37,242 nt of DNA, from assembly GCA_036021875.1 (NCBI GenBank), contig JAYXVG010000001.1:1-37242 (forward strand). Reading direction: 5' to 3'. The DNA is from Thermoplasmatota archaeon (GTDB lineage Archaea > Thermoplasmatota > Poseidoniia > Poseidoniales > Poseidoniaceae). Made by a program: the position numbers and the translations under genes. This document shows positions 1-37,242 of the stretch, piece after piece. Every line of letters starts with the position of its first letter. The first letter of the stretch is position 1. The notes beneath the pieces were generated by a model, which had not been told where the DNA came from, ran no database searches, and saw only the letters and a list, made by a program, of their open reading frames with translations.

Positions 1-1177
1 GGTTGATGGAATAATCACCATTCCACACTGTCGTGCCACCGTTCAATGTTATCAGGATTGAAGCATCCTCAGTGTGTAATGTTCCGGAACTATCGACCCA
101 TTCTGGCATGCGTAGGAACTTGCTTTTCTCAGGGTTATTATTCTCGCCCAAATCTACAACACCATTCTCATCTAGCATTAAATCACCACTTTTCCCTTCA
201 TATCCTAAACCTTCGTAGTGAACAGACGCTGCAGCGTCCTTCAGATTGGTTTCAATGACCCTCTGTGAGAGCAGCCGAATCCACATGTCTGTTGGACCGC
301 CTGTTCCGAGCATGGTGTTCGTATCATAATCAATGCTCGCCGAGTCATGAACAATAATATCCTCATATGTTCTGCTGTTATTGATATTACTGGTTTCTGC
401 ACTGAGGTGGCCCCCATCGAGGATATTGATTGGTGCGCTCCATGAAAGTGTGCTGTTTGCTATGGAACAGATGCCTCCACAACTAATCTGTGCGCCAGAA
501 AGCGTGCCACCGTTTGCAGAGAATTCACCGTCCACGGTCAGCATAAAGGAGGAATCAGTGCTCTCGCTTTTCAAAACCCCATTGTTATGGTTCCAGTTAT
601 CTGCATCAAGTGTGTAAATTGCTCCATTACTGTCAAAGGCTTGTATCGAATCAACCCAAACCATGTATAGCCAAAATCCAGAAAAATTAACGCTCACAGG
701 ACTGTCGGAAAATTCTATGCTGTAGTCTATGTAATCTTGTCCCGTCCATTCTTCGGTAATACCACTAACTTCAACCTCTACATTCATCGAGGAGTAATAG
801 TCTTGGGCAAAATTTACTCTTAGCGTGCCTGAATCTGATAATCCACTAAAATATGGTTGCAAAATAGTGTTATTGTAAACCTCCATGTATATCTCGCTTA
901 TCGATTGAGCTAGATTGAGTTGTCCATTTAGTATTAGGATACCGCCATCCTCGACCGTGATACTACTTCCAGTATCGACACTTATCGTGCTGTCGATAGT
1001 TAATACTCCCCCGTCGGTAACTGTCACATCACCGTTCAGAGTAGAGTCACTCGACCAGGTTTCTGAGCTGTTTATTGTCTGACTGGAGCCGTCATCTTGG
1101 GCTTCAGCTCCAGCATTTGGAAATGTAAATCCGGCAGCCAGCATTAATAAAATAACAAACAGGGTTTTTCCACGCAT
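1..1177 (-). CDS. Secreted repeat protein, 5' part only (start codon at 1177, runs off the left edge); putative beta-helix/adhesin-like surface protein
   Basis: Not in the ORF track because no stop lies inside the window. I read the minus-strand frame (plus-strand triplets starting at 2,5,8...) from 1177 down to 2 and found no tta/cta/tca. It starts MRGKTLFVILLMLAAGFTFPNAGAEAQDD (Sec-type signal peptide). It continues QTINSSETWSSDSTLNGDVTVTDGGVLTIDSTISVDTGSSITVEDGGILILNG, the same N-terminal module as the 14344-18753 protein. Confidence 0.6.
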   Translation of the reverse strand, partial: MRGKTLFVILLMLAAGFTFPNAGAEAQDDGSSQTINSSETWSSDSTLNGDVTVTDGGVLTIDSTISVDTGSSITVEDGGILILNGQLNLAQSISEIYMEVYNNTILQPYFSGLSDSGTLRVNFAQDYYSSMNVEVEVSGITEEWTGQDYIDYSIEFSDSPVSVNFSGFWLYMVWVDSIQAFDSNGAIYTLDADNWNHNNGVLKSESTDSSFMLTVDGEFSANGGTLSGAQISCGGICSIANSTLSWSAPINILDGGHLSAETSNINNSRTYEDIIVHDSASIDYDTNTMLGTGGPTDMWIRLLSQRVIETNLKDAAASVHYEGLGYEGKSGDLMLDENGVVDLGENNNPEKSKFLRMPEWVDSSGTLHTEDASILITLNGGTTVWNGDYSIN

Positions 1178-1238
1178 GAAATATACTCATTGATAATGTC
1201 TATCAAACCTTTGGCGGCATAGGGTCATTGTATGGCGA

Positions 1239-1940
1239 TTAATATGGCACGTCTTTCCACCCGATATAATATCCAATAAGGTTGAATGACCTGTGTAATA
1301 TCGGGGTAAAGATAACCATAATAATCATCGGAAAAATTAATTCTTTTTGTGAAAGAAGTGAGTCGCCAAGAAATAGTTGTCCCCATAGAAATACCATAAT
1401 TGCAAATGGAAGTGTATCAAGCAGTGGGGCTTTTGACGAAATATTTCCCTCCCTTTTCATTCCCCTTCGACGTTTAAAAAACGAGCCAGTACTATCGCCA
1501 ACCAGACATGCAAATCCTAGGAAAGTTCCAAGTATGAAAGCAGCAATGTAAGGCGATCCAATATCAAACCAAGACCCTTCATAGCCCGTAAGTGGGTGCG
1601 CAAAGATGGCAGACTGTATGTTACTTGAGTTTGGTGCATCACCCATAATGGCGACGATAAGAACACACAGCAATCCTGAAGTTAATGAACCACCAATAAG
1701 GCCATTCCAGGTTTTTCCATCACCTAACAACCTATTACCATCCCGCCAATTCCTACCGCCATCTATCGGCCAAGGCCCATATCCAGTTTTTGGCAACCAC
1801 TTGCCCCACATCATGGCAAATGTATTAGCAAGGAAACCAGGTAAGTAAAGCCAGAGTGTAAGAAGGCTGAGAGAAAGAATACCCATGTCTAGAGCCACCT
1901 CGTTAACGCTTTGCATAGATTTGCGTTTAATTGAAAGCAT
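1239..1940 (-). CDS. carS: CDP-archaeol synthase (CDP-2,3-bis-O-geranylgeranyl-sn-glycerol synthase), polytopic membrane protein
   Basis: Matches the CarS/DUF46 family signature as I recall it from A. fulgidus CarS: LPGFLANTFAMMWG...PIDGGRNWRDGNRLLGDGKTWNGLIGG, GDSTGSFFKRRRGMKRE, PLLDTLPF, and C-terminal TPILHRSFNLIGYYIGWKDVPY. The start may be an internal Met (M9 at 1916 or M19). Confidence 0.88.
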   Translation of the reverse strand: MLSIKRKSMQSVNEVALDMGILSLSLLTLWLYLPGFLANTFAMMWGKWLPKTGYGPWPIDGGRNWRDGNRLLGDGKTWNGLIGGSLTSGLLCVLIVAIMGDAPNSSNIQSAIFAHPLTGYEGSWFDIGSPYIAAFILGTFLGFACLVGDSTGSFFKRRRGMKREGNISSKAPLLDTLPFAIMVFLWGQLFLGDSLLSQKELIFPMIIMVIFTPILHRSFNLIGYYIGWKDVPY

Positions 1941-2011
1941 TTAACATTTGATAAGATTTAATTTGATTTTTGGTAAAATAGATTATCAATCGCGTGGTTT
2001 AAGATTCCTCC

Positions 2012-3283
2012 ATGGGCAAGAGTAGAGTTTTGGTGATTGGAGGAGGTGGGAGAGAGCATGCTCTGTGCTTGGGACTAAATAAATCGAATAAGGTCGGAAA
2101 AATCTTTTGCAGCCCCGGCAACGCTGGAACTGCAATGATTGCTGACAATGTTGATCTGGATATAACAAATAACTCGATAATCACAAAATATTGCCTTGAA
2201 AAATCAATAGATTTAGTGATTGTAGGGCCAGAGGCGCCGCTATGCAACTCATTAGCAGACACTTTGAGCGAATCAGGAATACCATGTTTTGGGCCAGTGG
2301 GTCAACTAGCCAATCTAGAGGGATCTAAACTACATGCAAAAACAATCATGCAACACGTTGGCGTTCCCACAGCAGAATTCGTTATACTTGACTCTGGATC
2401 AGATATTGAGTCGGCTTTAGAATCCTATCAATCAAATCCCTGGGTGATTAAACGCGATGTTTTAGCGGGTGGAAAAGGAGTCGTAGTAACTTCAGACTAT
2501 GAAGAAGCGAAATCATTCATCCTAGAATCTATAGCATCAGATGGTAAAGTTCTGCTTGAGGAGTTTCTGCCGGGAGAGGAAGCCAGTATGTTGGTCATAA
2601 TGGATGGTTCCGATTACGTTTGCTTACCGCCGAGCCAAGATCACAAGCGTGCTTTTGATGGTGATGTTGGGCCTAATACTGGTGGCATGGGTGCTTATTG
2701 TCCTGCTCCTGTAGTCACTCCTGAGGTCCACAATTTGGTTGACAACAGAATTGTCAAACCAATGTTTGATTATTTATCTAACTTAGATGTTCCATACCGA
2801 GGTGTTCTGTATGTTGGGCTTATGATAACCGAATCTGGCGAACCCAGTGTCGTAGAGTTCAATGTTCGCTTTGGCGACCCAGAGTGCCAAATTACCTTGC
2901 CATTGATTAAATCTGATTTGTACGATTTACTCAATTATTCGGCCAATGATAGGCTTGCGGAACTGGATGTAGAATTTTATCAAGCCCACGCTCTGACGAT
3001 AGTTCTTGCATCCGAGGGATATCCAACTAGACCGGAAAAAAATAGGCAAATTTCTGGATTAGAATTTGATGCACCAGTGATTGATATAGGGCAAAGTTGG
3101 GTGAATTTCGCCGGCGTAAAAAAGGTTGATGGAATACCGCTGTCCAGTGGTGGCAGAGTATTGTCATGTAGCGCCATGGCAGAAACACTGGAAATCGCGT
3201 CAAAAATTGCTTATGAATTGATTGAATCAATAAATTTAGAGGGTAGTTTTTATCGTTCTGATATCGGTAACAAAGCCCTCTAA
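2012..3283 (+). CDS. purD: Phosphoribosylamine--glycine ligase (GAR synthetase)
   Basis: 423 aa. N-terminus RVLVIGGGGREHAL, ATP-grasp core (KRDVLAGGKGVVV, DHKRAFDGDVGPNTGGMGAY, YVGLMITESGEPSVVEFNVRFGDPE) and C-terminal SGGRVL; typical PurD length. Confidence 0.93.
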   Translation: MGKSRVLVIGGGGREHALCLGLNKSNKVGKIFCSPGNAGTAMIADNVDLDITNNSIITKYCLEKSIDLVIVGPEAPLCNSLADTLSESGIPCFGPVGQLANLEGSKLHAKTIMQHVGVPTAEFVILDSGSDIESALESYQSNPWVIKRDVLAGGKGVVVTSDYEEAKSFILESIASDGKVLLEEFLPGEEASMLVIMDGSDYVCLPPSQDHKRAFDGDVGPNTGGMGAYCPAPVVTPEVHNLVDNRIVKPMFDYLSNLDVPYRGVLYVGLMITESGEPSVVEFNVRFGDPECQITLPLIKSDLYDLLNYSANDRLAELDVEFYQAHALTIVLASEGYPTRPEKNRQISGLEFDAPVIDIGQSWVNFAGVKKVDGIPLSSGGRVLSCSAMAETLEIASKIAYELIESINLEGSFYRSDIGNKAL

Positions 3284-3333
3284 TTAAACAGCTATAAATC
3301 AATGGCTAAAACGCATACTGCGGGAATATCTCC

Positions 3334-3341
3334 TTATATAT
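3334..3341 (+). promoter_or_regulatory. Candidate archaeal TATA box (TTATATAT) upstream of the giant aglB-fusion ORF
   Basis: ttatatat sits about 30 nt upstream of the GTG at 3371 in the only non-coding stretch between purD and the giant ORF. That spacing fits a very short or absent leader. By eye only. Confidence 0.3.
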
Positions 3342-3370
3342 GGTGCGTCACTGTTAAAAGAGGTTCTTGA

Positions 3371-6300
3371 GTGGCCAACCTGCTCCAGCCTTTAGGCTGT
3401 CGCGAAATACCGATGAGGGAAATAAAAATGGAAGAGAAAACATTGACACTGCGAAACTCTCCAGCACCAATGCTAGGATGGCTAATTGCCCCCCTTGCAG
3501 TAATGCTGGCAATCGCTGCAATAATGGTCGCAGGAATTGACTTCGACCTAGAACTGAACAACATGACACCTATGCTAGTAGTTGGCGTTGGTGCAATTTT
3601 GGGTATAACTCCAAGAGTGCTCAAGGAAACCGGTGCAGTAAAACTCTCTTCCTCTGCATTTTCCCTTGCCACACTCGGTGCTGTGCTGATCGGACATCAA
3701 GCAATAATACACCTAACAGACTTTGGCGCCTTTACTGCTTTACAATTCTTAGTAGTTGCTTTTGGGGTGTTTTTCTTTGATTCCCGCGGTCGGCATGAAA
3801 TCGCCACGATACTTACTTTTGCAATGATGGGTATCAATGTCGGAATGGTTGCAGTGGGCCACTATAATGACATTTTAGACCCAAATTACAAAATTGGAGA
3901 TACACTTATCCCGCAAGCGCTTGACTTCCAACGCCAAGCACTGGGTTACGTTTTCTTCAGTTATCTGACGATTTTTATCGGATTGGGTCTACTACTATCT
4001 GTTGCGCTAAGAGGAATAATCAACCCAGAGACAAGTGAAGGATGGTTTGGCAAAATCTCGCCGGTTAATGGGGGCTACAATACCGCCACTTTACCCCTTC
4101 AAATAGCAACTCTGGCTTGGATATTGGCACATGTTGGCAGCCTGTATCATTTTGAATCAGTCTCAATGGCCGACAAACTGGGTATATTCTACGAAGAGGG
4201 ATATCACGGTCACTTTGGATTCTGGGGAGCATTTTTCACCGGTGTCGTAGCGATGATTGTTGCTGGCATGGCATCAGAGCGCTGGTATACTCGCTCGATG
4301 TTTATTGGTTCAATGTGGTTGCTTTACCTCGTATCATCATGGTATGAGTCTGGCATGTGGGAGGCAGAGCAGTTAGAAGGCACCTGGGGTGCTCTGATTT
4401 GGCTCGGATTCACTTTCTTCCTTTGTGTCGGTATTTACATGATATCAACGCATGAAAAGTATGGTGGTTGGTCTAACTTAGACGACCATGAAATAAGCGG
4501 CGCTCGAAAGTTCTGGAATGAACACTGGTCCAGCCTAATGGTGGGTGCTGCTTTCTTTTTCGCATTGGTTATCAGAGTTCAATGGTATATCATACCTTCA
4601 ATGAATGCCTTTGGAACTGGAACTTGGGATATGACAGGCGGATCAGACCCGTGGTACATGAAACGTATCGTAGACTACATTCTAGCAAATAATGCACACT
4701 TGATTTTTGACGCAGATAGGTCCTACCCGCTGGGTGGAGTTAATCCAAGACCGCCGCTATTCACATGGTCGATAGCACTGGTTTCCATGCTTTTGGAACC
4801 GATGCTCGGTGAAGATGCAATTTGGTATGCCATACTGGGCTTACCAGCTATTTTTGGTGCATTGACAGTATTCCCTATCGCAGCGATAGCAAAGGATAAT
4901 TTCGGCAAATCCACTGGTGTGGTGGCTGCTTGGTTGATTGCATTCATGCCAGCGCACGTATCTCACTCCACATGGGCTCTTGCAGACCACGATGCGTTTG
5001 TTATGCTGTTTATTTCAATGGGCTTCATGTTTTGGTTCAAAGCAATCAAACATTCAGGCAATGAGCGGCTAACAAAATCAACGTCGCCAAGAATTTCCTC
5101 GATTTTGCGATCATTTTCAGTTGTTGCTACTGAAAAGCGAGCGGCTATGTCTTATGCTGTGCTTGCAGGTATTTCGTTTGGTGTAACCTCGCTGGCCTGG
5201 AAAGGATTTATTGTTGGTCCGAGCATCTTGTTCTTAGCATATTTCGTTCAGGTCGCGCTCAATATGTTTAGAAGAAAAGATTCTACCACAATCAACGCAT
5301 TGTTCTTGGCCATGCTATTCAGTAATCTGCTTATGGCGCTACCATTTTACGGTCATCCACAATTAGCTTTAGTTCTGGATGGTACTGGCTTGCAACCATT
5401 CTTGTTCGTGCTTGGTTTTACCTTAGCGATATCCTATGTCACAACAGGATTCCGCGACAAACCATGGTTGTTGGTTCTCGGAACACTATTTGCATCTGCT
5501 ATGGTCTTTTTCACCATCTTGTTCGTGCTAAAGCAACTCGAAATTAGCAATGCATGGGATGTTTTGTTTACCGGTAGTGGATATTTCACCAAGACGAAAA
5601 TTTTCGGTACTGTCGCTGAAGCAAATGCACCTGACAGAGGTCAATTATTTGCTCAACTAGGACCAATTGTGTTAGTTTTGGCCCTTACAATGGGATTCTA
5701 TTCAATTTACTCGACCTTCAGGAACAAAAACCAATCACATCTATTCTTTGGTATTTGGATTTTTACCGCAGGCTACATGTCATGGACAGCTGCGAGATTT
5801 ATGTTCAATGCAACCCCTGCAGTTGCGGTTCTCGGTGCGTGGGGAATCGTTGCACTCTGGGACAAAGCAAATTGGCGTGGGCTAGTTCGAACTTGGAAGA
5901 AATTTGGCATTAGGACTCCAGCAGACAGAATTGCTGGCGCAAGAAGAGCAGTTTGGAAGACCCCATCATTTTCTGCTATACTGCTGATTATTCTGCTATT
6001 GGGTGGTCAGCAGTTCACCTATGGTTTAGATTCAGCTATACCAGGAACAGACCGGTCAGAAAATGAGTTGGATGAGGATATCTACAACTTAATCCCAGAC
6101 GCACTAAGGTGGGAGCTCGCAGGTTTCTCAGTTCTAGATAGCAGTGCTTACACAGGAAACTGGTATCTTGGATCTTTCGGCTCTGGATTTAATGACGAAG
6201 GCTGGAATAAAGCATATGATTGGTTGTCTCAACAAGATACTGAAATGCCGTATTCCCAACGTCCTGCCTTTGTATCTTGGTGGGATTATGGTTTCCAAGC

Positions 6301-9300
6301 ACTCGATACTGGAGAACACCCATCAGTTTCAGATAACTTCCAGTCTGGGATTCCAGCAACTGGAAATATGTTGTTGGCAAGATCTCAAACGGATTTAGTC
6401 TCAATGTTCATATGGCAACTTGCCACAGGCGACCTTCGCTACAATCAGATTAACACTGGAGACTACCAGTTGACAAATGGGTTTAGTAACAAAGTGGCAA
6501 ATTCAGGTTTGTCTACAGAGCAAATAGACCTATTCAACACAATTCAAGAGAGTCAAGATTTTGATGAAATGAAGCAACTAATCGATGATTATGCGTTTAC
6601 TGTAATTCAAACAAATGAGGCATCTCAAGTCCAGCAAAATAGCGTTAACATGATGGCCACAGGACATCACAGAGTAAACGGAATCGCTGATACTGATACC
6701 ACATACTACAGGTTGTATCAGGACAGTGAGAGAATTATTTGTGACCCAGAGGTTTCAACATCGTGTGTTGATGGTGACTGGGAAGATTATGAAGAGGCTA
6801 ATCAAACATTCAATAACAACGTCAGATCGGGCCAAGAAACCAATTATGATACAACACACTACATCTTTGGAGACTACTTCTACACTAATGACCTAAGAGA
6901 CGAATTTGATTCTGTTTCAACACACATACACCGCCATAACACAAGGTTAGCAATGACAGTTCAGTTACTAAACGACATAATGACTAGCTCTGAAATAGTA
7001 GACTTTTATGATGACTTAATTGGTATGGAATCATATTACAGTGTTCAAGATTATGATGGTTTGCCAGGTGACATGATATCTAGGGATCACGAAATTCGCT
7101 ATTTCGCCATTGATAACAGGCTTTACCCCAAGGCAGGACGTTATACTGCAGACTATGACTATAACTTCGGTCAGCCTATGGGGATATTCGGGGCTCCAAC
7201 AATTCTCAGCGGTCAAGACATTTCCACATTCATGGGTGAGGTATACGAGACCTCACGTGGTGATAGGAACTTTGAGATGACCAGAGAAGAAGTTGACGAG
7301 TCAATGACCAATGATTTCTTAGATCAGCAAGCCGGTCTTGACATAGACCCACTTCAGGTACAGGACGTAAGAGTAGATCATCATCCTGAATTCTTTGAAA
7401 CCATGTTGGCCAGAACCTATGTTGGATATGGTGCATCATCCCTTGGAATTGATACCGCATTTTCTAATCCACAACCCGCTCAGAGATTTGACCAAGGAGG
7501 TAGTCCAAACTCTATCCTTCAGAATGCACCACCGCTACCAGGGGCAATGATGAATCACTTTGTTATAGCAAACTGGTATGATGAAGACAGCAACAGCACA
7601 TTCGATGCTAATGCTAGGGTTAAGATTGTAAAATACTACTCTGGTGCTGAGGTTACCGGTAGTGTCTCAATGAGCGACAACGGCGAGCCCCTGCCGGGAG
7701 TTCGATTGTTAATTGAGCGAGATGCTTTCTCAGGCGAGGATGAAATCGATACTGACGAATCAACATACTGGATTCCAATTGGATTTACTGACGCTGACGA
7801 AAATGGCGAATGGTCTTTCCTGGCACCTGCAGGTAAAATCAGAGTCTCAGCATTTGTTGGAACCTATGACCCAGAGCCAGCAAGAGCAACATTCAATGAC
7901 GGTAGTTATGCCCAACTTCTCAGCAGTGATTTGACCTCTGAAACAACTGAAGACCGACAAATAAATGCCATCACTGCAATTCTTGGTAATGTAGCAAATA
8001 TGACTTGGTTGGGTGAGACTCACTACAACGTGACAGGTGAACAAGCTAACAGAACCGAAGCATTCACTGAAACAATGGATATCGAAGTTGACAGTAGTGG
8101 AATCTCCGGCCAATTAACATGGGTTGGTGATGATTTATTCAATGGCCAACCAATTGTTGACACAACATTGGTCCTCCGCAACATACACGAAACATCAGAC
8201 AATGTGACACTAGTAACAACCAACGGCTCCTTCAGCACTGATGAAACCAGAATTATACAAGGTACAGGTCAAGCAATCTTTACCGAAAACGGCACTTTTG
8301 AAAGTGAAGGTTTAGCCTCGGTCTTTGACTTCCACGGAACATTCACCAGAACAATTAGCGATGGTAGAACATATGTCGCAAACGGTACTTGGAACGGAAC
8401 AGGGGATATCAAAGCATCATGGATTAACCTATCCAGTGACTTTGACATAGACTGTAATGTTGATGAGAACAATTCAGCAAACATCACCATGCCGGTCAAT
8501 CAAACCATTTGTTTGAAAGATGACACTGGCGACTTACCTGTTTACATGTTGGATGGTGAAATTGTTGCAAATGGAAGATTTACTTCACTTGGTGATACAA
8601 TTCTTGTCCAGGAGCATGACGGTGCATCTTTCGAGGGGATTGGTTTCTATGAAGGGACTGGTACTTTCAATGGCACAGGTCGCTTTGTCGGATCTGGGAC
8701 ATTTTCAGGAGAGATGGTCAATCCTGGGTCATTCTACCAGACAGGCATGGTTCCTGGTGAGTATGAAGCCTATGCTAGATTAGACAATGGTAGAGAAGTC
8801 TTACTTCCAGAAACAGTATCTGTGGGGATAAATAATGAATTTGGCTTGACTCTAAGCATGCCTGGCTCACTAATCATCGGAAACCTGACTAACACAACAG
8901 GCGGCGTATTATCCAACACATCATTCGAAATAATTGATACCCTGACTGAAGATTCGCAGCCGATAACAGTTACCAGTAACGAGACTGGTGGCTACAAATA
9001 CGGCCCTGTTTCATCGGGTGAGTATGAATATAGAATCGACTTAGATTCGGACGGATTCTATGAGGTCTCTGGAGAGCTGTTTGTGGGAGATGAGACTGAG
9101 CTATTGGAACCTCTGGGACTAATTCCCGACATGTATGACATCACAGTTACTCTGGTATCTCCACAAGATGATAACGGTCAAAATCTGGTTGAAACCAATC
9201 TACAAAACTTTACACTAACAAATGAGATTGGCGTCGTTGAAACGTATGAGTCGTCAGCAGAAGGAACAATCAACATGGAATTAAATGTCGGAACCTATAC

Positions 9301-12300
9301 TATCGAGCAGGTTGGTCTTGACGATTATTACCTGTATTCTTCGTTCACTATCTCAGATGAAGATTTGTCAATCGATATTGATTATTCTCCGGCTTCTACA
9401 ATAAGCGGAACGATACTGGCATATACAGTAGAGTTCGATGAGAATTGGACTGCAGATGATATCGCAGCGAACACTACAAATGCACAAAACCTCGATGTTA
9501 ACTTCGTCTCTGGTGATGTTATATTTGCAACTGTTACTGATAGTGAAGGTAACTTCACAATCGTTGTTCCAGGAGACCTAGACTATGTAATGAAGGCGGC
9601 AACAACAGCAAATACCTACGGTGTAGGTTTAGTTGTCGAGCCTAATTCTGCTGCAGATTTCAATCTTGGTGAGGTATATTTACAGCGTTTGTATACCATT
9701 TCAGGAACACTAATACTGACTAACACAAACAGCACATGGAATGGTCTAGATTATCGTGGTGTTTCCCCAACAATAGTTGCTACTGACTCTAATAATGTCG
9801 ATTGGGAAGCCGAAGTAACCAGTTCAGGGACCTTTGTTCTTAACTTGGCAAGTGGTGTGTATGATTTTGCTGCATCAGAATCGGAATACAATATTTCTAG
9901 TCTTGAAGGGAAGGAAATATCTAACACCATCCAAAGTAACACTGTCGAACTAAAATCTACCCTCGAGCCGACATCATTTGATATCTCGGTTTGTTTAGTA
10001 TCAGATAAGAATGGAAACTGCGAAACTGGAATACCAAAATATGCAAATATTGAACTCATTTCAAGTTCAAACAGCAGTGTTGTCTATGAACTAAGTGAAG
10101 CAGACTTTGACGAATTTGGAATGACCAGTGTTGAGGTTCTGCCTGGAGTATACACAATCCAGACCAACTACACTGAAGCTGGCGACCAAAATGCAACAGA
10201 TTTCAACATGTTCTTTACCACGCAAGAGATTTTTGTTAGTATGTTTGAGGAAGATAATGTAGAATTCTTCATCGAACTTAATGATGAAAGATTGTTCAAC
10301 GGTAAATTAACAGCAGGTGCAGATAACTTCTCAAACGTTCAATTCTTGTTGTATAATGAATCAAATAATCAATGGCTATCGGCAGTTACCGATAACTTTG
10401 GTAACTTTAACGAGTATATTCCTTCTGGCGATTGGTTGATAATAGTATCTCCACAAGAGATAGAAAACACAACCTATACTCTTAGACATCCAATCACCAT
10501 TGACGATGATTTGTCTGTCAGAACAGACATTTCACTAGCGCTATTTGAAGCAGTAAATGTCAATATGACCCTCATTGAATCAATGACCGATAATTTTGTT
10601 GACAATGCCCGAGTTATTGCAGTCAGTAATGATGGTTATGGCAATGTCACACTGGGTGCGAGTAACCTCTCTGGTTACGTCTCCGATACAATTATGCCTG
10701 GTAGTTGGACACTTACTCTAACTAAAGAGACAAGTGATAAGAAATGGACTATTCAGCAAGATGATTATGTCTTTGACGCAACTCAAGAAGGTGATGTAAA
10801 TCTTGGTGAAGTAATGATTGATCTTGAAGTTCTTATTGGCGGAAAAATTTTCTGGGACTTTAACGAAAATGGTGTAGTAGATATCACAGAGACAATAGAA
10901 AACGCATCAGTAACAATCTCTTCATCTGATGAAATGACAACCTATGACGTAGCCACTGATGCATTTGGTGTCTGGTCGCAAATGGTACCGATTATGGATA
11001 CATACAATGTTACTGTCGAGAAGTCAGGATACTCTACAGGATATTATCTAACAAACGAAACTGATGGACTGATAATCGAAAGTGACTCCGTAACTGAAGA
11101 TTTGTCGATAGTTGCCGACAATGTGTTAGTTAGCGGAGTTGTAACCTCGGTAATGCAAGACCAAGCAGCAAGCCTTACAGACTCGACGATTACGCTATAT
11201 CCTGAATCAGGCAGGGATACCTCGCCAATCGATGTTGTAGGCACATATTCTAACGGTGAACTTGTCTGGACAGCAAATGTAGAGCCAGGAAACTGGATTG
11301 TAGTTGTTGAGAGCACTATCAAAGATGAAAACACTGGCGGTATATCGATAGGATACATTAATGCTGGAGTCGAAGAAGGTGGAGAACTTGAGATGGTTAT
11401 GTCATCTGGTGGATATTTACACTTAGACACTACATGGCAAGATATAGAATTAAACCAACATCATGCTGGTAGTTCAAGCTCTGGCATTGGTATGTTGACC
11501 GACGATGTCCAAGTAACCATTGATACCGGACTTGATGCCGCTTGGAATTATACTGTTGAAACAGACGGAAGCCTTGAATTATTACTTCCAGTCGGTGATT
11601 TCCAGTTGTCATCAGAATTCACAACGATTCAACATGATAGACTACTTGAAATGGATTACTCAGGTAATTCATTTGGTGTGGTAGAGCAAGGAATAATTGA
11701 CGTCACTATGTCTTATACAAGGGCGCTGAATTCGGCAGCAAGTGTTTCAGTCAACCAATCCTCAATAACCAATGCAACATTAATTGAAACCACTATGTTA
11801 ACGCCAATAATCAATGAGTCAGGCTATGATGTTATCGAATTTGATCTGGATATAGTCTATGAAGGAACTGAAACGAGTGATGTCTTGACTATAGGTGGCT
11901 CAACTTTGAGCTCAGCAGATTCTGAGGATTGGAATGTGGAAGTCTTGGACGGTGAAAACTGGACAAACTCAAGAGAAATTACTCTGGGAATCGGAGAATC
12001 AATCGAAGATGATACCGTATCGAACAGCACCACGGTTAAGATGAGAATCACTTTACCGAATGTCAATTCATCGCTGAGCCTGGACAACGGTCACCTAGTG
12101 AAAGTAGAGGTGTCCAGTGAATCCGGAGTATCAGGTAAAACAGAACTTAGAGTCAAGGTTCCACAATATTACGGAATGGAGATAAGCAATGCTGTGACTG
12201 AAACAGGTGTTTCACCAGGTGGTAGTGGTTCATTTTCATTTACTCTGACAAATACAGGCAATGGTGATGACACTTATAGTATCGAACTTGCAGACAACCT

Positions 12301-12949
12301 ACTTGAAGGGTGGCAGATTACCCCAACAACTAGCACATTGACGATCTCAAAAGATGGTCAGAGAACTCAACAGTTTTCCATATTTGCACCAGAATCATTC
12401 ACTGAAGGTGAAATTCAAGCAACTGTTACTGTTACCAGTGAAGATGGACAAACCTCTGAAACTATTATTGTAGATATTCAATCTGCAAAGATTGCACTCT
12501 CAGTTGACCAGACTCTGTCCCAAGAACTAACCAAGGTCTACGAAAGTCAGCCAGGTCAACTTGTTGTTCCAGTATCAAACACAGGTTACAGAACAGCTAG
12601 CACAGTCCTAGTTTCGGTAAATCTAACCAACGATGCCGGAAATGAAGTCATCCAAATAATTGGTAACCAGACTATTAGCGTTGGAGCGGGACAGACAGTT
12701 AATGCAACATTTGTTCTTGATGAATCAACAAAGAAGTTCAATCGATTTGCAATTACTGTTGATGTTCTTGGCGAGGATGCTTCATCTGTCGATGATACTG
12801 TCGAACCATTTGACTATCAGGAAGAGACCATCCTTGACACATCAGAACCTACATCAGCATGGTTTATGATCGTAATAATCGCTTTAACTATCCTTGTTGG
12901 TTACGGCGGACTCAAGGTTGCCCGCAATAAGGGATCAACGCGATTCTAG
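3371..12949 (+). CDS. aglB: Giant membrane/surface protein: extra polytopic N-module + complete AglB/STT3 oligosaccharyltransferase core + ~2000 aa Ig-like/CarboxypepD_reg-like and CARDB/NEW3-like repeats + C-terminal TM anchor
   Basis: Single open frame of 3192 aa. STT3 motifs in order: GGSDPWYMKR (Asp at 4646-4648), YPLGG..PRPPLF, ALADHDAF, GTVAEAN (TVAE 5609-5620), WWDYG (6278-6292), SVSDNFQSG. Tail repeats include VTGSVSMSDNGEPLPGVRLLIERD, IGGKIFWDFNENGVVDITE, FSFTLTNTGNGDDTYSIEL and VPVSNTGYRTASTVLVSVNLTN. It ends with AWFMIVIIALTILVGYGGLKVARNKGSTRF. The start is uncertain: GTG 3371 (agagg 7 nt upstream), ATG 3413, or ATG 3428 (gaggg 8 nt upstream). Confidence 0.85.
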   Translation: MANLLQPLGCREIPMREIKMEEKTLTLRNSPAPMLGWLIAPLAVMLAIAAIMVAGIDFDLELNNMTPMLVVGVGAILGITPRVLKETGAVKLSSSAFSLATLGAVLIGHQAIIHLTDFGAFTALQFLVVAFGVFFFDSRGRHEIATILTFAMMGINVGMVAVGHYNDILDPNYKIGDTLIPQALDFQRQALGYVFFSYLTIFIGLGLLLSVALRGIINPETSEGWFGKISPVNGGYNTATLPLQIATLAWILAHVGSLYHFESVSMADKLGIFYEEGYHGHFGFWGAFFTGVVAMIVAGMASERWYTRSMFIGSMWLLYLVSSWYESGMWEAEQLEGTWGALIWLGFTFFLCVGIYMISTHEKYGGWSNLDDHEISGARKFWNEHWSSLMVGAAFFFALVIRVQWYIIPSMNAFGTGTWDMTGGSDPWYMKRIVDYILANNAHLIFDADRSYPLGGVNPRPPLFTWSIALVSMLLEPMLGEDAIWYAILGLPAIFGALTVFPIAAIAKDNFGKSTGVVAAWLIAFMPAHVSHSTWALADHDAFVMLFISMGFMFWFKAIKHSGNERLTKSTSPRISSILRSFSVVATEKRAAMSYAVLAGISFGVTSLAWKGFIVGPSILFLAYFVQVALNMFRRKDSTTINALFLAMLFSNLLMALPFYGHPQLALVLDGTGLQPFLFVLGFTLAISYVTTGFRDKPWLLVLGTLFASAMVFFTILFVLKQLEISNAWDVLFTGSGYFTKTKIFGTVAEANAPDRGQLFAQLGPIVLVLALTMGFYSIYSTFRNKNQSHLFFGIWIFTAGYMSWTAARFMFNATPAVAVLGAWGIVALWDKANWRGLVRTWKKFGIRTPADRIAGARRAVWKTPSFSAILLIILLLGGQQFTYGLDSAIPGTDRSENELDEDIYNLIPDALRWELAGFSVLDSSAYTGNWYLGSFGSGFNDEGWNKAYDWLSQQDTEMPYSQRPAFVSWWDYGFQALDTGEHPSVSDNFQSGIPATGNMLLARSQTDLVSMFIWQLATGDLRYNQINTGDYQLTNGFSNKVANSGLSTEQIDLFNTIQESQDFDEMKQLIDDYAFTVIQTNEASQVQQNSVNMMATGHHRVNGIADTDTTYYRLYQDSERIICDPEVSTSCVDGDWEDYEEANQTFNNNVRSGQETNYDTTHYIFGDYFYTNDLRDEFDSVSTHIHRHNTRLAMTVQLLNDIMTSSEIVDFYDDLIGMESYYSVQDYDGLPGDMISRDHEIRYFAIDNRLYPKAGRYTADYDYNFGQPMGIFGAPTILSGQDISTFMGEVYETSRGDRNFEMTREEVDESMTNDFLDQQAGLDIDPLQVQDVRVDHHPEFFETMLARTYVGYGASSLGIDTAFSNPQPAQRFDQGGSPNSILQNAPPLPGAMMNHFVIANWYDEDSNSTFDANARVKIVKYYSGAEVTGSVSMSDNGEPLPGVRLLIERDAFSGEDEIDTDESTYWIPIGFTDADENGEWSFLAPAGKIRVSAFVGTYDPEPARATFNDGSYAQLLSSDLTSETTEDRQINAITAILGNVANMTWLGETHYNVTGEQANRTEAFTETMDIEVDSSGISGQLTWVGDDLFNGQPIVDTTLVLRNIHETSDNVTLVTTNGSFSTDETRIIQGTGQAIFTENGTFESEGLASVFDFHGTFTRTISDGRTYVANGTWNGTGDIKASWINLSSDFDIDCNVDENNSANITMPVNQTICLKDDTGDLPVYMLDGEIVANGRFTSLGDTILVQEHDGASFEGIGFYEGTGTFNGTGRFVGSGTFSGEMVNPGSFYQTGMVPGEYEAYARLDNGREVLLPETVSVGINNEFGLTLSMPGSLIIGNLTNTTGGVLSNTSFEIIDTLTEDSQPITVTSNETGGYKYGPVSSGEYEYRIDLDSDGFYEVSGELFVGDETELLEPLGLIPDMYDITVTLVSPQDDNGQNLVETNLQNFTLTNEIGVVETYESSAEGTINMELNVGTYTIEQVGLDDYYLYSSFTISDEDLSIDIDYSPASTISGTILAYTVEFDENWTADDIAANTTNAQNLDVNFVSGDVIFATVTDSEGNFTIVVPGDLDYVMKAATTANTYGVGLVVEPNSAADFNLGEVYLQRLYTISGTLILTNTNSTWNGLDYRGVSPTIVATDSNNVDWEAEVTSSGTFVLNLASGVYDFAASESEYNISSLEGKEISNTIQSNTVELKSTLEPTSFDISVCLVSDKNGNCETGIPKYANIELISSSNSSVVYELSEADFDEFGMTSVEVLPGVYTIQTNYTEAGDQNATDFNMFFTTQEIFVSMFEEDNVEFFIELNDERLFNGKLTAGADNFSNVQFLLYNESNNQWLSAVTDNFGNFNEYIPSGDWLIIVSPQEIENTTYTLRHPITIDDDLSVRTDISLALFEAVNVNMTLIESMTDNFVDNARVIAVSNDGYGNVTLGASNLSGYVSDTIMPGSWTLTLTKETSDKKWTIQQDDYVFDATQEGDVNLGEVMIDLEVLIGGKIFWDFNENGVVDITETIENASVTISSSDEMTTYDVATDAFGVWSQMVPIMDTYNVTVEKSGYSTGYYLTNETDGLIIESDSVTEDLSIVADNVLVSGVVTSVMQDQAASLTDSTITLYPESGRDTSPIDVVGTYSNGELVWTANVEPGNWIVVVESTIKDENTGGISIGYINAGVEEGGELEMVMSSGGYLHLDTTWQDIELNQHHAGSSSSGIGMLTDDVQVTIDTGLDAAWNYTVETDGSLELLLPVGDFQLSSEFTTIQHDRLLEMDYSGNSFGVVEQGIIDVTMSYTRALNSAASVSVNQSSITNATLIETTMLTPIINESGYDVIEFDLDIVYEGTETSDVLTIGGSTLSSADSEDWNVEVLDGENWTNSREITLGIGESIEDDTVSNSTTVKMRITLPNVNSSLSLDNGHLVKVEVSSESGVSGKTELRVKVPQYYGMEISNAVTETGVSPGGSGSFSFTLTNTGNGDDTYSIELADNLLEGWQITPTTSTLTISKDGQRTQQFSIFAPESFTEGEIQATVTVTSEDGQTSETIIVDIQSAKIALSVDQTLSQELTKVYESQPGQLVVPVSNTGYRTASTVLVSVNLTNDAGNEVIQIIGNQTISVGAGQTVNATFVLDESTKKFNRFAITVDVLGEDASSVDDTVEPFDYQEETILDTSEPTSAWFMIVIIALTILVGYGGLKVARNKGSTRF

Positions 12950-12986
12950 ACAATACATTAAATGCCAAGCAGGCAAAGTTCCTGCT

Positions 12987-12991
12987 GGTGA
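12987..12991 (+). promoter_or_regulatory. Shine-Dalgarno (GGTGA) for the subtilase gene
   Basis: ggtga lies 4 nt before ATG 12996, supporting that start over the TTG at 12894, which overlaps the giant ORF. Confidence 0.45.
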
Positions 12992-12995
12992 GGGC

Positions 12996-14210
12996 ATGGG
13001 TAGTCTAGATACTGTAGAATTACTTCCTGAGCCTGATGATGACAGAATACTGTCAGCCATAGACCCATCAGCTGTAGGGTTTCAAGACGACTGGCGTGCA
13101 GAAGTAACCGGATGGGCGCCAGCAATACCAACTCCAATAAAGCGCGTCAGAGGTAGGCGATTCATCGTTACAAATGGCATTTTGTTTGCTATTCTGGCAG
13201 TACTCTTACTATGGGTCTGGCAATCTGGTTACTTGTTGGTGGATTTGCCACCACCAAAGTCTGAGTGGGCCGCAAAACAGGCAGGATTTACCGATGAATC
13301 ACTAGGTGGACTAACTGGTGACGGTGTTAGAGTTTGTATAGTTGATACTGGAATGGATTTATCTAACCCTGCTTTTAACGGGGTTGAAATTGTGTTCAAA
13401 GATATGATCGGTAACTCGGCTACGCCAGTTGATTATGGATTTTTGGCGCATGGAACACTAATGGCTGGATTATTAGTCGCTCAATCACATCAGATTGGTA
13501 TGGCTCCGAATATAGAACTTGGAATGGTTGCAGCATTGGGAGACGATGGCACTGGAAAGAATACCGCTGATGAAAGCGACGTAGCGCAAGCTATTGACTG
13601 GTGTATCGATATGTTCAGTGCCGACATTATTTCTCTATCACTGGGCGGCTCACAAAGCGAGGGGATGACTCGAGAGGGACCGTCTGTATCTGTAACTAGA
13701 AAGGCTGTGGACATGGGGATTTATGTCGTAGCAGCTGCAGGTAACGATGGTGGCACTGGTGATGATGGCAAGGTATCAGTACCTAGTAATGTAGCTAGGG
13801 CTATTTCGGTGGGTGCATCAAAACAAGGTGGTCAAGTTTGGGAGAATAGTTCAATGGGTTCTCAAGTTTTGTCGAATGGTGAACAGAGAAGCGACCCTAA
13901 CTTAAAACCAGAAATAATTGCACCTGGTGAGTTCATTATCAGCACCGGAAGGGGGGATACCTGGTACTCCAGTAGCGGAACTTCGGATGCTACCGTGTTT
14001 GTAACTGCCGCTTTGGCCCTAATTTTGGAAGACCAACCAAATCTAAAACCCAACACCAATTCTGATGGTTCTTGCATTGACACAGTAAAGGAGGCTCTGC
14101 GATTAAGCACTACTAATGGTGGCGAAAACCACGATAATTCGGCTGGCTATGGAGAACTCCATGCAGGAAACTGGTTGGAAGCGGTTAGAAATTTACCAGA
14201 ATGCCAGTGA
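12996..14210 (+). CDS. Membrane-anchored subtilisin-like serine protease (peptidase S8)
   Basis: Catalytic triad in subtilase order and context: VCIVDTGMD (Asp 13344-13346), LAHGTLMAG (His 13449-13451), SSSGTSDATV (Ser 13983-13985). One N-terminal hydrophobic helix (FIVTNGILFAILAVLLLWVW) acts as a signal-anchor. Start moved to ATG 12996 (M35 of the track ORF). Confidence 0.85.
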   Translation: MGSLDTVELLPEPDDDRILSAIDPSAVGFQDDWRAEVTGWAPAIPTPIKRVRGRRFIVTNGILFAILAVLLLWVWQSGYLLVDLPPPKSEWAAKQAGFTDESLGGLTGDGVRVCIVDTGMDLSNPAFNGVEIVFKDMIGNSATPVDYGFLAHGTLMAGLLVAQSHQIGMAPNIELGMVAALGDDGTGKNTADESDVAQAIDWCIDMFSADIISLSLGGSQSEGMTREGPSVSVTRKAVDMGIYVVAAAGNDGGTGDDGKVSVPSNVARAISVGASKQGGQVWENSSMGSQVLSNGEQRSDPNLKPEIIAPGEFIISTGRGDTWYSSSGTSDATVFVTAALALILEDQPNLKPNTNSDGSCIDTVKEALRLSTTNGGENHDNSAGYGELHAGNWLEAVRNLPECQ

Positions 14211-14218
14211 AGTGTTAG

Positions 14219-14225
14219 TTTTTTT
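14219..14225 (+). terminator. Oligo-T tract (7 T), candidate archaeal intrinsic terminator after the subtilase gene
   Basis: ttttttt begins 9 nt after the TGA at 14208-14210, at the start of the only sizeable AT-rich spacer in the block (14211-14343). Confidence 0.35.
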
Positions 14226-14259
14226 AATTTCATTAGCAACTTTTCTTAATGATACTATT

Positions 14260-14310
14260 AATTTATTTTGATATTATTAAAAAAAGCAATGTTACCGCAG
14301 TATTATATTC
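14260..14310 (+). promoter_or_regulatory. AT-rich spacer with TATA-like elements, candidate promoter of the beta-helix/STAND gene pair
   Basis: atttattttgatattattaaaaaaagc ... tattatatt; several TATA-like octamers 30-80 nt upstream of ATG 14344. I cannot tell which one is used. Confidence 0.3.
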
Positions 14311-14332
14311 TTGCATTGGATAGCCTATGTTA

Positions 14333-14338
14333 GAGGAG
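14333..14338 (+). promoter_or_regulatory. Shine-Dalgarno (GAGGAG) for the beta-helix surface protein
   Basis: gaggag lies 5 nt upstream of ATG 14344, supporting that start rather than the TTG at 14311. Confidence 0.45.
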
Positions 14339-14343
14339 TGATT

Positions 14344-17300
14344 ATGTCTTCTAATCTAAAGAAAAAAAGCGTATCAATGATAGTCTTGATGTTCATGTCT
14401 GTCATGTTATCAATGATTACCGTGCCCGCAGTATCTGCCGCTGGTATTAATCAGACTACAGAAGGATTACTCAACGGACAAGAGACATGGACGGGTACCC
14501 ACACTCTTACTGGGAATGTAACCGTTGCTCCTGGTGCAACTCTAGTAGTAAACGCTGGTTCAACAATCAACATACCATACGGTAAGCACATCGATGTCAG
14601 GGGAGCTATATGTGTTGGTTCTAGGGCATGCGGCGCACCATCAGATGGTTCACCAAGTGATGCAGTCAGTTTCACATGGAGCCTTCCCTCAGAGTCAGAG
14701 TATCTAGCGAGGGGGCCTTGCTACGGAAGCATAGATGCTGCTTGTGGATCAGGGATGATTATCCGAAATACGATAGATGAAGCAAAAACAGGTCTTAATT
14801 TTGTCAATTTTGAAAATGCCTTTGGCTACGAATACATCTACTTTGTAGGTGGCAATCCAAATGCAAAATACGCTGCATTAATTTTCGATGGTCCAAGAAC
14901 AACTGCTAATGGCCTGACTTTTACCAATACAAACACTTCAAATGTTTTCTTGACCAATTTGGCAAACCCAACAATCTCAGATTCAACATTTAGTCTGGGT
15001 GTAGATGCATATTCTTTGGGCATGCGAAGTGCAATTGATGCCCTCGGAGCGGGTGCTGGTATTTCAGACCCAGTGATTATTTCTGGTTCTTCATTCACTG
15101 GTGACTCTGAGGGCTCATGCGGTAATAGTGGCTCGGGAATACAGATGATTTATGCTGATAATTCATACATTGCTATTGACGATATCTCCATAAATGACAA
15201 TGGTTATGGAGTATTTTTCAAACAATCCTCAGGCTCAATTACAAATTCTGTTATCGACATCAATTGTAACGCTGTTAATACCAATGGTTTCAAGCAAACT
15301 GGTAGTATAAAGCACACTTTGGTAATTGACGACAATACTTTGACAACCTCTGAAGGGGCAGGTATAACTGCTTACGATCAAGCAAGAATTTCAGCATCAA
15401 GAAATACAATTTCTGGTGCAGAGCAAGGTTCGGGAATCGCTATACGTTCCTCTACTGCGGATTTGTACGACAACAACATAGGTCCAATTCAAGGATATAA
15501 TGGGTTGTGGATTTATGGCACGTCAGAGGTTAGAGCAATCGGCAATCGAATTACTAATACTGGAGCAGAGGCCGTAGTTCACGGCGAGTACCATTACCGT
15601 GACAGTGGATGGCCGAGCATTCAACCCTCAGAATCTAGGCTCTACTTAGAAAATAACGTGATAGAAAACAACTCCGGTATCTGCAATTCTGAGAATACTT
15701 ATGGGGGCGATGACTTCCAGTGTCCAGCAATTCATATCTTCCGTGCTTCAGCAACAATATACAACAACGTAGTAAAAGGAAACCTCGGAGATGCTCTCAG
15801 AATCAAGGGCGGTATAGTTAACGTTCAAAATAACGATATGCAAACGGAAAGTTTTGCCGTGAATATATCACATCATGACACAAACTATGGCGAAAAATTC
15901 GGCTCAATCGGATACTTCTCGGGTAACACATTTACCGGTGCACTACAAGTATACAACATTACAGAGTCTATGGTAACCATTCAATCTGAGAATATTCCAG
16001 CACCCGGGGGCAATGAACTCTACCCAATCAACTTACAATGGTTAGGTGCAGAATGCCCTGATGTTCAAAATGAATGTCTAAAATTACCCAATACAGCAAA
16101 TATGCCACCAGAAGGTATGCCTATGGCCTTGGAATTGGTTAACAACTCTACAGTTCTATCATATGCCGGTTTGCAAAATTTTGATGTCTCAAAAATACAC
16201 GTCAAAAACCAACAATCTGCATGGGGTAATCAAGTTAGAGAAGGCGAGTTGGTTAAATTCAGAGTCAAAGCCTCAAATGTTGATGTAGAGGGTGCCACTG
16301 TAATTATCAAGGACGCTATTGGTACACCTTTGTACACATTGACTACTAATGCACAAGGCTACACTGACGAGGTCACCCTAGCCAGTAATTTCTACCTAGA
16401 TCGAAATCTGAACCATGCTGTTGGGGAAAGTAATGTCCAGGTTCAACTAGCTAATGCATCTGGTGGCCCACCCATTATCAGGACATTAGACGAGAATACC
16501 TGCTCAGATGGTTACGATAATGATGGTGATACACTCACAGATGATGCTGACGACGACTGTATCGGTGGCAGAGAAATACCTCAATATAAAGTTGAGGCGT
16601 TTAAATTTGGTAAGGGAGTTCTAGAATACGATTTCGTATTAACAGGTCCAGTTGATGATATCATATCATTACAAAATATGGCGCCTAGTGTGACAGTTGA
16701 GCAACCGGAGCTTACTTCATTTGCCCGCGTTGTTTCCCTCTCAGGAACTGCTTGGGACGGGGAAGCACCACCATATGCAAGTGACGTAATCGCTCAGCAG
16801 AAACAATTTGGCTATGTTGAAGCGGTTCAAGTACAACCACCGGGTTCAGATCTTTGGTTGAATGCAATAGATACATCCAACTCCGGCGGAGAGATTACTC
16901 AAGCAAGTTATCCATTCAGCACTTGGGCATTTGAATATGATATGTCTGAATACGCTGATGGAGAGGGAGATGTTACTTTCAGAGTCCGTTCCTTTGATGG
17001 ATTGGAATATTCACCAATTACAGTTAAAAAATACAAACTAAATTTACAGGCTCCGTCGATAGTAGTCAATACCCCAGCCCAAAATTCCCAACATGATCCA
17101 AACTCTCCCAAAGGCTCAGTGGTATCTTTCAGCGGAACGGCCAGCGACCCATACTTTGGAGTTAATGGAAATGACATCAAGGAAATATGGTTCGAAATAA
17201 CCGAAGATTCCAATCCCCAATTCACCTCCAAATTTGCGCTTACAGCTTCACCTGGTGAGACATTGTCTGCCTGGCAATATGACTGGGATTATCGGACATA

Positions 17301-18753
17301 TGCCTCAGGAGATTACACATTCAAGATTTGGGCTGCAGACAGTGATTTTTGCAAAGACGATACTACTGATGAAACATGTGTAGTGGTGACATTGAACCTT
17401 AAGATCTCTAACGAGAATGCGCGTCCCAACATTGCCTTAGATAACCCACTAAACAATGATGTAGTAAGGGGCAGTGAATCCACCGCAATTTCTGGTTATG
17501 TATGGGATAATGACGGTATCATCACACGTGTGGATATCGATATTTACAAGAATGGTCGTGATAGCGGTTCAGCACCTAACACAATATCAATTACTCAGAA
17601 CCTAATCCAATCTGGCGAATTTAATACATCATGGAATCAAAACACCATCTGGAAGACCAATAATTTACCACATAATTCACAATATGAAATAGTAGTTCGA
17701 TCGTTTGATGGCGAATCATATTCCGAGGAGGAATCGAGATTCATAACCATTGACAACTCTGTCGATAACTCTCCACCATCCTTCAATTCCGAGGGCTGGG
17801 CTAATACAGTAGTTGTTTACTGTGATGCGAATTCAAAGAGCCTAGACCGTTGTGGAACTGGTGCGACATTTGATTTGACACAATTTTTCACGGACCCTGA
17901 GGGTGGATTGTTAAGATTCGATGTTTACAACGACCCAAGTGTCAGCACTGATGATTTGTATTACGATTATGTATCGATCTCCTCGGAAGGAATAGCAACC
18001 TACAATCCACCGACAACTAGGTCAGATGATATATCACAGTGGTCACTTGCACAATTGAAGTTTGTCGCCACAGACAATGCAGATCTCTGGGAAGTCTCCC
18101 GATCAGTAAATGTAATAGTAAAATCCGTAACATTTGAGGTGTCAAGGGATGGAAGTGGGATCATTAGCAATTCCGAACCAGCAGTATTCACAGGCCAAGG
18201 ACTACCCAACAGCCTAGTCAAAGCTCGACTAGACTCATCATCTGGTCAATTGGTTAATTCAACAAGGGTTTTGCCAGATGGAACCTGGTCAATGCAGATT
18301 AGCGCAAGTCAGCTTGGAAGTAAAGACACCAGGGATATAGTCTTCGAAATGGATGGACAGATATTTTCCGATGAGCGAGGGGATGATGTGTTATTCAAAC
18401 TATCATCTGCAGAAGATTCAGATGGAGGAGGTATTTTGCTATACATAATTATCGCAGTTGTGGTAATTGCGGTATTGATAGCTGTTGGAGCATTTTTCTT
18501 TACCTTTGAAGAGTATGATGAAGAAGAGGATTTTTCAGCTGCTCAACAAGTTCAGGAAGATCCATATGCATGGGCCAAAGCAAAGCAGACTCCAACAATT
18601 CCACAACAGGTAACCCAGCAACCTGTCGCTGAACAATCTGTGGTACAAACCCAAACTGCTGTGCAACAGAGTTCACAACATCCTGGATGGTTATGGGATG
18701 CTCAATCCAATCAGTGGGTTCCTGACCCTAACTACGTTCACGAGCAACAATGA
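14344..18753 (+). CDS. Large type-I membrane surface protein: signal peptide, parallel beta-helix (PbH1-like) repeats, Ig/cadherin-like modules, TM helix, acidic and Gln-rich cytoplasmic tail
   Basis: Signal peptide MSSNLKKKSVSMIVLMFMSVMLSMITVPAVSA. Beta-helix style repeats: NTISGAEQGSGIAIRSS, DNNIGPIQGYNGLWIYG, GNRITNTGAEAVV, ENNVIENNSG, YNNVVKGNLGDALRIKG, VQNNDM. TM helix ILLYIIIAVVVIAVLIAVGAFFF (about 18433-18507), then an EEYDEEEDF... Q-rich tail. Confidence 0.8.
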   Translation: MSSNLKKKSVSMIVLMFMSVMLSMITVPAVSAAGINQTTEGLLNGQETWTGTHTLTGNVTVAPGATLVVNAGSTINIPYGKHIDVRGAICVGSRACGAPSDGSPSDAVSFTWSLPSESEYLARGPCYGSIDAACGSGMIIRNTIDEAKTGLNFVNFENAFGYEYIYFVGGNPNAKYAALIFDGPRTTANGLTFTNTNTSNVFLTNLANPTISDSTFSLGVDAYSLGMRSAIDALGAGAGISDPVIISGSSFTGDSEGSCGNSGSGIQMIYADNSYIAIDDISINDNGYGVFFKQSSGSITNSVIDINCNAVNTNGFKQTGSIKHTLVIDDNTLTTSEGAGITAYDQARISASRNTISGAEQGSGIAIRSSTADLYDNNIGPIQGYNGLWIYGTSEVRAIGNRITNTGAEAVVHGEYHYRDSGWPSIQPSESRLYLENNVIENNSGICNSENTYGGDDFQCPAIHIFRASATIYNNVVKGNLGDALRIKGGIVNVQNNDMQTESFAVNISHHDTNYGEKFGSIGYFSGNTFTGALQVYNITESMVTIQSENIPAPGGNELYPINLQWLGAECPDVQNECLKLPNTANMPPEGMPMALELVNNSTVLSYAGLQNFDVSKIHVKNQQSAWGNQVREGELVKFRVKASNVDVEGATVIIKDAIGTPLYTLTTNAQGYTDEVTLASNFYLDRNLNHAVGESNVQVQLANASGGPPIIRTLDENTCSDGYDNDGDTLTDDADDDCIGGREIPQYKVEAFKFGKGVLEYDFVLTGPVDDIISLQNMAPSVTVEQPELTSFARVVSLSGTAWDGEAPPYASDVIAQQKQFGYVEAVQVQPPGSDLWLNAIDTSNSGGEITQASYPFSTWAFEYDMSEYADGEGDVTFRVRSFDGLEYSPITVKKYKLNLQAPSIVVNTPAQNSQHDPNSPKGSVVSFSGTASDPYFGVNGNDIKEIWFEITEDSNPQFTSKFALTASPGETLSAWQYDWDYRTYASGDYTFKIWAADSDFCKDDTTDETCVVVTLNLKISNENARPNIALDNPLNNDVVRGSESTAISGYVWDNDGIITRVDIDIYKNGRDSGSAPNTISITQNLIQSGEFNTSWNQNTIWKTNNLPHNSQYEIVVRSFDGESYSEEESRFITIDNSVDNSPPSFNSEGWANTVVVYCDANSKSLDRCGTGATFDLTQFFTDPEGGLLRFDVYNDPSVSTDDLYYDYVSISSEGIATYNPPTTRSDDISQWSLAQLKFVATDNADLWEVSRSVNVIVKSVTFEVSRDGSGIISNSEPAVFTGQGLPNSLVKARLDSSSGQLVNSTRVLPDGTWSMQISASQLGSKDTRDIVFEMDGQIFSDERGDDVLFKLSSAEDSDGGGILLYIIIAVVVIAVLIAVGAFFFTFEEYDEEEDFSAAQQVQEDPYAWAKAKQTPTIPQQVTQQPVAEQSVVQTQTAVQQSSQHPGWLWDAQSNQWVPDPNYVHEQQ

Positions 18754-18756
18754 TTT

Positions 18757-18761
18757 GGTGA
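18757..18761 (+). promoter_or_regulatory. Shine-Dalgarno (GGTGA) for the STAND regulator, inside the 12-nt spacer after the beta-helix gene
   Basis: tga tttGGTGAtaag ATG. The 12-nt intergenic distance implies co-transcription and coupled translation. Confidence 0.45.
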
Positions 18762-18765
18762 TAAG

Positions 18766-21288
18766 ATGGCAAATGCGAAGCCCGGTGTGCAGGAAAGAAT
18801 CTTGCTGCACTTGCTAGACTATTCTGATTACAAGAATAGTGTCGAGGTTCCATTCTCACTATCACAGATGGGTATTGCTAATGCAGTGGCGATCGCTCGG
18901 TCAAATGTACCAAGAGCAATTGCTGGGTTAAAGGATCAAGGGCTCCTCATCGAAAGACAGGCGCATGTCAAAGGTGTATCTAGAAAAAGGAAAGCATACT
19001 TCTTGACAGACTCTGGTAAGAATCTTGCAGAGGATACTTGGAATAATTTACGGTCATTTCCGGTAAGATGTATCCTGAATGATGGCAAGATAGAATCTTC
19101 AACTTTGGGAGAAATAAACACAATTTTGCCATTTACCATGCGCTCTGTAGACATAATCAGGTATATGGATGACAACTGTATTTTGGACTCAAGAACGCTA
19201 TCTGCAGACCTTATTGAACGAGATTTATCAAAGCACGTCGAGAAACAATTGGTAACAGCCCTTGGAGATTTACCAAGGCTTCGTCATTTTTACGGAAGGG
19301 AAAAAGAGTTGGATAATATGTTCAACCTGTTGGAGGCTAGGGCCACAACCCTACTAGTTCCGGGTATCGCCGGTATTGGTAAAACTACTATGGCAAGTAA
19401 GTTGATTGAACGATTCATGCATCGTCGCAATTTGATGTATCACCGTTGTCAAGACTGGGAAGGGTCAAGGGCATTTTTTGAGTCTATTGGAGAGTGGCTA
19501 GCAAATATCGGTGACTCTACGTTTGCTGATTACATTGCCACTACTCCGGTGCCTAAGCCTGCAGAGGCCGCTAATTTGTTAATCGATGCACTTGAAGGTA
19601 CACCGTCATTAATAGTAATTGATGATTTTCATAAAGTCGCAGACGCAACCTTACACCAAACCTTCCAGGCTATGGCATTGGGTTTGCTGGGTAGCGAAGA
19701 AAAAATTGGCTTAGTATTGTTTTCTAGGTCATTTAAGCCAGTAGTTCCTTCCAAAGATGCAGAAGGCCGAATAGCTAGTTTGGTTTTACCTCTAGACGGA
19801 CTAGACTCAGATTCAGGGCGTAATTTACTGAGTAGTTTTGAAAATCTCGAAGATGAACAATGGCTGTATATCCATGGAATCTCTCGTGGACACCCCCTTG
19901 TTTTGGAATTGATAAACCGAGGTGCGTCTGCGACTGCTTTTCATGAGACTTTGGAAAATTACGTCACTGTTGAGATATTTTCCAAGTTAAGCGCCGAACA
20001 AAAACGTGTCTTATCTGTGTTATCAATATTTAGGGAGCCGGTCTCAATCGATGCTCTATCTGAACAAAAACTGGATATCGATGTATTGGACTCACTAGTT
20101 GAACAAGGATTGGCTCGACAAGTAGATAGTGAAGTATATGATGTCCATGACTTGATTAGAGAATTTCTACTTCGCAGTTTGGACGAAGAATTGAAGATTG
20201 ACCTACACAACAAATGCAGCTCATGGTATCAAAAATTCAGTAGTGAGCCAGTTTTCACTATTGAGTTAATATTCCATTTAGTAAGCTCTGACAACATGGC
20301 AGAGGCAGCAGAAATAATTGTCAAGAACGGCAGAAGTCTAATTTCGCAAGGGCACATGGAGCTACTAGGGTTAATCGACTCACTAAATTCAACAGAGTTA
20401 TCAGATAGTGTGTCTACCAAGGTCAATCACTACAAAGGAGAGATTCTAGCACTTCTTGGAAAGTTTGAGGATGCTAAACAAGCCTTCCTAGATGCCCAAG
20501 AAACAGCCAGTGAGACAAAGGATGTTAATACTCAGGCTGAACTATTGTCTGCCTTAGCTGATATTTCGCTTAAGCAGGGTAATTTGGATGAGTCATTGAC
20601 AATGCACAGAGATGCACTCCAAATTTTCATCAAACTAAAAGATGCCATCGGTGCAGCGAGAAGTTACAATAACATGGGCTACATCTTGCGCAGGAAAAAT
20701 GACAAATCAAAAGCATTGGAATCATATGGTGAAGTTGAGGCTATACTCAGAGAGAATAATGACAGTGAGTTGATTGGTTCACAATTGATTTTGGCTAGAT
20801 CACTTATGGATTTGGGTGAGATTGAACGAGCTAGAGACCATGCTTTAGAAGCGTTCGATAAGACGGACAAGCTTAATGACAAACAGTTACATGCTAGGTC
20901 ACAGGCAGTGCTTGGAAGGTATTACGCAAAAGTTGGTGACTCAGATGTTGCATCGCACCACTACTCACAGGCATTGGAAGCTATGAACGAGGAAGGGGAC
21001 ATATTGGCAATGGTAGACATAACTATTCTATTGGGTGAAGTCTTACAGGATTCGGGTAAAAATGATGAGGCTATGGAACACTTTAGGGAAGCTCTCGTGA
21101 TTGCCGAAGCAAATGATTTACGAATGCAAATTGGTGAATTATTAATCCGGTTAGGTAGTGTTGCACCAGAGAAATCACGACGAATGGAATATTTACAAAG
21201 AGCCCTCTCAGTATTTAGAGAACTTGGGGCTAAATCTAGGATGCGTGAGGTTCAGACTAGAGTACACAATGCTGTGATGGGAAGGTGA
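18766..21288 (+). CDS. wHTH - STAND/AAA_16-type P-loop NTPase - TPR protein (MalT/AfsR-like signal-transducing regulator)
   Basis: N-terminal winged-helix-like segment: FSLSQMGIANAVAIARSNVPRAIAGLKDQGLLIERQ...KAYFLTDSGKNLAE. Then FYGREKELDNM..LLVPGIAGIGKTT (Walker A 19363-19386) and LIVIDDFHK (Walker B 19609-19626). The C-terminal ~300 aa are TPR-like repeats (ARSYNNMGYILRRKNDKSKALESY, ARSQAVLGRYYAKVGDSDVASHHYSQALE, MEHFREALVIAE). Confidence 0.8.
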   Translation: MANAKPGVQERILLHLLDYSDYKNSVEVPFSLSQMGIANAVAIARSNVPRAIAGLKDQGLLIERQAHVKGVSRKRKAYFLTDSGKNLAEDTWNNLRSFPVRCILNDGKIESSTLGEINTILPFTMRSVDIIRYMDDNCILDSRTLSADLIERDLSKHVEKQLVTALGDLPRLRHFYGREKELDNMFNLLEARATTLLVPGIAGIGKTTMASKLIERFMHRRNLMYHRCQDWEGSRAFFESIGEWLANIGDSTFADYIATTPVPKPAEAANLLIDALEGTPSLIVIDDFHKVADATLHQTFQAMALGLLGSEEKIGLVLFSRSFKPVVPSKDAEGRIASLVLPLDGLDSDSGRNLLSSFENLEDEQWLYIHGISRGHPLVLELINRGASATAFHETLENYVTVEIFSKLSAEQKRVLSVLSIFREPVSIDALSEQKLDIDVLDSLVEQGLARQVDSEVYDVHDLIREFLLRSLDEELKIDLHNKCSSWYQKFSSEPVFTIELIFHLVSSDNMAEAAEIIVKNGRSLISQGHMELLGLIDSLNSTELSDSVSTKVNHYKGEILALLGKFEDAKQAFLDAQETASETKDVNTQAELLSALADISLKQGNLDESLTMHRDALQIFIKLKDAIGAARSYNNMGYILRRKNDKSKALESYGEVEAILRENNDSELIGSQLILARSLMDLGEIERARDHALEAFDKTDKLNDKQLHARSQAVLGRYYAKVGDSDVASHHYSQALEAMNEEGDILAMVDITILLGEVLQDSGKNDEAMEHFREALVIAEANDLRMQIGELLIRLGSVAPEKSRRMEYLQRALSVFRELGAKSRMREVQTRVHNAVMGR

Positions 21289-21290
21289 AG

Positions 21291-21761
21291 TCACTGCGGT
21301 CGATTGACATCGATTGAAGTGATGCCATCAATGTGGGTTATCCAAATCATTTGAGCACCTGATAACTCTACCGAACCAGTATGAGTGCCAGATCCAGTCC
21401 CTGATATGAACACCTCAGTATCCAAAGAGCCTCCTTCATCGATCAAGATTAGTGAATTATCTGTTAATTCTATCGAAAATAAATTTTCGTCGGCTTCTGT
21501 TGCTCGCCACCAAACACATTCTGTGTATTCAATATCACCGAGACGACTTGCTTCGTCCGCCCGTTCAATCGCCGCTGAAAGATCATCAAGGTTCATCTGT
21601 ATTGCTTCTTCATTCCATCTCTCGCGCGTAGCCGTCTCAATATCCCATGTCCATATGCTAAAAACAGAGAGTAACAATACCCCCAGTAGGAATGTGAAAA
21701 TGTAGCCCAATTCGGTCGCTGCGCCTGAGACGTCTTTGACTCTGGTGGAATTTCTCATCAT
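21291..21761 (-). CDS. Small prepilin-like (class III signal peptide-like) protein, third gene of the coupled triad
   Basis: N-terminus MMRNSTRVKDVSGAATELGYIFTFLLGVLLLSVFSIW: charged head, then a ~22-aa hydrophobic helix. The ATG overlaps the upstream stop (ATGA, 21758-21761) and is preceded by a strong SD. Confidence 0.6.
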   Translation of the reverse strand: MMRNSTRVKDVSGAATELGYIFTFLLGVLLLSVFSIWTWDIETATRERWNEEAIQMNLDDLSAAIERADEASRLGDIEYTECVWWRATEADENLFSIELTDNSLILIDEGGSLDTEVFISGTGSGTHTGSVELSGAQMIWITHIDGITSIDVNRPQ

Positions 21762-23983
21762 TCTATCGCCTCCTCCATAGTTACATCTAGTGACGACAGT
21801 TGCAGACTGAACTGAATTTGTTCACCATTGGTATGCCACACGGCCTCAGAAGTTCCAATACTCGGGTCTGGAACCCATCCAACATAATCAGTTAGCAAAT
21901 CTAAGTTGCCAGGATAAATCGTCCAATCAAGGCTCTGGTCTAATCCACTCGCTGCTGAATTAGCGATTGCTGAGCCATATGGGCTATACCACCCTCTTCT
22001 AACCTCATAAGATATTTCAGATGCTAACGATTCACGGTAGGCTAATTCAATGTCTAAGTTCATCAATCCAGAGCCAACGGTACTATCTGAGGTCGGGTTC
22101 AGCGCTGGTATTGTAGAAGCAAATCTAGGACCAGGTCCAGATCTATCATTTGGCTGCTTCAATATAGTAGGCAAGAACTCTGGATGGTTAGTGAGAACCG
22201 CACCGTTGGAATATGCAACCTCCATACCAGTCACGGAGGAAGTAAACTCATAGGTTAGCCTCGATATATGAAATATCCAAGCTGACGCAACGGTGGTGTA
22301 GTCGGAAGAAACACCTCCAGCAATTAAATCAACAGAATAACTAGATGGGTGGAGGCCCTTGCTCCAAGCGTCCAGAATTTGTAGTTCGCTACGGCCGGCA
22401 ACAGTAGACCATGGAAGGTCGGTTGAAATCCAACCACTTGCTGTTGTGTCTATGCCGACACAGCGTTCCTCGCCATCGTGGCTCAGTTGGATAAGGCCTG
22501 AATCGCCGCTCAACCGGTAAACTCTCACTGGATGGCCTTCAGTGACTGTAATTTCATGAATTCCACTTTCCACACTAAATGTATGAAATTTGTTTTGATA
22601 GTCTGAGGTGTGATTGAAGCTGTTTTGACCGGAGTAATTCCAAGTTGTTTCAAAGCCTGCAATTTGTGTAGCCAAATTGTCCGAGGAATCATCGTTATGG
22701 ACAGTAATCAGATGTTTTTGGCCAGAGGAAAATCCAGTATCATATGCCGGTATCATGCTAAATCCAATACTGTTTTGATTCGATCGATTGTTATGCCAAT
22801 TGACAATTATTTCATTATCGACATCGATGATTGGTGATCCACTCATGCCAGATGGGGGCCATGATATTAACTCACTCGAAAGGCCTGGAATTGAAATTCC
22901 ACCACTTTGCCAAGTTGCTGTAGCGGTGGTATCGGATGGATTCGTAAGCTCGAGGTATCCTGTTAATTGTGGGGTCATAAATTCGGTTCCTAGGTAGGCT
23001 CCAGTGTTTGAATTAATATTGATTATCCCACTATTTCCGCTAGTGTCGGTGATGAGAATCAGTCTTGATTGGGAACTGGTAGTAACTGAAAGAATTCCTG
23101 GTTCAGTCAGCGTTATTGACTTATTCCAATAGGTTCCGGTTCTGGGATCATCATTTTCGGTGACAAAGCTCGTTTCTTCCAAACCGTTGATTTCGGCAGT
23201 AATCTTGTTCCCCGTTTTGCTGATTATTTGAACCACTGATTCTCCGGCGGGTATGGGAATTGTCCAAGACCTGCCACTACGATCTATTTTACTAGGATTA
23301 TCTGGAGCTACCATGGCTGCACCACCTAGACCGGAACTCCCGAAAATCACTAGTTCATGGCTCGACTCAACCATCAACTGGTTGAACGTAGTTACATCGA
23401 TACTTACAGACTCATCAACATTCATTTCCACTATTTCTGCGAGGGTTTCAACGTCAATCAGTTTGATTTTAATCGGGCCTAGAGGTGATGCTAATCCCTG
23501 ATTCGCAGATATTTCTATTGCATCAATCCAGTTAGGAATCGAATAATAGAATGGCCTTGTCGGTCCTAAACGCAAATCATCATAGCAAATCGCTGTTGTT
23601 ACGCTTTCAGGATGTTTAACTTCCACAGTATCATCAAAATCTAGTATTCCTTTCATTCTAAATGTGGTGTCGTCTAACCAAGTGGCTGAATACCACATGC
23701 CGCCGCGAGTGCTGTCCCAAGATAGGCTTCCATCAAGCGGAATTAACTCAACTTCAGTAGAATCGCCGGGCATACCATGCTCACTGAGAACTTCGGTTTG
23801 TTGGGCAAGAATCATCATTTGGGAAGACATATCATCGCGTTCTATTGAACCTTCCAGTTCTTCGATTATTGGTAACATCGATATGAGCATCAACCCAATT
23901 ATCGAAACCACACCGCCGAATAATAGAACCGTTGCGATAGCTGCTGAAACAGCGTTTTCATCACGTGTTAAGTTGTGTCTCAT
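21758..23983 (-). CDS. Large (741 aa) prepilin-like/class III signal peptide protein with a big extracellular domain
   Basis: N-terminus MRHNLTRDENAVSAAIATVLLFGGVVSIIGLMLISML resembles the archaeal pilin N-terminal signature (D/E-x-AVS-x-[VI]-[IG]-x-[VI]-L-[LM]). The rest is Ser/Thr/Gly-rich and looks beta-rich, with no further TM. The start overlaps the upstream stop (ATGA at 23980-23983), and ggtggag lies just upstream. Confidence 0.65.
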   Translation of the reverse strand: MRHNLTRDENAVSAAIATVLLFGGVVSIIGLMLISMLPIIEELEGSIERDDMSSQMMILAQQTEVLSEHGMPGDSTEVELIPLDGSLSWDSTRGGMWYSATWLDDTTFRMKGILDFDDTVEVKHPESVTTAICYDDLRLGPTRPFYYSIPNWIDAIEISANQGLASPLGPIKIKLIDVETLAEIVEMNVDESVSIDVTTFNQLMVESSHELVIFGSSGLGGAAMVAPDNPSKIDRSGRSWTIPIPAGESVVQIISKTGNKITAEINGLEETSFVTENDDPRTGTYWNKSITLTEPGILSVTTSSQSRLILITDTSGNSGIININSNTGAYLGTEFMTPQLTGYLELTNPSDTTATATWQSGGISIPGLSSELISWPPSGMSGSPIIDVDNEIIVNWHNNRSNQNSIGFSMIPAYDTGFSSGQKHLITVHNDDSSDNLATQIAGFETTWNYSGQNSFNHTSDYQNKFHTFSVESGIHEITVTEGHPVRVYRLSGDSGLIQLSHDGEERCVGIDTTASGWISTDLPWSTVAGRSELQILDAWSKGLHPSSYSVDLIAGGVSSDYTTVASAWIFHISRLTYEFTSSVTGMEVAYSNGAVLTNHPEFLPTILKQPNDRSGPGPRFASTIPALNPTSDSTVGSGLMNLDIELAYRESLASEISYEVRRGWYSPYGSAIANSAASGLDQSLDWTIYPGNLDLLTDYVGWVPDPSIGTSEAVWHTNGEQIQFSLQLSSLDVTMEEAIE
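21769..21776 (-). promoter_or_regulatory. Strong Shine-Dalgarno (GGAGGAGG) for the 156-aa gene, embedded in the last codons of the 741-aa gene
   Basis: Minus strand reads ctatGGAGGAGGcgatagaATGATG, a 7-nt spacer to ATG 21761. The same bases encode ...MEEAIE* of the upstream gene. Confidence 0.5.
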
Positions 23984-25059
23984 TTCTCCACCACAACCTC
24001 ATTAATTGAAACATCAAAATAAACCGGTTGTCCTGCTGAACTTACGCTTATTCCGTCTGCACCACTGGCTCTTTCATAGGGGGATAGACCAATGAACTCA
24101 TCGAGAGTTCCTGATGCTCTATTCATGGTATATTCAGACAGCCATTTGTCATCATATTGCGGCGATATAACTTGAGCAACAGAATTTGTCAGTGAATATC
24201 TCACATTGAAACATTCACCAGAGAAAGGGTTGATACTCCCCATAGACAATATATCAATACCCAAATGATTTGCGCTGCCTAAACTCCCGTTCACTTCGAT
24301 GTTGGTTAATATTATTGATAACCTAACACCACCAGTGGCCAAATTATCAAATTCAACTCTTGGGAACTTACTTATCTCCCAAGCCGAGTCGGCAAAATGT
24401 TCGATTCTTGCGTTATTTACCAAGTATATTTCATGCTCCCCGTTACCTAAACTTGTAATAATTCTCAGACCAGAGATGGTATATTTTACCGCTCGGTGTA
24501 TGGGGTCGTCATTTTCATTTAACACGGTGACAATATACCAATCTGTTAGTTGTAAATTATGCTCCACAAGCCCGTTATCCCCTGAGATAGGGAAAAATGA
24601 AATTCCATATTCATGCTGAATTGACACCGCTGATGCGGTTGAATTAACACTCTCTACTACGAAACTAGATGATGTAAAATCTGAAATCTTGATAATGTCA
24701 TCGGGTGATAAATCAGCGCTGATTGACCAAATTTCTAGGTTGCTTACACCTTGTAGCATGGAGGTTCGCATTCCCAATTTGTGCCGAATACCAGTTCCTT
24801 CGGGGGAGTCAGCAGCCACATCTATGCGATCTTCTAGACGGTCAGCGATACCATTTGCTGCATTCCAGTTTGTATTATCTTCAAAATCTGAAATGTATGG
24901 GTTAAGGAATACCCATACCCCACCCATTATCGAGACAACCATCGCCAGCATCATTATGACGCCCAAAACCTCACTGACTGCAGCGACATCTGGTTCGCTT
25001 CGCAGCCTATTCCTAAGCCGCTTATTGGGTGCCATGGTGTGCTCATGTTCTGGTATCAT
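23980..25059 (-). CDS. Prepilin-like (archaeal type IV pilin N-terminal domain) protein, 359 aa, first gene of the triad
   Basis: RLRNRLRSEPDVAAVSEVLGVIMMLAMVVSIMGGVWVFL closely matches the archaeal Pilin_N (former DUF1628) pattern AVSxVIGVILMxAIxV. An alternative start is M9 at 25035. Confidence 0.7.
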   Translation of the reverse strand: MIPEHEHTMAPNKRLRNRLRSEPDVAAVSEVLGVIMMLAMVVSIMGGVWVFLNPYISDFEDNTNWNAANGIADRLEDRIDVAADSPEGTGIRHKLGMRTSMLQGVSNLEIWSISADLSPDDIIKISDFTSSSFVVESVNSTASAVSIQHEYGISFFPISGDNGLVEHNLQLTDWYIVTVLNENDDPIHRAVKYTISGLRIITSLGNGEHEIYLVNNARIEHFADSAWEISKFPRVEFDNLATGGVRLSIILTNIEVNGSLGSANHLGIDILSMGSINPFSGECFNVRYSLTNSVAQVISPQYDDKWLSEYTMNRASGTLDEFIGLSPYERASGADGISVSSAGQPVYFDVSINEVVVEK

Positions 25060-25092
25060 TTATGCATTGACCTAGAAAATGTGCAAAAACTG

Positions 25093-25914
25093 TCAATCTT
25101 GCATCGGTTTTGGGGTCTGATTTGTCGATGAATTATCAGAAACTTTTCCAATGTAATGTGTCATTTCAGGTCCATCTTGCGTAGATATGTGTATGTCTCC
25201 GTCAAACAATTCTCCTATGTAGAATAATACGGTTGATTCGGCCAGGTATGGAGAGTTATTTTTTTCAGACAAGTGCGTCAATACAATATTACGCGTTTCG
25301 CTTGTACAGACTTCTGCGAGGAATTTTCCGGTTTGATTGTTCGATAAGTGGCCTCCTCTGCCTCTTATTCTCTCTTTCAAAGAATACGGGTATGGTCCAG
25401 AATTTAGTTTATCTTCATCATAATTTGCTTCGATAGATATATGCTCACATCCGCGGACATGCCTCACGAGTTCATCAGTCCAGGACCCCAAGTCAGTAAT
25501 TATTGCTGCTCTTTCGCCATGATAACTTGCCACGAATGCAACGTTATCTGAGCCAGAATGTGGTACTGGGACCGGCAATAAAGTAAGATGGTCCCCAATT
25601 TTAATCAAATCTAGAGAGTCAAAGTAAGATGTCAATTTAGGATCGAGGCTTAATTCTAGTGCTGTTCGTTGATTTGCAAGGATTCTTGTCTGCCACTTTT
25701 TCTGGCAAATTGCCGCACCCCCACCATGATCGCCGTGATGGTGGGTTAATAGGATACAGTCAATGTCAGTGGGCTTGATGTTTAACAATGCCAGACGTTT
25801 CTCTAATTGTGCACCACTAAAACCTTGGTCGATTAGCAGTTTATCTTCATCGGTTTCTAACAGCGTAGAGTTGCCTCTACTGCCAGTACCTAAATGAGTG
25901 ATTCGGAGCGTCAT
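25093..25914 (-). CDS. MBL-fold metallo-hydrolase (YycJ/WalJ-like subgroup)
   Basis: MTLRITHLGTGSRGNSTLLETDEDKLLIDQGFS, then ILLTHHHGDHGGG (HxHxDH motif, 25726-25743 on the plus axis). The track ORF starts at TTG 26004; in-frame ATGs lie at 25974 and 25914. I chose 25914 because family members usually begin just before the LGxGSxGN strand, so the boundary is uncertain. Confidence 0.75.
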   Translation of the reverse strand: MTLRITHLGTGSRGNSTLLETDEDKLLIDQGFSGAQLEKRLALLNIKPTDIDCILLTHHHGDHGGGAAICQKKWQTRILANQRTALELSLDPKLTSYFDSLDLIKIGDHLTLLPVPVPHSGSDNVAFVASYHGERAAIITDLGSWTDELVRHVRGCEHISIEANYDEDKLNSGPYPYSLKERIRGRGGHLSNNQTGKFLAEVCTSETRNIVLTHLSEKNNSPYLAESTVLFYIGELFDGDIHISTQDGPEMTHYIGKVSDNSSTNQTPKPMQD

Positions 25915-26103
25915 GCTAATACTAGAACCCCAGCGCGGAAGGGTATTGAATAAATCGCTTAACTTCACATACATAGCGACATTTTCTAGCAAGATTTCCG
26001 ACAATCAGGGAGAATATTTACTGATATTTGTCGGAACATCACTCCACCATGCTCTTAAGGGTAATCTTTGAGACAGAAATAGCGAAGAGTATTCCCAGCG
26101 ACA

Positions 26104-26108
26104 GGTGA
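26104..26108 (+). promoter_or_regulatory. Shine-Dalgarno (GGTGA) for the TSP3-repeat giant gene
   Basis: acaGGTGAaaagATG, with a 4-nt spacer to ATG 26113. Confidence 0.45.
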
Positions 26109-26112
26109 AAAG

Positions 26113-29100
26113 ATGAGAAGAAGTCAATCAACCCTTCTGACAACCCTTGCAGTGGTCATTAGCTTGCTCTTTATGTCGCAGTTCCCCACAATCTCGCCCG
26201 TATCAAATATACATCCCGATGACACGAATCAAGAGCGACCCCCAACAACCGATTCGGATGGAGATGGCATTCCAGATGTTCATGAGAATCTATTCGCCGA
26301 ATGGGTAAATGGAACTGCGGTAGATGGTAGGGGTTACTCAATGGAAGGTCTAGACAAAGATGACGCCTCTGACGCATTGTTGGATAATGATCAAGATGGG
26401 TTAAATGCAACAGAAGAGTATTGCTGGCCATATCCAGCAGAGTGCACAGACCCAGGTTTCCTTAGAGGCTTAACTGGTGTGGTAGACGGTGAGGGTATCA
26501 GGTCATATCTTGATCCACGTAAGTCTGATACTGATGGAGATGGAATGCCTGATGGTTATGAAGCATACATGTGTTTGCGAATCGGTGGCTTTGATGTATT
26601 TGCTCAGCGCTACCAGTGTAATGACTTCGATCCACTCAACGCCAGCGACGCTACGAAAGATCCTGACATGGACGGCTTTGATGTCAATCGAGATGGAATT
26701 ATGAATCAAAATGAATGGTATACCTCAAGTGAAGAATACATTCATGGTGCCCCTGCCAATCACACAACTGAGTTAGATGGTCTATGGTGCACTGCAACCT
26801 TGCCAGAAGGTGCTTTGCTGACAAACTGGCCGTACATTCCAACAGGAGTAAATGCCACCTTCCAAAATTTACTCCCAGCCTGTACGAACTCAGAATCGCC
26901 AGTTGGTGAAGACTTGTGGTTGGGGACTGACCCATTATTGAAAGATTCAGACCGCTACAATTGGGACGGTTTCTCAGTCCGTAGTTTGTTTCCCTCCTTT
27001 GGTGACGGTATTCCTGATGGTTGGGAGGTTCATTTTGGACTAGACCCGCTCAATCGAAGTAGTGCACTCCTCGATGAGGATTTCGATGGTTGGGATGAGA
27101 ATTATGATGGTATTTTATCACCTGATGTAAGCCGTACTGATACCGCTCTTGCTATTGGTGAGCAGCTATCGAATATTGAAGAATACAAGGTGTATTATGA
27201 TGAAGGGAATGATGTAATTGCCGGCCTTAAGTCTGTAGAATTTGACACTGATTCTTCAACCTTGTTTAATTTCCCGATCTCATTTGCTGTCACTGAGGAA
27301 GAACTCAGCATAATGCACCATGATGTAAGATCTTTGAACGTCGTGGATTCAACAATTTATGCAACAACAAAATATGGAGTGACCATAATTGATTACTCAG
27401 CACAGTCAAGTATCGATTATTGGATGCCGCAGGGAGTAATTCTACAAGATGCTGAGTTGCTATTTGACTCTGATGACAACCTTTACTCGATAGCCGTTGC
27501 GTCTAACTTCGGACTTGGAGTGGGTAGAATACTATCAGACGGTTCACTGGAAGATACCAAAGATTGGGATTGGTCCCAAACAGGATCTCTCCTTGAGATT
27601 GAGGAACTGGAGGTTAATAGCCCCAATAATCAGTTAATCGGCTTAGGTATATCGGGAACTGGCAACGTGTTTGAGGTCAGCAGTTCTGGCCTTATAGAGG
27701 AAGTAAATACTGTTAGCACGGCGATAACGAATCAACTGGCAACTGGTAATGCGACTGTTACTGACATTGAACACGGTTTAGCAAATGGAAATTTGACGTT
27801 ATTCATCGCCACCGATCGAGGATTGCTAATATCAGAAACCAACTCAGGTCGAGATGGTGATATTGCAGAATGGCGATTTTACTTCACTCAGGAAGACACT
27901 GGAATTTTCGCATCGATAAATGAACTGAGAACTCTGCCAGTTGGAAGCGACGAAAATCCAGCAGAAATCAGGGATATTCACCTTGATGGTCCTACACCAA
28001 GTAACCCTCAAGTTCTTTGGTTTGGGACACCCTCAGGTTTGCACCAGATGAGACTAATTGATAATGTAATTACCCACAGTGGATTGTTAGAAAATCCTGG
28101 TTCAGAGGAGATAAGCACAAGAGACATCAATAGTATAAGATCAATTCATACTACAGGCGACCAAATAATACTTGGTTCTAGTGCCGGAACATGGGTGGTT
28201 TCTGGAGATTACTCAAATGTATACGAAATCGATGAGCAGGAAATAATTCCCGGTTACATTACGCAAATAACCACGATTGGTGACTCTGAAAATATGACAA
28301 TATTTGGGGCTGCAGCTCCGGGGAAATATTCGAATCTAGAACTAATGAATCCCAAATCAAATGATTCTGATAGTGATGGCATACCAGATGGATGGGAGAT
28401 TGGTAACGGTCTAGACCCTACAGATCCGTGGGATGCATTGCTCGATTTTGACTTTGATGGTCTTGATTTAGATCAATCCGGGGACGGCATTTACGAGCGG
28501 TTATGGACCAACCTCGATGAATTTAGGTATGTTGAAAGAACTGAAGAAGGGTATAATTCAACCAATCCAAATGCTGGAGATACTGATGGTGACGGTTTAT
28601 CAGACGGGGCTGAATATTTCGGATTTTTTTATGAGAGCACTAATTTATGGTGTTACTATAATGTACAATTAGAATATATTTGTGATAGCCAGATTGGCGC
28701 CGCTGCAAACCAAACTTACCTGCAATCAGGTATTGCTGATGTAGGGACAGACCCGACAAATCATGATAGTGACGGTGACGGAATGCCCGATGGATGGGAA
28801 ATTGAAAATCGTCGCTGGGTAGGTTCAACATTCACTGGAGGGAATAACTGGTCACTGGACCCTAATCGAGCAGAGGATGCAACTTGGGACGCTGATGGTG
28901 ATGGATTACAGAATCTATGCGAATATCAGTGGAGTCAACTGAAATATCAAGCAATGGAAGGTTTACTTTTAGAGTCTCACGGAGAAAATATTTCAGGTGC
29001 AGAAAATTGGACAGAATCAGACCCGAATAACATTGATTCTGATGGAGATACACTGCCAGATGGCTGGGAAGCATCATATTCATGCAGTTGGGCACCTAGC

Positions 29101-31857
29101 AGAGCAGGAATCAATCCGCTTAATGGATCAGATGCGTTAAACAATCCTGATAACGATGGTTTTGACATTGATAGAGATGGAATTCTGCAAATCAATGAGG
29201 CGTTTGTAAATTATTTAGAATACCATTTGCGGGATGATTTATTCGACACTGAAAATCCTGTTGATTTTGACAATTTGCCCTTTGGCTTAACCACAGATTT
29301 GTTTGATAACGTTGGTCAAAACGGTTACCCTGAAGCATCATACTCCCAACGCGCCGCAGGATCATATCTTGCTAGCCAAAACCCACTCGATGAGGGCGCT
29401 TCTGACCCGCTTGACAGCGACTCTGACGAAGATGGAATGCCTGATGGGTGGGAGATTTGGTTCTCTAGGTGGGACGTTCTGCAGGATGAATGGACACTAA
29501 ACCCGCTCCAACCTGCAGACCGCTGGCAAGATGCTGACGATGACGGTATGACTAATTGGGAAGAGTATAATGCAATAGACCCATTGTTAACTGAAACTGA
29601 TGCAAATAGGAGTTCGCCAAAGTGGTTTGTTACAACAGTTGGTAGCGCATATACCTTTCAAGCGTGGGCTGGGGTTCAAACAGACTTGTCATTTGGTTCT
29701 TTTGTCAATGAAACACAGAGAAACCTGACTGGAATAACTGGTGACCCTAACAATGTAGATACTGATGGTGATGGGATAATTGATGGCGTAGAATTATTAT
29801 TCACTACATGGAATTCCTCGACACAAACCTGGACTCTAAATCCACTGACTCCAGGTGATGGCTTGTTTGATTCAGACGAAGATGGTCTGGTTGATTTGCA
29901 GGAGTTCGCGCTGGTAAATTCAAATCCCGACAACGGCATTGAGCATCCAACAGATGCTCCGCTATTGCACATAGACGGAGACCTATTGCAGCCAACAGAG
30001 AAAGCCCAAAGAATGTTCAATATGTTGATTTCCAAAGAAACTCGAGGCAAGAGGTTGTTGAATGATTTCAACGATTGGCAAAATGGAGAGCCTGCAAATG
30101 CATTTATTTCTATCCTGATGGGTATAACAGACCCAACCAACCCGGACACCGACGGAGATGGTATGTATGATGGATTTGAGTATTGGTTCGCAGAGTGGGA
30201 TTTGGAAAATAACCTTTGGAGTATTAACCCATTGATTGATGGTGATGTTTTATTGGACACGGATGGTGACAGTTTCGATTGTGATGGAGATGGTAATATC
30301 TCTCTTGAAGAGCGATTTTCAAATCTAAGAGAATGGGAATCACGAACCTGGGGTAAATACTCTGAACGTAACACAATTCCCCAGGAGGTAGGTATACTGA
30401 GCTTTGGTGATGATGCGATAAATGCGTATATTGAAGAGTTGGGTTACAGCTACATTGATGCAACGAGGGCGTTGTATGATGATTTTGCGTCAAAGAGTCC
30501 TGAAAGCGCAGACAGAATGCAGCGAATTAATTCCTACGACGAGAATAATTTCAACCGAACTCTGATTGGGGTTGCCGATCCAACCAGCACAGACTCAGAT
30601 GGTGATTCAATTCCTGATGGATGGGAATATTGTTATGCAATATATGGTATGCCAGATGTGACAACTCAGAATCATTGGGCAGCAAATCCAATTAATCCGC
30701 ATGATGTTAATTACGATGGTGACAGCGATGGTTGGTACGATAGAAATTCACTTGACATTCCCGCAACCCAAGGTATTTGGGAGGATCGAAACTTTATCGA
30801 AAGTGGCACAATCATTCAACCAGGACCTGGCTCCCTACCTTTTACCAACCTGATGGAGTGGAACAACAACACAAGGCCAGACTTAAATGACACAGATGCT
30901 GATTCTGTAACCTACATAACTCAAGTCATAAATGGTCAAGTCGTTGCTCACCAAATAGATTACAATCTCAGTGACGGAAGAGAGGTCTTCAAGTATGGCA
31001 TAAACCCAAATGATAATGATACTGATGGCGATATGCTACCAGATTGGTATGAATACAAAATGGCTTGGAATGAATCTAACGATAATTTTTCATCTTACCT
31101 GCAAATAAAGGTGGTTTGGATTGATTCACTAACAGGCGGTGAGTGCGATACAAACACTGTGTCATGTCTGCCTCTATCAGCTGAATCGGGCGTATTATCA
31201 AGGCCTGAATTACAATTTACCTGGTTCACTCTTGATCCTGCCGACCCAGTAGATGCAAACTACGATCCAGATAATGACGGCAACTATGATTGCTCAGGTG
31301 CGGGGTGTAGTTATGAGCCATATACTAACTTCCAGGAGTTCTACATGATTACGGATGAGGACCTTACTTCACCAAATGCCGTAAGGCTTGCCCCATTGGT
31401 TTATCAAGGCAGTCCAGTTGAAGAATGGTGGCAATTTAGGGGATACACATTAGGTCTTGGAGAGCCATCAGAGGCATCGACAAACTACCTAAAGATGGAC
31501 AAACAGTCATCCACTGATTTCCGCTATGTTTTAATCATAGACGATAACGATGACGAATTCTTAACCTTAAATCCCGATGATGACCAGATTTTACTATCTG
31601 GTGCACAAACAGATTTGTGGGAGATATATTACGCTAGCTCGCCACAAACCGCCCCAGTAAGGGCTGTGGGTGAACACGAACTTGGTTGGTATATGATGGA
31701 CTTTGACGATGATCACCTTGCAGAGGGTAGCAGCCCAATCAGTTGGGACACAGACGGGGATTGGATTGTTGACTGGTTTGAGGTTAATGACGACGAAGAA
31801 GATGGTTTGCGAGGCGATTCTTCACCGATAAGGTATGATTCGAGACAAACTGGGTAA
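26113..31857 (+). CDS. Giant secreted, highly acidic protein with ~20 thrombospondin type-3-like Ca-binding repeats (DxDxDGxxDxxE) flanking a beta-propeller-like core
   Basis: N-terminal hydrophobic signal (LLTTLAVVISLLFMSQF). Repeats seen by eye: DSDGDGIPDVHE (26251-26286), DTDGDGMPDGYE, DSDSDGIPDGWE, DTDGDGLSDGAEY, DSDGDGMPDGWE, DSDGDTLPDGWE, DSDEDGMPDGWE, DTDGDGIIDGVE, DTDGDGMYDGFEY, DSDGDSIPDGWEY, DTDGDMLPDWYEY, DTDGDWIVDWFE, and others. No C-terminal TM. Confidence 0.85.
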   Translation: MRRSQSTLLTTLAVVISLLFMSQFPTISPVSNIHPDDTNQERPPTTDSDGDGIPDVHENLFAEWVNGTAVDGRGYSMEGLDKDDASDALLDNDQDGLNATEEYCWPYPAECTDPGFLRGLTGVVDGEGIRSYLDPRKSDTDGDGMPDGYEAYMCLRIGGFDVFAQRYQCNDFDPLNASDATKDPDMDGFDVNRDGIMNQNEWYTSSEEYIHGAPANHTTELDGLWCTATLPEGALLTNWPYIPTGVNATFQNLLPACTNSESPVGEDLWLGTDPLLKDSDRYNWDGFSVRSLFPSFGDGIPDGWEVHFGLDPLNRSSALLDEDFDGWDENYDGILSPDVSRTDTALAIGEQLSNIEEYKVYYDEGNDVIAGLKSVEFDTDSSTLFNFPISFAVTEEELSIMHHDVRSLNVVDSTIYATTKYGVTIIDYSAQSSIDYWMPQGVILQDAELLFDSDDNLYSIAVASNFGLGVGRILSDGSLEDTKDWDWSQTGSLLEIEELEVNSPNNQLIGLGISGTGNVFEVSSSGLIEEVNTVSTAITNQLATGNATVTDIEHGLANGNLTLFIATDRGLLISETNSGRDGDIAEWRFYFTQEDTGIFASINELRTLPVGSDENPAEIRDIHLDGPTPSNPQVLWFGTPSGLHQMRLIDNVITHSGLLENPGSEEISTRDINSIRSIHTTGDQIILGSSAGTWVVSGDYSNVYEIDEQEIIPGYITQITTIGDSENMTIFGAAAPGKYSNLELMNPKSNDSDSDGIPDGWEIGNGLDPTDPWDALLDFDFDGLDLDQSGDGIYERLWTNLDEFRYVERTEEGYNSTNPNAGDTDGDGLSDGAEYFGFFYESTNLWCYYNVQLEYICDSQIGAAANQTYLQSGIADVGTDPTNHDSDGDGMPDGWEIENRRWVGSTFTGGNNWSLDPNRAEDATWDADGDGLQNLCEYQWSQLKYQAMEGLLLESHGENISGAENWTESDPNNIDSDGDTLPDGWEASYSCSWAPSRAGINPLNGSDALNNPDNDGFDIDRDGILQINEAFVNYLEYHLRDDLFDTENPVDFDNLPFGLTTDLFDNVGQNGYPEASYSQRAAGSYLASQNPLDEGASDPLDSDSDEDGMPDGWEIWFSRWDVLQDEWTLNPLQPADRWQDADDDGMTNWEEYNAIDPLLTETDANRSSPKWFVTTVGSAYTFQAWAGVQTDLSFGSFVNETQRNLTGITGDPNNVDTDGDGIIDGVELLFTTWNSSTQTWTLNPLTPGDGLFDSDEDGLVDLQEFALVNSNPDNGIEHPTDAPLLHIDGDLLQPTEKAQRMFNMLISKETRGKRLLNDFNDWQNGEPANAFISILMGITDPTNPDTDGDGMYDGFEYWFAEWDLENNLWSINPLIDGDVLLDTDGDSFDCDGDGNISLEERFSNLREWESRTWGKYSERNTIPQEVGILSFGDDAINAYIEELGYSYIDATRALYDDFASKSPESADRMQRINSYDENNFNRTLIGVADPTSTDSDGDSIPDGWEYCYAIYGMPDVTTQNHWAANPINPHDVNYDGDSDGWYDRNSLDIPATQGIWEDRNFIESGTIIQPGPGSLPFTNLMEWNNNTRPDLNDTDADSVTYITQVINGQVVAHQIDYNLSDGREVFKYGINPNDNDTDGDMLPDWYEYKMAWNESNDNFSSYLQIKVVWIDSLTGGECDTNTVSCLPLSAESGVLSRPELQFTWFTLDPADPVDANYDPDNDGNYDCSGAGCSYEPYTNFQEFYMITDEDLTSPNAVRLAPLVYQGSPVEEWWQFRGYTLGLGEPSEASTNYLKMDKQSSTDFRYVLIIDDNDDEFLTLNPDDDQILLSGAQTDLWEIYYASSPQTAPVRAVGEHELGWYMMDFDDDHLAEGSSPISWDTDGDWIVDWFEVNDDEEDGLRGDSSPIRYDSRQTG

Positions 31858-31875
31858 TAATTCCGAGATGATTTC

Positions 31876-32319
31876 ATGTCAGATAGAGGCATAGATGGTC
31901 TTGTAACCTTACAAGAAAGGATGGTTAATCTCATCAAACAACTCAACATGCCCCTAGTTGAGGTAAGTATGGTAATTCAAAATATGATAAGTCCGATGTT
32001 AGAATCACTTAATCGGCACGCAATTGAACATACAATTGAAATTCCGGATAGGTTATTGAACCCATGGCCGATCGAAAAACCAATTCATGAGGATGTAAAA
32101 TCTTCGCTTGCCGTTGAAAAAATTCTTTCTGTGATAGATGACGACAGGATGGATATATTGGAAACGTTAGTACGAGTCACTATGGTAGAAACAGAGATGA
32201 TATTACTCGATGGAATTGCAGCACTAAGGATGTGGGAGCATCTGGCGAGAAGCCAGTTGGCAAATATCAACTCTCCAGGACAATTATTTTCACCATTTGA
32301 AATACCGGAAGATTGGTGA
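31876..32319 (+). CDS. Hypothetical small acidic cytoplasmic protein (147 aa)
   Basis: ATG ORF 18 nt after the giant gene, on the same strand, with no signal peptide or TM. I recognise no motif. Coding status rests on position, length and lack of a competing ORF. Confidence 0.5.
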   Translation: MSDRGIDGLVTLQERMVNLIKQLNMPLVEVSMVIQNMISPMLESLNRHAIEHTIEIPDRLLNPWPIEKPIHEDVKSSLAVEKILSVIDDDRMDILETLVRVTMVETEMILLDGIAALRMWEHLARSQLANINSPGQLFSPFEIPEDW

Positions 32320-32353
32320 CAACATTATCAAGAAACAACATTTCGGCCCAGAC

Positions 32354-33145
32354 ATGGGACGATTGAATCACGTAGCTCTAATTCTTATTTTCTTGATGCT
32401 ATCAGTCTCTTTGTCTGGCTGCTTTGGAAGTAACATATTTGTCGCCGAAGACAAGAAAGGGATACCTGGTGGTTTGACTATGGCTTGCTTATCCTCTGAT
32501 AAGTATACCTCAATGGTTGTTGAAGTTGATTACGATTCAGGTTACATGCCTGAGCAAAGTTCCATAGATTTACTCAAAACTAGACTCCAGGAGGTATGCG
32601 ATAAGCCAAACGGTATTGAGGTTACATTAACTGAGACTGACTTTGGTCAATCAGAGTCGTGGACTGCGGATGATGTAAGAGAAAAAGCCTGGGAGCATAA
32701 ATCTGCAGATCCGCTGACCGGCTCGACACTATATTGGCAAGCATTGTTTCCTGCTGGGGGATATAGTAACGGAGATGTATTAGGGGTTGCAGTAGACGCC
32801 TCGACCGTGGCTATTTTTAAAGATGCAGTTGAGGATGCAGAAGGGCCATTCTTCAGTAGGCCGTCAGCAGAGGAAATTGAAAATAGCGTTTTAGTTCATG
32901 AATATGGTCATTTGCTTGGGTTAGTAAATTTGGTCTACAAATCTCCTGTAGATCATGAAGATAAAGATCACCCGGGACACTCAAACAACGAAGAATCAGT
33001 TATGTATTGGGCGGTAGAATCGGCAGATTTGAGCAACATTATCACGGGCCAATTACCAGATGATTTCGATAATGATGATCGGAACGACCTTGCTGGGATG
33101 CTTAGCGGGGATATTCCCGTAAGGGACCAACTATGGCTGCCTTAG
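32354..33145 (+). CDS. Putative zinc metalloprotease lipoprotein (HExxH, metzincin-like)
   Basis: MGRLNHVALILIFLMLSVSLSGC has a lipobox-like LSGC (Cys 32420-32422). VLVHEYGHLLGL carries HEYGH at 32897-32911, followed by DHEDKDHPGHSNNEESVMYW (extra His residues and a possible Met-turn). Start moved from TTG 32297 to ATG 32354, downstream of the preceding stop. Confidence 0.7.
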   Translation: MGRLNHVALILIFLMLSVSLSGCFGSNIFVAEDKKGIPGGLTMACLSSDKYTSMVVEVDYDSGYMPEQSSIDLLKTRLQEVCDKPNGIEVTLTETDFGQSESWTADDVREKAWEHKSADPLTGSTLYWQALFPAGGYSNGDVLGVAVDASTVAIFKDAVEDAEGPFFSRPSAEEIENSVLVHEYGHLLGLVNLVYKSPVDHEDKDHPGHSNNEESVMYWAVESADLSNIITGQLPDDFDNDDRNDLAGMLSGDIPVRDQLWLP

Positions 33146-33468
33146 TTGTTGATGCTGGCCACGAACCTAGTTGCTTCACGCCATGCATCAAATATAGAAT
33201 AGGCCCATAAAACAAACCAAAGAACGACGGTTAAGGCTAGCGGAATTTGTAGTAATGTTAGATCGAGGCCTTTCTGATGCTTACGATTGAAGTGATGACC
33301 CAAAAATAAGAAGGGAACTGCAGCCAGTATAGCAGCGACAAGTGGTCTCAACGCTCCCCAAAAACCTACTCCCAAGGTCATTTCACGCCATATTTGTTTG
33401 AATACTTTGGCCCCAGTAACCAATTTATTTGGTTCTGATTTACCATCAACAAATTTTGATTCAGACAT
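33142..33468 (-). CDS. Small hypothetical membrane protein (108 aa, 2-3 TM)
   Basis: Hydrophobic segments GVGFWGALRPLVAAILAAVPFLFLG and LLQIPLALTVVLWFVLWAYSIF. It is divergent from the Pcp-Nudix gene, and its stop overlaps the metalloprotease stop by 4 nt (convergent). Confidence 0.5.
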   Translation of the reverse strand: MSESKFVDGKSEPNKLVTGAKVFKQIWREMTLGVGFWGALRPLVAAILAAVPFLFLGHHFNRKHQKGLDLTLLQIPLALTVVLWFVLWAYSIFDAWREATRFVASINN

Positions 33469-33560
33469 GTTGACTCATGTTGTGGACATCGCTATTGCAT
33501 GTCAATATAACCCTTGATTGTATACCAATAGGTCAAAAGTTTACTTGTTTTAGCATGTCC

Positions 33561-34586
33561 ATGGCGAAAATACTCTTGACAGGATTTGAGCCATTTGGTG
33601 ACAACTCAACAAATATCTCTCAACAAATTCTCAATATCTTCGACACTACACTCGAAATTTCTGACCCTTGGTATGCAGCAAGGAACGATATGTCGAGTAA
33701 AGAGAACATATCTCTAGTAGTGGAAAAACAATTGTTGACAGTTGATGAAGTTGGTTCGAAAATTGTTGCTAATCGGATTATCAACGGGGAGCATTGGGAC
33801 GCAGTTATTCACATGGGCTTGTGCGAATCATGTGACTTCGTTCGATTTGAAACACGGGCTCAAAATTTTATTGATATGAGAATACCTGACAATAAAGGGA
33901 GGTTGGTGAAAAACGAAAAACTTGGCAATACAGATTTTTACTGCCTCAACAAAGTAATATCTTCCGTAAAGTATCCACGCATTGAGTCATTGGTTATCTC
34001 ATCTGATGCTGGGACATATTTGTGTAATGAAACCTACTATCGCACTTTTGAAGCGCTAAACAATGCCGAAAAATTAGCAAATGTTCCAATTTGCTTTCTC
34101 CATCTACCGGGTGATGATAAGTTATCGACAAAACAATCCATTGAGATAGTAAAACAAGTAATTTCCCGGCTATTTTTCAAGCCTGTAATTGATGTGGTTG
34201 GCGCAGTCTGGTGCGATGGAGACAAGGTTATGTTGGCGAGACGTGATCAAGGTTGTCAGATGCCGGGTTTTTGGGAGTTCCCTGGTGGGAAAATTGAATT
34301 TGGGGAGACGTTAAACGCAGCAATATGTCGGGAAATGAAGGAAGAGTTTGGTATCAATGTTACTCCAATTGGGTATTTTGGCCAACATTACCACGAGTAT
34401 GGTGATTTTTCAATCAACCTGAATTTAGTTAAAGTTCAAGCAAATATCGATGAGTTATATGAGCGACGTTCTCAGTGGACATCACATGATGAAGTATCAT
34501 GGTTCTCTAAGATTGAGGGAATTGATATAGCAGAAGCGGATAAGAAATTGGCTGTAGATATTTTCGACCAAATCAATGCCAAGTAG
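33561..34586 (+). CDS. Fusion protein: pyroglutamyl-peptidase I (peptidase C15, Pcp) + MutT-type Nudix hydrolase
   Basis: The Pcp half: MAKILLTGFEPFG, IHMGLCES..FETRAQNFIDMRIPDNKG (catalytic Glu context), SSDAGTYLCNETYY (Cys 34023-34025), CFLHLP (His). The Nudix half: GAVWCDGDKVMLARR...WEFPGGKIEFGETLNAAICREMKEEFGI, with the Nudix box GX5EX7REUXEEXGU at 34287-34355. Start taken at ATG 33561 (or 33555), not the track's 33477. Confidence 0.85.
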   Translation: MAKILLTGFEPFGDNSTNISQQILNIFDTTLEISDPWYAARNDMSSKENISLVVEKQLLTVDEVGSKIVANRIINGEHWDAVIHMGLCESCDFVRFETRAQNFIDMRIPDNKGRLVKNEKLGNTDFYCLNKVISSVKYPRIESLVISSDAGTYLCNETYYRTFEALNNAEKLANVPICFLHLPGDDKLSTKQSIEIVKQVISRLFFKPVIDVVGAVWCDGDKVMLARRDQGCQMPGFWEFPGGKIEFGETLNAAICREMKEEFGINVTPIGYFGQHYHEYGDFSINLNLVKVQANIDELYERRSQWTSHDEVSWFSKIEGIDIAEADKKLAVDIFDQINAK

Positions 34587-35088
34587 AAGCTTCACCATCT
34601 GAATTCATCGTTCTCTCGTCATCTATGCGCCTAGGGACCACATCTCTACCATTATGCCAAGTTGCTGCCTCAATCCATGCTGGTAAATCATCTCCCGAGA
34701 GTTCAATTTGAATCACTCCACCAAGTGGATTTTCGTTTGGTAAATTAAAAGCAATCTTGTTGACCATTGAAGCCTGCCTCAATATCTCAAACGAAGTATA
34801 GTTGTCTATCAAGTTTAGACTCATTACATCCAGTGCAGTGTCTAGAATTGCTTGTTGGTGAATTAAGCGCAAAAATGTGTTCATTGAGATATTTTCTTGG
34901 GATAGCTGGTGGTCTGATGGGCTGCCAAAACTAGGCTCATCAATACCTGATACGCTGTTGAAATCTGGGAATATATTTTGAACACTTTGGATTACTAGAC
35001 TTGGTGATTCAGCACCACTAACCCTTGTTGATATGACTACTTTGATTCCTTCATCAATACCGTTTAGCAGGATGTTAATGCCTGTCAT
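34573..35088 (-). CDS. UPF0201/DUF54-like putative RNA-binding protein
   Basis: From memory of the COG1931 family: an N-terminal I-x-V-x-a-x-V-x-p-[ST]-E pattern (VVISTRVSGAESPSLVIQSVQNIFPDF) and C-terminal ILRQASMVNKIAFNLPNENPLGGVIQIEL...WIEAATW. The function call is tentative. The 3' end overlaps the Pcp-Nudix 3' end by 14 nt. Confidence 0.45.
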   Translation of the reverse strand: MTGINILLNGIDEGIKVVISTRVSGAESPSLVIQSVQNIFPDFNSVSGIDEPSFGSPSDHQLSQENISMNTFLRLIHQQAILDTALDVMSLNLIDNYTSFEILRQASMVNKIAFNLPNENPLGGVIQIELSGDDLPAWIEAATWHNGRDVVPRRIDDERTMNSDGEASTWH

Positions 35089-35168
35089 AAATCGGCCATG
35101 TATGATTTACTCTTCAAACTGTTTATTTTTTTATCATATTCAGTAAGTATGAAAACAAACAAGCCAAT

Positions 35169-35173
35169 GGTGG
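35169..35173 (+). promoter_or_regulatory. Shine-Dalgarno-like GGTGG for the GT2 gene
   Basis: aatGGTGGcacATG, with a 3-nt spacer to ATG 35177. Confidence 0.35.
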
Positions 35174-35176
35174 CAC

Positions 35177-36232
35177 ATGGCTGACCTAAGCAAACCAGAA
35201 GTTGCAACGGTCATTCCGGTGCTGAACGAAGCTGATTCAATTATCAAATGTTTAGATTCATTGTGTAACCAATCCTATCCAAGCGATTTGCACCAAATTT
35301 ATGTTTTTGATGGCGGTTCAACAGATAATACCTACCAGATTGTTCAGGATTTTGTCAATTTGAGAGAGAATGTTAATCCTATCATACATCTGTACAAAAA
35401 TCCTGGTAAATACGTGGCAAACGCAAGAAACCTAGCACTTGAAATAGTGCCAAAATCAGTAAAGTATCTACTCGAGATGATTGGCCACTGCTCGGTGCAA
35501 TATGACCACATTGAAACTCTGATTGGAGTAATGGAAAACCTTCAGGATTTAACTGGAAATAATGTTGGTGCACTTGGTGCCAAGGTGGTGCCACAATCAG
35601 ATAATCTGAATTTAATCGAGTCATGGATTGAGGCTGGATTGTCCTCGCCATTGGCCAGAGGTAATGGCCAATTTGATCAATTCTCTGGAACTGAAGAGAC
35701 CAAGGTTCCAGCATTTTGTTTGCACCTAAAAAGGGCGGTTGTTGATGTTGGAGGCTGGGATACTAGCTTCATAACAAGTCAGGATAGTGATTTATCGATG
35801 AGGATGAGAAATAAAGGATATCAACTGTATCGAACAAGTGATGTAAAAGTGCAGATGGCAAAAAGAAGTTCTCTACAAAGTTGGGCAAAAATGGGCTTCA
35901 GATATGGCTTTTGGAGAACAAGGTTGCTCAAACGTCACCATAATCGCATCAGTTTCAGAGAGTATTTACCATGGCTGGGATTTATCTTAACAACAATTCT
36001 ATTCTTGTCTGGAGTAAATTATTGGTATTTACCCATTATCATATATTCGATAGCCTTGTTGTTCGAGGGAACAAGGATTTCGTTACGATGGCGTCACATC
36101 TCGTTGATTATTGGTATACCTATTGTAATCGTAATTTTACACAGTAGTTTTTCCCTGGGTTTGCTTTATGGAGTCATTGGAAAGCCCAAATCTTTCAATG
36201 AAAGGGAATCAAAAAATGGTAACCTAGATTAG
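35177..36232 (+). CDS. Family 2 glycosyltransferase with C-terminal TM helices (dolichyl-phosphate sugar transferase-like)
   Basis: ATVIPVLNEADSIIKCLDSLCNQSYP...IYVFDGGSTDNT (GT2 N-terminal signature), the acidic motif TSQDSDLSMR, and C-terminal hydrophobic helices (LPWLGFILTTILFLSGVNYWYLPIIIYSIALLF, ISLIIGIPIVIVILHSSFSLGLLYGVI). Confidence 0.85.
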   Translation: MADLSKPEVATVIPVLNEADSIIKCLDSLCNQSYPSDLHQIYVFDGGSTDNTYQIVQDFVNLRENVNPIIHLYKNPGKYVANARNLALEIVPKSVKYLLEMIGHCSVQYDHIETLIGVMENLQDLTGNNVGALGAKVVPQSDNLNLIESWIEAGLSSPLARGNGQFDQFSGTEETKVPAFCLHLKRAVVDVGGWDTSFITSQDSDLSMRMRNKGYQLYRTSDVKVQMAKRSSLQSWAKMGFRYGFWRTRLLKRHHNRISFREYLPWLGFILTTILFLSGVNYWYLPIIIYSIALLFEGTRISLRWRHISLIIGIPIVIVILHSSFSLGLLYGVIGKPKSFNERESKNGNLD

Positions 36233-36260
36233 GAACATAATTGAGCATGGTTTGGTAGTT

Positions 36261-37211
36261 ATGACTGATAAATCACTTAGTTCACAGAGTGTTTCTGTGT
36301 TGCCCGTTTTACTGCTCGGGTTTACTCACGTGGTTGTAACACCGCTTCGCGAGGTATTTTCTATTGAGCCCATGCTCATGATACCATACTATCTAGTTGG
36401 CATACTTATTGGCATTTTCATATACAGGAAATCTAACACTGTCAAGGACTACGAATACCGTCGTTCAAAGGTCATGAAAAACATGAAGAATGTCTATGCA
36501 GCTGAAGAATCAGGTGTCTGGCAGACAAACGTTGAGGTGCCAGACAAGATAACCGATGAATACAATCTTTCTGCAGATGTTTCTGTAATTTCGAAGGAAG
36601 CACCAGAATTAGAATTATCTGAGGACGAAAAGGTTGAGGTATCTATGTTGAATGAATCACAACGCGTTATTGAAGCAACGCGGAGGGTATCTGGTCAATC
36701 TACATTTGACGAACAAGAGGTCGAATCTACGATTGGTGCGAGTAGAAAATCTAGTCCAATGGATAGATTTCTAGATTTTCTAACGGGAATAGTTGGTAAT
36801 AAGTCCTCCCGCGAGGTTCGGGAACAAACACGACTTGCGGCTCTAAGAGCCGCTTCACAAGCATCTCCAGTAAAGGCCGAAAAGCCACAAGCTCCAATCC
36901 AATATGAGCGAAATGAAGTCAAAATTGGCCCAGATAATTCATATGTAGACAATTTTGATGATGATACAAATAATGAATTCAGTAATGCGGTTGTTAGTGA
37001 GCCACAGCAAGTAAACAAGACATCAGTTTTTGCCCCTCCAAAAAATGATTCAACTATTGCACAAAGTCTAGAATCAATGGCAATGCTTTCTTCAAACGAA
37101 CCAACTAAAATTATACCGCCGGGTGCTCCACTTGGAGAGCGGTGTCGGGCGTGTGGCTACCCAATCAAGCCATCAGACAGATTTTGTGAAAACTGTGGGA
37201 TAGACATCTAA
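36261..37211 (+). CDS. Membrane protein with a long disordered linker and a C-terminal zinc ribbon
   Basis: Two N-terminal hydrophobic helices (VSVLPVLLLGFTHVVV, MLMIPYYLVGILIGIFIY), a low-complexity middle region, and C-terminal CRACGYPIKPSDRFCENCG (CxxC-x10-CxxC). Start taken at ATG 36261 rather than TTG 36252. Confidence 0.6.
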   Translation: MTDKSLSSQSVSVLPVLLLGFTHVVVTPLREVFSIEPMLMIPYYLVGILIGIFIYRKSNTVKDYEYRRSKVMKNMKNVYAAEESGVWQTNVEVPDKITDEYNLSADVSVISKEAPELELSEDEKVEVSMLNESQRVIEATRRVSGQSTFDEQEVESTIGASRKSSPMDRFLDFLTGIVGNKSSREVREQTRLAALRAASQASPVKAEKPQAPIQYERNEVKIGPDNSYVDNFDDDTNNEFSNAVVSEPQQVNKTSVFAPPKNDSTIAQSLESMAMLSSNEPTKIIPPGAPLGERCRACGYPIKPSDRFCENCGIDI

Positions 37212-37242
37212 CTTCACCCGTGATATTGAAAGATGTTAGGGA

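What the first reader, a model, noticed from the sequence alone, without database searches (positions are those of the whole stretch)
3371..12949. AglB/STT3 oligosaccharyltransferase fused in one 3192-aa ORF to a ~2000-aa S-layer/adhesin-like repeat tail
One uninterrupted frame (GTG 3371 to TAG 12947-12949) contains every catalytic hallmark of STT3/AglB in the correct order. These are the EL1 acidic motif SDPWYMKR, the second acidic motif ADHDAF, the EL5 TIXE-type TVAE, then WWDYG followed by SVSDNFQSG. The frame then continues with no stop and no TM through serial prealbumin-like (CarboxypepD_reg/Cna-B-like) units and two CARDB/NEW3-like units. It ends in a single C-terminal TM helix with a basic tail. 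Characterised archaeal AglBs are roughly 0.6-1.1 k aa, to my knowledge, and are not fused to surface-repeat arrays. The topology is coherent: the AglB C-terminal domain is extracytoplasmic, so the extension is too, and the final helix returns a KVARNKGSTRF tail to the cytoplasm. The protein would therefore be anchored at both ends. The N-glycosylation enzyme is thus physically part of a giant envelope protein, an architecture I do not recognise as described.
Basis: partly seen in the sequence, partly recalled or inferred. Interest (0 to 1): 0.82.

Follow-up and report, generated by a model that had tools for sequence, protein, structure and literature searches.

The report
Giant double-anchored archaeal oligosaccharyltransferase (AglB)
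In marine group II archaea, the enzyme that attaches sugars to surface proteins is made as one conserved 3,173-residue protein that also carries an extra membrane module and a huge, sugar-site-rich outer tail anchored in the membrane, a form apparently undescribed in the literature I could search.

Summary
One frame (3371..12949, real start most likely ATG 3428, giving 3,173 aa) encodes a complete STT3/AglB core. Every catalytic motif is invariant in 40 of 40 relatives. After the core comes about 1,740 aa of all-beta, acidic, sequon-rich sequence with no TM helix, then one conserved C-terminal TM helix.

It is not an artefact. More than 115 protein clusters of 3,100-3,230 aa (46-80% identity) align almost without gaps. 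Independent Poseidoniales MAGs keep the ORF intact in the same gene order. Codon-position conservation shows purifying selection along the whole gene.

- An unclassifiable 370-aa, roughly 10-TM N-terminal module precedes the STT3 domain.
- The tail is a fixed series of diverged beta-sandwich domains, not a repeat array.
- The CARDB match is below threshold and NEW3 found nothing.
- The architecture is not a one-off. More than 85 further clusters of 2,000-2,775-aa STT3 proteins from Thermoplasmatota MAGs share the plan of STT3, giant tail and C-terminal anchor.

The best reading is an active oligosaccharyltransferase that is also a giant, doubly anchored surface glycoprotein. The tail's role is inferred, not shown. 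Ten literature searches found no description. I rate it a new variant of a known kind, with interest about 0.6.

The parts
3345..3427 (+). Conserved 5' leader or promoter region of the giant gene. It holds a TATA-like TTAAAAGAGG (3354-3363), hairpin 1 (3369-3385), hairpin 2 CAGCC-TTTA-GGCTG (3386-3399) and a Shine-Dalgarno-like GAGGGAAA (3415-3422).
   Evidence: The nucleotides are conserved across loci whose proteins are only 46-60% identical. RNAalifold predicts 9 pairs, 2 of them with compensatory changes. The motif occurs exactly once per locus in 25 loci and once in the window. There is no Rfam match.
3428..12949 (+). Revised coding sequence of the giant AglB: 3173 aa plus a TAG stop.
   Evidence: Relatives align from the equivalent MEEK-type methionine, and the closest ones are 3172-3173 aa long.
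3428..4537 (+). N-terminal extension, aa 20-389. It is a polytopic module of about 10 TM helices with conserved polar motifs (DSRGRHE, HF.SVSMADKLG, YHGHFGFW, ERWYTRSM). It belongs to no known family and is found only in the ~3,190-aa Poseidoniales-type proteins.
   Evidence: Hydropathy. Ten helices in the DSSP of the low-confidence AF2 model. No Pfam, PDB or distant homologues. Not a duplicate of the STT3 TM domain. Absent from the 2,000-2,775-aa relatives.
4538..6028 (+). STT3/AglB transmembrane (GT-C) domain, aa 390-886.
   Evidence: PF02516 at 63.1 bits. TIGR04154 alignment. Alignment to A. fulgidus AglB-L 3WAJ. Hydropathy.
4643..4666 (+). First acidic motif in external loop 1, SDPWYMKR with D426. 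HMMER aligns it with GGNDPWYYYR of AfAglB-L.
   Evidence: Invariant in 40/40 relatives. Alignment.
4982..4999 (+). Second acidic motif, ADHDAF with D539 and D541. HMMER aligns it with NDHH of AfAglB-L.
5609..5620 (+). TIXE-type motif TVAE (E750) in the position of external loop 5.
   Evidence: T747 and E750 are invariant in 40/40 relatives; V748 and A749 in 39/40.
6029..7630 (+). Extracytoplasmic AglB domain, aa 887-1420, mixed alpha/beta. It contains WWDYG and the conserved block HP[ST]V[AS]DNFQ.G. Residues 1200-1420 are as conserved as the catalytic core.
6278..6292 (+). WWDYG motif, aa 970-974.
   Evidence: Invariant in 40/40 close relatives and in all 135 aligned representatives that were selected for carrying an exact WWDYG. 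Among complete 2,000-2,775-aa relatives, every row printed shows WWDYG.
7631..12856 (+). Extracellular tail, aa 1421-3162. It is all-beta and acidic (D+E 15-17%, K+R 3-4%), has no TM helix, and carries 46 N-x-S/T sequons.
10889..11047 (+). Best prealbumin-like unit (CarboxypepD_reg, PF13620), aa 2507-2559. Weaker units lie near aa 1428-1502, 1837-1900 and 1946-1997.
   Evidence: 43.7 bits against a cutoff of 32.3. Weaker units. An iterated profile finds 6-7 units.
9071..12070 (+). Fastest-evolving part of the tail, aa 1901-2900. This is the proposed distal, most exposed part of the loop.
   Evidence: Amino-acid identity to relatives is 0.26-0.48 here, against 0.57-0.75 for aa 1201-1800 (0.46 for 1801-1900) and 0.44-0.51 for the C-terminal end. 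The region still aligns almost without gaps, and codon identity runs pos2 > pos1 > pos3.
12128..12736 (+). Membrane-proximal Ig-like units. Sub-threshold choice-of-anchor T NF041740 at aa 2920-3032 and CARDB. FixG_C at aa 2955-3028 and PLipase_C_C at aa 3057-3122 reach the Pfam cutoffs only when the C-terminal piece is scanned alone.
   Evidence: This part is shared with the C-terminal ends of the 2,000-2,775-aa relatives.
12857..12946 (+). C-terminal TM anchor (aa 3163-3181) and basic cytoplasmic tail. The conserved signature is ..L.LV.YGG[VL]K.AR....[KR]F-COOH. There is no PGF motif.
12996..14210 (+). Conserved downstream neighbour: an S8 subtilase of about 404 aa with an N-terminal TM anchor (its aa 56-74).
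14344..18753 (+). Conserved neighbour: a right-handed beta-helix surface protein of about 1,470 aa with a signal peptide and a TM helix near the C-terminus (ORF aa 1374).
18766..21288 (+). Conserved neighbour: an 840-aa protein with HTH, AAA_16 (STAND-type) ATPase and TPR regions.

Best explanation
This is a real single gene of Candidatus Poseidoniales (marine group II archaea). It encodes a catalytically competent N-oligosaccharyltransferase (AglB/STT3, GT-C fold) built into a giant membrane protein of about 24 TM helices.

Order of parts:
- a lineage-specific N-terminal module of about 10 TM helices, function unknown;
- the STT3 membrane domain with its metal- and acceptor-binding acidic residues;
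- the extracytoplasmic WWDYG domain;
- a tail of about 1,740 aa made of many diverged prealbumin/Ig-like beta-sandwich domains, acidic and enriched in N-glycosylation sequons;
- a conserved C-terminal TM helix that returns a short basic tail to the cytoplasm.

Proposed mechanism. The core transfers a lipid-linked glycan to Asn-x-Ser/Thr as in other AglBs (inferred from motif conservation). The tail forms a loop outside the cell with both feet in the membrane. Its conserved ends sit near the membrane and the enzyme, and its fast-evolving middle faces the environment. The tail is itself N-glycosylated, so the enzyme doubles as a major component of the glycoprotein coat, or as a spacer, on these cells (inferred).

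What is shown: the gene's integrity, its conservation, the STT3 identity, the motif invariance, the topology signals, the sequon enrichment and the phyletic spread. What is inferred: activity, glycosylation of the tail, and the coat or spacer role.
For: Gene integrity and conservation
- The ORF and its translation are as described.
- 117 of the best 120 clusters are 3,109-3,227 aa long, with 46-80% identity and 97-100% coverage.
- The 40-sequence alignment is almost gapless across all 3,192 columns.
- The ORF is intact, and the gene order CarS, purD, giant AglB, S8, beta-helix is kept, in 7 Poseidoniales MAG loci and in 5 loci at 46-59% identity.
- Codon identity runs pos2 > pos1 >> pos3 in every segment.
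- There are no DNA tandem repeats.

STT3 identity
- Pfam STT3 passes its cutoff. TIGR04154 aligns over aa 390-1009. PDB 3WAJ AglB-L aligns across the acidic motifs and WWDYG.
- D426, D539, D541, E750 and WWDYG are invariant in 40/40 relatives.

Topology
- About 10 TM helices lie before the STT3 domain, STT3 TM helices run to aa 886, none occur up to 3163, and one lies at 3163-3181.
- The C-terminal anchor signature is conserved.

Tail
- It is beta-rich from about aa 1426 onward.
- It carries CarboxypepD_reg, SpaA, NOMO-like and Ig-like matches.
- It has 46 sequons against 24.9 +/- 4.4 expected (z 4.8). Relatives have 33-58, and several sequons are invariant. The enzyme's own domain (aa 971-1400) has only one.
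- The middle of the tail evolves fastest.

Spread
- The same plan of STT3, giant tail and C-terminal TM anchor occurs in 85 of 87 complete representatives of 2,000-2,775 aa. The named members of the 20 clusters checked are Thermoplasmata or Thermoplasmatota MAGs.
- These share homology in aa 1240-1400 and in the C-terminal Ig-like part.
Against: - No direct evidence for activity, for glycosylation of the tail, or for its location.
- Both AlphaFold models were low-confidence (pLDDT 43.5 and 45.0), so domain boundaries and the fold of the N-terminal module are not established.
- The DK/MI Ser/Thr-pocket motif could not be located.
- The TIGR04154 score is far below its cutoff (163.6 against 450), so the protein is a distant AglB.
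- I could not check whether the same genomes also carry a conventional, short AglB. If they do, the giant one could be specialised or even non-catalytic.
- A membrane-anchored subtilase is always encoded next door, which leaves room for proteolytic separation of enzyme and tail.
- The tail matches no characterised S-layer protein by sequence.
Confidence: 0.78

Rival explanations
1. Polyprotein or precursor. The gene is translated as one chain, but the neighbouring membrane-anchored S8 subtilase (or another protease) cuts it near aa 1420. This releases a conventional ~1,000-aa AglB (plus the N-terminal module) and a separate, C-terminally anchored surface glycoprotein. The fusion would serve only to co-produce and co-localise enzyme and substrate.
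For: An S8 subtilase with an N-terminal TM anchor lies immediately downstream in every Poseidoniales-type locus examined, down to 46% identity. One distant Thermoplasmata locus also has an S8 neighbour. The AglB part up to about aa 1420 has the size of known long AglBs. The tail has its own membrane anchor.
Against: No cleavage motif or variable linker is visible at the junction. Residues 1201-1500 are among the best conserved and have no gaps. S8 adjacency is not general among the 2,000-2,775-aa relatives. No experimental data exist either way.
Confidence: 0.15
2. Built-in accessory subunits. The tail acts mainly as a substrate-recruiting, chaperone or spacing platform for the catalytic site, like the lumenal beta-sandwich domains of the non-catalytic subunits of the eukaryotic OST complex. 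On this reading it is not a structural coat protein.
For: The segments flanking the enzyme (aa 1201-1900) and next to the second anchor (aa 2901-3192) are well conserved. Weak matches to NOMO1- and EMC7-type beta-sandwiches of ER membrane complexes appear in this protein and its relatives. Other GT-C enzymes carry large non-catalytic soluble domains (general knowledge).
Against: About 1,740 aa, strong acidity, sequon enrichment and a rapidly evolving middle look more like an environment-exposed surface protein than a chaperone. No homology to ribophorin, OST1, WBP1 or SWP1 was detected.
Confidence: 0.12
3. Pseudo-enzyme. The STT3 part is a catalytically dead membrane anchor for an adhesin, and a separate short AglB carries out N-glycosylation.
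For: I could not scan whole genomes for a second STT3 gene. The TIGR04154 score is below its cutoff. The DK/MI motif was not found.
Against: All catalytic residues and WWDYG are invariant across 40 relatives, and WWDYG is kept in the distant 2,000-2,775-aa relatives. The STT3 core is the most conserved part of the protein, at 0.69-0.81 identity. Dead enzymes normally lose these residues.
Confidence: 0.04
4. Assembly or frameshift artefact joining two genes.
For: Three assemblies call the gene in pieces.
Against: Those three are pilon-polished contigs or have purD broken too, and the breaks fall at different, arbitrary places: 365+895+1908 aa, 256+2203+546+162 aa, and 2829+298 aa. More than 115 clusters and at least 12 independent loci have the intact ORF of the same length. 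Coding constraint is continuous across the junction.
Confidence: 0.01

Closest known systems
Archaeoglobus fulgidus AglB-L (PDB 3WAJ/5GMY, 868 aa) and the other structurally characterised 'long' AglBs
   Same: It has the same GT-C STT3 core. HMMER aligns GGSDPWY with GGNDPWY, ADHD with NDHH, and the WWDYG...NPFQAGI block. It also has a TIXE-type motif and an extracytoplasmic C-terminal domain of several hundred residues. That domain is built in units (CC, IS, P1, P2) in the solved AglBs (PMC3703281).
   Different: Characterised AglBs are 591-868 aa in A. fulgidus (PMC3703281) and about 1,000 aa at most elsewhere (my recollection). This protein is 3,173 aa. It adds about 370 aa and 10 TM helices at the N-terminus, and about 1,740 aa plus a second membrane anchor at the C-terminus. 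Sequence similarity is low (E 6.6e-9).
TIGR04154 archaeo_STT3 (AglB associated with the archaeosortase A system)
   Same: It is the best NCBIfam match, covering model positions 3-576 of 831. Some of the distant 2,000-2,775-aa relatives end in PGF-like motifs.
   Different: The score of 163.6 is far below the cutoff of 450. This protein's C-terminus has no PGF motif.
Unnamed 2,000-2,775-aa STT3 proteins of Thermoplasmata/Thermoplasmatota MAGs, annotated 'carboxypeptidase regulatory-like domain-containing protein', 'Stt3' or 'GT39'
   Same: They share the overall plan: STT3, then WWDYG, then a TM-free beta-sandwich tail, then a single C-terminal TM helix with a basic tail. This holds in 85 of 87 complete representatives. 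They also share homology in aa 1240-1400 and in the C-terminal Ig-like part. They are 28-37% identical in the STT3 part.
   Different: They lack the N-terminal 10-TM module. Their tails are shorter and mostly not alignable with this one. Their gene neighbourhoods differ.
Eukaryotic OST complex (STT3 plus non-catalytic subunits with lumenal domains)
   Same: A catalytic STT3 is combined with large non-catalytic extracytoplasmic modules and extra TM helices. Here all of this lies on one chain. This is an analogy, not homology.
   Different: No sequence relationship to ribophorins, OST1, WBP1 or SWP1 was detected. The tail is far larger, acidic and sequon-rich.
Archaeal surface (S-layer-type) glycoproteins anchored by a C-terminal TM helix or PGF-CTERM, and bacterial tandem Ig or prealbumin adhesins and pilins
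   Same: The composition, beta-sandwich content, sequon richness and C-terminal anchor are alike. Foldseek on the low-confidence model lists tandem-Ig adhesins, pilins and Sulfolobus SlaB (TM-scores at or below 0.1, so this is weak).
   Different: No sequence homology to any solved surface protein. The domains are not repeats. No known S-layer protein is covalently part of the oligosaccharyltransferase.

Membership tests
STT3/AglB/PglB oligosaccharyltransferase (CAZy GT66, Pfam PF02516) | Significant match to the STT3 profile above the curated threshold | tested here: met
   PF02516 at 63.1 bits against a cutoff of 24.5, aa 414-819. PDB AglB-L at E 6.6e-9.
STT3/AglB/PglB oligosaccharyltransferase (CAZy GT66, Pfam PF02516) | First acidic (DXD-type) motif in external loop 1 | tested here: met
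   GGSD426PWY aligns with GGND47PWY of AfAglB-L. Invariant in 40/40 relatives.
STT3/AglB/PglB oligosaccharyltransferase (CAZy GT66, Pfam PF02516) | Second acidic motif (DXD / DXH) | tested here: met
   LAD539HD541 aligns with NDHH of AfAglB-L. Invariant.
STT3/AglB/PglB oligosaccharyltransferase (CAZy GT66, Pfam PF02516) | TIXE/SVSE motif in external loop 5 | tested here: met
   T747-V-A-E750. T and E are invariant in 40/40 relatives.
STT3/AglB/PglB oligosaccharyltransferase (CAZy GT66, Pfam PF02516) | WWDYG motif in the extracytoplasmic domain | tested here: met
   aa 970-974, invariant in 40/40 relatives. It is also present in every 2,000-2,775-aa relative printed. The 135 sequences aligned were selected for carrying it.
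STT3/AglB/PglB oligosaccharyltransferase (CAZy GT66, Pfam PF02516) | DK or MI motif forming the Ser/Thr pocket | tested here: inconclusive
   No conserved DxxKxxx(M/I) or MxxIxxx(I/V/W) lies within 170 aa after WWDYG in 135 sequences. The literature says divergent variants cannot be found without a structure (PMC3703281).
STT3/AglB/PglB oligosaccharyltransferase (CAZy GT66, Pfam PF02516) | 13-TM GT-C fold | tested here: inconclusive
   Hydropathy gives about 12-13 TM segments between aa 390 and 886. The AF2 model has pLDDT 43.5. Foldseek's top hits are yeast and human STT3, but at E 0.04-0.14.
STT3/AglB/PglB oligosaccharyltransferase (CAZy GT66, Pfam PF02516) | Transfer of lipid-linked glycan to Asn-x-Ser/Thr | not testable with these tools
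   Needs biochemistry or complementation.
TIGR04154 archaeo_STT3 (archaeosortase A-associated AglB) | Score at or above the curated cutoff | tested here: not met
   163.6 bits against a cutoff of 450.
PGF-CTERM / archaeosortase A substrates | PGF tripeptide before the C-terminal hydrophobic helix and basic tail | tested here: not met
   The C-terminus reads ...SEPTSAWFMIVIIALTILVGYGGLKVARNKGSTRF, with no PGF here or in 39 relatives. A few of the 2,000-2,775-aa relatives do have PGF-like motifs.
CarboxypepD_reg (PF13620) prealbumin-like domain proteins | Match above the Pfam gathering score | tested here: met
   43.7 bits against 32.3, aa 2507-2559. Further units are below threshold. An iterated profile finds 6-7 units.
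CARDB (PF07705) / NEW3 | Match above the Pfam gathering score | tested here: not met
   CARDB at E 0.19 and 12.4 bits against 22.7. NEW3 is not listed at all. Related Ig-like models reach their cutoffs only when the C-terminal piece is scanned alone: FixG_C at 25.6 bits (cutoff 25.6) and PLipase_C_C at 26.4 bits (cutoff 24.4).
Choice-of-anchor T (NF041740) | Score at or above the curated cutoff | tested here: not met
   47.7 bits against a cutoff of 70, aa 2920-3032.
Archaeal S-layer protein | Forms the regular outermost lattice and is an abundant glycoprotein | not testable with these tools
   No sequence relative among solved structures. Needs cryo-ET or proteomics.

The most novel reading that the evidence does not exclude
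The giant AglB may be a self-contained glycosylation-and-envelope machine. On this reading the tail is the main surface coat, the equivalent of an S-layer or glycocalyx, in marine group II and many other Thermoplasmatota. It would be glycosylated in cis or in trans by its own enzyme domain. The orphan 10-TM N-terminal module would supply the missing membrane step of the pathway, for example flipping or recycling of the lipid-linked glycan, a step whose archaeal catalyst is, to my knowledge, still not firmly identified.
Probability: 0.1. Interest if true: 0.88.

Novelty: new variant of a known kind. Interest (0 to 1): 0.62.

Why it matters
AglB is the signature enzyme of archaeal N-glycosylation. 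As characterised so far, it is a stand-alone protein of about 600-1,000 aa. Here the only AglB-like gene I could see is a conserved 3,173-aa protein with about 24 TM helices whose larger part is a sequon-rich extracellular tail with its own anchor. It belongs to one of the most abundant archaeal groups of the surface ocean. A related, shorter giant form is spread across Thermoplasmatota.

If the tail is a coat or spacer component, enzyme and envelope are physically one molecule. That would change how envelope biogenesis is pictured in these mostly uncultured archaea, some of which lack a cell wall. It would also identify a very large, abundant, fast-evolving surface antigen relevant to virus-host interactions in the ocean. 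It further offers natural fusions for asking what non-catalytic modules do for an OST, and an orphan polytopic module whose fusion partner hints at a role in the glycosylation pathway.

In practice, database annotations of these genes ('carboxypeptidase regulatory-like domain-containing protein', 'GT39', 'hypothetical protein') hide the fact that they are the OST.

Tried and rejected
- **AlphaFold2.** I modelled aa 20-1010 and aa 890-2080 using 10- and 8-sequence alignments. Only exact substrings of proteins already on record were accepted as input. Both models were poor (pLDDT 43.5 and 45.0). I used only their secondary structure, and gave their Foldseek results little weight.
- **PDB profile searches.** Profiles of the N-terminal module, of aa 1000-1420 and of two tail segments found nothing.
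- **Internal duplication.** I tested whether the N-terminal module duplicates the STT3 TM domain with hhalign. Probability was 0.2%, so I rejected this.
- **Stand-alone homologues of the N-terminal module.** A single sequence and a profile found only fragments of the same family. Pfam at E up to 10 found nothing consistent.
- **Split genes.** I followed up three apparent split versions and rejected them as indel artefacts in pilon-polished (apparently long-read) assemblies.
- **Repeats.** I looked for tandem or dispersed repeats in the tail and found none.
- **Other giant ORFs.** I looked for similarity between the tail and the other giant ORFs of the window and found none.
- **DK/MI motif.** I could not locate it.
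- **Rfam.** No match to the conserved leader.
- **Literature.** Ten searches found no paper describing a giant or fused AglB. The key phylogenetic survey, Nikolayev et al. 2020, is not held.
- **Not possible.** I did not establish whether any cultured species carries the architecture.

Full report
**1. What is in the sequence**

The window holds one open frame from GTG 3371 to TAG 12947-12949, 3192 codons. I number residues from that GTG.

- Pfam finds STT3 (PF02516) at aa 414-819, with 63.1 bits against a cutoff of 24.5. It also finds one CarboxypepD_reg unit above threshold at aa 2507-2559.
- NCBIfam's archaeal STT3 model TIGR04154 aligns to aa 390-1009, but at 163.6 bits it is well below its cutoff of 450.
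- The best solved relative is Archaeoglobus fulgidus AglB-L (3WAJ, E 6.6e-9). HMMER pairs GGSDPWYMKR with GGNDPWYYYR, LADHDAF with FNDHHIW, and the WWDYG...DNFQSGI block with WWDYG...NPFQAGI.

A Kyte-Doolittle scan shows four zones:
- about ten hydrophobic helices between aa 38 and 358;
- the STT3 helices from aa 390 to 886;
- nothing TM-like from aa 886 to 3163;
- one helix at aa 3163-3181, followed by KVARNKGSTRF.

The neighbours are archaeal: CDP-archaeol synthase, purD, archaeal pilin-like proteins.

**2. Is it real?**

Yes.
- A search of 5.8 billion proteins returned 353 relatives. Of the best 120 clusters, 117 are 3,109-3,227 aa long and cover 97-100% of the query at 46-80% identity.
- A 40-sequence alignment is practically gapless over the whole length.
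- In seven independent Poseidoniales MAG contigs the ORF is uninterrupted (3,191-3,212 codons). It sits in the same order: CarS(-), purD, giant gene, S8 subtilase, beta-helix protein.
- Five further loci, at only 46-59% identity, keep the gene, the S8 gene and a large downstream ORF that is the beta-helix protein wherever Pfam hits are on record. purD is seen upstream in four of them, and the STAND/TPR gene follows in the two loci long enough to show it.
- Between the window and four relatives, nucleotide identity runs codon position 2 > 1 >> 3 in every one of seven segments, including all of the tail.
- There are no tandem repeats that could cause mis-assembly.

Three assemblies call the gene in pieces. 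Two are pilon-polished contigs, and in the third purD is broken too. The breaks differ (365+895+1908 aa; 256+2203+546+162 aa; 2829+298 aa) and none coincides with the enzyme/tail boundary. I read these as indel errors, not natural splits.

**3.

(a) Start codon.
- The relatives align from the equivalent of M20 (MEEKT...), which is invariant in the alignment, and most called relatives begin there.
- The 100 nt before it are conserved at the nucleotide level even between loci whose proteins are about 50% identical.
- This leader contains a TATA-like TTAAAAGAGG (3354-3363), two small hairpins (3369-3385 and 3386-3399, the second with compensatory changes) and GAGGGAAA (3415-3422) just before ATG 3428.
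- GTG 3371 lies inside hairpin 1.
- The mature product is therefore most likely 3,173 aa, which matches the 3,172-3,173 aa of the closest relatives.

(b) N-terminal module.
- A 370-aa module of about 10 TM helices (aa 20-389) precedes the STT3 domain.
- It has conserved polar motifs but no Pfam, PDB or distant homologues.
- It is not a duplicate of the STT3 membrane domain.
- Because STT3's first helix starts in the cytoplasm, an even number of extra helices keeps the N-terminus cytoplasmic. That fits the basic N-terminal peptide.

(c) The tail is not a repeat array.
- BLAST finds no self-similarity.
- Only an iterated profile recognises 6-7 prealbumin-like units.
- The order and length of the domains are fixed across the family.

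(d) Domain labels.
- CARDB is far below threshold and NEW3 is absent.
- The membrane-proximal end does contain Ig-like units. FixG_C and PLipase_C_C reach their Pfam cutoffs only when the C-terminal piece is scanned alone, and choice-of-anchor T stays below its cutoff.

(e) Where the enzyme ends.
- The canonical AglB part probably runs to about aa 1420. The segment from 887 to 1420 is mixed alpha/beta.
- Its last 200 residues are as conserved as the catalytic core and are shared with distant relatives.
- The true tail is therefore about 1,740 aa.

**4. Properties of the tail**

- It is strongly acidic: D+E 15-17% against K+R 3-4%.
- It is predicted all-beta from about aa 1426 (low-confidence model).
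- It carries 46 N-x-S/T sequons where 24.9 +/- 4.4 are expected from its composition (z 4.8). Relatives have 33-58. Sequons at N1553, N1671, N1710 and N2425 are kept in all 39 relatives, and those at N1543 and N1767 in 38. The enzyme's own extracytoplasmic domain (aa 971-1400) has a single sequon.
- Conservation is uneven. Identity is 0.57-0.75 for aa 1201-1800, falls to 0.46 for aa 1801-1900 and 0.26-0.48 for aa 1901-2900, and is 0.44-0.51 for the last 300 residues.
- The C-terminal anchor has its own signature: a hydrophobic helix ending YGG[VL]K.AR....[KR]F-COOH, without a PGF motif.
- The other giant ORFs in the window lack this signature and share no similarity with the tail.

**5. Wider distribution**

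An exhaustive HMMER search of 1.84 billion representatives with aa 378-1500 gave 881 hits, 267 of them at E <= 1e-30. They fall into two groups.
- The Poseidoniales-type proteins are about 3,150-3,230 aa, with STT3 starting at about aa 333-400.
- The next 130 or so clusters are 28-37% identical in the STT3 part. Those that are complete are nearly all 2,000-2,775 aa, with STT3 at the very N-terminus.

Of the 87 complete ones, 85 have WWDYG at about 570-820, almost never a TM helix afterwards, and a single C-terminal TM helix plus an Arg/Lys-rich end. A few have PGF-like motifs. The shorter entries end abruptly inside beta-rich sequence and look truncated.

Where sources name them, they come from 'Thermoplasmata archaeon' or 'Candidatus Thermoplasmatota archaeon' MAGs. 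They are annotated as 'carboxypeptidase regulatory-like domain-containing protein', 'Stt3' or 'GT39'. They share the aa 1240-1400 segment and the C-terminal Ig-like part with this protein, but not the N-terminal module.

So the plan of STT3, giant tail and second anchor is old and widespread in this phylum. The Poseidoniales version is its largest elaboration. Neighbourhoods of three distant members vary:
- one has an S8 protease and a NosD/beta-helix neighbour;
- one sits beside 8,356-aa and 1,077-aa surface proteins;
- two are followed by an overlapping ~260-aa ORF.

**6. How it most likely works**

Shown:
- one gene, under purifying selection throughout;
- an STT3 core whose catalytic residues are invariant;
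- topology signals that place the whole stretch from aa 887 to 3162 outside the cell and the last 11 residues inside.

Inferred:
- The core is an active AglB that transfers a dolichol-linked glycan to Asn-x-Ser/Thr.
- The tail is a loop with both feet in the membrane. Its conserved ends lie next to the enzyme and the membrane, and its variable middle is the distal, exposed part.
- The tail is heavily N-glycosylated, possibly by its own or a neighbouring copy's active site.
- It contributes to the glycoprotein coat or sets the spacing of the envelope.

I give 0.78 to the combined statement 'real, active AglB that is also a doubly anchored surface glycoprotein'. I give less than even odds to any specific role for the tail.

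Rivals:
- processing into two proteins by the ever-present membrane-anchored S8 subtilase next door, 0.15;
- an accessory-subunit-like role in recruiting substrates, 0.12;
- a dead enzyme, 0.04;
- an artefact, 0.01.

The function of the N-terminal module is unknown. Its fusion to the OST hints at a step of the same pathway, but nothing tested here supports a particular one.

**7. Comparison with what is known**

By sequence and motifs the core is a member of the STT3/AglB/PglB family. It is not a member of TIGR04154 by that model's cutoff, and it is not a PGF-CTERM protein. The DK/MI pocket motif could not be found. The structural literature expects this for divergent AglBs when no 3D structure is available (PMC3703281).

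Characterised AglBs are 591-868 aa in A. fulgidus. Their C-terminal domains are built from units of modest size. Nothing comparable to a 1,740-aa tail with a second anchor, or to a 10-TM N-terminal extension, turned up in ten full-text searches. One MGII metatranscriptome paper merely lists an 'oligosaccharyltransferase' among differentially transcribed genes (PMC9723583). The 2020 phylogenetic survey of AglB is not in the library, so I cannot exclude a passing mention there.

**8. Verdict**

Novelty: a new variant of a known kind. It is a known enzyme family in an undescribed, conserved and ecologically widespread giant architecture. Interest 0.62. A specialist would be surprised by the size, the second anchor, the extra membrane module and the phylum-wide spread. 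But the function of the added parts is still inference, the sequences are already in public databases, and structure prediction failed here.

Noticed in passing
window 3345-3427: A ~80-100-nt leader upstream of the giant gene is conserved at the nucleotide level even where the proteins are about 50% identical. It has a TATA-like box, two small hairpins (the second with compensatory changes) and a GAGGG Shine-Dalgarno-like box. The core motif occurs exactly once per locus in 25 related loci. There is no Rfam family. It may be a gene-specific regulatory leader.
   Followed up: partly
window 12996-21288: A conserved cluster lies downstream of the giant AglB. It comprises a membrane-anchored S8 subtilase (~404 aa), a ~1,470-aa right-handed beta-helix protein with a signal peptide and a C-terminal TM helix, and an 840-aa HTH/STAND-ATPase/TPR protein. 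The order is kept down to 46% identity of the AglB (L020, L021). The S8 and beta-helix proteins are more conserved than the AglB itself.
   Followed up: partly
window 9071-12070 (aa 1901-2900): The middle of the tail evolves two to three times faster than either end, yet stays gapless and coding. This is the pattern expected for the exposed apex of a surface loop, possibly under pressure from viruses or grazers.
   Followed up: partly
window 26113-31857: A 1,914-aa ORF with a signal peptide is very acidic (D+E 19%) and has 28 sequons but no Pfam match at all. It is another large, uncharacterised putative surface glycoprotein.
   Followed up: no
window 21758-25059 (minus strand): Two adjacent ORFs (741 and 359 aa) have archaeal type IV pilin-like N-termini (sub-threshold matches to DUF7289 and Pilin_N). 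They lie between the STAND/TPR gene and a metallo-beta-lactamase-fold gene.
   Followed up: no
L028 10001-19560; L029 5238-14760; L030 6001-15401: In two pilon-polished contigs (L029, L030) and one 696-kb JGI contig (L028), the giant gene is called as two to four pieces broken at arbitrary points. In L028 purD is broken as well. Gene catalogues built from such assemblies will undercount and mis-annotate this protein.
   Followed up: yes
P0152, P0155, P0157, P0161, P0187, P0198 (C-termini): Some of the 2,000-2,775-aa Thermoplasmatota giant STT3 proteins end in a PGF-like motif before the hydrophobic helix. This suggests that in those lineages the tail's anchor is processed by an archaeosortase, as in haloarchaeal S-layer glycoproteins.
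   Followed up: no
L025 14501-15289; L027 14330-15100: In two distant Thermoplasmata loci, a ~260-aa ORF overlaps the stop codon of the giant STT3 gene. One has a weak CARDB hit. It may be a co-translated partner.
   Followed up: no
window 35177-36232: A family 2 glycosyltransferase with C-terminal TM helices lies about 22 kb downstream. It could belong to the glycan assembly pathway but is not clustered with the AglB.
   Followed up: no
window 1-1238 (minus strand): A partial ORF of at least 395 codons runs off the left end of the window. In related loci this position holds a 550-600-aa protein that carries CARDB hits in several of them, upstream of CarS.
   Followed up: no

What the first reader, a model, noticed from the sequence alone, without database searches (positions are those of the whole stretch)
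3371..33145. A ~30-kb envelope block as one candidate system: OST-fused giant, two tethered proteases, two more giants, a STAND switch and a pilin-like triad
Between ordinary metabolic genes, thirteen consecutive genes nearly all encode extracytoplasmic, membrane-tethered or regulatory components. In order they are the AglB-fusion and subtilase; the beta-helix giant and STAND regulator; MBL and three prepilin-like genes (opposite strand); then the TSP3 giant, a small orphan and an HExxH lipoprotein. Three proteins total about 6500 aa of predicted surface or secreted sequence, rich in N-glycosylation sequons and Ca-binding loops. The arrangement suggests a self-contained attachment or particle-processing apparatus. 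It would have glycosylated anchored scaffolds, a secreted Ca-dependent matrix protein, pilin-anchored subunits and proteases, under one sensor. I found no integrase, transposase, tRNA or flanking repeats, so it does not look like a recent mobile insertion.
Basis: inference. Interest (0 to 1): 0.7.

Follow-up and report, generated by a model that had tools for sequence, protein, structure and literature searches.

The report
Conserved archaeal cell-envelope gene neighbourhood
This 30-kb stretch of a marine Group II archaeon is an anciently conserved row of cell-surface genes, including a sugar-attaching enzyme fused to a giant surface protein, but the evidence shows several separable modules, not one self-contained machine.

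Summary
The genes are real and mostly as described, but there are 11, not 13. The window is from Candidatus Poseidoniaceae (Marine Group II a). The block is not a flexible or mobile island. In every locus long enough (80 Poseidoniaceae species-representative loci, plus about 40 loci from other public assemblies), the order AglB-giant, S8 protease, beta-helix giant and STAND regulator, then MBL, TSP3 giant and a small protein, is kept. Spacing is almost base-for-base among Poseidoniaceae.

"One system under one sensor" is not shown:
- The housekeeping flanks (carS, purD; g12-g14, g16) are equally collinear.
- The pilin-like triad is missing from the locus in Thalassarchaeaceae.
- The HExxH lipoprotein sits in a variable slot.
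- The beta-helix and TSP3 giants have separate, strongly conserved but different promoter elements.

The most notable finding is the oligosaccharyltransferase. It is about 3150-3190 aa in both families: an unassigned N-terminal multi-TM module, a canonical AglB with WWDYG, a roughly 1750-aa extension enriched in N-glycosylation sequons (z +4 to +6), and a C-terminal anchor. The beta-helix giant also carries an invariant cytoplasmic tail motif, next to the TPR-containing regulator.

Verdict: a conserved envelope-biogenesis neighbourhood made of modules, containing a new variant of AglB.

The parts
3386..3399 (+). Conserved hairpin CAGCCTTTAGGCTG in the G1 leader. A TATA-like CTTATATATGG lies at 3333-3343.
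   Evidence: Present upstream of G1 in the window, L091 and L092 (variant TAGCCTTTGGGCTG). It lies between the purD stop (3283) and the probable G1 ATG (3428).
3428..12949 (+). G1: tripartite oligosaccharyltransferase giant. The ORF opens at GTG 3371; the likely start is ATG 3428. Sub-parts:
- aa 20-380 (nt 3428-4510): unassigned ~8-TM module.
- aa 381-889 (4511-6037): STT3/AglB TM domain.
- aa 890-1400 (6038-7570): periplasmic core, with WWDYG at nt 6278-6292.
- aa 1401-3157 (7571-12841): sequon-rich beta-sandwich/CARDB-like extension.
- aa 3158-3185 (12842-12925): C-terminal TM plus a basic tail.
   Evidence: - Pfam STT3 E 4.5e-17.
- TIGR04154 E 7e-48, below its cutoff.
- A. fulgidus AglB 3WAJ aligns from aa 383; as a profile, E 1e-13.
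- Foldseek hits Stt3, AglB and PglB.
- Motifs GGSDPWY, LADHD, GTVAE and WWDYG.
- Sequon z +4.9.
- Orthologues are 3182, 3163 and 3147 aa.
12996..14210 (+). G2: membrane-anchored S8 subtilase, 404 aa from ATG 12996. It has a conserved ~45-aa cytoplasmic N-terminus, a TM, and an extracellular catalytic domain.
   Evidence: Pfam Peptidase_S8 119 bits. Triad D151/H186/S364. Orthologues are 400-412 aa. The N-terminal peptide VELLPEPDDxRILSAIDPxAxG is conserved in both families.
14250..14310 (+). G3 promoter region. TGATAYWWT boxes lie at 14250 and 14269. A near-invariant CCGCAGTATTATATTC (BRE/TATA-like) lies at 14295-14310.
   Evidence: 2-4 direct copies of TGATAY spaced 19-24 nt, plus GAGGCGCAGTRTTATATYC, occur in the Poseidoniaceae loci. 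Thalassarchaeaceae have GTATCA x2 plus CCCTATGATTAAATC. In the window the box occurs as a closely spaced pair only here.
14344..18753 (+). G3: type-I membrane giant. It has a signal peptide, a right-handed beta-helix, Ig-like domains, a TM (aa ~1375-1397), and a cytoplasmic tail ending in an invariant motif (aa 1446-1472, nt 18646-18726).
   Evidence: Pfam Beta_helix E 2e-9 and Big_7. Length is constrained to 1405-1511 aa. The tail motif xHPGW(L/I)WD-x4-5-WVPDPxY is conserved in both families while the linker varies. Sequons are not enriched.
18766..21288 (+). G4: MalT-like STAND regulator with an N-terminal winged HTH, an AAA_16 NTPase and TPR repeats.
   Evidence: - Pfam AAA_16 39.3 bits, TPR_12 87.5 bits, HTH_Crp_2 22.4 bits.
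- Walker A and B.
- 69-99% identical in Poseidoniaceae and 53% in Thalassarchaeaceae, always 840-850 aa.
- The wHTH is the best-conserved region.
21291..25059 (-). G5 (21291-21761), G6 (21758-23983) and G7 (23980-25059): three proteins with class-III (prepilin-like) signal peptides. This module was found in Poseidoniaceae loci only.
   Evidence: - Conserved N-termini: AAATELGYIFTFLLGV, AVSAAVATVLLFGGV and AVSEVLGVVMLLAMV.
- Weak Pilin_N and DUF7289 hits, below cutoffs.
- G6 and G7 share only the N-terminus.
- G6 aa 90-570 is confidently all-beta, with no specific structural homologue.
- Absent from the locus in Thalassarchaeaceae.
25093..26004 (-). G8: cytoplasmic MBL-fold hydrolase, the first gene of the minus-strand unit. 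Orthologue lengths of 267-275 aa suggest a start at ATG 25914.
   Evidence: Pfam Lactamase_B and Lactamase_B_2. HHHGDH motif. 69-82% identical in Poseidoniaceae and 51-62% in Thalassarchaeaceae. Substrate unknown.
26029..26060 (+). Order-wide conserved element upstream of G9. It has a GAAC-N3-GTTC-type half-palindrome (degenerate in this window: GAACATCACTC), then CCAYCA, then a TATA-like TCWTAAG.
   Evidence: One copy in 98 of 124 loci, from both families. Its distance to the G9 ATG is fixed (84 nt; 70 or 63 nt in Thalassarchaeaceae), while its distance to G8 varies. It is unique in the window.
26113..31857 (+). G9: secreted, highly acidic Ca-binding giant. It has a signal peptide and no anchor, many TSP3-type loops, and a non-repeat central region (aa ~400-720).
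   Evidence: - 11 strict and 22 loose DxDxDG motifs.
- TSP3_bac 26.6 bits on aa 741-1100.
- Nearly all loops are invariant between families.
- Length is 1895-1942 aa.
- Sequon z +2.5.
- No PDB homologue.
31876..32319 (+). G10: small acidic cytoplasmic protein, always directly downstream of G9.
   Evidence: 36-42% identical in Thalassarchaeaceae at the same position. The C-terminal LFSP(F/M)(E/D)(I/L)P motif is conserved. No family hit.
32297..33145 (+). G11: lipoprotein with HEYGH (zincin-like). It occupies a variable slot and is not a conserved member of the neighbourhood.
   Evidence: Lipobox LSGC and HEYGH at aa 201. Peptidase_M10 scores 20.9 bits, below the 24-bit cutoff. In Thalassarchaeaceae the slot is empty or holds a GST/glutaredoxin-like, a rhodanese-like, or a PD40 lipoprotein gene.

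Best explanation
The interval is a vertically inherited, order-wide conserved cell-envelope gene neighbourhood of Marine Group II archaea (Poseidoniales). It is made of separable modules, not one machine.

Module 1 (G1-G2). G1 is an AglB-type oligosaccharyltransferase with an extra N-terminal multi-TM module. Its C-terminus continues into a ~1750-aa sequon-rich beta-sandwich stalk that ends in a second membrane anchor. I infer that the enzyme and a heavily N-glycosylated surface scaffold are made as one polypeptide. This would place the glycosylation site inside the cell's glycoprotein coat. The adjacent membrane-tethered subtilase may process this polypeptide or other envelope proteins.

Module 2 (G3-G4). 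G3 is a type-I beta-helix giant whose invariant cytoplasmic tail peptide I infer docks onto the TPR domain of the adjacent STAND regulator G4. This would give a route from the cell surface to transcription.

Module 3 (G9-G10). G9 is a secreted, acidic, Ca-binding, moderately glycosylated giant expressed from its own highly conserved promoter/operator. G10 is a small cytoplasmic partner.

Lineage-specific additions. The MBL gene is order-wide. In Poseidoniaceae three pilin-like surface proteins have been added downstream of it. The slot after G10 is variable.

Shown: gene content, motifs, conservation, modularity and cis-elements.
Inferred: coat or scaffold function, tail-TPR docking, the targets of G4, and proteolytic processing.
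For: - Taxon and conservation: 80 Poseidoniaceae loci with identical order and spacing; Thalassarchaeaceae: purD, G1 3147 aa, S8, beta-helix, STAND, MBL, G9, G10.
- AglB identity of G1.
- Fusion intact in three lineages.
- Sequon enrichment of the G1 extension is conserved: median z +6.1 (n=57) and +4.0 (n=13).
- The giants are tightly length-constrained. This suggests structural proteins, not repeat-variable adhesins.
- G3 tail motif invariant across families with a variable linker. G3-G4 adjacency is kept, with a 12-58 nt gap.
- The G4 wHTH is its best-conserved part.
- Separate conserved promoter elements for G3 and G9.
- Two of two informative distant G4-like regulators sit next to other giant surface proteins.
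- Modularity: triad and G11 absent or variable.
Against: - No expression, proteomic or biochemical data were available.
- Flanking housekeeping genes are as collinear as the block. Even the module-level links (G1 with G2, G9 with G10) therefore rest on adjacency, co-orientation and short gaps.
- I could not check whether G1 is the only AglB in these genomes.
- The N-terminal module and the extension have no recognised homologues. The AlphaFold model of aa 1-1000 was poor (pLDDT 54).
- Tail-TPR docking is untested.
- The G3 and G9 upstream motifs differ, so a single regulator for both is not indicated.
- G3 is not sequon-rich, so "glycosylated scaffold" does not apply to it.
Confidence: 0.6

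Rival explanations
1. All 11 genes form one self-contained attachment or particle-processing apparatus: glycosylated anchored scaffolds, a secreted Ca matrix, pilin-anchored subunits and proteases. The single STAND sensor G4 co-regulates it.
For: - Dense clustering of three giants, two proteases, three pilin-like proteins and a regulator.
- Rigid conservation of the whole G1-G9 arrangement across Poseidoniaceae.
- Distant relatives of G4 also neighbour giant surface proteins.
Against: - The triad and G11 are dispensable in the sister family.
- The flanks are equally syntenic.
- There are at least three transcription units on two strands, with different conserved upstream motifs and no shared motif.
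- No pilus assembly ATPase or platform gene lies within 10 kb.
- G8 and G10 are cytoplasmic and of unknown role.
Confidence: 0.15
2. Frozen synteny only. The genes are functionally unrelated envelope and housekeeping genes. They are neighbours because this chromosomal region of the streamlined Poseidoniales genome has simply not been rearranged since the order's ancestor.
For: - purD, carS, g12, g13, g14 and g16, which have no envelope role, keep their places as well as the block genes do.
- Only 7 of 11 block genes are order-wide.
- G3 and G9 have different promoters.
Against: - Three proteins over 1400 aa, plus a membrane protease, within 30 kb is unlikely for random neighbours. No comparable gene lies in the about 20 kb of flanks seen.
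- Gaps are very short and orientation is shared for G1-G2, G3-G4 and G9-G10.
- The G3 tail motif sits next to a TPR protein.
- Paralogous regulators recur beside other giants.
Confidence: 0.2
3. A flexible genomic island or horizontally acquired surface-variation cassette.
For: The surface-exposed parts evolve fast. The G1 C-terminal extension is 32-45% identical at genus level, against 69-87% for G4.
Against: - The block is present at the same place in all 80 species-representative Poseidoniaceae loci and in about 40 further loci from other public assemblies.
- GC is flat.
- There is no tRNA, integrase, transposase or flanking repeat.
- Only the slot after G10 behaves as variable.
Confidence: 0.01

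Closest known systems
AglB, the archaeal STT3-type oligosaccharyltransferase (e.g. Archaeoglobus fulgidus AglB-L, PDB 3WAJ/5GMY/7E9S)
   Same: G1 aa ~383-1010 has the following in common:
- The GT-C/STT3 TM domain (Pfam above threshold).
- The acidic EL1 motif GGSDPWY, LADHD, a TIXE-like GTVAE, and WWDYG.
- Sequence and fold matches to AglB, Stt3 and PglB.
   Different: - G1 is 3.6 times longer than AglB-L (875 aa).
- It has an extra ~360-aa, ~8-TM N-terminal module with no homologue found.
- It has a ~1750-aa sequon-enriched beta-sandwich/CARDB-like extension and a second, C-terminal membrane anchor.
- It scores far below the TIGR04154 subfamily cutoff (164 vs 450 bits).
- I found no paper describing such a fusion.
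MalT/AfsR-type STAND transcription regulators
   Same: G4 has a P-loop AAA_16 NTPase with Walker A and B, a MalT-like TPR sensor region, and a DNA-binding domain.
   Different: The HTH is N-terminal and winged (Crp/MarR-like), whereas, from memory, MalT has a C-terminal LuxR-type HTH. G4 is archaeal. Its effector is unknown; the proposed input is a peptide from a neighbouring membrane giant, not a small molecule. MalT control by MalK sequestration is cited from memory as an analogy only.
Tetrabrachion-STABLE protease surface complex of Staphylothermus marinus (recalled from memory, not tested here)
   Same: It pairs a giant anchored archaeal surface glycoprotein scaffold with subtilisin-family proteases. 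The scaffold is made as a precursor that is cleaved.
   Different: No sequence or structural similarity was tested or seen. Here the scaffold is fused to the OST and is built of beta-sandwich domains. No coiled-coil stalk was detected in the Pfam, NCBIfam and PDB searches. Cleavage is only hypothesised.
Bacterial TSP3-repeat (thrombospondin type 3-like) Ca-binding secreted proteins. "Thrombospondin genes" were noted in Poseidoniales by Rinke et al. 2019 (PMC6461757).
   Same: G9 carries many DxDxDGxxDxxE loops and reaches the TSP3_bac threshold in segments. The literature already lists thrombospondin-like genes as a widespread MGII adhesion trait.
   Different: G9 is a single-copy, length-constrained (about 1900 aa) orthologue at a fixed locus, with its own order-wide conserved promoter element and a dedicated small partner gene. 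The whole-protein Pfam scan and the PDB searches found nothing.
Archaeal type IV pilin-like proteins (class III signal peptides; Pilin_N PF07790, DUF7289)
   Same: G5-G7 have a short charged N-terminus, a conserved A/G-VS or AAATE junction, and a hydrophobic helix. They give weak Pilin_N and DUF7289 hits.
   Different: All Pfam scores are below the gathering cutoffs. No assembly ATPase, platform protein or prepilin peptidase lies within 10 kb. G6 carries a ~480-aa multi-beta-sandwich body unlike small structural pilins.

Membership tests
AglB/STT3 oligosaccharyltransferase (G1) | STT3 transmembrane domain recognised by the family profile | tested here: met
   Pfam PF02516 63.1 bits against a cutoff of 24.5, over aa 414-819. 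A profile of 26 orthologues hits A. fulgidus AglB at E 1e-13.
AglB/STT3 oligosaccharyltransferase (G1) | Catalytic and substrate-binding motifs: acidic EL1 motif, second acidic motif, TIXE/SVSE-type motif, and WWDYG | tested here: met
   GGSDPWY (D426), LADHD (539-541), GTVAE (747-750) and WWDYG (970-974) are present in the window. GGSDPWY, ADHD and WWDYG are also in the Thalassarchaeaceae orthologue. My TIXE pattern did not match there. The DK/MI motif was not identified.
AglB/STT3 oligosaccharyltransferase (G1) | GT-C fold | tested here: inconclusive
   Foldseek finds Stt3 (E 2.5e-8), AglB (1.8e-7) and PglB (5e-4). However, the model has a mean pLDDT of 54 and TM-scores of 0.3-0.5.
AglB/STT3 oligosaccharyltransferase (G1) | Transfers lipid-linked glycan to Asn in N-X-S/T | not testable with these tools
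   Needs biochemistry or complementation.
TIGR04154 archaeosortase-A-associated STT3 subfamily | Score above the curated cutoff | tested here: not met
   163.6 bits against a cutoff of 450. The G1 C-terminus has no PGF-CTERM motif.
STAND NTPase transcription regulator, MalT-like (G4) | P-loop NTPase with Walker A and B, plus a repeat sensor domain | tested here: met
   AAA_16 39.3 bits (cutoff 32.6). GIAGIGKT at aa 200 and LIVIDD at aa 284. TPR_12 87.5 bits. TPR_MalT 40 bits is below its cutoff of 45.
STAND NTPase transcription regulator, MalT-like (G4) | DNA-binding domain | tested here: inconclusive
   HTH_Crp_2 scores 22.4 bits against a cutoff of 27. Some database entries name the protein a MarR-family regulator. 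The N-terminal 100 aa are the most conserved region.
Subtilase S8 (G2) | Family profile and the Asp/His/Ser triad | tested here: met
   119 bits against a cutoff of 21.8. DTG at 151, HGT at 186, GTS at 362-364.
Archaeal type IV pilin-like proteins (G5-G7) | Class III signal peptide and N-terminal hydrophobic helix recognised by Pilin_N or related profiles | tested here: inconclusive
   The motifs are conserved across 14 genera-level orthologues. However, Pilin_N scores 21.0 (cutoff 25.2), DUF7289 scores 24.8 and 20.9 (cutoff 27), and G5 has no hit.
Archaeal type IV pilin-like proteins (G5-G7) | Linked assembly ATPase, membrane platform or prepilin peptidase | tested here: not met
   None within +/-10 kb in any locus. 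The rest of the genome could not be examined.
TSP3-type Ca-binding repeat proteins (G9) | Repeated DxDxDGxxDxxE loops recognised by TSP3_bac | tested here: met
   11 strict motifs. PF18884 scores 26.6 bits (cutoff 25) for aa 741-1100 and 22.8 bits for aa 1-380. There is no hit when the whole protein is scanned at E<=0.01.
Matrixin/M10 metalloprotease (G11) | Profile score and the HExxHxxGxxH motif | tested here: not met
   20.9 bits against a cutoff of 24. The motif is HEYGHLLGLVN, so the third His is missing.
Genomic island / mobile element | Variable presence among relatives, mobility genes, a tRNA or repeat boundary, or deviant composition | tested here: not met
Single operon or regulon ("one system") | Co-transcription or shared regulatory motif, and co-inheritance of all members | tested here: not met
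   The genes lie on two strands, in at least 3 units. The G3 and G9 upstream elements differ and neither recurs. The triad and G11 are not co-inherited. Co-expression was not testable.

The most novel reading that the evidence does not exclude
Two linked claims.

1. In the most abundant planktonic archaea of the surface ocean, N-glycosylation is carried out by a ~3150-aa tripartite protein. It combines an unknown 8-TM module (possibly handling the lipid-linked glycan), AglB, and a doubly anchored, self-glycosylated stalk. This protein would be both the enzyme and a structural element of the cell coat.

2. A neighbouring giant surface protein signals across the membrane. Its invariant C-terminal peptide (HPGWLWD...WVPDPxY) would be presented to the TPR domain of a STAND transcription factor. 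That would be a previously undescribed archaeal surface-to-gene signalling route.
Probability: 0.2. Interest if true: 0.75.

Novelty: new variant of a known kind. Interest (0 to 1): 0.5.

Why it matters
Marine Group II archaea are abundant and uncultured, and their cell envelope is unknown. This locus is a fixed, order-wide feature containing their AglB, so it is a strong candidate for encoding core parts of that envelope.

An OST permanently fused to a giant sequon-rich, anchored substrate-like domain and to an extra membrane module would be an unusual solution for coupling glycosylation to coat assembly.

The conserved promoter elements, the G3 tail motif and the adjacent STAND regulator give concrete, testable handles on how these cells regulate their surface. 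Candidate approaches are binding assays, structure prediction of complexes, and metatranscriptome or metaproteome mining.

The result also corrects the expectation that such surface-gene clusters are flexible islands. Here only one slot and one three-gene module vary.

Tried and rejected
- Mobile or flexible island: rejected.
- AglB and the giant as two separate genes. L092 shows a 764-aa "AglB" followed by a 1959-aa gene. The break is a single in-frame TAG inside the STT3 TM domain, and the alignment runs straight through it, so it is an error or a pseudogene, not a natural split. The five pieces in L091 are frameshifts in a long-read assembly, where purD is split too.
- N-terminal 8-TM module as an internal duplication of STT3: no similarity. 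Pfam, NCBIfam and PDB profile searches gave nothing. The AlphaFold model was too poor to assign a fold.
- A shared regulatory motif across the block: the G9 element and the TGATAY boxes each occur at one promoter only.
- The conserved G9 upstream element as a small ORF or a known RNA: no consistent reading frame (by inspection) and no Rfam hit. A C/D-box reading was considered and dropped as unconvincing.
- Bacterial-type promoter and terminator scan: uninformative for an archaeon.
- Structure-based assignment of G6: only generic beta-sandwich matches, with TM-scores of 0.07-0.12.
- PDB searches gave nothing for single-sequence G3 and G9 or for the G6, G7 and G9 profiles.
- Literature searches found no description of this locus or of an AglB fusion in Poseidoniales.
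- The first metagenome scan, meant to reach the lineage of a 49%-identical fragment (P0149), instead returned Thalassarchaeaceae loci. That turned out to be what was needed.

Full report
**Source and gene map**

The window carries CDP-archaeol synthase, purD and an STT3 gene. Exact-protein look-ups place it on Tara Oceans scaffolds and in MAG GCA_036142975.1. The closest named relatives of its regulator are Candidatus Poseidoniaceae, that is Marine Group II a.

Between purD (2012-3283) and a small membrane protein (g12) lie 11 genes, not 13.

| Gene | Coordinates and strand | Size | Content |
|---|---|---|---|
| G1 | 3371/3428-12949 (+) | 3192 aa | AglB giant |
| G2 | 12996-14210 (+) | 404 aa | S8 protease |
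| G3 | 14344-18753 (+) | about 1470 aa | beta-helix giant |
| G4 | 18766-21288 (+) | 840 aa | STAND regulator |
| G5 | 21291-21761 (-) | 156 aa | pilin-like |
| G6 | 21758-23983 (-) | 741 aa | pilin-like |
| G7 | 23980-25059 (-) | 359 aa | pilin-like |
| G8 | 25093-26004 (-) | about 273-303 aa | MBL hydrolase |
| G9 | 26113-31857 (+) | 1914 aa | TSP3 giant |
| G10 | 31876-32319 (+) | 147 aa | orphan |
| G11 | 32297-33145 (+) | 282 aa | HExxH lipoprotein |

There is no tRNA, no Rfam family and no mobility gene. There are no flanking repeats; the only repeats are the TSP3-coding motifs inside G9. GC is flat.

**Check of the individual descriptions**

G1 is an AglB.
- Pfam STT3 is well above threshold, and NCBIfam archaeo_STT3 gives E 7e-48.
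- A. fulgidus AglB-L aligns from G1 residue 383. With a profile of orthologues, AglB residues 4-442 align to positions 359-808 at E 1e-13.
- The motifs GGSDPWY, LADHD, GTVAE and WWDYG are present.
- Even a poor AlphaFold model (pLDDT 54) retrieves Stt3, AglB and PglB by Foldseek.

Upstream of the AglB part lie about 360 residues with about 8 TM helices. They match nothing in Pfam, NCBIfam or the PDB, and they are not a duplicate of the STT3 TM domain. Downstream of the periplasmic core lie about 1750 residues of prealbumin/CarboxypepD_reg, CARDB-like and choice-of-anchor-T-like beta-sandwich domains. A TM helix and a short basic tail follow.

The other genes:
- G2 has the S8 triad and an N-terminal signal-anchor.
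- G3 is a type-I membrane protein with a beta-helix and Ig-like domains.
- G4 has Walker A and B, AAA_16, MalT-like TPRs and a weak N-terminal wHTH.
- G5-G7 have conserved prepilin-like N-termini. Their Pilin_N and DUF7289 hits are below threshold.
- G6 and G7 are related only in that N-terminal segment.
- G9 has 11 strict Ca-loop motifs and passes TSP3_bac in segments.
- G11 has a lipobox and HEYGH but fails the matrixin test.

Sequon enrichment is real for the G1 extension (z +4.9) and G9 (z +2.5). G3 is depleted (z -2.0), and G2, G6 and G7 are not enriched. The same pattern holds across orthologues in both families.

**Conservation**

A scan of one genome per species with an alignment of G4 orthologues found 416 relatives. 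The best 80 loci have 69-96% identical G4 and are all Poseidoniaceae, including the original MG-II assembly CM001443.

In every locus long enough, the order G1 C-terminus, G2, G3, G4, G5, G6, G7, G8, G9 is identical, and gene starts differ by only tens of bases. Contexts from other assemblies agree, and they show G1 orthologues of 3182 and 3163 aa with STT3.

A metagenome scan returned 31 loci whose G4 is about 53% identical. Exact-sequence look-up names these Candidatus Thalassarchaeaceae, that is Group II b. There the order is G1, G2, G3, G4, MBL, G9, G10, a variable slot, g12, g13, g14 and g16. A further look-up shows the left side: purD, an intact 3147-aa STT3 giant, S8, beta-helix, STAND, MBL and G9.

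The G1 architecture is the same in that family. Identity to the window by region is as follows:

| G1 region | Identity to window |
|---|---|
| N-terminal TM module | 24% |
| STT3 TM domain | 49% |
| Periplasmic core | 42% |
| First part of the extension | 41% |
| Rest of the extension | 24-29% |

WWDYG and the C-terminal TM are present, and 38 of the 46 sequons lie in the extension.

Apparent splits of G1 in two contigs are assembly frameshifts or a single in-frame TAG inside the TM domain.

The giants are tightly length-constrained: G3 is 1405-1511 aa and G9 is 1895-1942 aa.

**What this says about "one system"**

The block is the opposite of a flexible island, and linkage is conserved. That conservation does not single out the block, however.
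- carS and purD on the left keep their places too. So do g12, g13 (a pyroglutamyl-peptidase-NUDIX fusion), g14 and g16 on the right.
- Within the block only 7 of 11 genes are order-wide.
- The pilin-like triad is absent from the locus in all Thalassarchaeaceae loci, where the G4 stop abuts the MBL stop.
- The position of G11 is empty or holds a GST/glutaredoxin-like gene, a rhodanese-like gene or a PD40 lipoprotein.

The genes form at least three or four transcription units on two strands.
- Upstream of G3, Poseidoniaceae loci have 2-4 direct TGATAY boxes and a near-invariant GCGCAGTRTTATATYC.
- Upstream of G9, 98 loci from both families share one element: TGTNNGAAC-N3-GYTCCAYCA-N3-TCWTAAG. 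Its distance to the G9 ATG is fixed and its distance to G8 is variable.
- The G9 element occurs once in the window, and the TGATAY boxes are paired only upstream of G3.
- G1 has its own leader with a conserved hairpin.

So there is good evidence for conserved, probably regulated promoters. There is no evidence for a common regulon.

**Evidence for functional links inside modules**

- G3 and G4 are always adjacent and co-oriented, with a gap of 12-58 nt.
- The cytoplasmic tail of G3 ends in xHPGW(L/I)WD-x4-5-WVPDPxY. This motif is invariant in both families although the linker before it differs completely in length and sequence. G4 carries a TPR domain, a peptide-binding fold.
- The wHTH of G4 is its most conserved region, at 61-71% against 48% for the TPRs.
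- Two distant members (27-29% identity) of the G4 family could be seen in context. One lies divergent from a 2733-aa A2M/CARDB giant, the other from FG-GAP and PKD giants. Two other contigs were too short to be informative.
- G2 follows G1 after 47 nt and has a conserved cytoplasmic N-terminal peptide.
- G10 always follows G9 and has a conserved C-terminal motif.

**Most likely mechanism (inference)**

1. G1 couples N-glycosylation to the cell coat. A single polypeptide provides the OST and a heavily glycosylated stalk anchored at both ends. The extra N-terminal membrane module may serve lipid-linked glycan handling or complex formation. G2 may mature it or other coat proteins.
2. G3 and G4 form a surface-to-transcription signalling pair through tail-TPR docking. 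This is analogous in logic to MalT-MalK sequestration, which I cite from memory.
3. G9 is a secreted Ca-dependent acidic glycoprotein layer or matrix, with G10 as a cytoplasmic helper.
4. Poseidoniaceae added three prepilin-type surface proteins downstream of the MBL gene. G6 has a confident ~480-aa multi-beta-sandwich body with no specific homologue.

The tight length constraint and single-copy, fixed-locus nature of the giants fit structural envelope components better than repeat-variable adhesins. "Attachment" cannot be excluded.

**Comparison with the literature**

Rinke et al. (PMC6461757) list thrombospondin genes and archaella as adhesion traits of Poseidoniales. Damashek et al. (PMC9723583) report an oligosaccharyltransferase among the genes more abundant in metatranscriptomes from samples where the genus they call O1 was highly active. 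I found no paper describing this locus, the AglB fusion, the promoter elements or the G3 tail motif.

**Verdict**

It is partly not: this is not a demonstrable single system, and it is not flexible. The most notable object is the tripartite AglB giant, a new variant of a known enzyme family that is conserved across an entire, ecologically dominant order.

Noticed in passing
window 26029-26060 (G8-G9 intergenic): A ~32-nt non-coding element, TGTCGGAACATCACTCCACCATGCTCTTAAGG. It occurs in one copy in 98 of 124 loci, from both MGII families. It is better conserved than any protein here and sits at a fixed distance from the G9 ATG. It has a GAAC-N3-GTTC palindrome (perfect in genus Poseidonia) followed by a TATA-like box. 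It is probably the G9 operator plus promoter.
   Followed up: partly
window 14250-14310 (G2-G3 intergenic): Direct TGATAYWWT boxes (2 here, up to 4 in relatives, spaced 19-24 nt) precede a near-invariant GCGCAGTRTTATATYC. Thalassarchaeaceae have two GTATCA boxes and CCCTATGATTAAATC instead. This is a regulated promoter distinct from that of G9.
   Followed up: partly
window 18646-18726 (G3 aa 1446-1472): The cytoplasmic C-terminal motif SQHPGWLWDAQSNQWVPDPNYV is invariant across both families behind a hypervariable linker. A second motif, EDPYAWAKAK, is found in Poseidoniaceae only. It is a candidate docking peptide for the TPR domain of G4.
   Followed up: partly
window 12996-13140 (G2 aa 35-85): The cytoplasmic N-terminus of the membrane-tethered subtilase is conserved in both families (VELLPEPDDxRILSAIDPxAxG). 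This is unexpected for a simple signal-anchor.
   Followed up: no
window 3371-3441: The ORF-finder start of G1 (GTG 3371) is probably wrong. Orthologue calls and the alignment consensus start at ATG 3428. The stretch 3386-3399 is a conserved leader hairpin, CAGCCTTTAGGCTG.
   Followed up: partly
L092:3673-3675: A single in-frame TAG lies inside the STT3 TM domain of a distant G1 orthologue, and gene callers split the gene there. It is a sequencing error, a pseudogene or a polymorphism; which one is not resolved.
   Followed up: partly
L083 (NZEQ01000036.1): A contig deposited in a "Verrucomicrobiales bacterium" MAG carries the complete archaeal block, with G4 70% identical. The contig is almost certainly mis-binned.
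   Followed up: no
window 33477-34586 (g13): A fusion of a pyroglutamyl peptidase (C15) domain with a NUDIX domain in one 369-aa protein. A gene at the same position in Thalassarchaeaceae is 30-35% identical in its best tblastn segment. Whether that gene keeps both domains was not checked.
   Followed up: no
L124/L125 1436-9637 and L129 1-8945: Distant relatives of G4 (27-29% identity) lie divergent from other giant surface proteins: a 2733-aa A2M/MG2/CARDB protein, and 1704+ aa FG-GAP and 1268-aa PKD proteins. This hints at a general pairing of this regulator family with giant envelope genes.
   Followed up: partly
L095 18702-19451, L103 18646-19467, L097 18740-19951, L105 ~18664: The position downstream of G10 is a small variable slot in Thalassarchaeaceae. 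It holds a GST/glutaredoxin-like gene, a rhodanese-like gene, a PD40 lipoprotein, or nothing. It is the only island-like spot in the region.
   Followed up: partly
window 25093-26004 (G8): In orthologues the MBL protein carries precomputed hits to the anti-Pycsar Apyc1 family (cyclic-nucleotide phosphodiesterase). In this window the score is only 18.7 bits against a cutoff of 50. Its substrate, and any link to its neighbours, are unknown.
   Followed up: no

What the first reader, a model, noticed from the sequence alone, without database searches (positions are those of the whole stretch)
21291..25059. Orphan triad of translationally coupled prepilin-like genes (359, 741, 156 aa) with no pilus ATPase or platform in the window
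All three consecutive minus-strand genes begin with a short charged head followed by a ~20-25 aa hydrophobic helix of the archaeal type IV pilin kind. These are DVAAVSEVLGVIMMLAMVVSIMGGV, ENAVSAAIATVLLFGGVVSIIGLML and DVSGAATELGYIFTFLLGVLLLSVF. The first is a near-consensus Pilin_N signature. The genes overlap by ATGA at 23980-23983 and 21758-21761, and internal SDs (ggtggag; GGAGGAGG at 21769-21776) imply fixed stoichiometry. Two of them are far larger than structural pilins (typically ~130-200 aa), so they look like tip or minor-pilin or pilin-anchored adhesin subunits forming a ternary complex. No PilB/ArlI-type ATPase, PilC/ArlJ platform or prepilin peptidase lies within 37 kb. From memory, similar sets of uncharacterised pilin-like DUF proteins accompany secretion ATPases in haloarchaeal loci. 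Here they sit inside a giant-adhesin block instead. This is my best candidate for an undescribed surface machine.
Basis: partly seen in the sequence, partly recalled or inferred. Interest (0 to 1): 0.75.

Follow-up and report, generated by a model that had tools for sequence, protein, structure and literature searches.

The report
Trans-encoded pilin-like gene trio in marine archaea
Three coupled genes of a Marine Group II archaeon encode proteins with type IV pilin-like heads, distantly related to minor pilins that sit beside pilus motors in salt-loving archaea, so they are probably accessory or adhesive pilus parts encoded away from their motor, not a new kind of machine.

Summary
Three minus-strand genes (359/351, 741 and 156 aa) overlap by ATGA, follow Shine-Dalgarno-like runs, and each has one N-terminal hydrophobic helix. 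The window is from Poseidoniales (MGIIa) and holds no pilus ATPase, platform or prepilin peptidase.

The trio is confined to this order but found across it: 336 species genomes, and 162 fetched loci with one invariant nine-gene order. The residue before the helix is A/G in 82/82 and 113/113 sequences and A/G/S in 101/101.

Profile comparison links the first about 70-85 residues of proteins 1 and 2 to DUF7289 (probability 93-95%), and protein 3 more weakly to DUF7266. In two haloarchaeal replicons these families lie directly behind a T2SSE ATPase and a T2SSF platform. A third replicon has an orphan set fused to PKD and VWA adhesin domains.

Most likely this is a reduced, diverged minor-pilin or adhesin set served in trans. 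Published MGIIa genomes carry FlaK and two FlaI/FlaJ pairs.

Main caveat: the trio is equally conserved in MGIIb, where most genomes lack annotated FlaI/J/K. The extracellular domains have no structural relatives.

Verdict: new variant of a known kind, moderate interest.

The parts
23980..25059 (-). Gene 1 (T1). The ORF is 359 aa; the probable true start is 25035 (351 aa). It is a pilin-like protein with leader ...SEPDVAA|VSEVLGVIMMLAMVVSIMGGV, a long N-terminal helix and an all-beta extracellular domain.
   Evidence: ORF. Pfam gives weak hits to DUF7289 (E 2.8e-4) and Pilin_N (E 6e-4). AF2 gives pLDDT 75, a helix at 25-83 and then beta strands. hhalign against haloarchaeal DUF7289 gives probability 92.7%, E 4.4e-7 over 70 columns. 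Position -1 is A/G in 82/82 sequences.
21758..23983 (-). Gene 2 (T2), 741 aa. It is a pilin-like protein with leader MRHNLTRDENA|VSAAIATVLLFGGV, a large multi-domain beta-rich extracellular part (aa about 85-575), and a very conserved C-terminal 170 aa that AF2 cannot fold.
   Evidence: ORF. Pfam DUF7289 E 1.8e-5, N-terminal 80 aa only. hhalign against DUF7289 gives probability 94.5%, E 7.7e-8 over 85 columns. AF2 result. Foldseek finds only generic beta-sandwich or jelly-roll hits with TM below 0.2. The family is confined to Poseidoniales.
21291..21761 (-). Gene 3 (T3), 156 aa. It is a small pilin-like protein with leader MMRNSTRVKDVSG|AATELGYIFTFLLGVLLLSVF and resembles DUF7266.
   Evidence: ORF. 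The motif [AG]|A[AS]TE[LIM]GY is invariant in 113 unique sequences. Relatives give weak full-length DUF7266 hits, E 0.0017 and 0.062. hhalign against haloarchaeal DUF7266 gives probability 54%, E 1.3e-4 over 103 columns.
25052..25073 (-). Conserved TATA-like promoter box AGGTCAATGCATAAATGATACC, upstream of the probable gene 1 start. It implies the trio has its own short-leader or leaderless transcript.
   Evidence: The box is unique in the window, with 0 matches expected by chance. It is conserved across MGIIa, with a related box in MGIIb that lacks the upstream ATG. It lies 28 nt from the proximal start in 67 loci. Promoter function is inferred, not shown.
23980..23992 (-). Junction of genes 1 and 2: GGTGGAG (23992-23986) followed by the ATGA stop/start overlap (23983-23980).
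   Evidence: Sequence. The 4-nt overlap is present in 76/80 related loci.
21758..21776 (-). Junction of genes 2 and 3: GGAGGAGG (21776-21769) followed by the ATGA overlap (21761-21758).
   Evidence: Sequence. The 4-nt overlap is present in 66/75 related loci.
18766..21288 (+). Context only: an 840-aa HTH + STAND (AAA_16) ATPase + TPR regulator, convergent with gene 3. It is an invariant neighbour, and no functional link is shown.
   Evidence: Pfam. It is present next to the trio in 82/84 and 72/78 loci; the loci without it are ones whose contigs end.
25093..26004 (-). Context only: a metallo-beta-lactamase-fold protein 33 nt upstream of the gene 1 ORF. It is an invariant neighbour. Relatives have a hairpin and the promoter box between it and gene 1, so it is probably a separate transcript.
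   Evidence: Pfam. Synteny. Intergenic alignment.

Best explanation
The trio is a lineage-specific, reduced and strongly diverged set of archaeal type IV pilin-like minor subunits. It consists of two paralogues with a DUF7289-type N-terminal module fused to novel extracellular beta domains (T1, T2), plus one small DUF7266-like subunit (T3). Proposed mechanism (inferred): the three are made from one transcript in near-equal amounts by translational coupling and inserted in the membrane by their N-terminal helix. A trans-encoded ArlK/FlaK/PibD-type prepilin peptidase would cut them after the conserved A/G. A trans-encoded ArlI/ArlJ- or TadA/TadC-type ATPase/platform pair would then use them as a low-copy priming or tip complex of a pilus-like filament. 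The 741-aa protein would present the adhesive or recognition surface. What is shown: gene structure, coupling, order-wide conservation, the conserved small residue before the helix, the helix-plus-beta architecture of T1, and remote homology of the N-terminal modules to families that sit in ATPase/platform operons in haloarchaea. What is inferred: cleavage, complex formation, incorporation into a filament, and adhesion.
For: ORFs, overlaps and SD-like runs are confirmed, and the overlaps are conserved in 76/80 and 66/75 loci. Each protein has a single N-terminal hydrophobic segment. Position -1 is A/G in 82/82 (T1) and 113/113 (T3) sequences, and A/G/S in 101/101 (T2); position -2 is E/D in 88% of T2. 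T1 gives weak Pilin_N and DUF7289 hits and T2 a weak DUF7289 hit. AF2 predicts T1 as a 59-residue N-terminal helix followed by an all-beta domain. T1 and T2 share only the N-terminal 43 aa with each other (probability 89%). hhalign gives T2 versus haloarchaeal DUF7289 at probability 94.5% (E 7.7e-8, 85 columns), T1 at 92.7% (E 4.4e-7, 70 columns), and T3 versus DUF7266 at 54% (E 1.3e-4, 103 columns). In Halobaculum halophilum and Haloferax mediterranei replicons the gene order is Pilin_N pilin, T2SSE ATPase, T2SSF, DUF7287, DUF7288, DUF7261, DUF7266, DUF7289, with overlapping genes. Haloarchaea also have an orphan set with DUF7266+PKD and DUF7289+VWA fusions and no ATPase within 9 kb, and a stand-alone DUF7289+DUF7305 protein. 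These show that the module is fused to adhesin-type domains and can be encoded in trans. Makarova 2016 (PMC4858521) describes pilins in trans, ATPase/TadC modules that swap pilin sets, and a duplication-prone minor pilin of variable length. MGIIa MAGs are reported with FlaK x1, FlaI x2 and FlaJ x2 (Orellana 2019 Table S4), and flaK is in 90% of MGIIa genomes (Tully 2019). A DUF1628 pilin is among the most transcribed MG-II genes (PMC5069720). The window's closest relatives (UBA229, UBA111, UBA128) are MGIIa.
Against: No hit reaches a Pfam gathering threshold. The homology covers only the N-terminal 70-85 residues of T1 and T2, about 45 of which lie beyond the hydrophobic stretch, and the T3 link is weak. 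The window's own copies lack a charged residue at -2, and -2 is charged in only 56% (T1) and 34% (T3) of family members. No ATPase, platform or peptidase is within 10 kb in any of 162 loci. The trio, its -1 A/G and the whole gene order are just as conserved in MGIIb. There, flaK is annotated in only 16% of genomes, and 3 of 4 North Sea MGIIb clusters have no FlaI/J/K. Foldseek finds no pilin, pseudopilin or archaellin among the neighbours of either model. Equal-stoichiometry coupling fits a complex but says nothing about a filament.
Confidence: 0.5

Rival explanations
1. The trio descends from pilins but no longer depends on pilus machinery. The three proteins stay anchored in the membrane by their N-terminal helix, cleaved or not, and form a fixed heterotrimeric envelope complex. 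This complex would work with the neighbouring giant surface glycoproteins, for example as an anchor, spacer or receptor in the cell coat. That would be comparable in logic to ArlF/ArlG or to pilin-signal substrate-binding proteins of Sulfolobus.
For: The nine-gene order (giant TSP3-like protein, MBL, trio, STAND regulator, beta-helix giant, S8 protease, giant AglB) is invariant in all loci that reach far enough, across MGIIa and MGIIb, down to 31% identity of T2. The trio is kept in MGIIb, where most genomes lack annotated FlaI/J/K. Coupled 1:1:1 expression is conserved. The T2 C-terminal 170 aa is the most conserved part yet is unfoldable alone, which suggests an obligate partner.
Against: Strict A/G at -1 is what a prepilin peptidase needs, and there is no obvious reason for it in a plain anchor. 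The relatives of the N-terminal modules sit in ATPase/platform operons. Sequons are not enriched in the trio, so there is no special tie to AglB. Conserved gene order may only reflect a stable core-genome region. MGIIb annotations come from incomplete MAGs and KEGG models and may miss divergent machinery.
Confidence: 0.28
2. The trio is an accessory set of the archaellum itself, for example a priming or anchoring set for the FlaB filament that MGIIa is thought to use for adhesion.
For: All MGIIa genera have the archaellum operon (Rinke 2018, PMC6461757). JGI labels some T1 homologues 'flagellin-like' or 'FlaG/FlaF family'.
Against: No hit to archaellin or ArlF/G families appears in Pfam at E up to 1, and only an 11-bit TIGR02537 trace in NCBIfam. 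The trio is never next to fla genes in 162 loci. It is conserved in MGIIb, where only about a quarter of genomes have flaB/flaH. The closest families belong to a non-archaellum T4P locus.
Confidence: 0.1
3. The three are ordinary type II signal-anchor or Sec-dependent membrane proteins, and their resemblance to pilins is only compositional (a hydrophobic helix).
For: All family hits are below the curated thresholds. Position -2 is often uncharged. There are no structural matches to pilins.
Against: The profile-profile matches extend well past the hydrophobic stretch, to 70-85 columns at probability 93-95%. The shared motifs are specific: DERAVS- versus haloarchaeal DDRAVS-, and RAAATELGY versus RAAATTLGY. 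Position -1 is restricted to A/G/S in about 300 unique sequences. T3 matches DUF7266 in length and over nearly its full length.
Confidence: 0.07

Closest known systems
Pilin set of the haloarchaeal PilB3/PilB4-type (euryarchaeal clade 2) type IV pilus locus: DUF7287, DUF7288, DUF7261, DUF7266, DUF7289, directly downstream of T2SSE ATPase and T2SSF. Examples are Halobaculum halophilum NZ_CP058531.1 55760-64241 and Haloferax mediterranei pHM500.
   Same: Both are overlapping, co-translated pilin-like genes. The N-terminal modules of T1 and T2 are homologous to DUF7289 (probability 93-95%), and T3 resembles DUF7266 in length, motif and profile. Small and larger subunits are mixed in both.
   Different: The trio has three genes, not five, and no DUF7287, DUF7288 or DUF7261 counterparts. 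The gene order differs: 7289-like, 7289-like, 7266-like, against 7266 then 7289. No ATPase, platform or Pilin_N major pilin is adjacent. The extracellular domains are unrelated. All Pfam scores are below threshold.
Orphan haloarchaeal pilin-like sets and singletons with adhesin fusions: Salinigranum marinum NZ_CP100462.1 (DUF7266+PKD/malectin, DUF7289+VWA) and the Natronorubrum bangense DUF7289+DUF7305 protein.
   Same: The same N-terminal modules are fused to large extracellular domains (681, 764 and 513 aa, against 741 and 351 aa here). They are encoded with no ATPase within 9 kb.
   Different: Their added domains are recognisable adhesin folds (PKD, malectin, VWA). The T1 and T2 domains have no Pfam or PDB relatives.
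arCOG02911-type minor pilin of euryarchaeal T4P (Makarova, Koonin and Albers 2016, PMC4858521).
   Same: It is described as duplication-prone, of variable length (about 250-550 aa), all-beta and FlaFind-positive, and as the signature minor pilin of clade 2 systems, with pilin sets often encoded apart from ATPase/TadC. T1 and T2 fit this description.
   Different: The equivalence of DUF7289 or T1/T2 with arCOG02911 was not tested here, because no arCOG profiles were available. T2 is longer than the quoted range.
Minor-pilin tip or priming complexes: bacterial GspI-GspJ-GspK and FimU-PilVWX-PilY1, and Methanococcus maripaludis EpdA-C (from my own knowledge, not tested).
   Same: The logic is the same: a few low-copy pilin-like subunits of unequal size, co-expressed, one of them large and carrying the functional surface, and encoded apart from the major pilin.
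   Different: There is no sequence or fold similarity; Foldseek returns no pseudopilins. The bacterial sets lie with their machinery genes. The M. maripaludis set includes its own peptidase, EppA.

Membership tests
Archaeal type IV pilin-like proteins (class III signal peptide) | A short polar leader, then a small residue (G/A) at -1, then about 20 or more hydrophobic residues at the extreme N-terminus. | tested here: met
   Each protein has one N-terminal hydrophobic segment. Position -1 is A/G in 82/82 (T1) and 113/113 (T3) sequences, and A/G/S in 94/5/2 (T2), across MGIIa and MGIIb.
Archaeal type IV pilin-like proteins (class III signal peptide) | A charged residue at -2 (FlaFind-type [KRDE][GA]; the pattern is approximated from memory). 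| tested here: inconclusive
   The window copies have A, N and S at -2, and my regex does not fire on them. Across each family, -2 is charged in 56% (T1), 88% (T2) and 34% (T3) of sequences. Acidic residues at -3 and -4 are conserved.
Archaeal type IV pilin-like proteins (class III signal peptide) | A Pilin_N (PF07790) or TIGR02537 match above the curated cut-off. | tested here: not met
   T1 scores 21.0 bits against 25.2 for Pilin_N (E 6e-4) and 10.9 bits against 20 for TIGR02537. T2 and T3 have no hit.
Archaeal type IV pilin-like proteins (class III signal peptide) | A long N-terminal alpha-helix followed by a beta-rich globular domain. | tested here: met
   The T1 AF2 model has a helix at 25-83 and then about 19 strands, pLDDT 75. 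T2 has helices at 9-68 with low confidence, then a confident beta region at 85-575. T3 was not modelled.
Archaeal type IV pilin-like proteins (class III signal peptide) | Cleavage by a PibD/FlaK/EppA-type A24 peptidase. | not testable with these tools
   This needs N-terminal proteomics or a cleavage assay. The only available data are from the literature: flaK is annotated in 90% of MGIIa and 16% of MGIIb genomes.
Archaeal type IV pilin-like proteins (class III signal peptide) | An assembly ATPase and a polytopic platform protein in the same genome. | not testable with these tools
   None is in the window or in 162 loci with 10-kb flanks. Whole genomes could not be scanned. The literature reports FlaI x2 and FlaJ x2 in MGIIa MAG clusters and 0 in 3 of 4 MGIIb clusters.
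DUF7289 (PF23960), for T1 and T2 | A Pfam match above the gathering score covering the 238-position model. | tested here: not met
   T1 scores 20.9 bits and T2 24.8 bits against a cut-off of 27. Only model positions 2-59 and 2-80 are matched.
DUF7289 (PF23960), for T1 and T2 | Homology of the N-terminal module (leader, helix and first extracellular segment). | tested here: met
   hhalign gives probability 94.5% with E 7.7e-8 over 85 columns (T2), and 92.7% with E 4.4e-7 over 70 columns (T1).
DUF7289 (PF23960), for T1 and T2 | Position in an operon behind T2SSE and T2SSF, together with DUF7287, DUF7288, DUF7261 and DUF7266. | tested here: not met
   That arrangement is seen in two haloarchaeal replicons. 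It is absent from the window and from 162 Poseidoniales loci. Haloarchaea also have orphan sets.
DUF7266 (PF23928), for T3 | A Pfam match above the gathering score. | tested here: not met
   The window copy has no hit. The best relative scores 18.5 bits against 27.6, E 0.0017, over positions 2-123 of 145.
DUF7266 (PF23928), for T3 | Full-length profile similarity, the same size, and the N-terminal motif R-A-A-A-T-x-L-G-Y. | tested here: inconclusive
   hhalign gives probability 54% with E 1.3e-4 over 103 columns. The lengths are 156 aa against 147-150 aa. The motif matches by eye.
Archaellum accessory proteins ArlF/ArlG (Arch_flagellin PF01917) | A match to the archaellin/FlaF/FlaG family, and location in the arl/fla operon. 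| tested here: not met
   Pfam gives no hit at E up to 1. No fla genes lie in any of the flanks.
Bacterial minor pseudopilin tip complex (GspI/J/K type) | A pseudopilin fold, and formation of a ternary tip complex. | tested here: not met
   Foldseek against the PDB returns no pilin or pseudopilin for T1 or T2. Complex formation could not be modelled because no multimer prediction was available.

The most novel reading that the evidence does not exclude
The trio may be a former pilus component that Poseidoniales have turned into a pilus-independent, three-subunit envelope module. In this reading it is hard-wired into an order-wide nine-gene cell-surface block: giant AglB oligosaccharyltransferase fusion, S8 protease, two giant adhesin-like proteins, and a STAND regulator. 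It would work even in MGIIb lineages that have lost prepilin peptidase, ATPase and platform. That would make it a new use of class III-type N-termini in the most abundant planktonic archaea of the surface ocean.
Probability: 0.2. Interest if true: 0.65.

Novelty: new variant of a known kind. Interest (0 to 1): 0.4.

Why it matters
Marine Group II archaea are uncultured and among the most abundant surface-ocean microbes. How they attach to particles and algae is argued only from an archaellum operon and 'thrombospondin-like' genes. This trio is found across the order and is evolving quickly. It is a surface-exposed set that published MGII genome studies read here do not discuss. It gives concrete candidates for the adhesive or recognition end of an MGII filament, or for virus receptors. 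It also gives a simple test case: does a pilin-like set survive in lineages that lack pilus machinery? The haloarchaeal link found here offers a genetically tractable surrogate (Haloferax) for testing the DUF7266/DUF7289 module.

Tried and rejected
1. Relatives of T2 outside Poseidoniales. An exhaustive HMMER profile search of 1.84 billion representatives found only about 13 full-length clusters plus fragments. It also found weak repeat matches (T2 aa 380-465) to cadherin/RTX-type repeat proteins that carry no information.

2. Fold matches. Foldseek against the PDB gave nothing below E 0.001 for T1. For T2 it gave only Cry, CBM and vicilin-type beta sandwiches with TM below 0.2. PDB sequence profile searches were empty.

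3. A tie to the neighbouring AglB through N-glycosylation. Sequons in the trio are at or below expectation, whereas AglB and the 1914-aa protein are enriched, so this was rejected.

4. A shared regulatory box. The gene 1 promoter-like box occurs only once in the window.

5. A bacterial-type promoter and terminator scan. It gave nothing above shuffles and is not suited to archaea.

6. Walking off the window with edge genes. This gained only about 5 kb on the right (DnaJ and unannotated genes) and nothing on the left.

7. The T3 profile search in the 5.8-billion-protein set. The top 120 hits were all Poseidoniales, so the tail that might hold DUF7266 proteins was not visible.

8. Literature searches for DUF7266, DUF7287, DUF7288 and DUF7289. 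There were no papers.

9. Per-genome A24 peptidase counts in the Tully 2019 supplements. They were not retrievable.

10. ArlF/ArlG membership. It was rejected for lack of any family hit.

Full report
**Observation.** The ATGA overlaps are at 23983-23980 and 21761-21758. GGTGGAG lies at 23992-23986 and GGAGGAGG at 21776-21769. Each protein has a single hydrophobic segment, at the N-terminus. One correction applies to gene 1. A conserved box (AGGTCAATGCATAAATGATACC, 25052-25073) is unique in the window. It lies 28 nt upstream of the second in-frame start in 67 related loci. MGIIb relatives keep a related box without the upstream ATG, and 58 of 144 loci have no start further upstream. The apparent 'MIPK' N-terminus is therefore probably promoter DNA, and gene 1 most likely starts at 25035 (351 aa). 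This also suggests the trio has its own promoter. Many relatives have a GC-rich hairpin between the upstream metallo-beta-lactamase gene and this box.

**Organism and surroundings.** The window is archaeal: it encodes a CDP-archaeol synthase and an STT3/AglB homologue. Homologues are named Candidatus Poseidoniaceae or Poseidoniales. The closest genomes (UBA229, UBA111, UBA128) are MGIIa in Tully 2019 Table S1. The trio is flanked on one side by an 840-aa HTH+STAND+TPR regulator, a 1480-aa beta-helix protein, an S8 subtilase and a 3192-aa AglB fusion. On the other side are a metallo-beta-lactamase-fold protein and a 1914-aa Asp-rich giant. No T2SSE/ArlI ATPase, T2SSF/ArlJ platform or A24 peptidase is in the window. 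None is in the partial gene at the left end, judged by sequence inspection. None is in the about 5 kb beyond the right end seen in near-identical contigs.

**Distribution and synteny.**
- A profile of the 741-aa family was searched against 1.84 billion representative proteins. It found only about 13 full-length clusters, down to 31% identity, plus fragments and nothing else meaningful.
- A scan of GTDB species genomes found relatives in 336 genomes. Nearly all listed hits carry Poseidoniales or generic archaeal MAG names, including the original MG-II assembly CM001443.1.
- The most divergent cluster carries a Candidatus Thalassarchaeaceae (MGIIb) name.
- I fetched 162 loci: 84 mostly MGIIa, and 78 from a scan seeded with divergent members. 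Every contig that reaches far enough has the same nine-gene order: giant protein, MBL, T1, T2, T3, STAND, beta-helix, S8, AglB.
- Between the families the trio diverges faster (31-36% identity for T1 and T2, 36-51% for T3) than the STAND regulator (about 50-57%) and the MBL protein (about 50-59%).
- The 4-nt overlaps are kept in 76/80 and 66/75 loci.

Because the whole neighbourhood is frozen, however, synteny alone does not prove a functional tie to the adhesin genes.

**N-termini.** Unique N-terminal segments were compared across both families.

| Protein | Unique segments | Residue at -1 | Charged at -2 |
|---|---|---|---|
| T1 | 82 | A/G in 82/82 | 56% |
| T2 | 101 | A 94, G 5, S 2 | 88% (E/D) |
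| T3 | 113 | A/G in 113/113 | 34% |

- Acidic residues at -3 and -4 are conserved.
- The family consensus sequences are DER[AG]|VSEVLGVIMLLAMV, RDEE[A]|VSAAVATVLLFGGV and RD(T/E)x[AG]|AATELGYIFTFLLGV.
- The window's own copies have A, N and S at -2, so my FlaFind-like regular expression does not fire on them.
- Pfam gives only sub-threshold hits. T1 hits Pilin_N (21.0 bits against 25.2) and DUF7289 (20.9 against 27). T2 hits DUF7289 (24.8 against 27). T3 has no hit.
- Some T3 relatives hit DUF7266 nearly full length, at E 0.0017 and 0.062.

**Structure.**
- AlphaFold2 with family alignments gives T1 a 59-residue N-terminal helix (25-83) followed by an all-beta domain (pLDDT 75, pTM 0.68). This is the general pilin layout.
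- T2 has low-confidence N-terminal helices and a confident beta-rich region at 85-575 (pLDDT about 90). Its C-terminal 170 residues have pLDDT below 30.
- That C-terminal tail holds 29 of the 67 invariant columns of the MGIIa+MGIIb alignment. It is the most constrained part of the protein, and it may fold only with a partner. This is inference.
- Foldseek against the PDB finds nothing for T1 below E 0.001, and only generic beta sandwiches (TM below 0.2) for T2. PDB sequence profile searches are empty.
- T1 and T2 are related to each other only over the first 43 residues (probability 89%), and T3 to neither.

**Link to a known system.**
- A non-significant tblastn hit of a T3 relative (E = 6) led to a Salinigranum marinum plasmid. 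It carries six overlapping genes: DUF7287, DUF7288, DUF7261-like, DUF7266+PKD+malectin (681 aa), DUF7289 (242 aa) and DUF7289+VWA (764 aa). No ATPase lies within 9 kb.
- Searching with its DUF7289 protein found Halobaculum halophilum and Haloferax mediterranei replicons. Their gene order is a Pilin_N pilin, a 931-989-aa T2SSE ATPase with PilB3-like extensions, T2SSF, then DUF7287, DUF7288, DUF7261, DUF7266 and DUF7289, all overlapping.
- Natronorubrum has a stand-alone DUF7289+DUF7305 protein.
- Profile-profile comparison then gives T2 versus haloarchaeal DUF7289 at probability 94.5% (E 7.7e-8, 85 columns). T1 scores 92.7% (E 4.4e-7, 70 columns). T3 versus DUF7266 scores 54% (E 1.3e-4, 103 columns).
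- The matches run past the hydrophobic stretch, and the leaders are alike: DDRAVSDT... against DERAVSEV..., and RDERAAATTLGY against RDTRAAATELGY.
- This fits the euryarchaeal clade 2 systems of Makarova et al. 2016. Those have a multi-pilin variant (PilB4 type), a duplication-prone minor pilin of variable length, pilin sets often encoded apart from ATPase/TadC, and exchangeable modules (PMC4858521). The equivalence of DUF7289 with arCOG02911 is a lead, not a test.

**Machinery in trans, and the main tension.**
- For MGIIa, Orellana 2019 Table S4 lists FlaI x2, FlaJ x2 and FlaK x1 in each of four MAG clusters.
- Tully 2019 finds flaK in 90% of MGIIa genomes.
- Rinke 2018 finds the archaellum operon in all MGIIa genera.
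- A DUF1628 pilin gene was the seventh strongest transcription start on MG-II contigs (PMC5069720).

So the window's lineage has a peptidase and two ATPase/platform pairs that could serve the trio. In MGIIb, however, flaK is annotated in only 16% of genomes, flaB in 26% and flaH in 29%. Three of four North Sea MGIIb clusters have no FlaI/J/K. Yet the trio, its A/G at -1 and the gene order are fully conserved there. Either MGIIb has divergent machinery that annotation missed, or the trio does not need it. I could not scan whole genomes with these tools.

**Explanation and rivals.**
- *Best reading (0.5).* A reduced, diverged minor-pilin-type set, with two DUF7289-type modules carrying novel extracellular domains plus one DUF7266-like subunit. 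It would be co-translated, cut by the trans-encoded A24 peptidase, and used by a trans-encoded ATPase/platform as a low-copy priming or tip complex. T2 would be the adhesive or recognition surface.
- *Rival 1 (0.28).* The same proteins now work as a pilus-independent, membrane-anchored envelope complex tied to the neighbouring giant surface proteins. This is favoured by the MGIIb pattern and the frozen nine-gene block. It is disfavoured by the strict -1 residue and the lack of sequon enrichment.
- *Rival 2 (0.10).* An archaellum accessory set. It is disfavoured by the absence of any archaellin-family signal and by the MGIIb distribution.
- *Rival 3 (0.07).* Plain signal-anchor proteins. It is disfavoured by profile matches beyond the helix and by the specific leader motifs.

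**Novelty and value.** The kind of thing is known: a pilin-like set encoded away from its motor. The members are new. The family is restricted to one order, it falls below all curated thresholds, and its extracellular domains have no relatives. None of the MGII papers I read mentions it. Its place in an order-wide invariant surface-gene block, and its persistence where pilus genes are reported absent, are the unusual points. I rate it a new variant of a known kind, interest 0.4. The pilus-independent reading has probability about 0.2 and interest about 0.65 if true.

Noticed in passing
window 3371-12949 (+): A 3192-aa ORF has an STT3/AglB oligosaccharyltransferase domain at aa 414-819 and about 2300 aa of extra extracellular sequence (CarboxypepD_reg-like and other beta domains). 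It has 50 N-glycosylation sequons against 31 expected. The giant size (3172-3196 aa) is conserved in relatives. This is far larger than the roughly 600-1000 aa I recall for typical AglB proteins.
   Followed up: partly
window 3371-31857; loci L001-L162: The nine-gene order is giant Asp-rich protein, MBL, trio, STAND regulator, beta-helix giant, S8 protease, giant AglB. It is invariant in every one of 162 loci that extends far enough. This holds across both Poseidoniales families, down to about 25-35% identity of the surface proteins.
   Followed up: yes
window 21761-22279 (T2 aa 569-741): The C-terminal 170 residues of the 741-aa protein hold 29 of the 67 invariant alignment columns (17% of positions, against 4.6% in aa 91-568). 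AlphaFold2 nevertheless gives pLDDT below 30 there. This may be a partner-dependent fold. Two invariant cysteines (C133, C508) were also seen.
   Followed up: partly
window 26113-31857 (+): A 1914-aa secreted protein is packed with DxDxDGxxD-type (thrombospondin type 3-like, calcium-binding) motifs. It has no Pfam hit at E below 0.01. It is probably one of the 'thrombospondin' genes that MGII papers cite for adhesion.
   Followed up: no
L163 6895-14044 (Salinigranum marinum plasmid NZ_CP100462.1): An orphan, fully overlapping six-gene pilin-like set: DUF7287, DUF7288, DUF7261-like, DUF7266+PKD+malectin, DUF7289, DUF7289+VWA. No secretion ATPase or platform lies within 9 kb. It is a haloarchaeal parallel to the orphan trio.
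   Followed up: partly
L059 (NZEQ01000036.1): A 72-kb contig deposited in a MAG labelled 'Verrucomicrobiales bacterium ARS100' carries the complete Poseidoniales nine-gene block. It is almost certainly mis-binned.
   Followed up: no
intergenic region between the MBL gene and gene 1 in relatives (e.g. L001, L113, L125, L155; window 25060-25092): Many relatives have a GC-rich perfect hairpin (e.g. CACCTCAGTATGAGGTG, CCCCCCTATGGGGGGG) just after the MBL stop and before the conserved promoter-like box. The window itself lacks a clear one.
   Followed up: no
window 12894-14210 (+): The S8 subtilase ORF as listed starts with TTG and overlaps the end of the AglB gene by 56 nt. Relatives are 404-409 aa, so the true start is probably downstream. 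The protein has an internal hydrophobic segment at aa 87-118.
   Followed up: no
window 1-1187 (-): A partial gene runs off the left end. The 395 aa seen have a Sec-type signal and a Ser/Thr/Asp-rich beta-looking sequence, so this is another surface protein and not a pilus assembly gene.
   Followed up: partly
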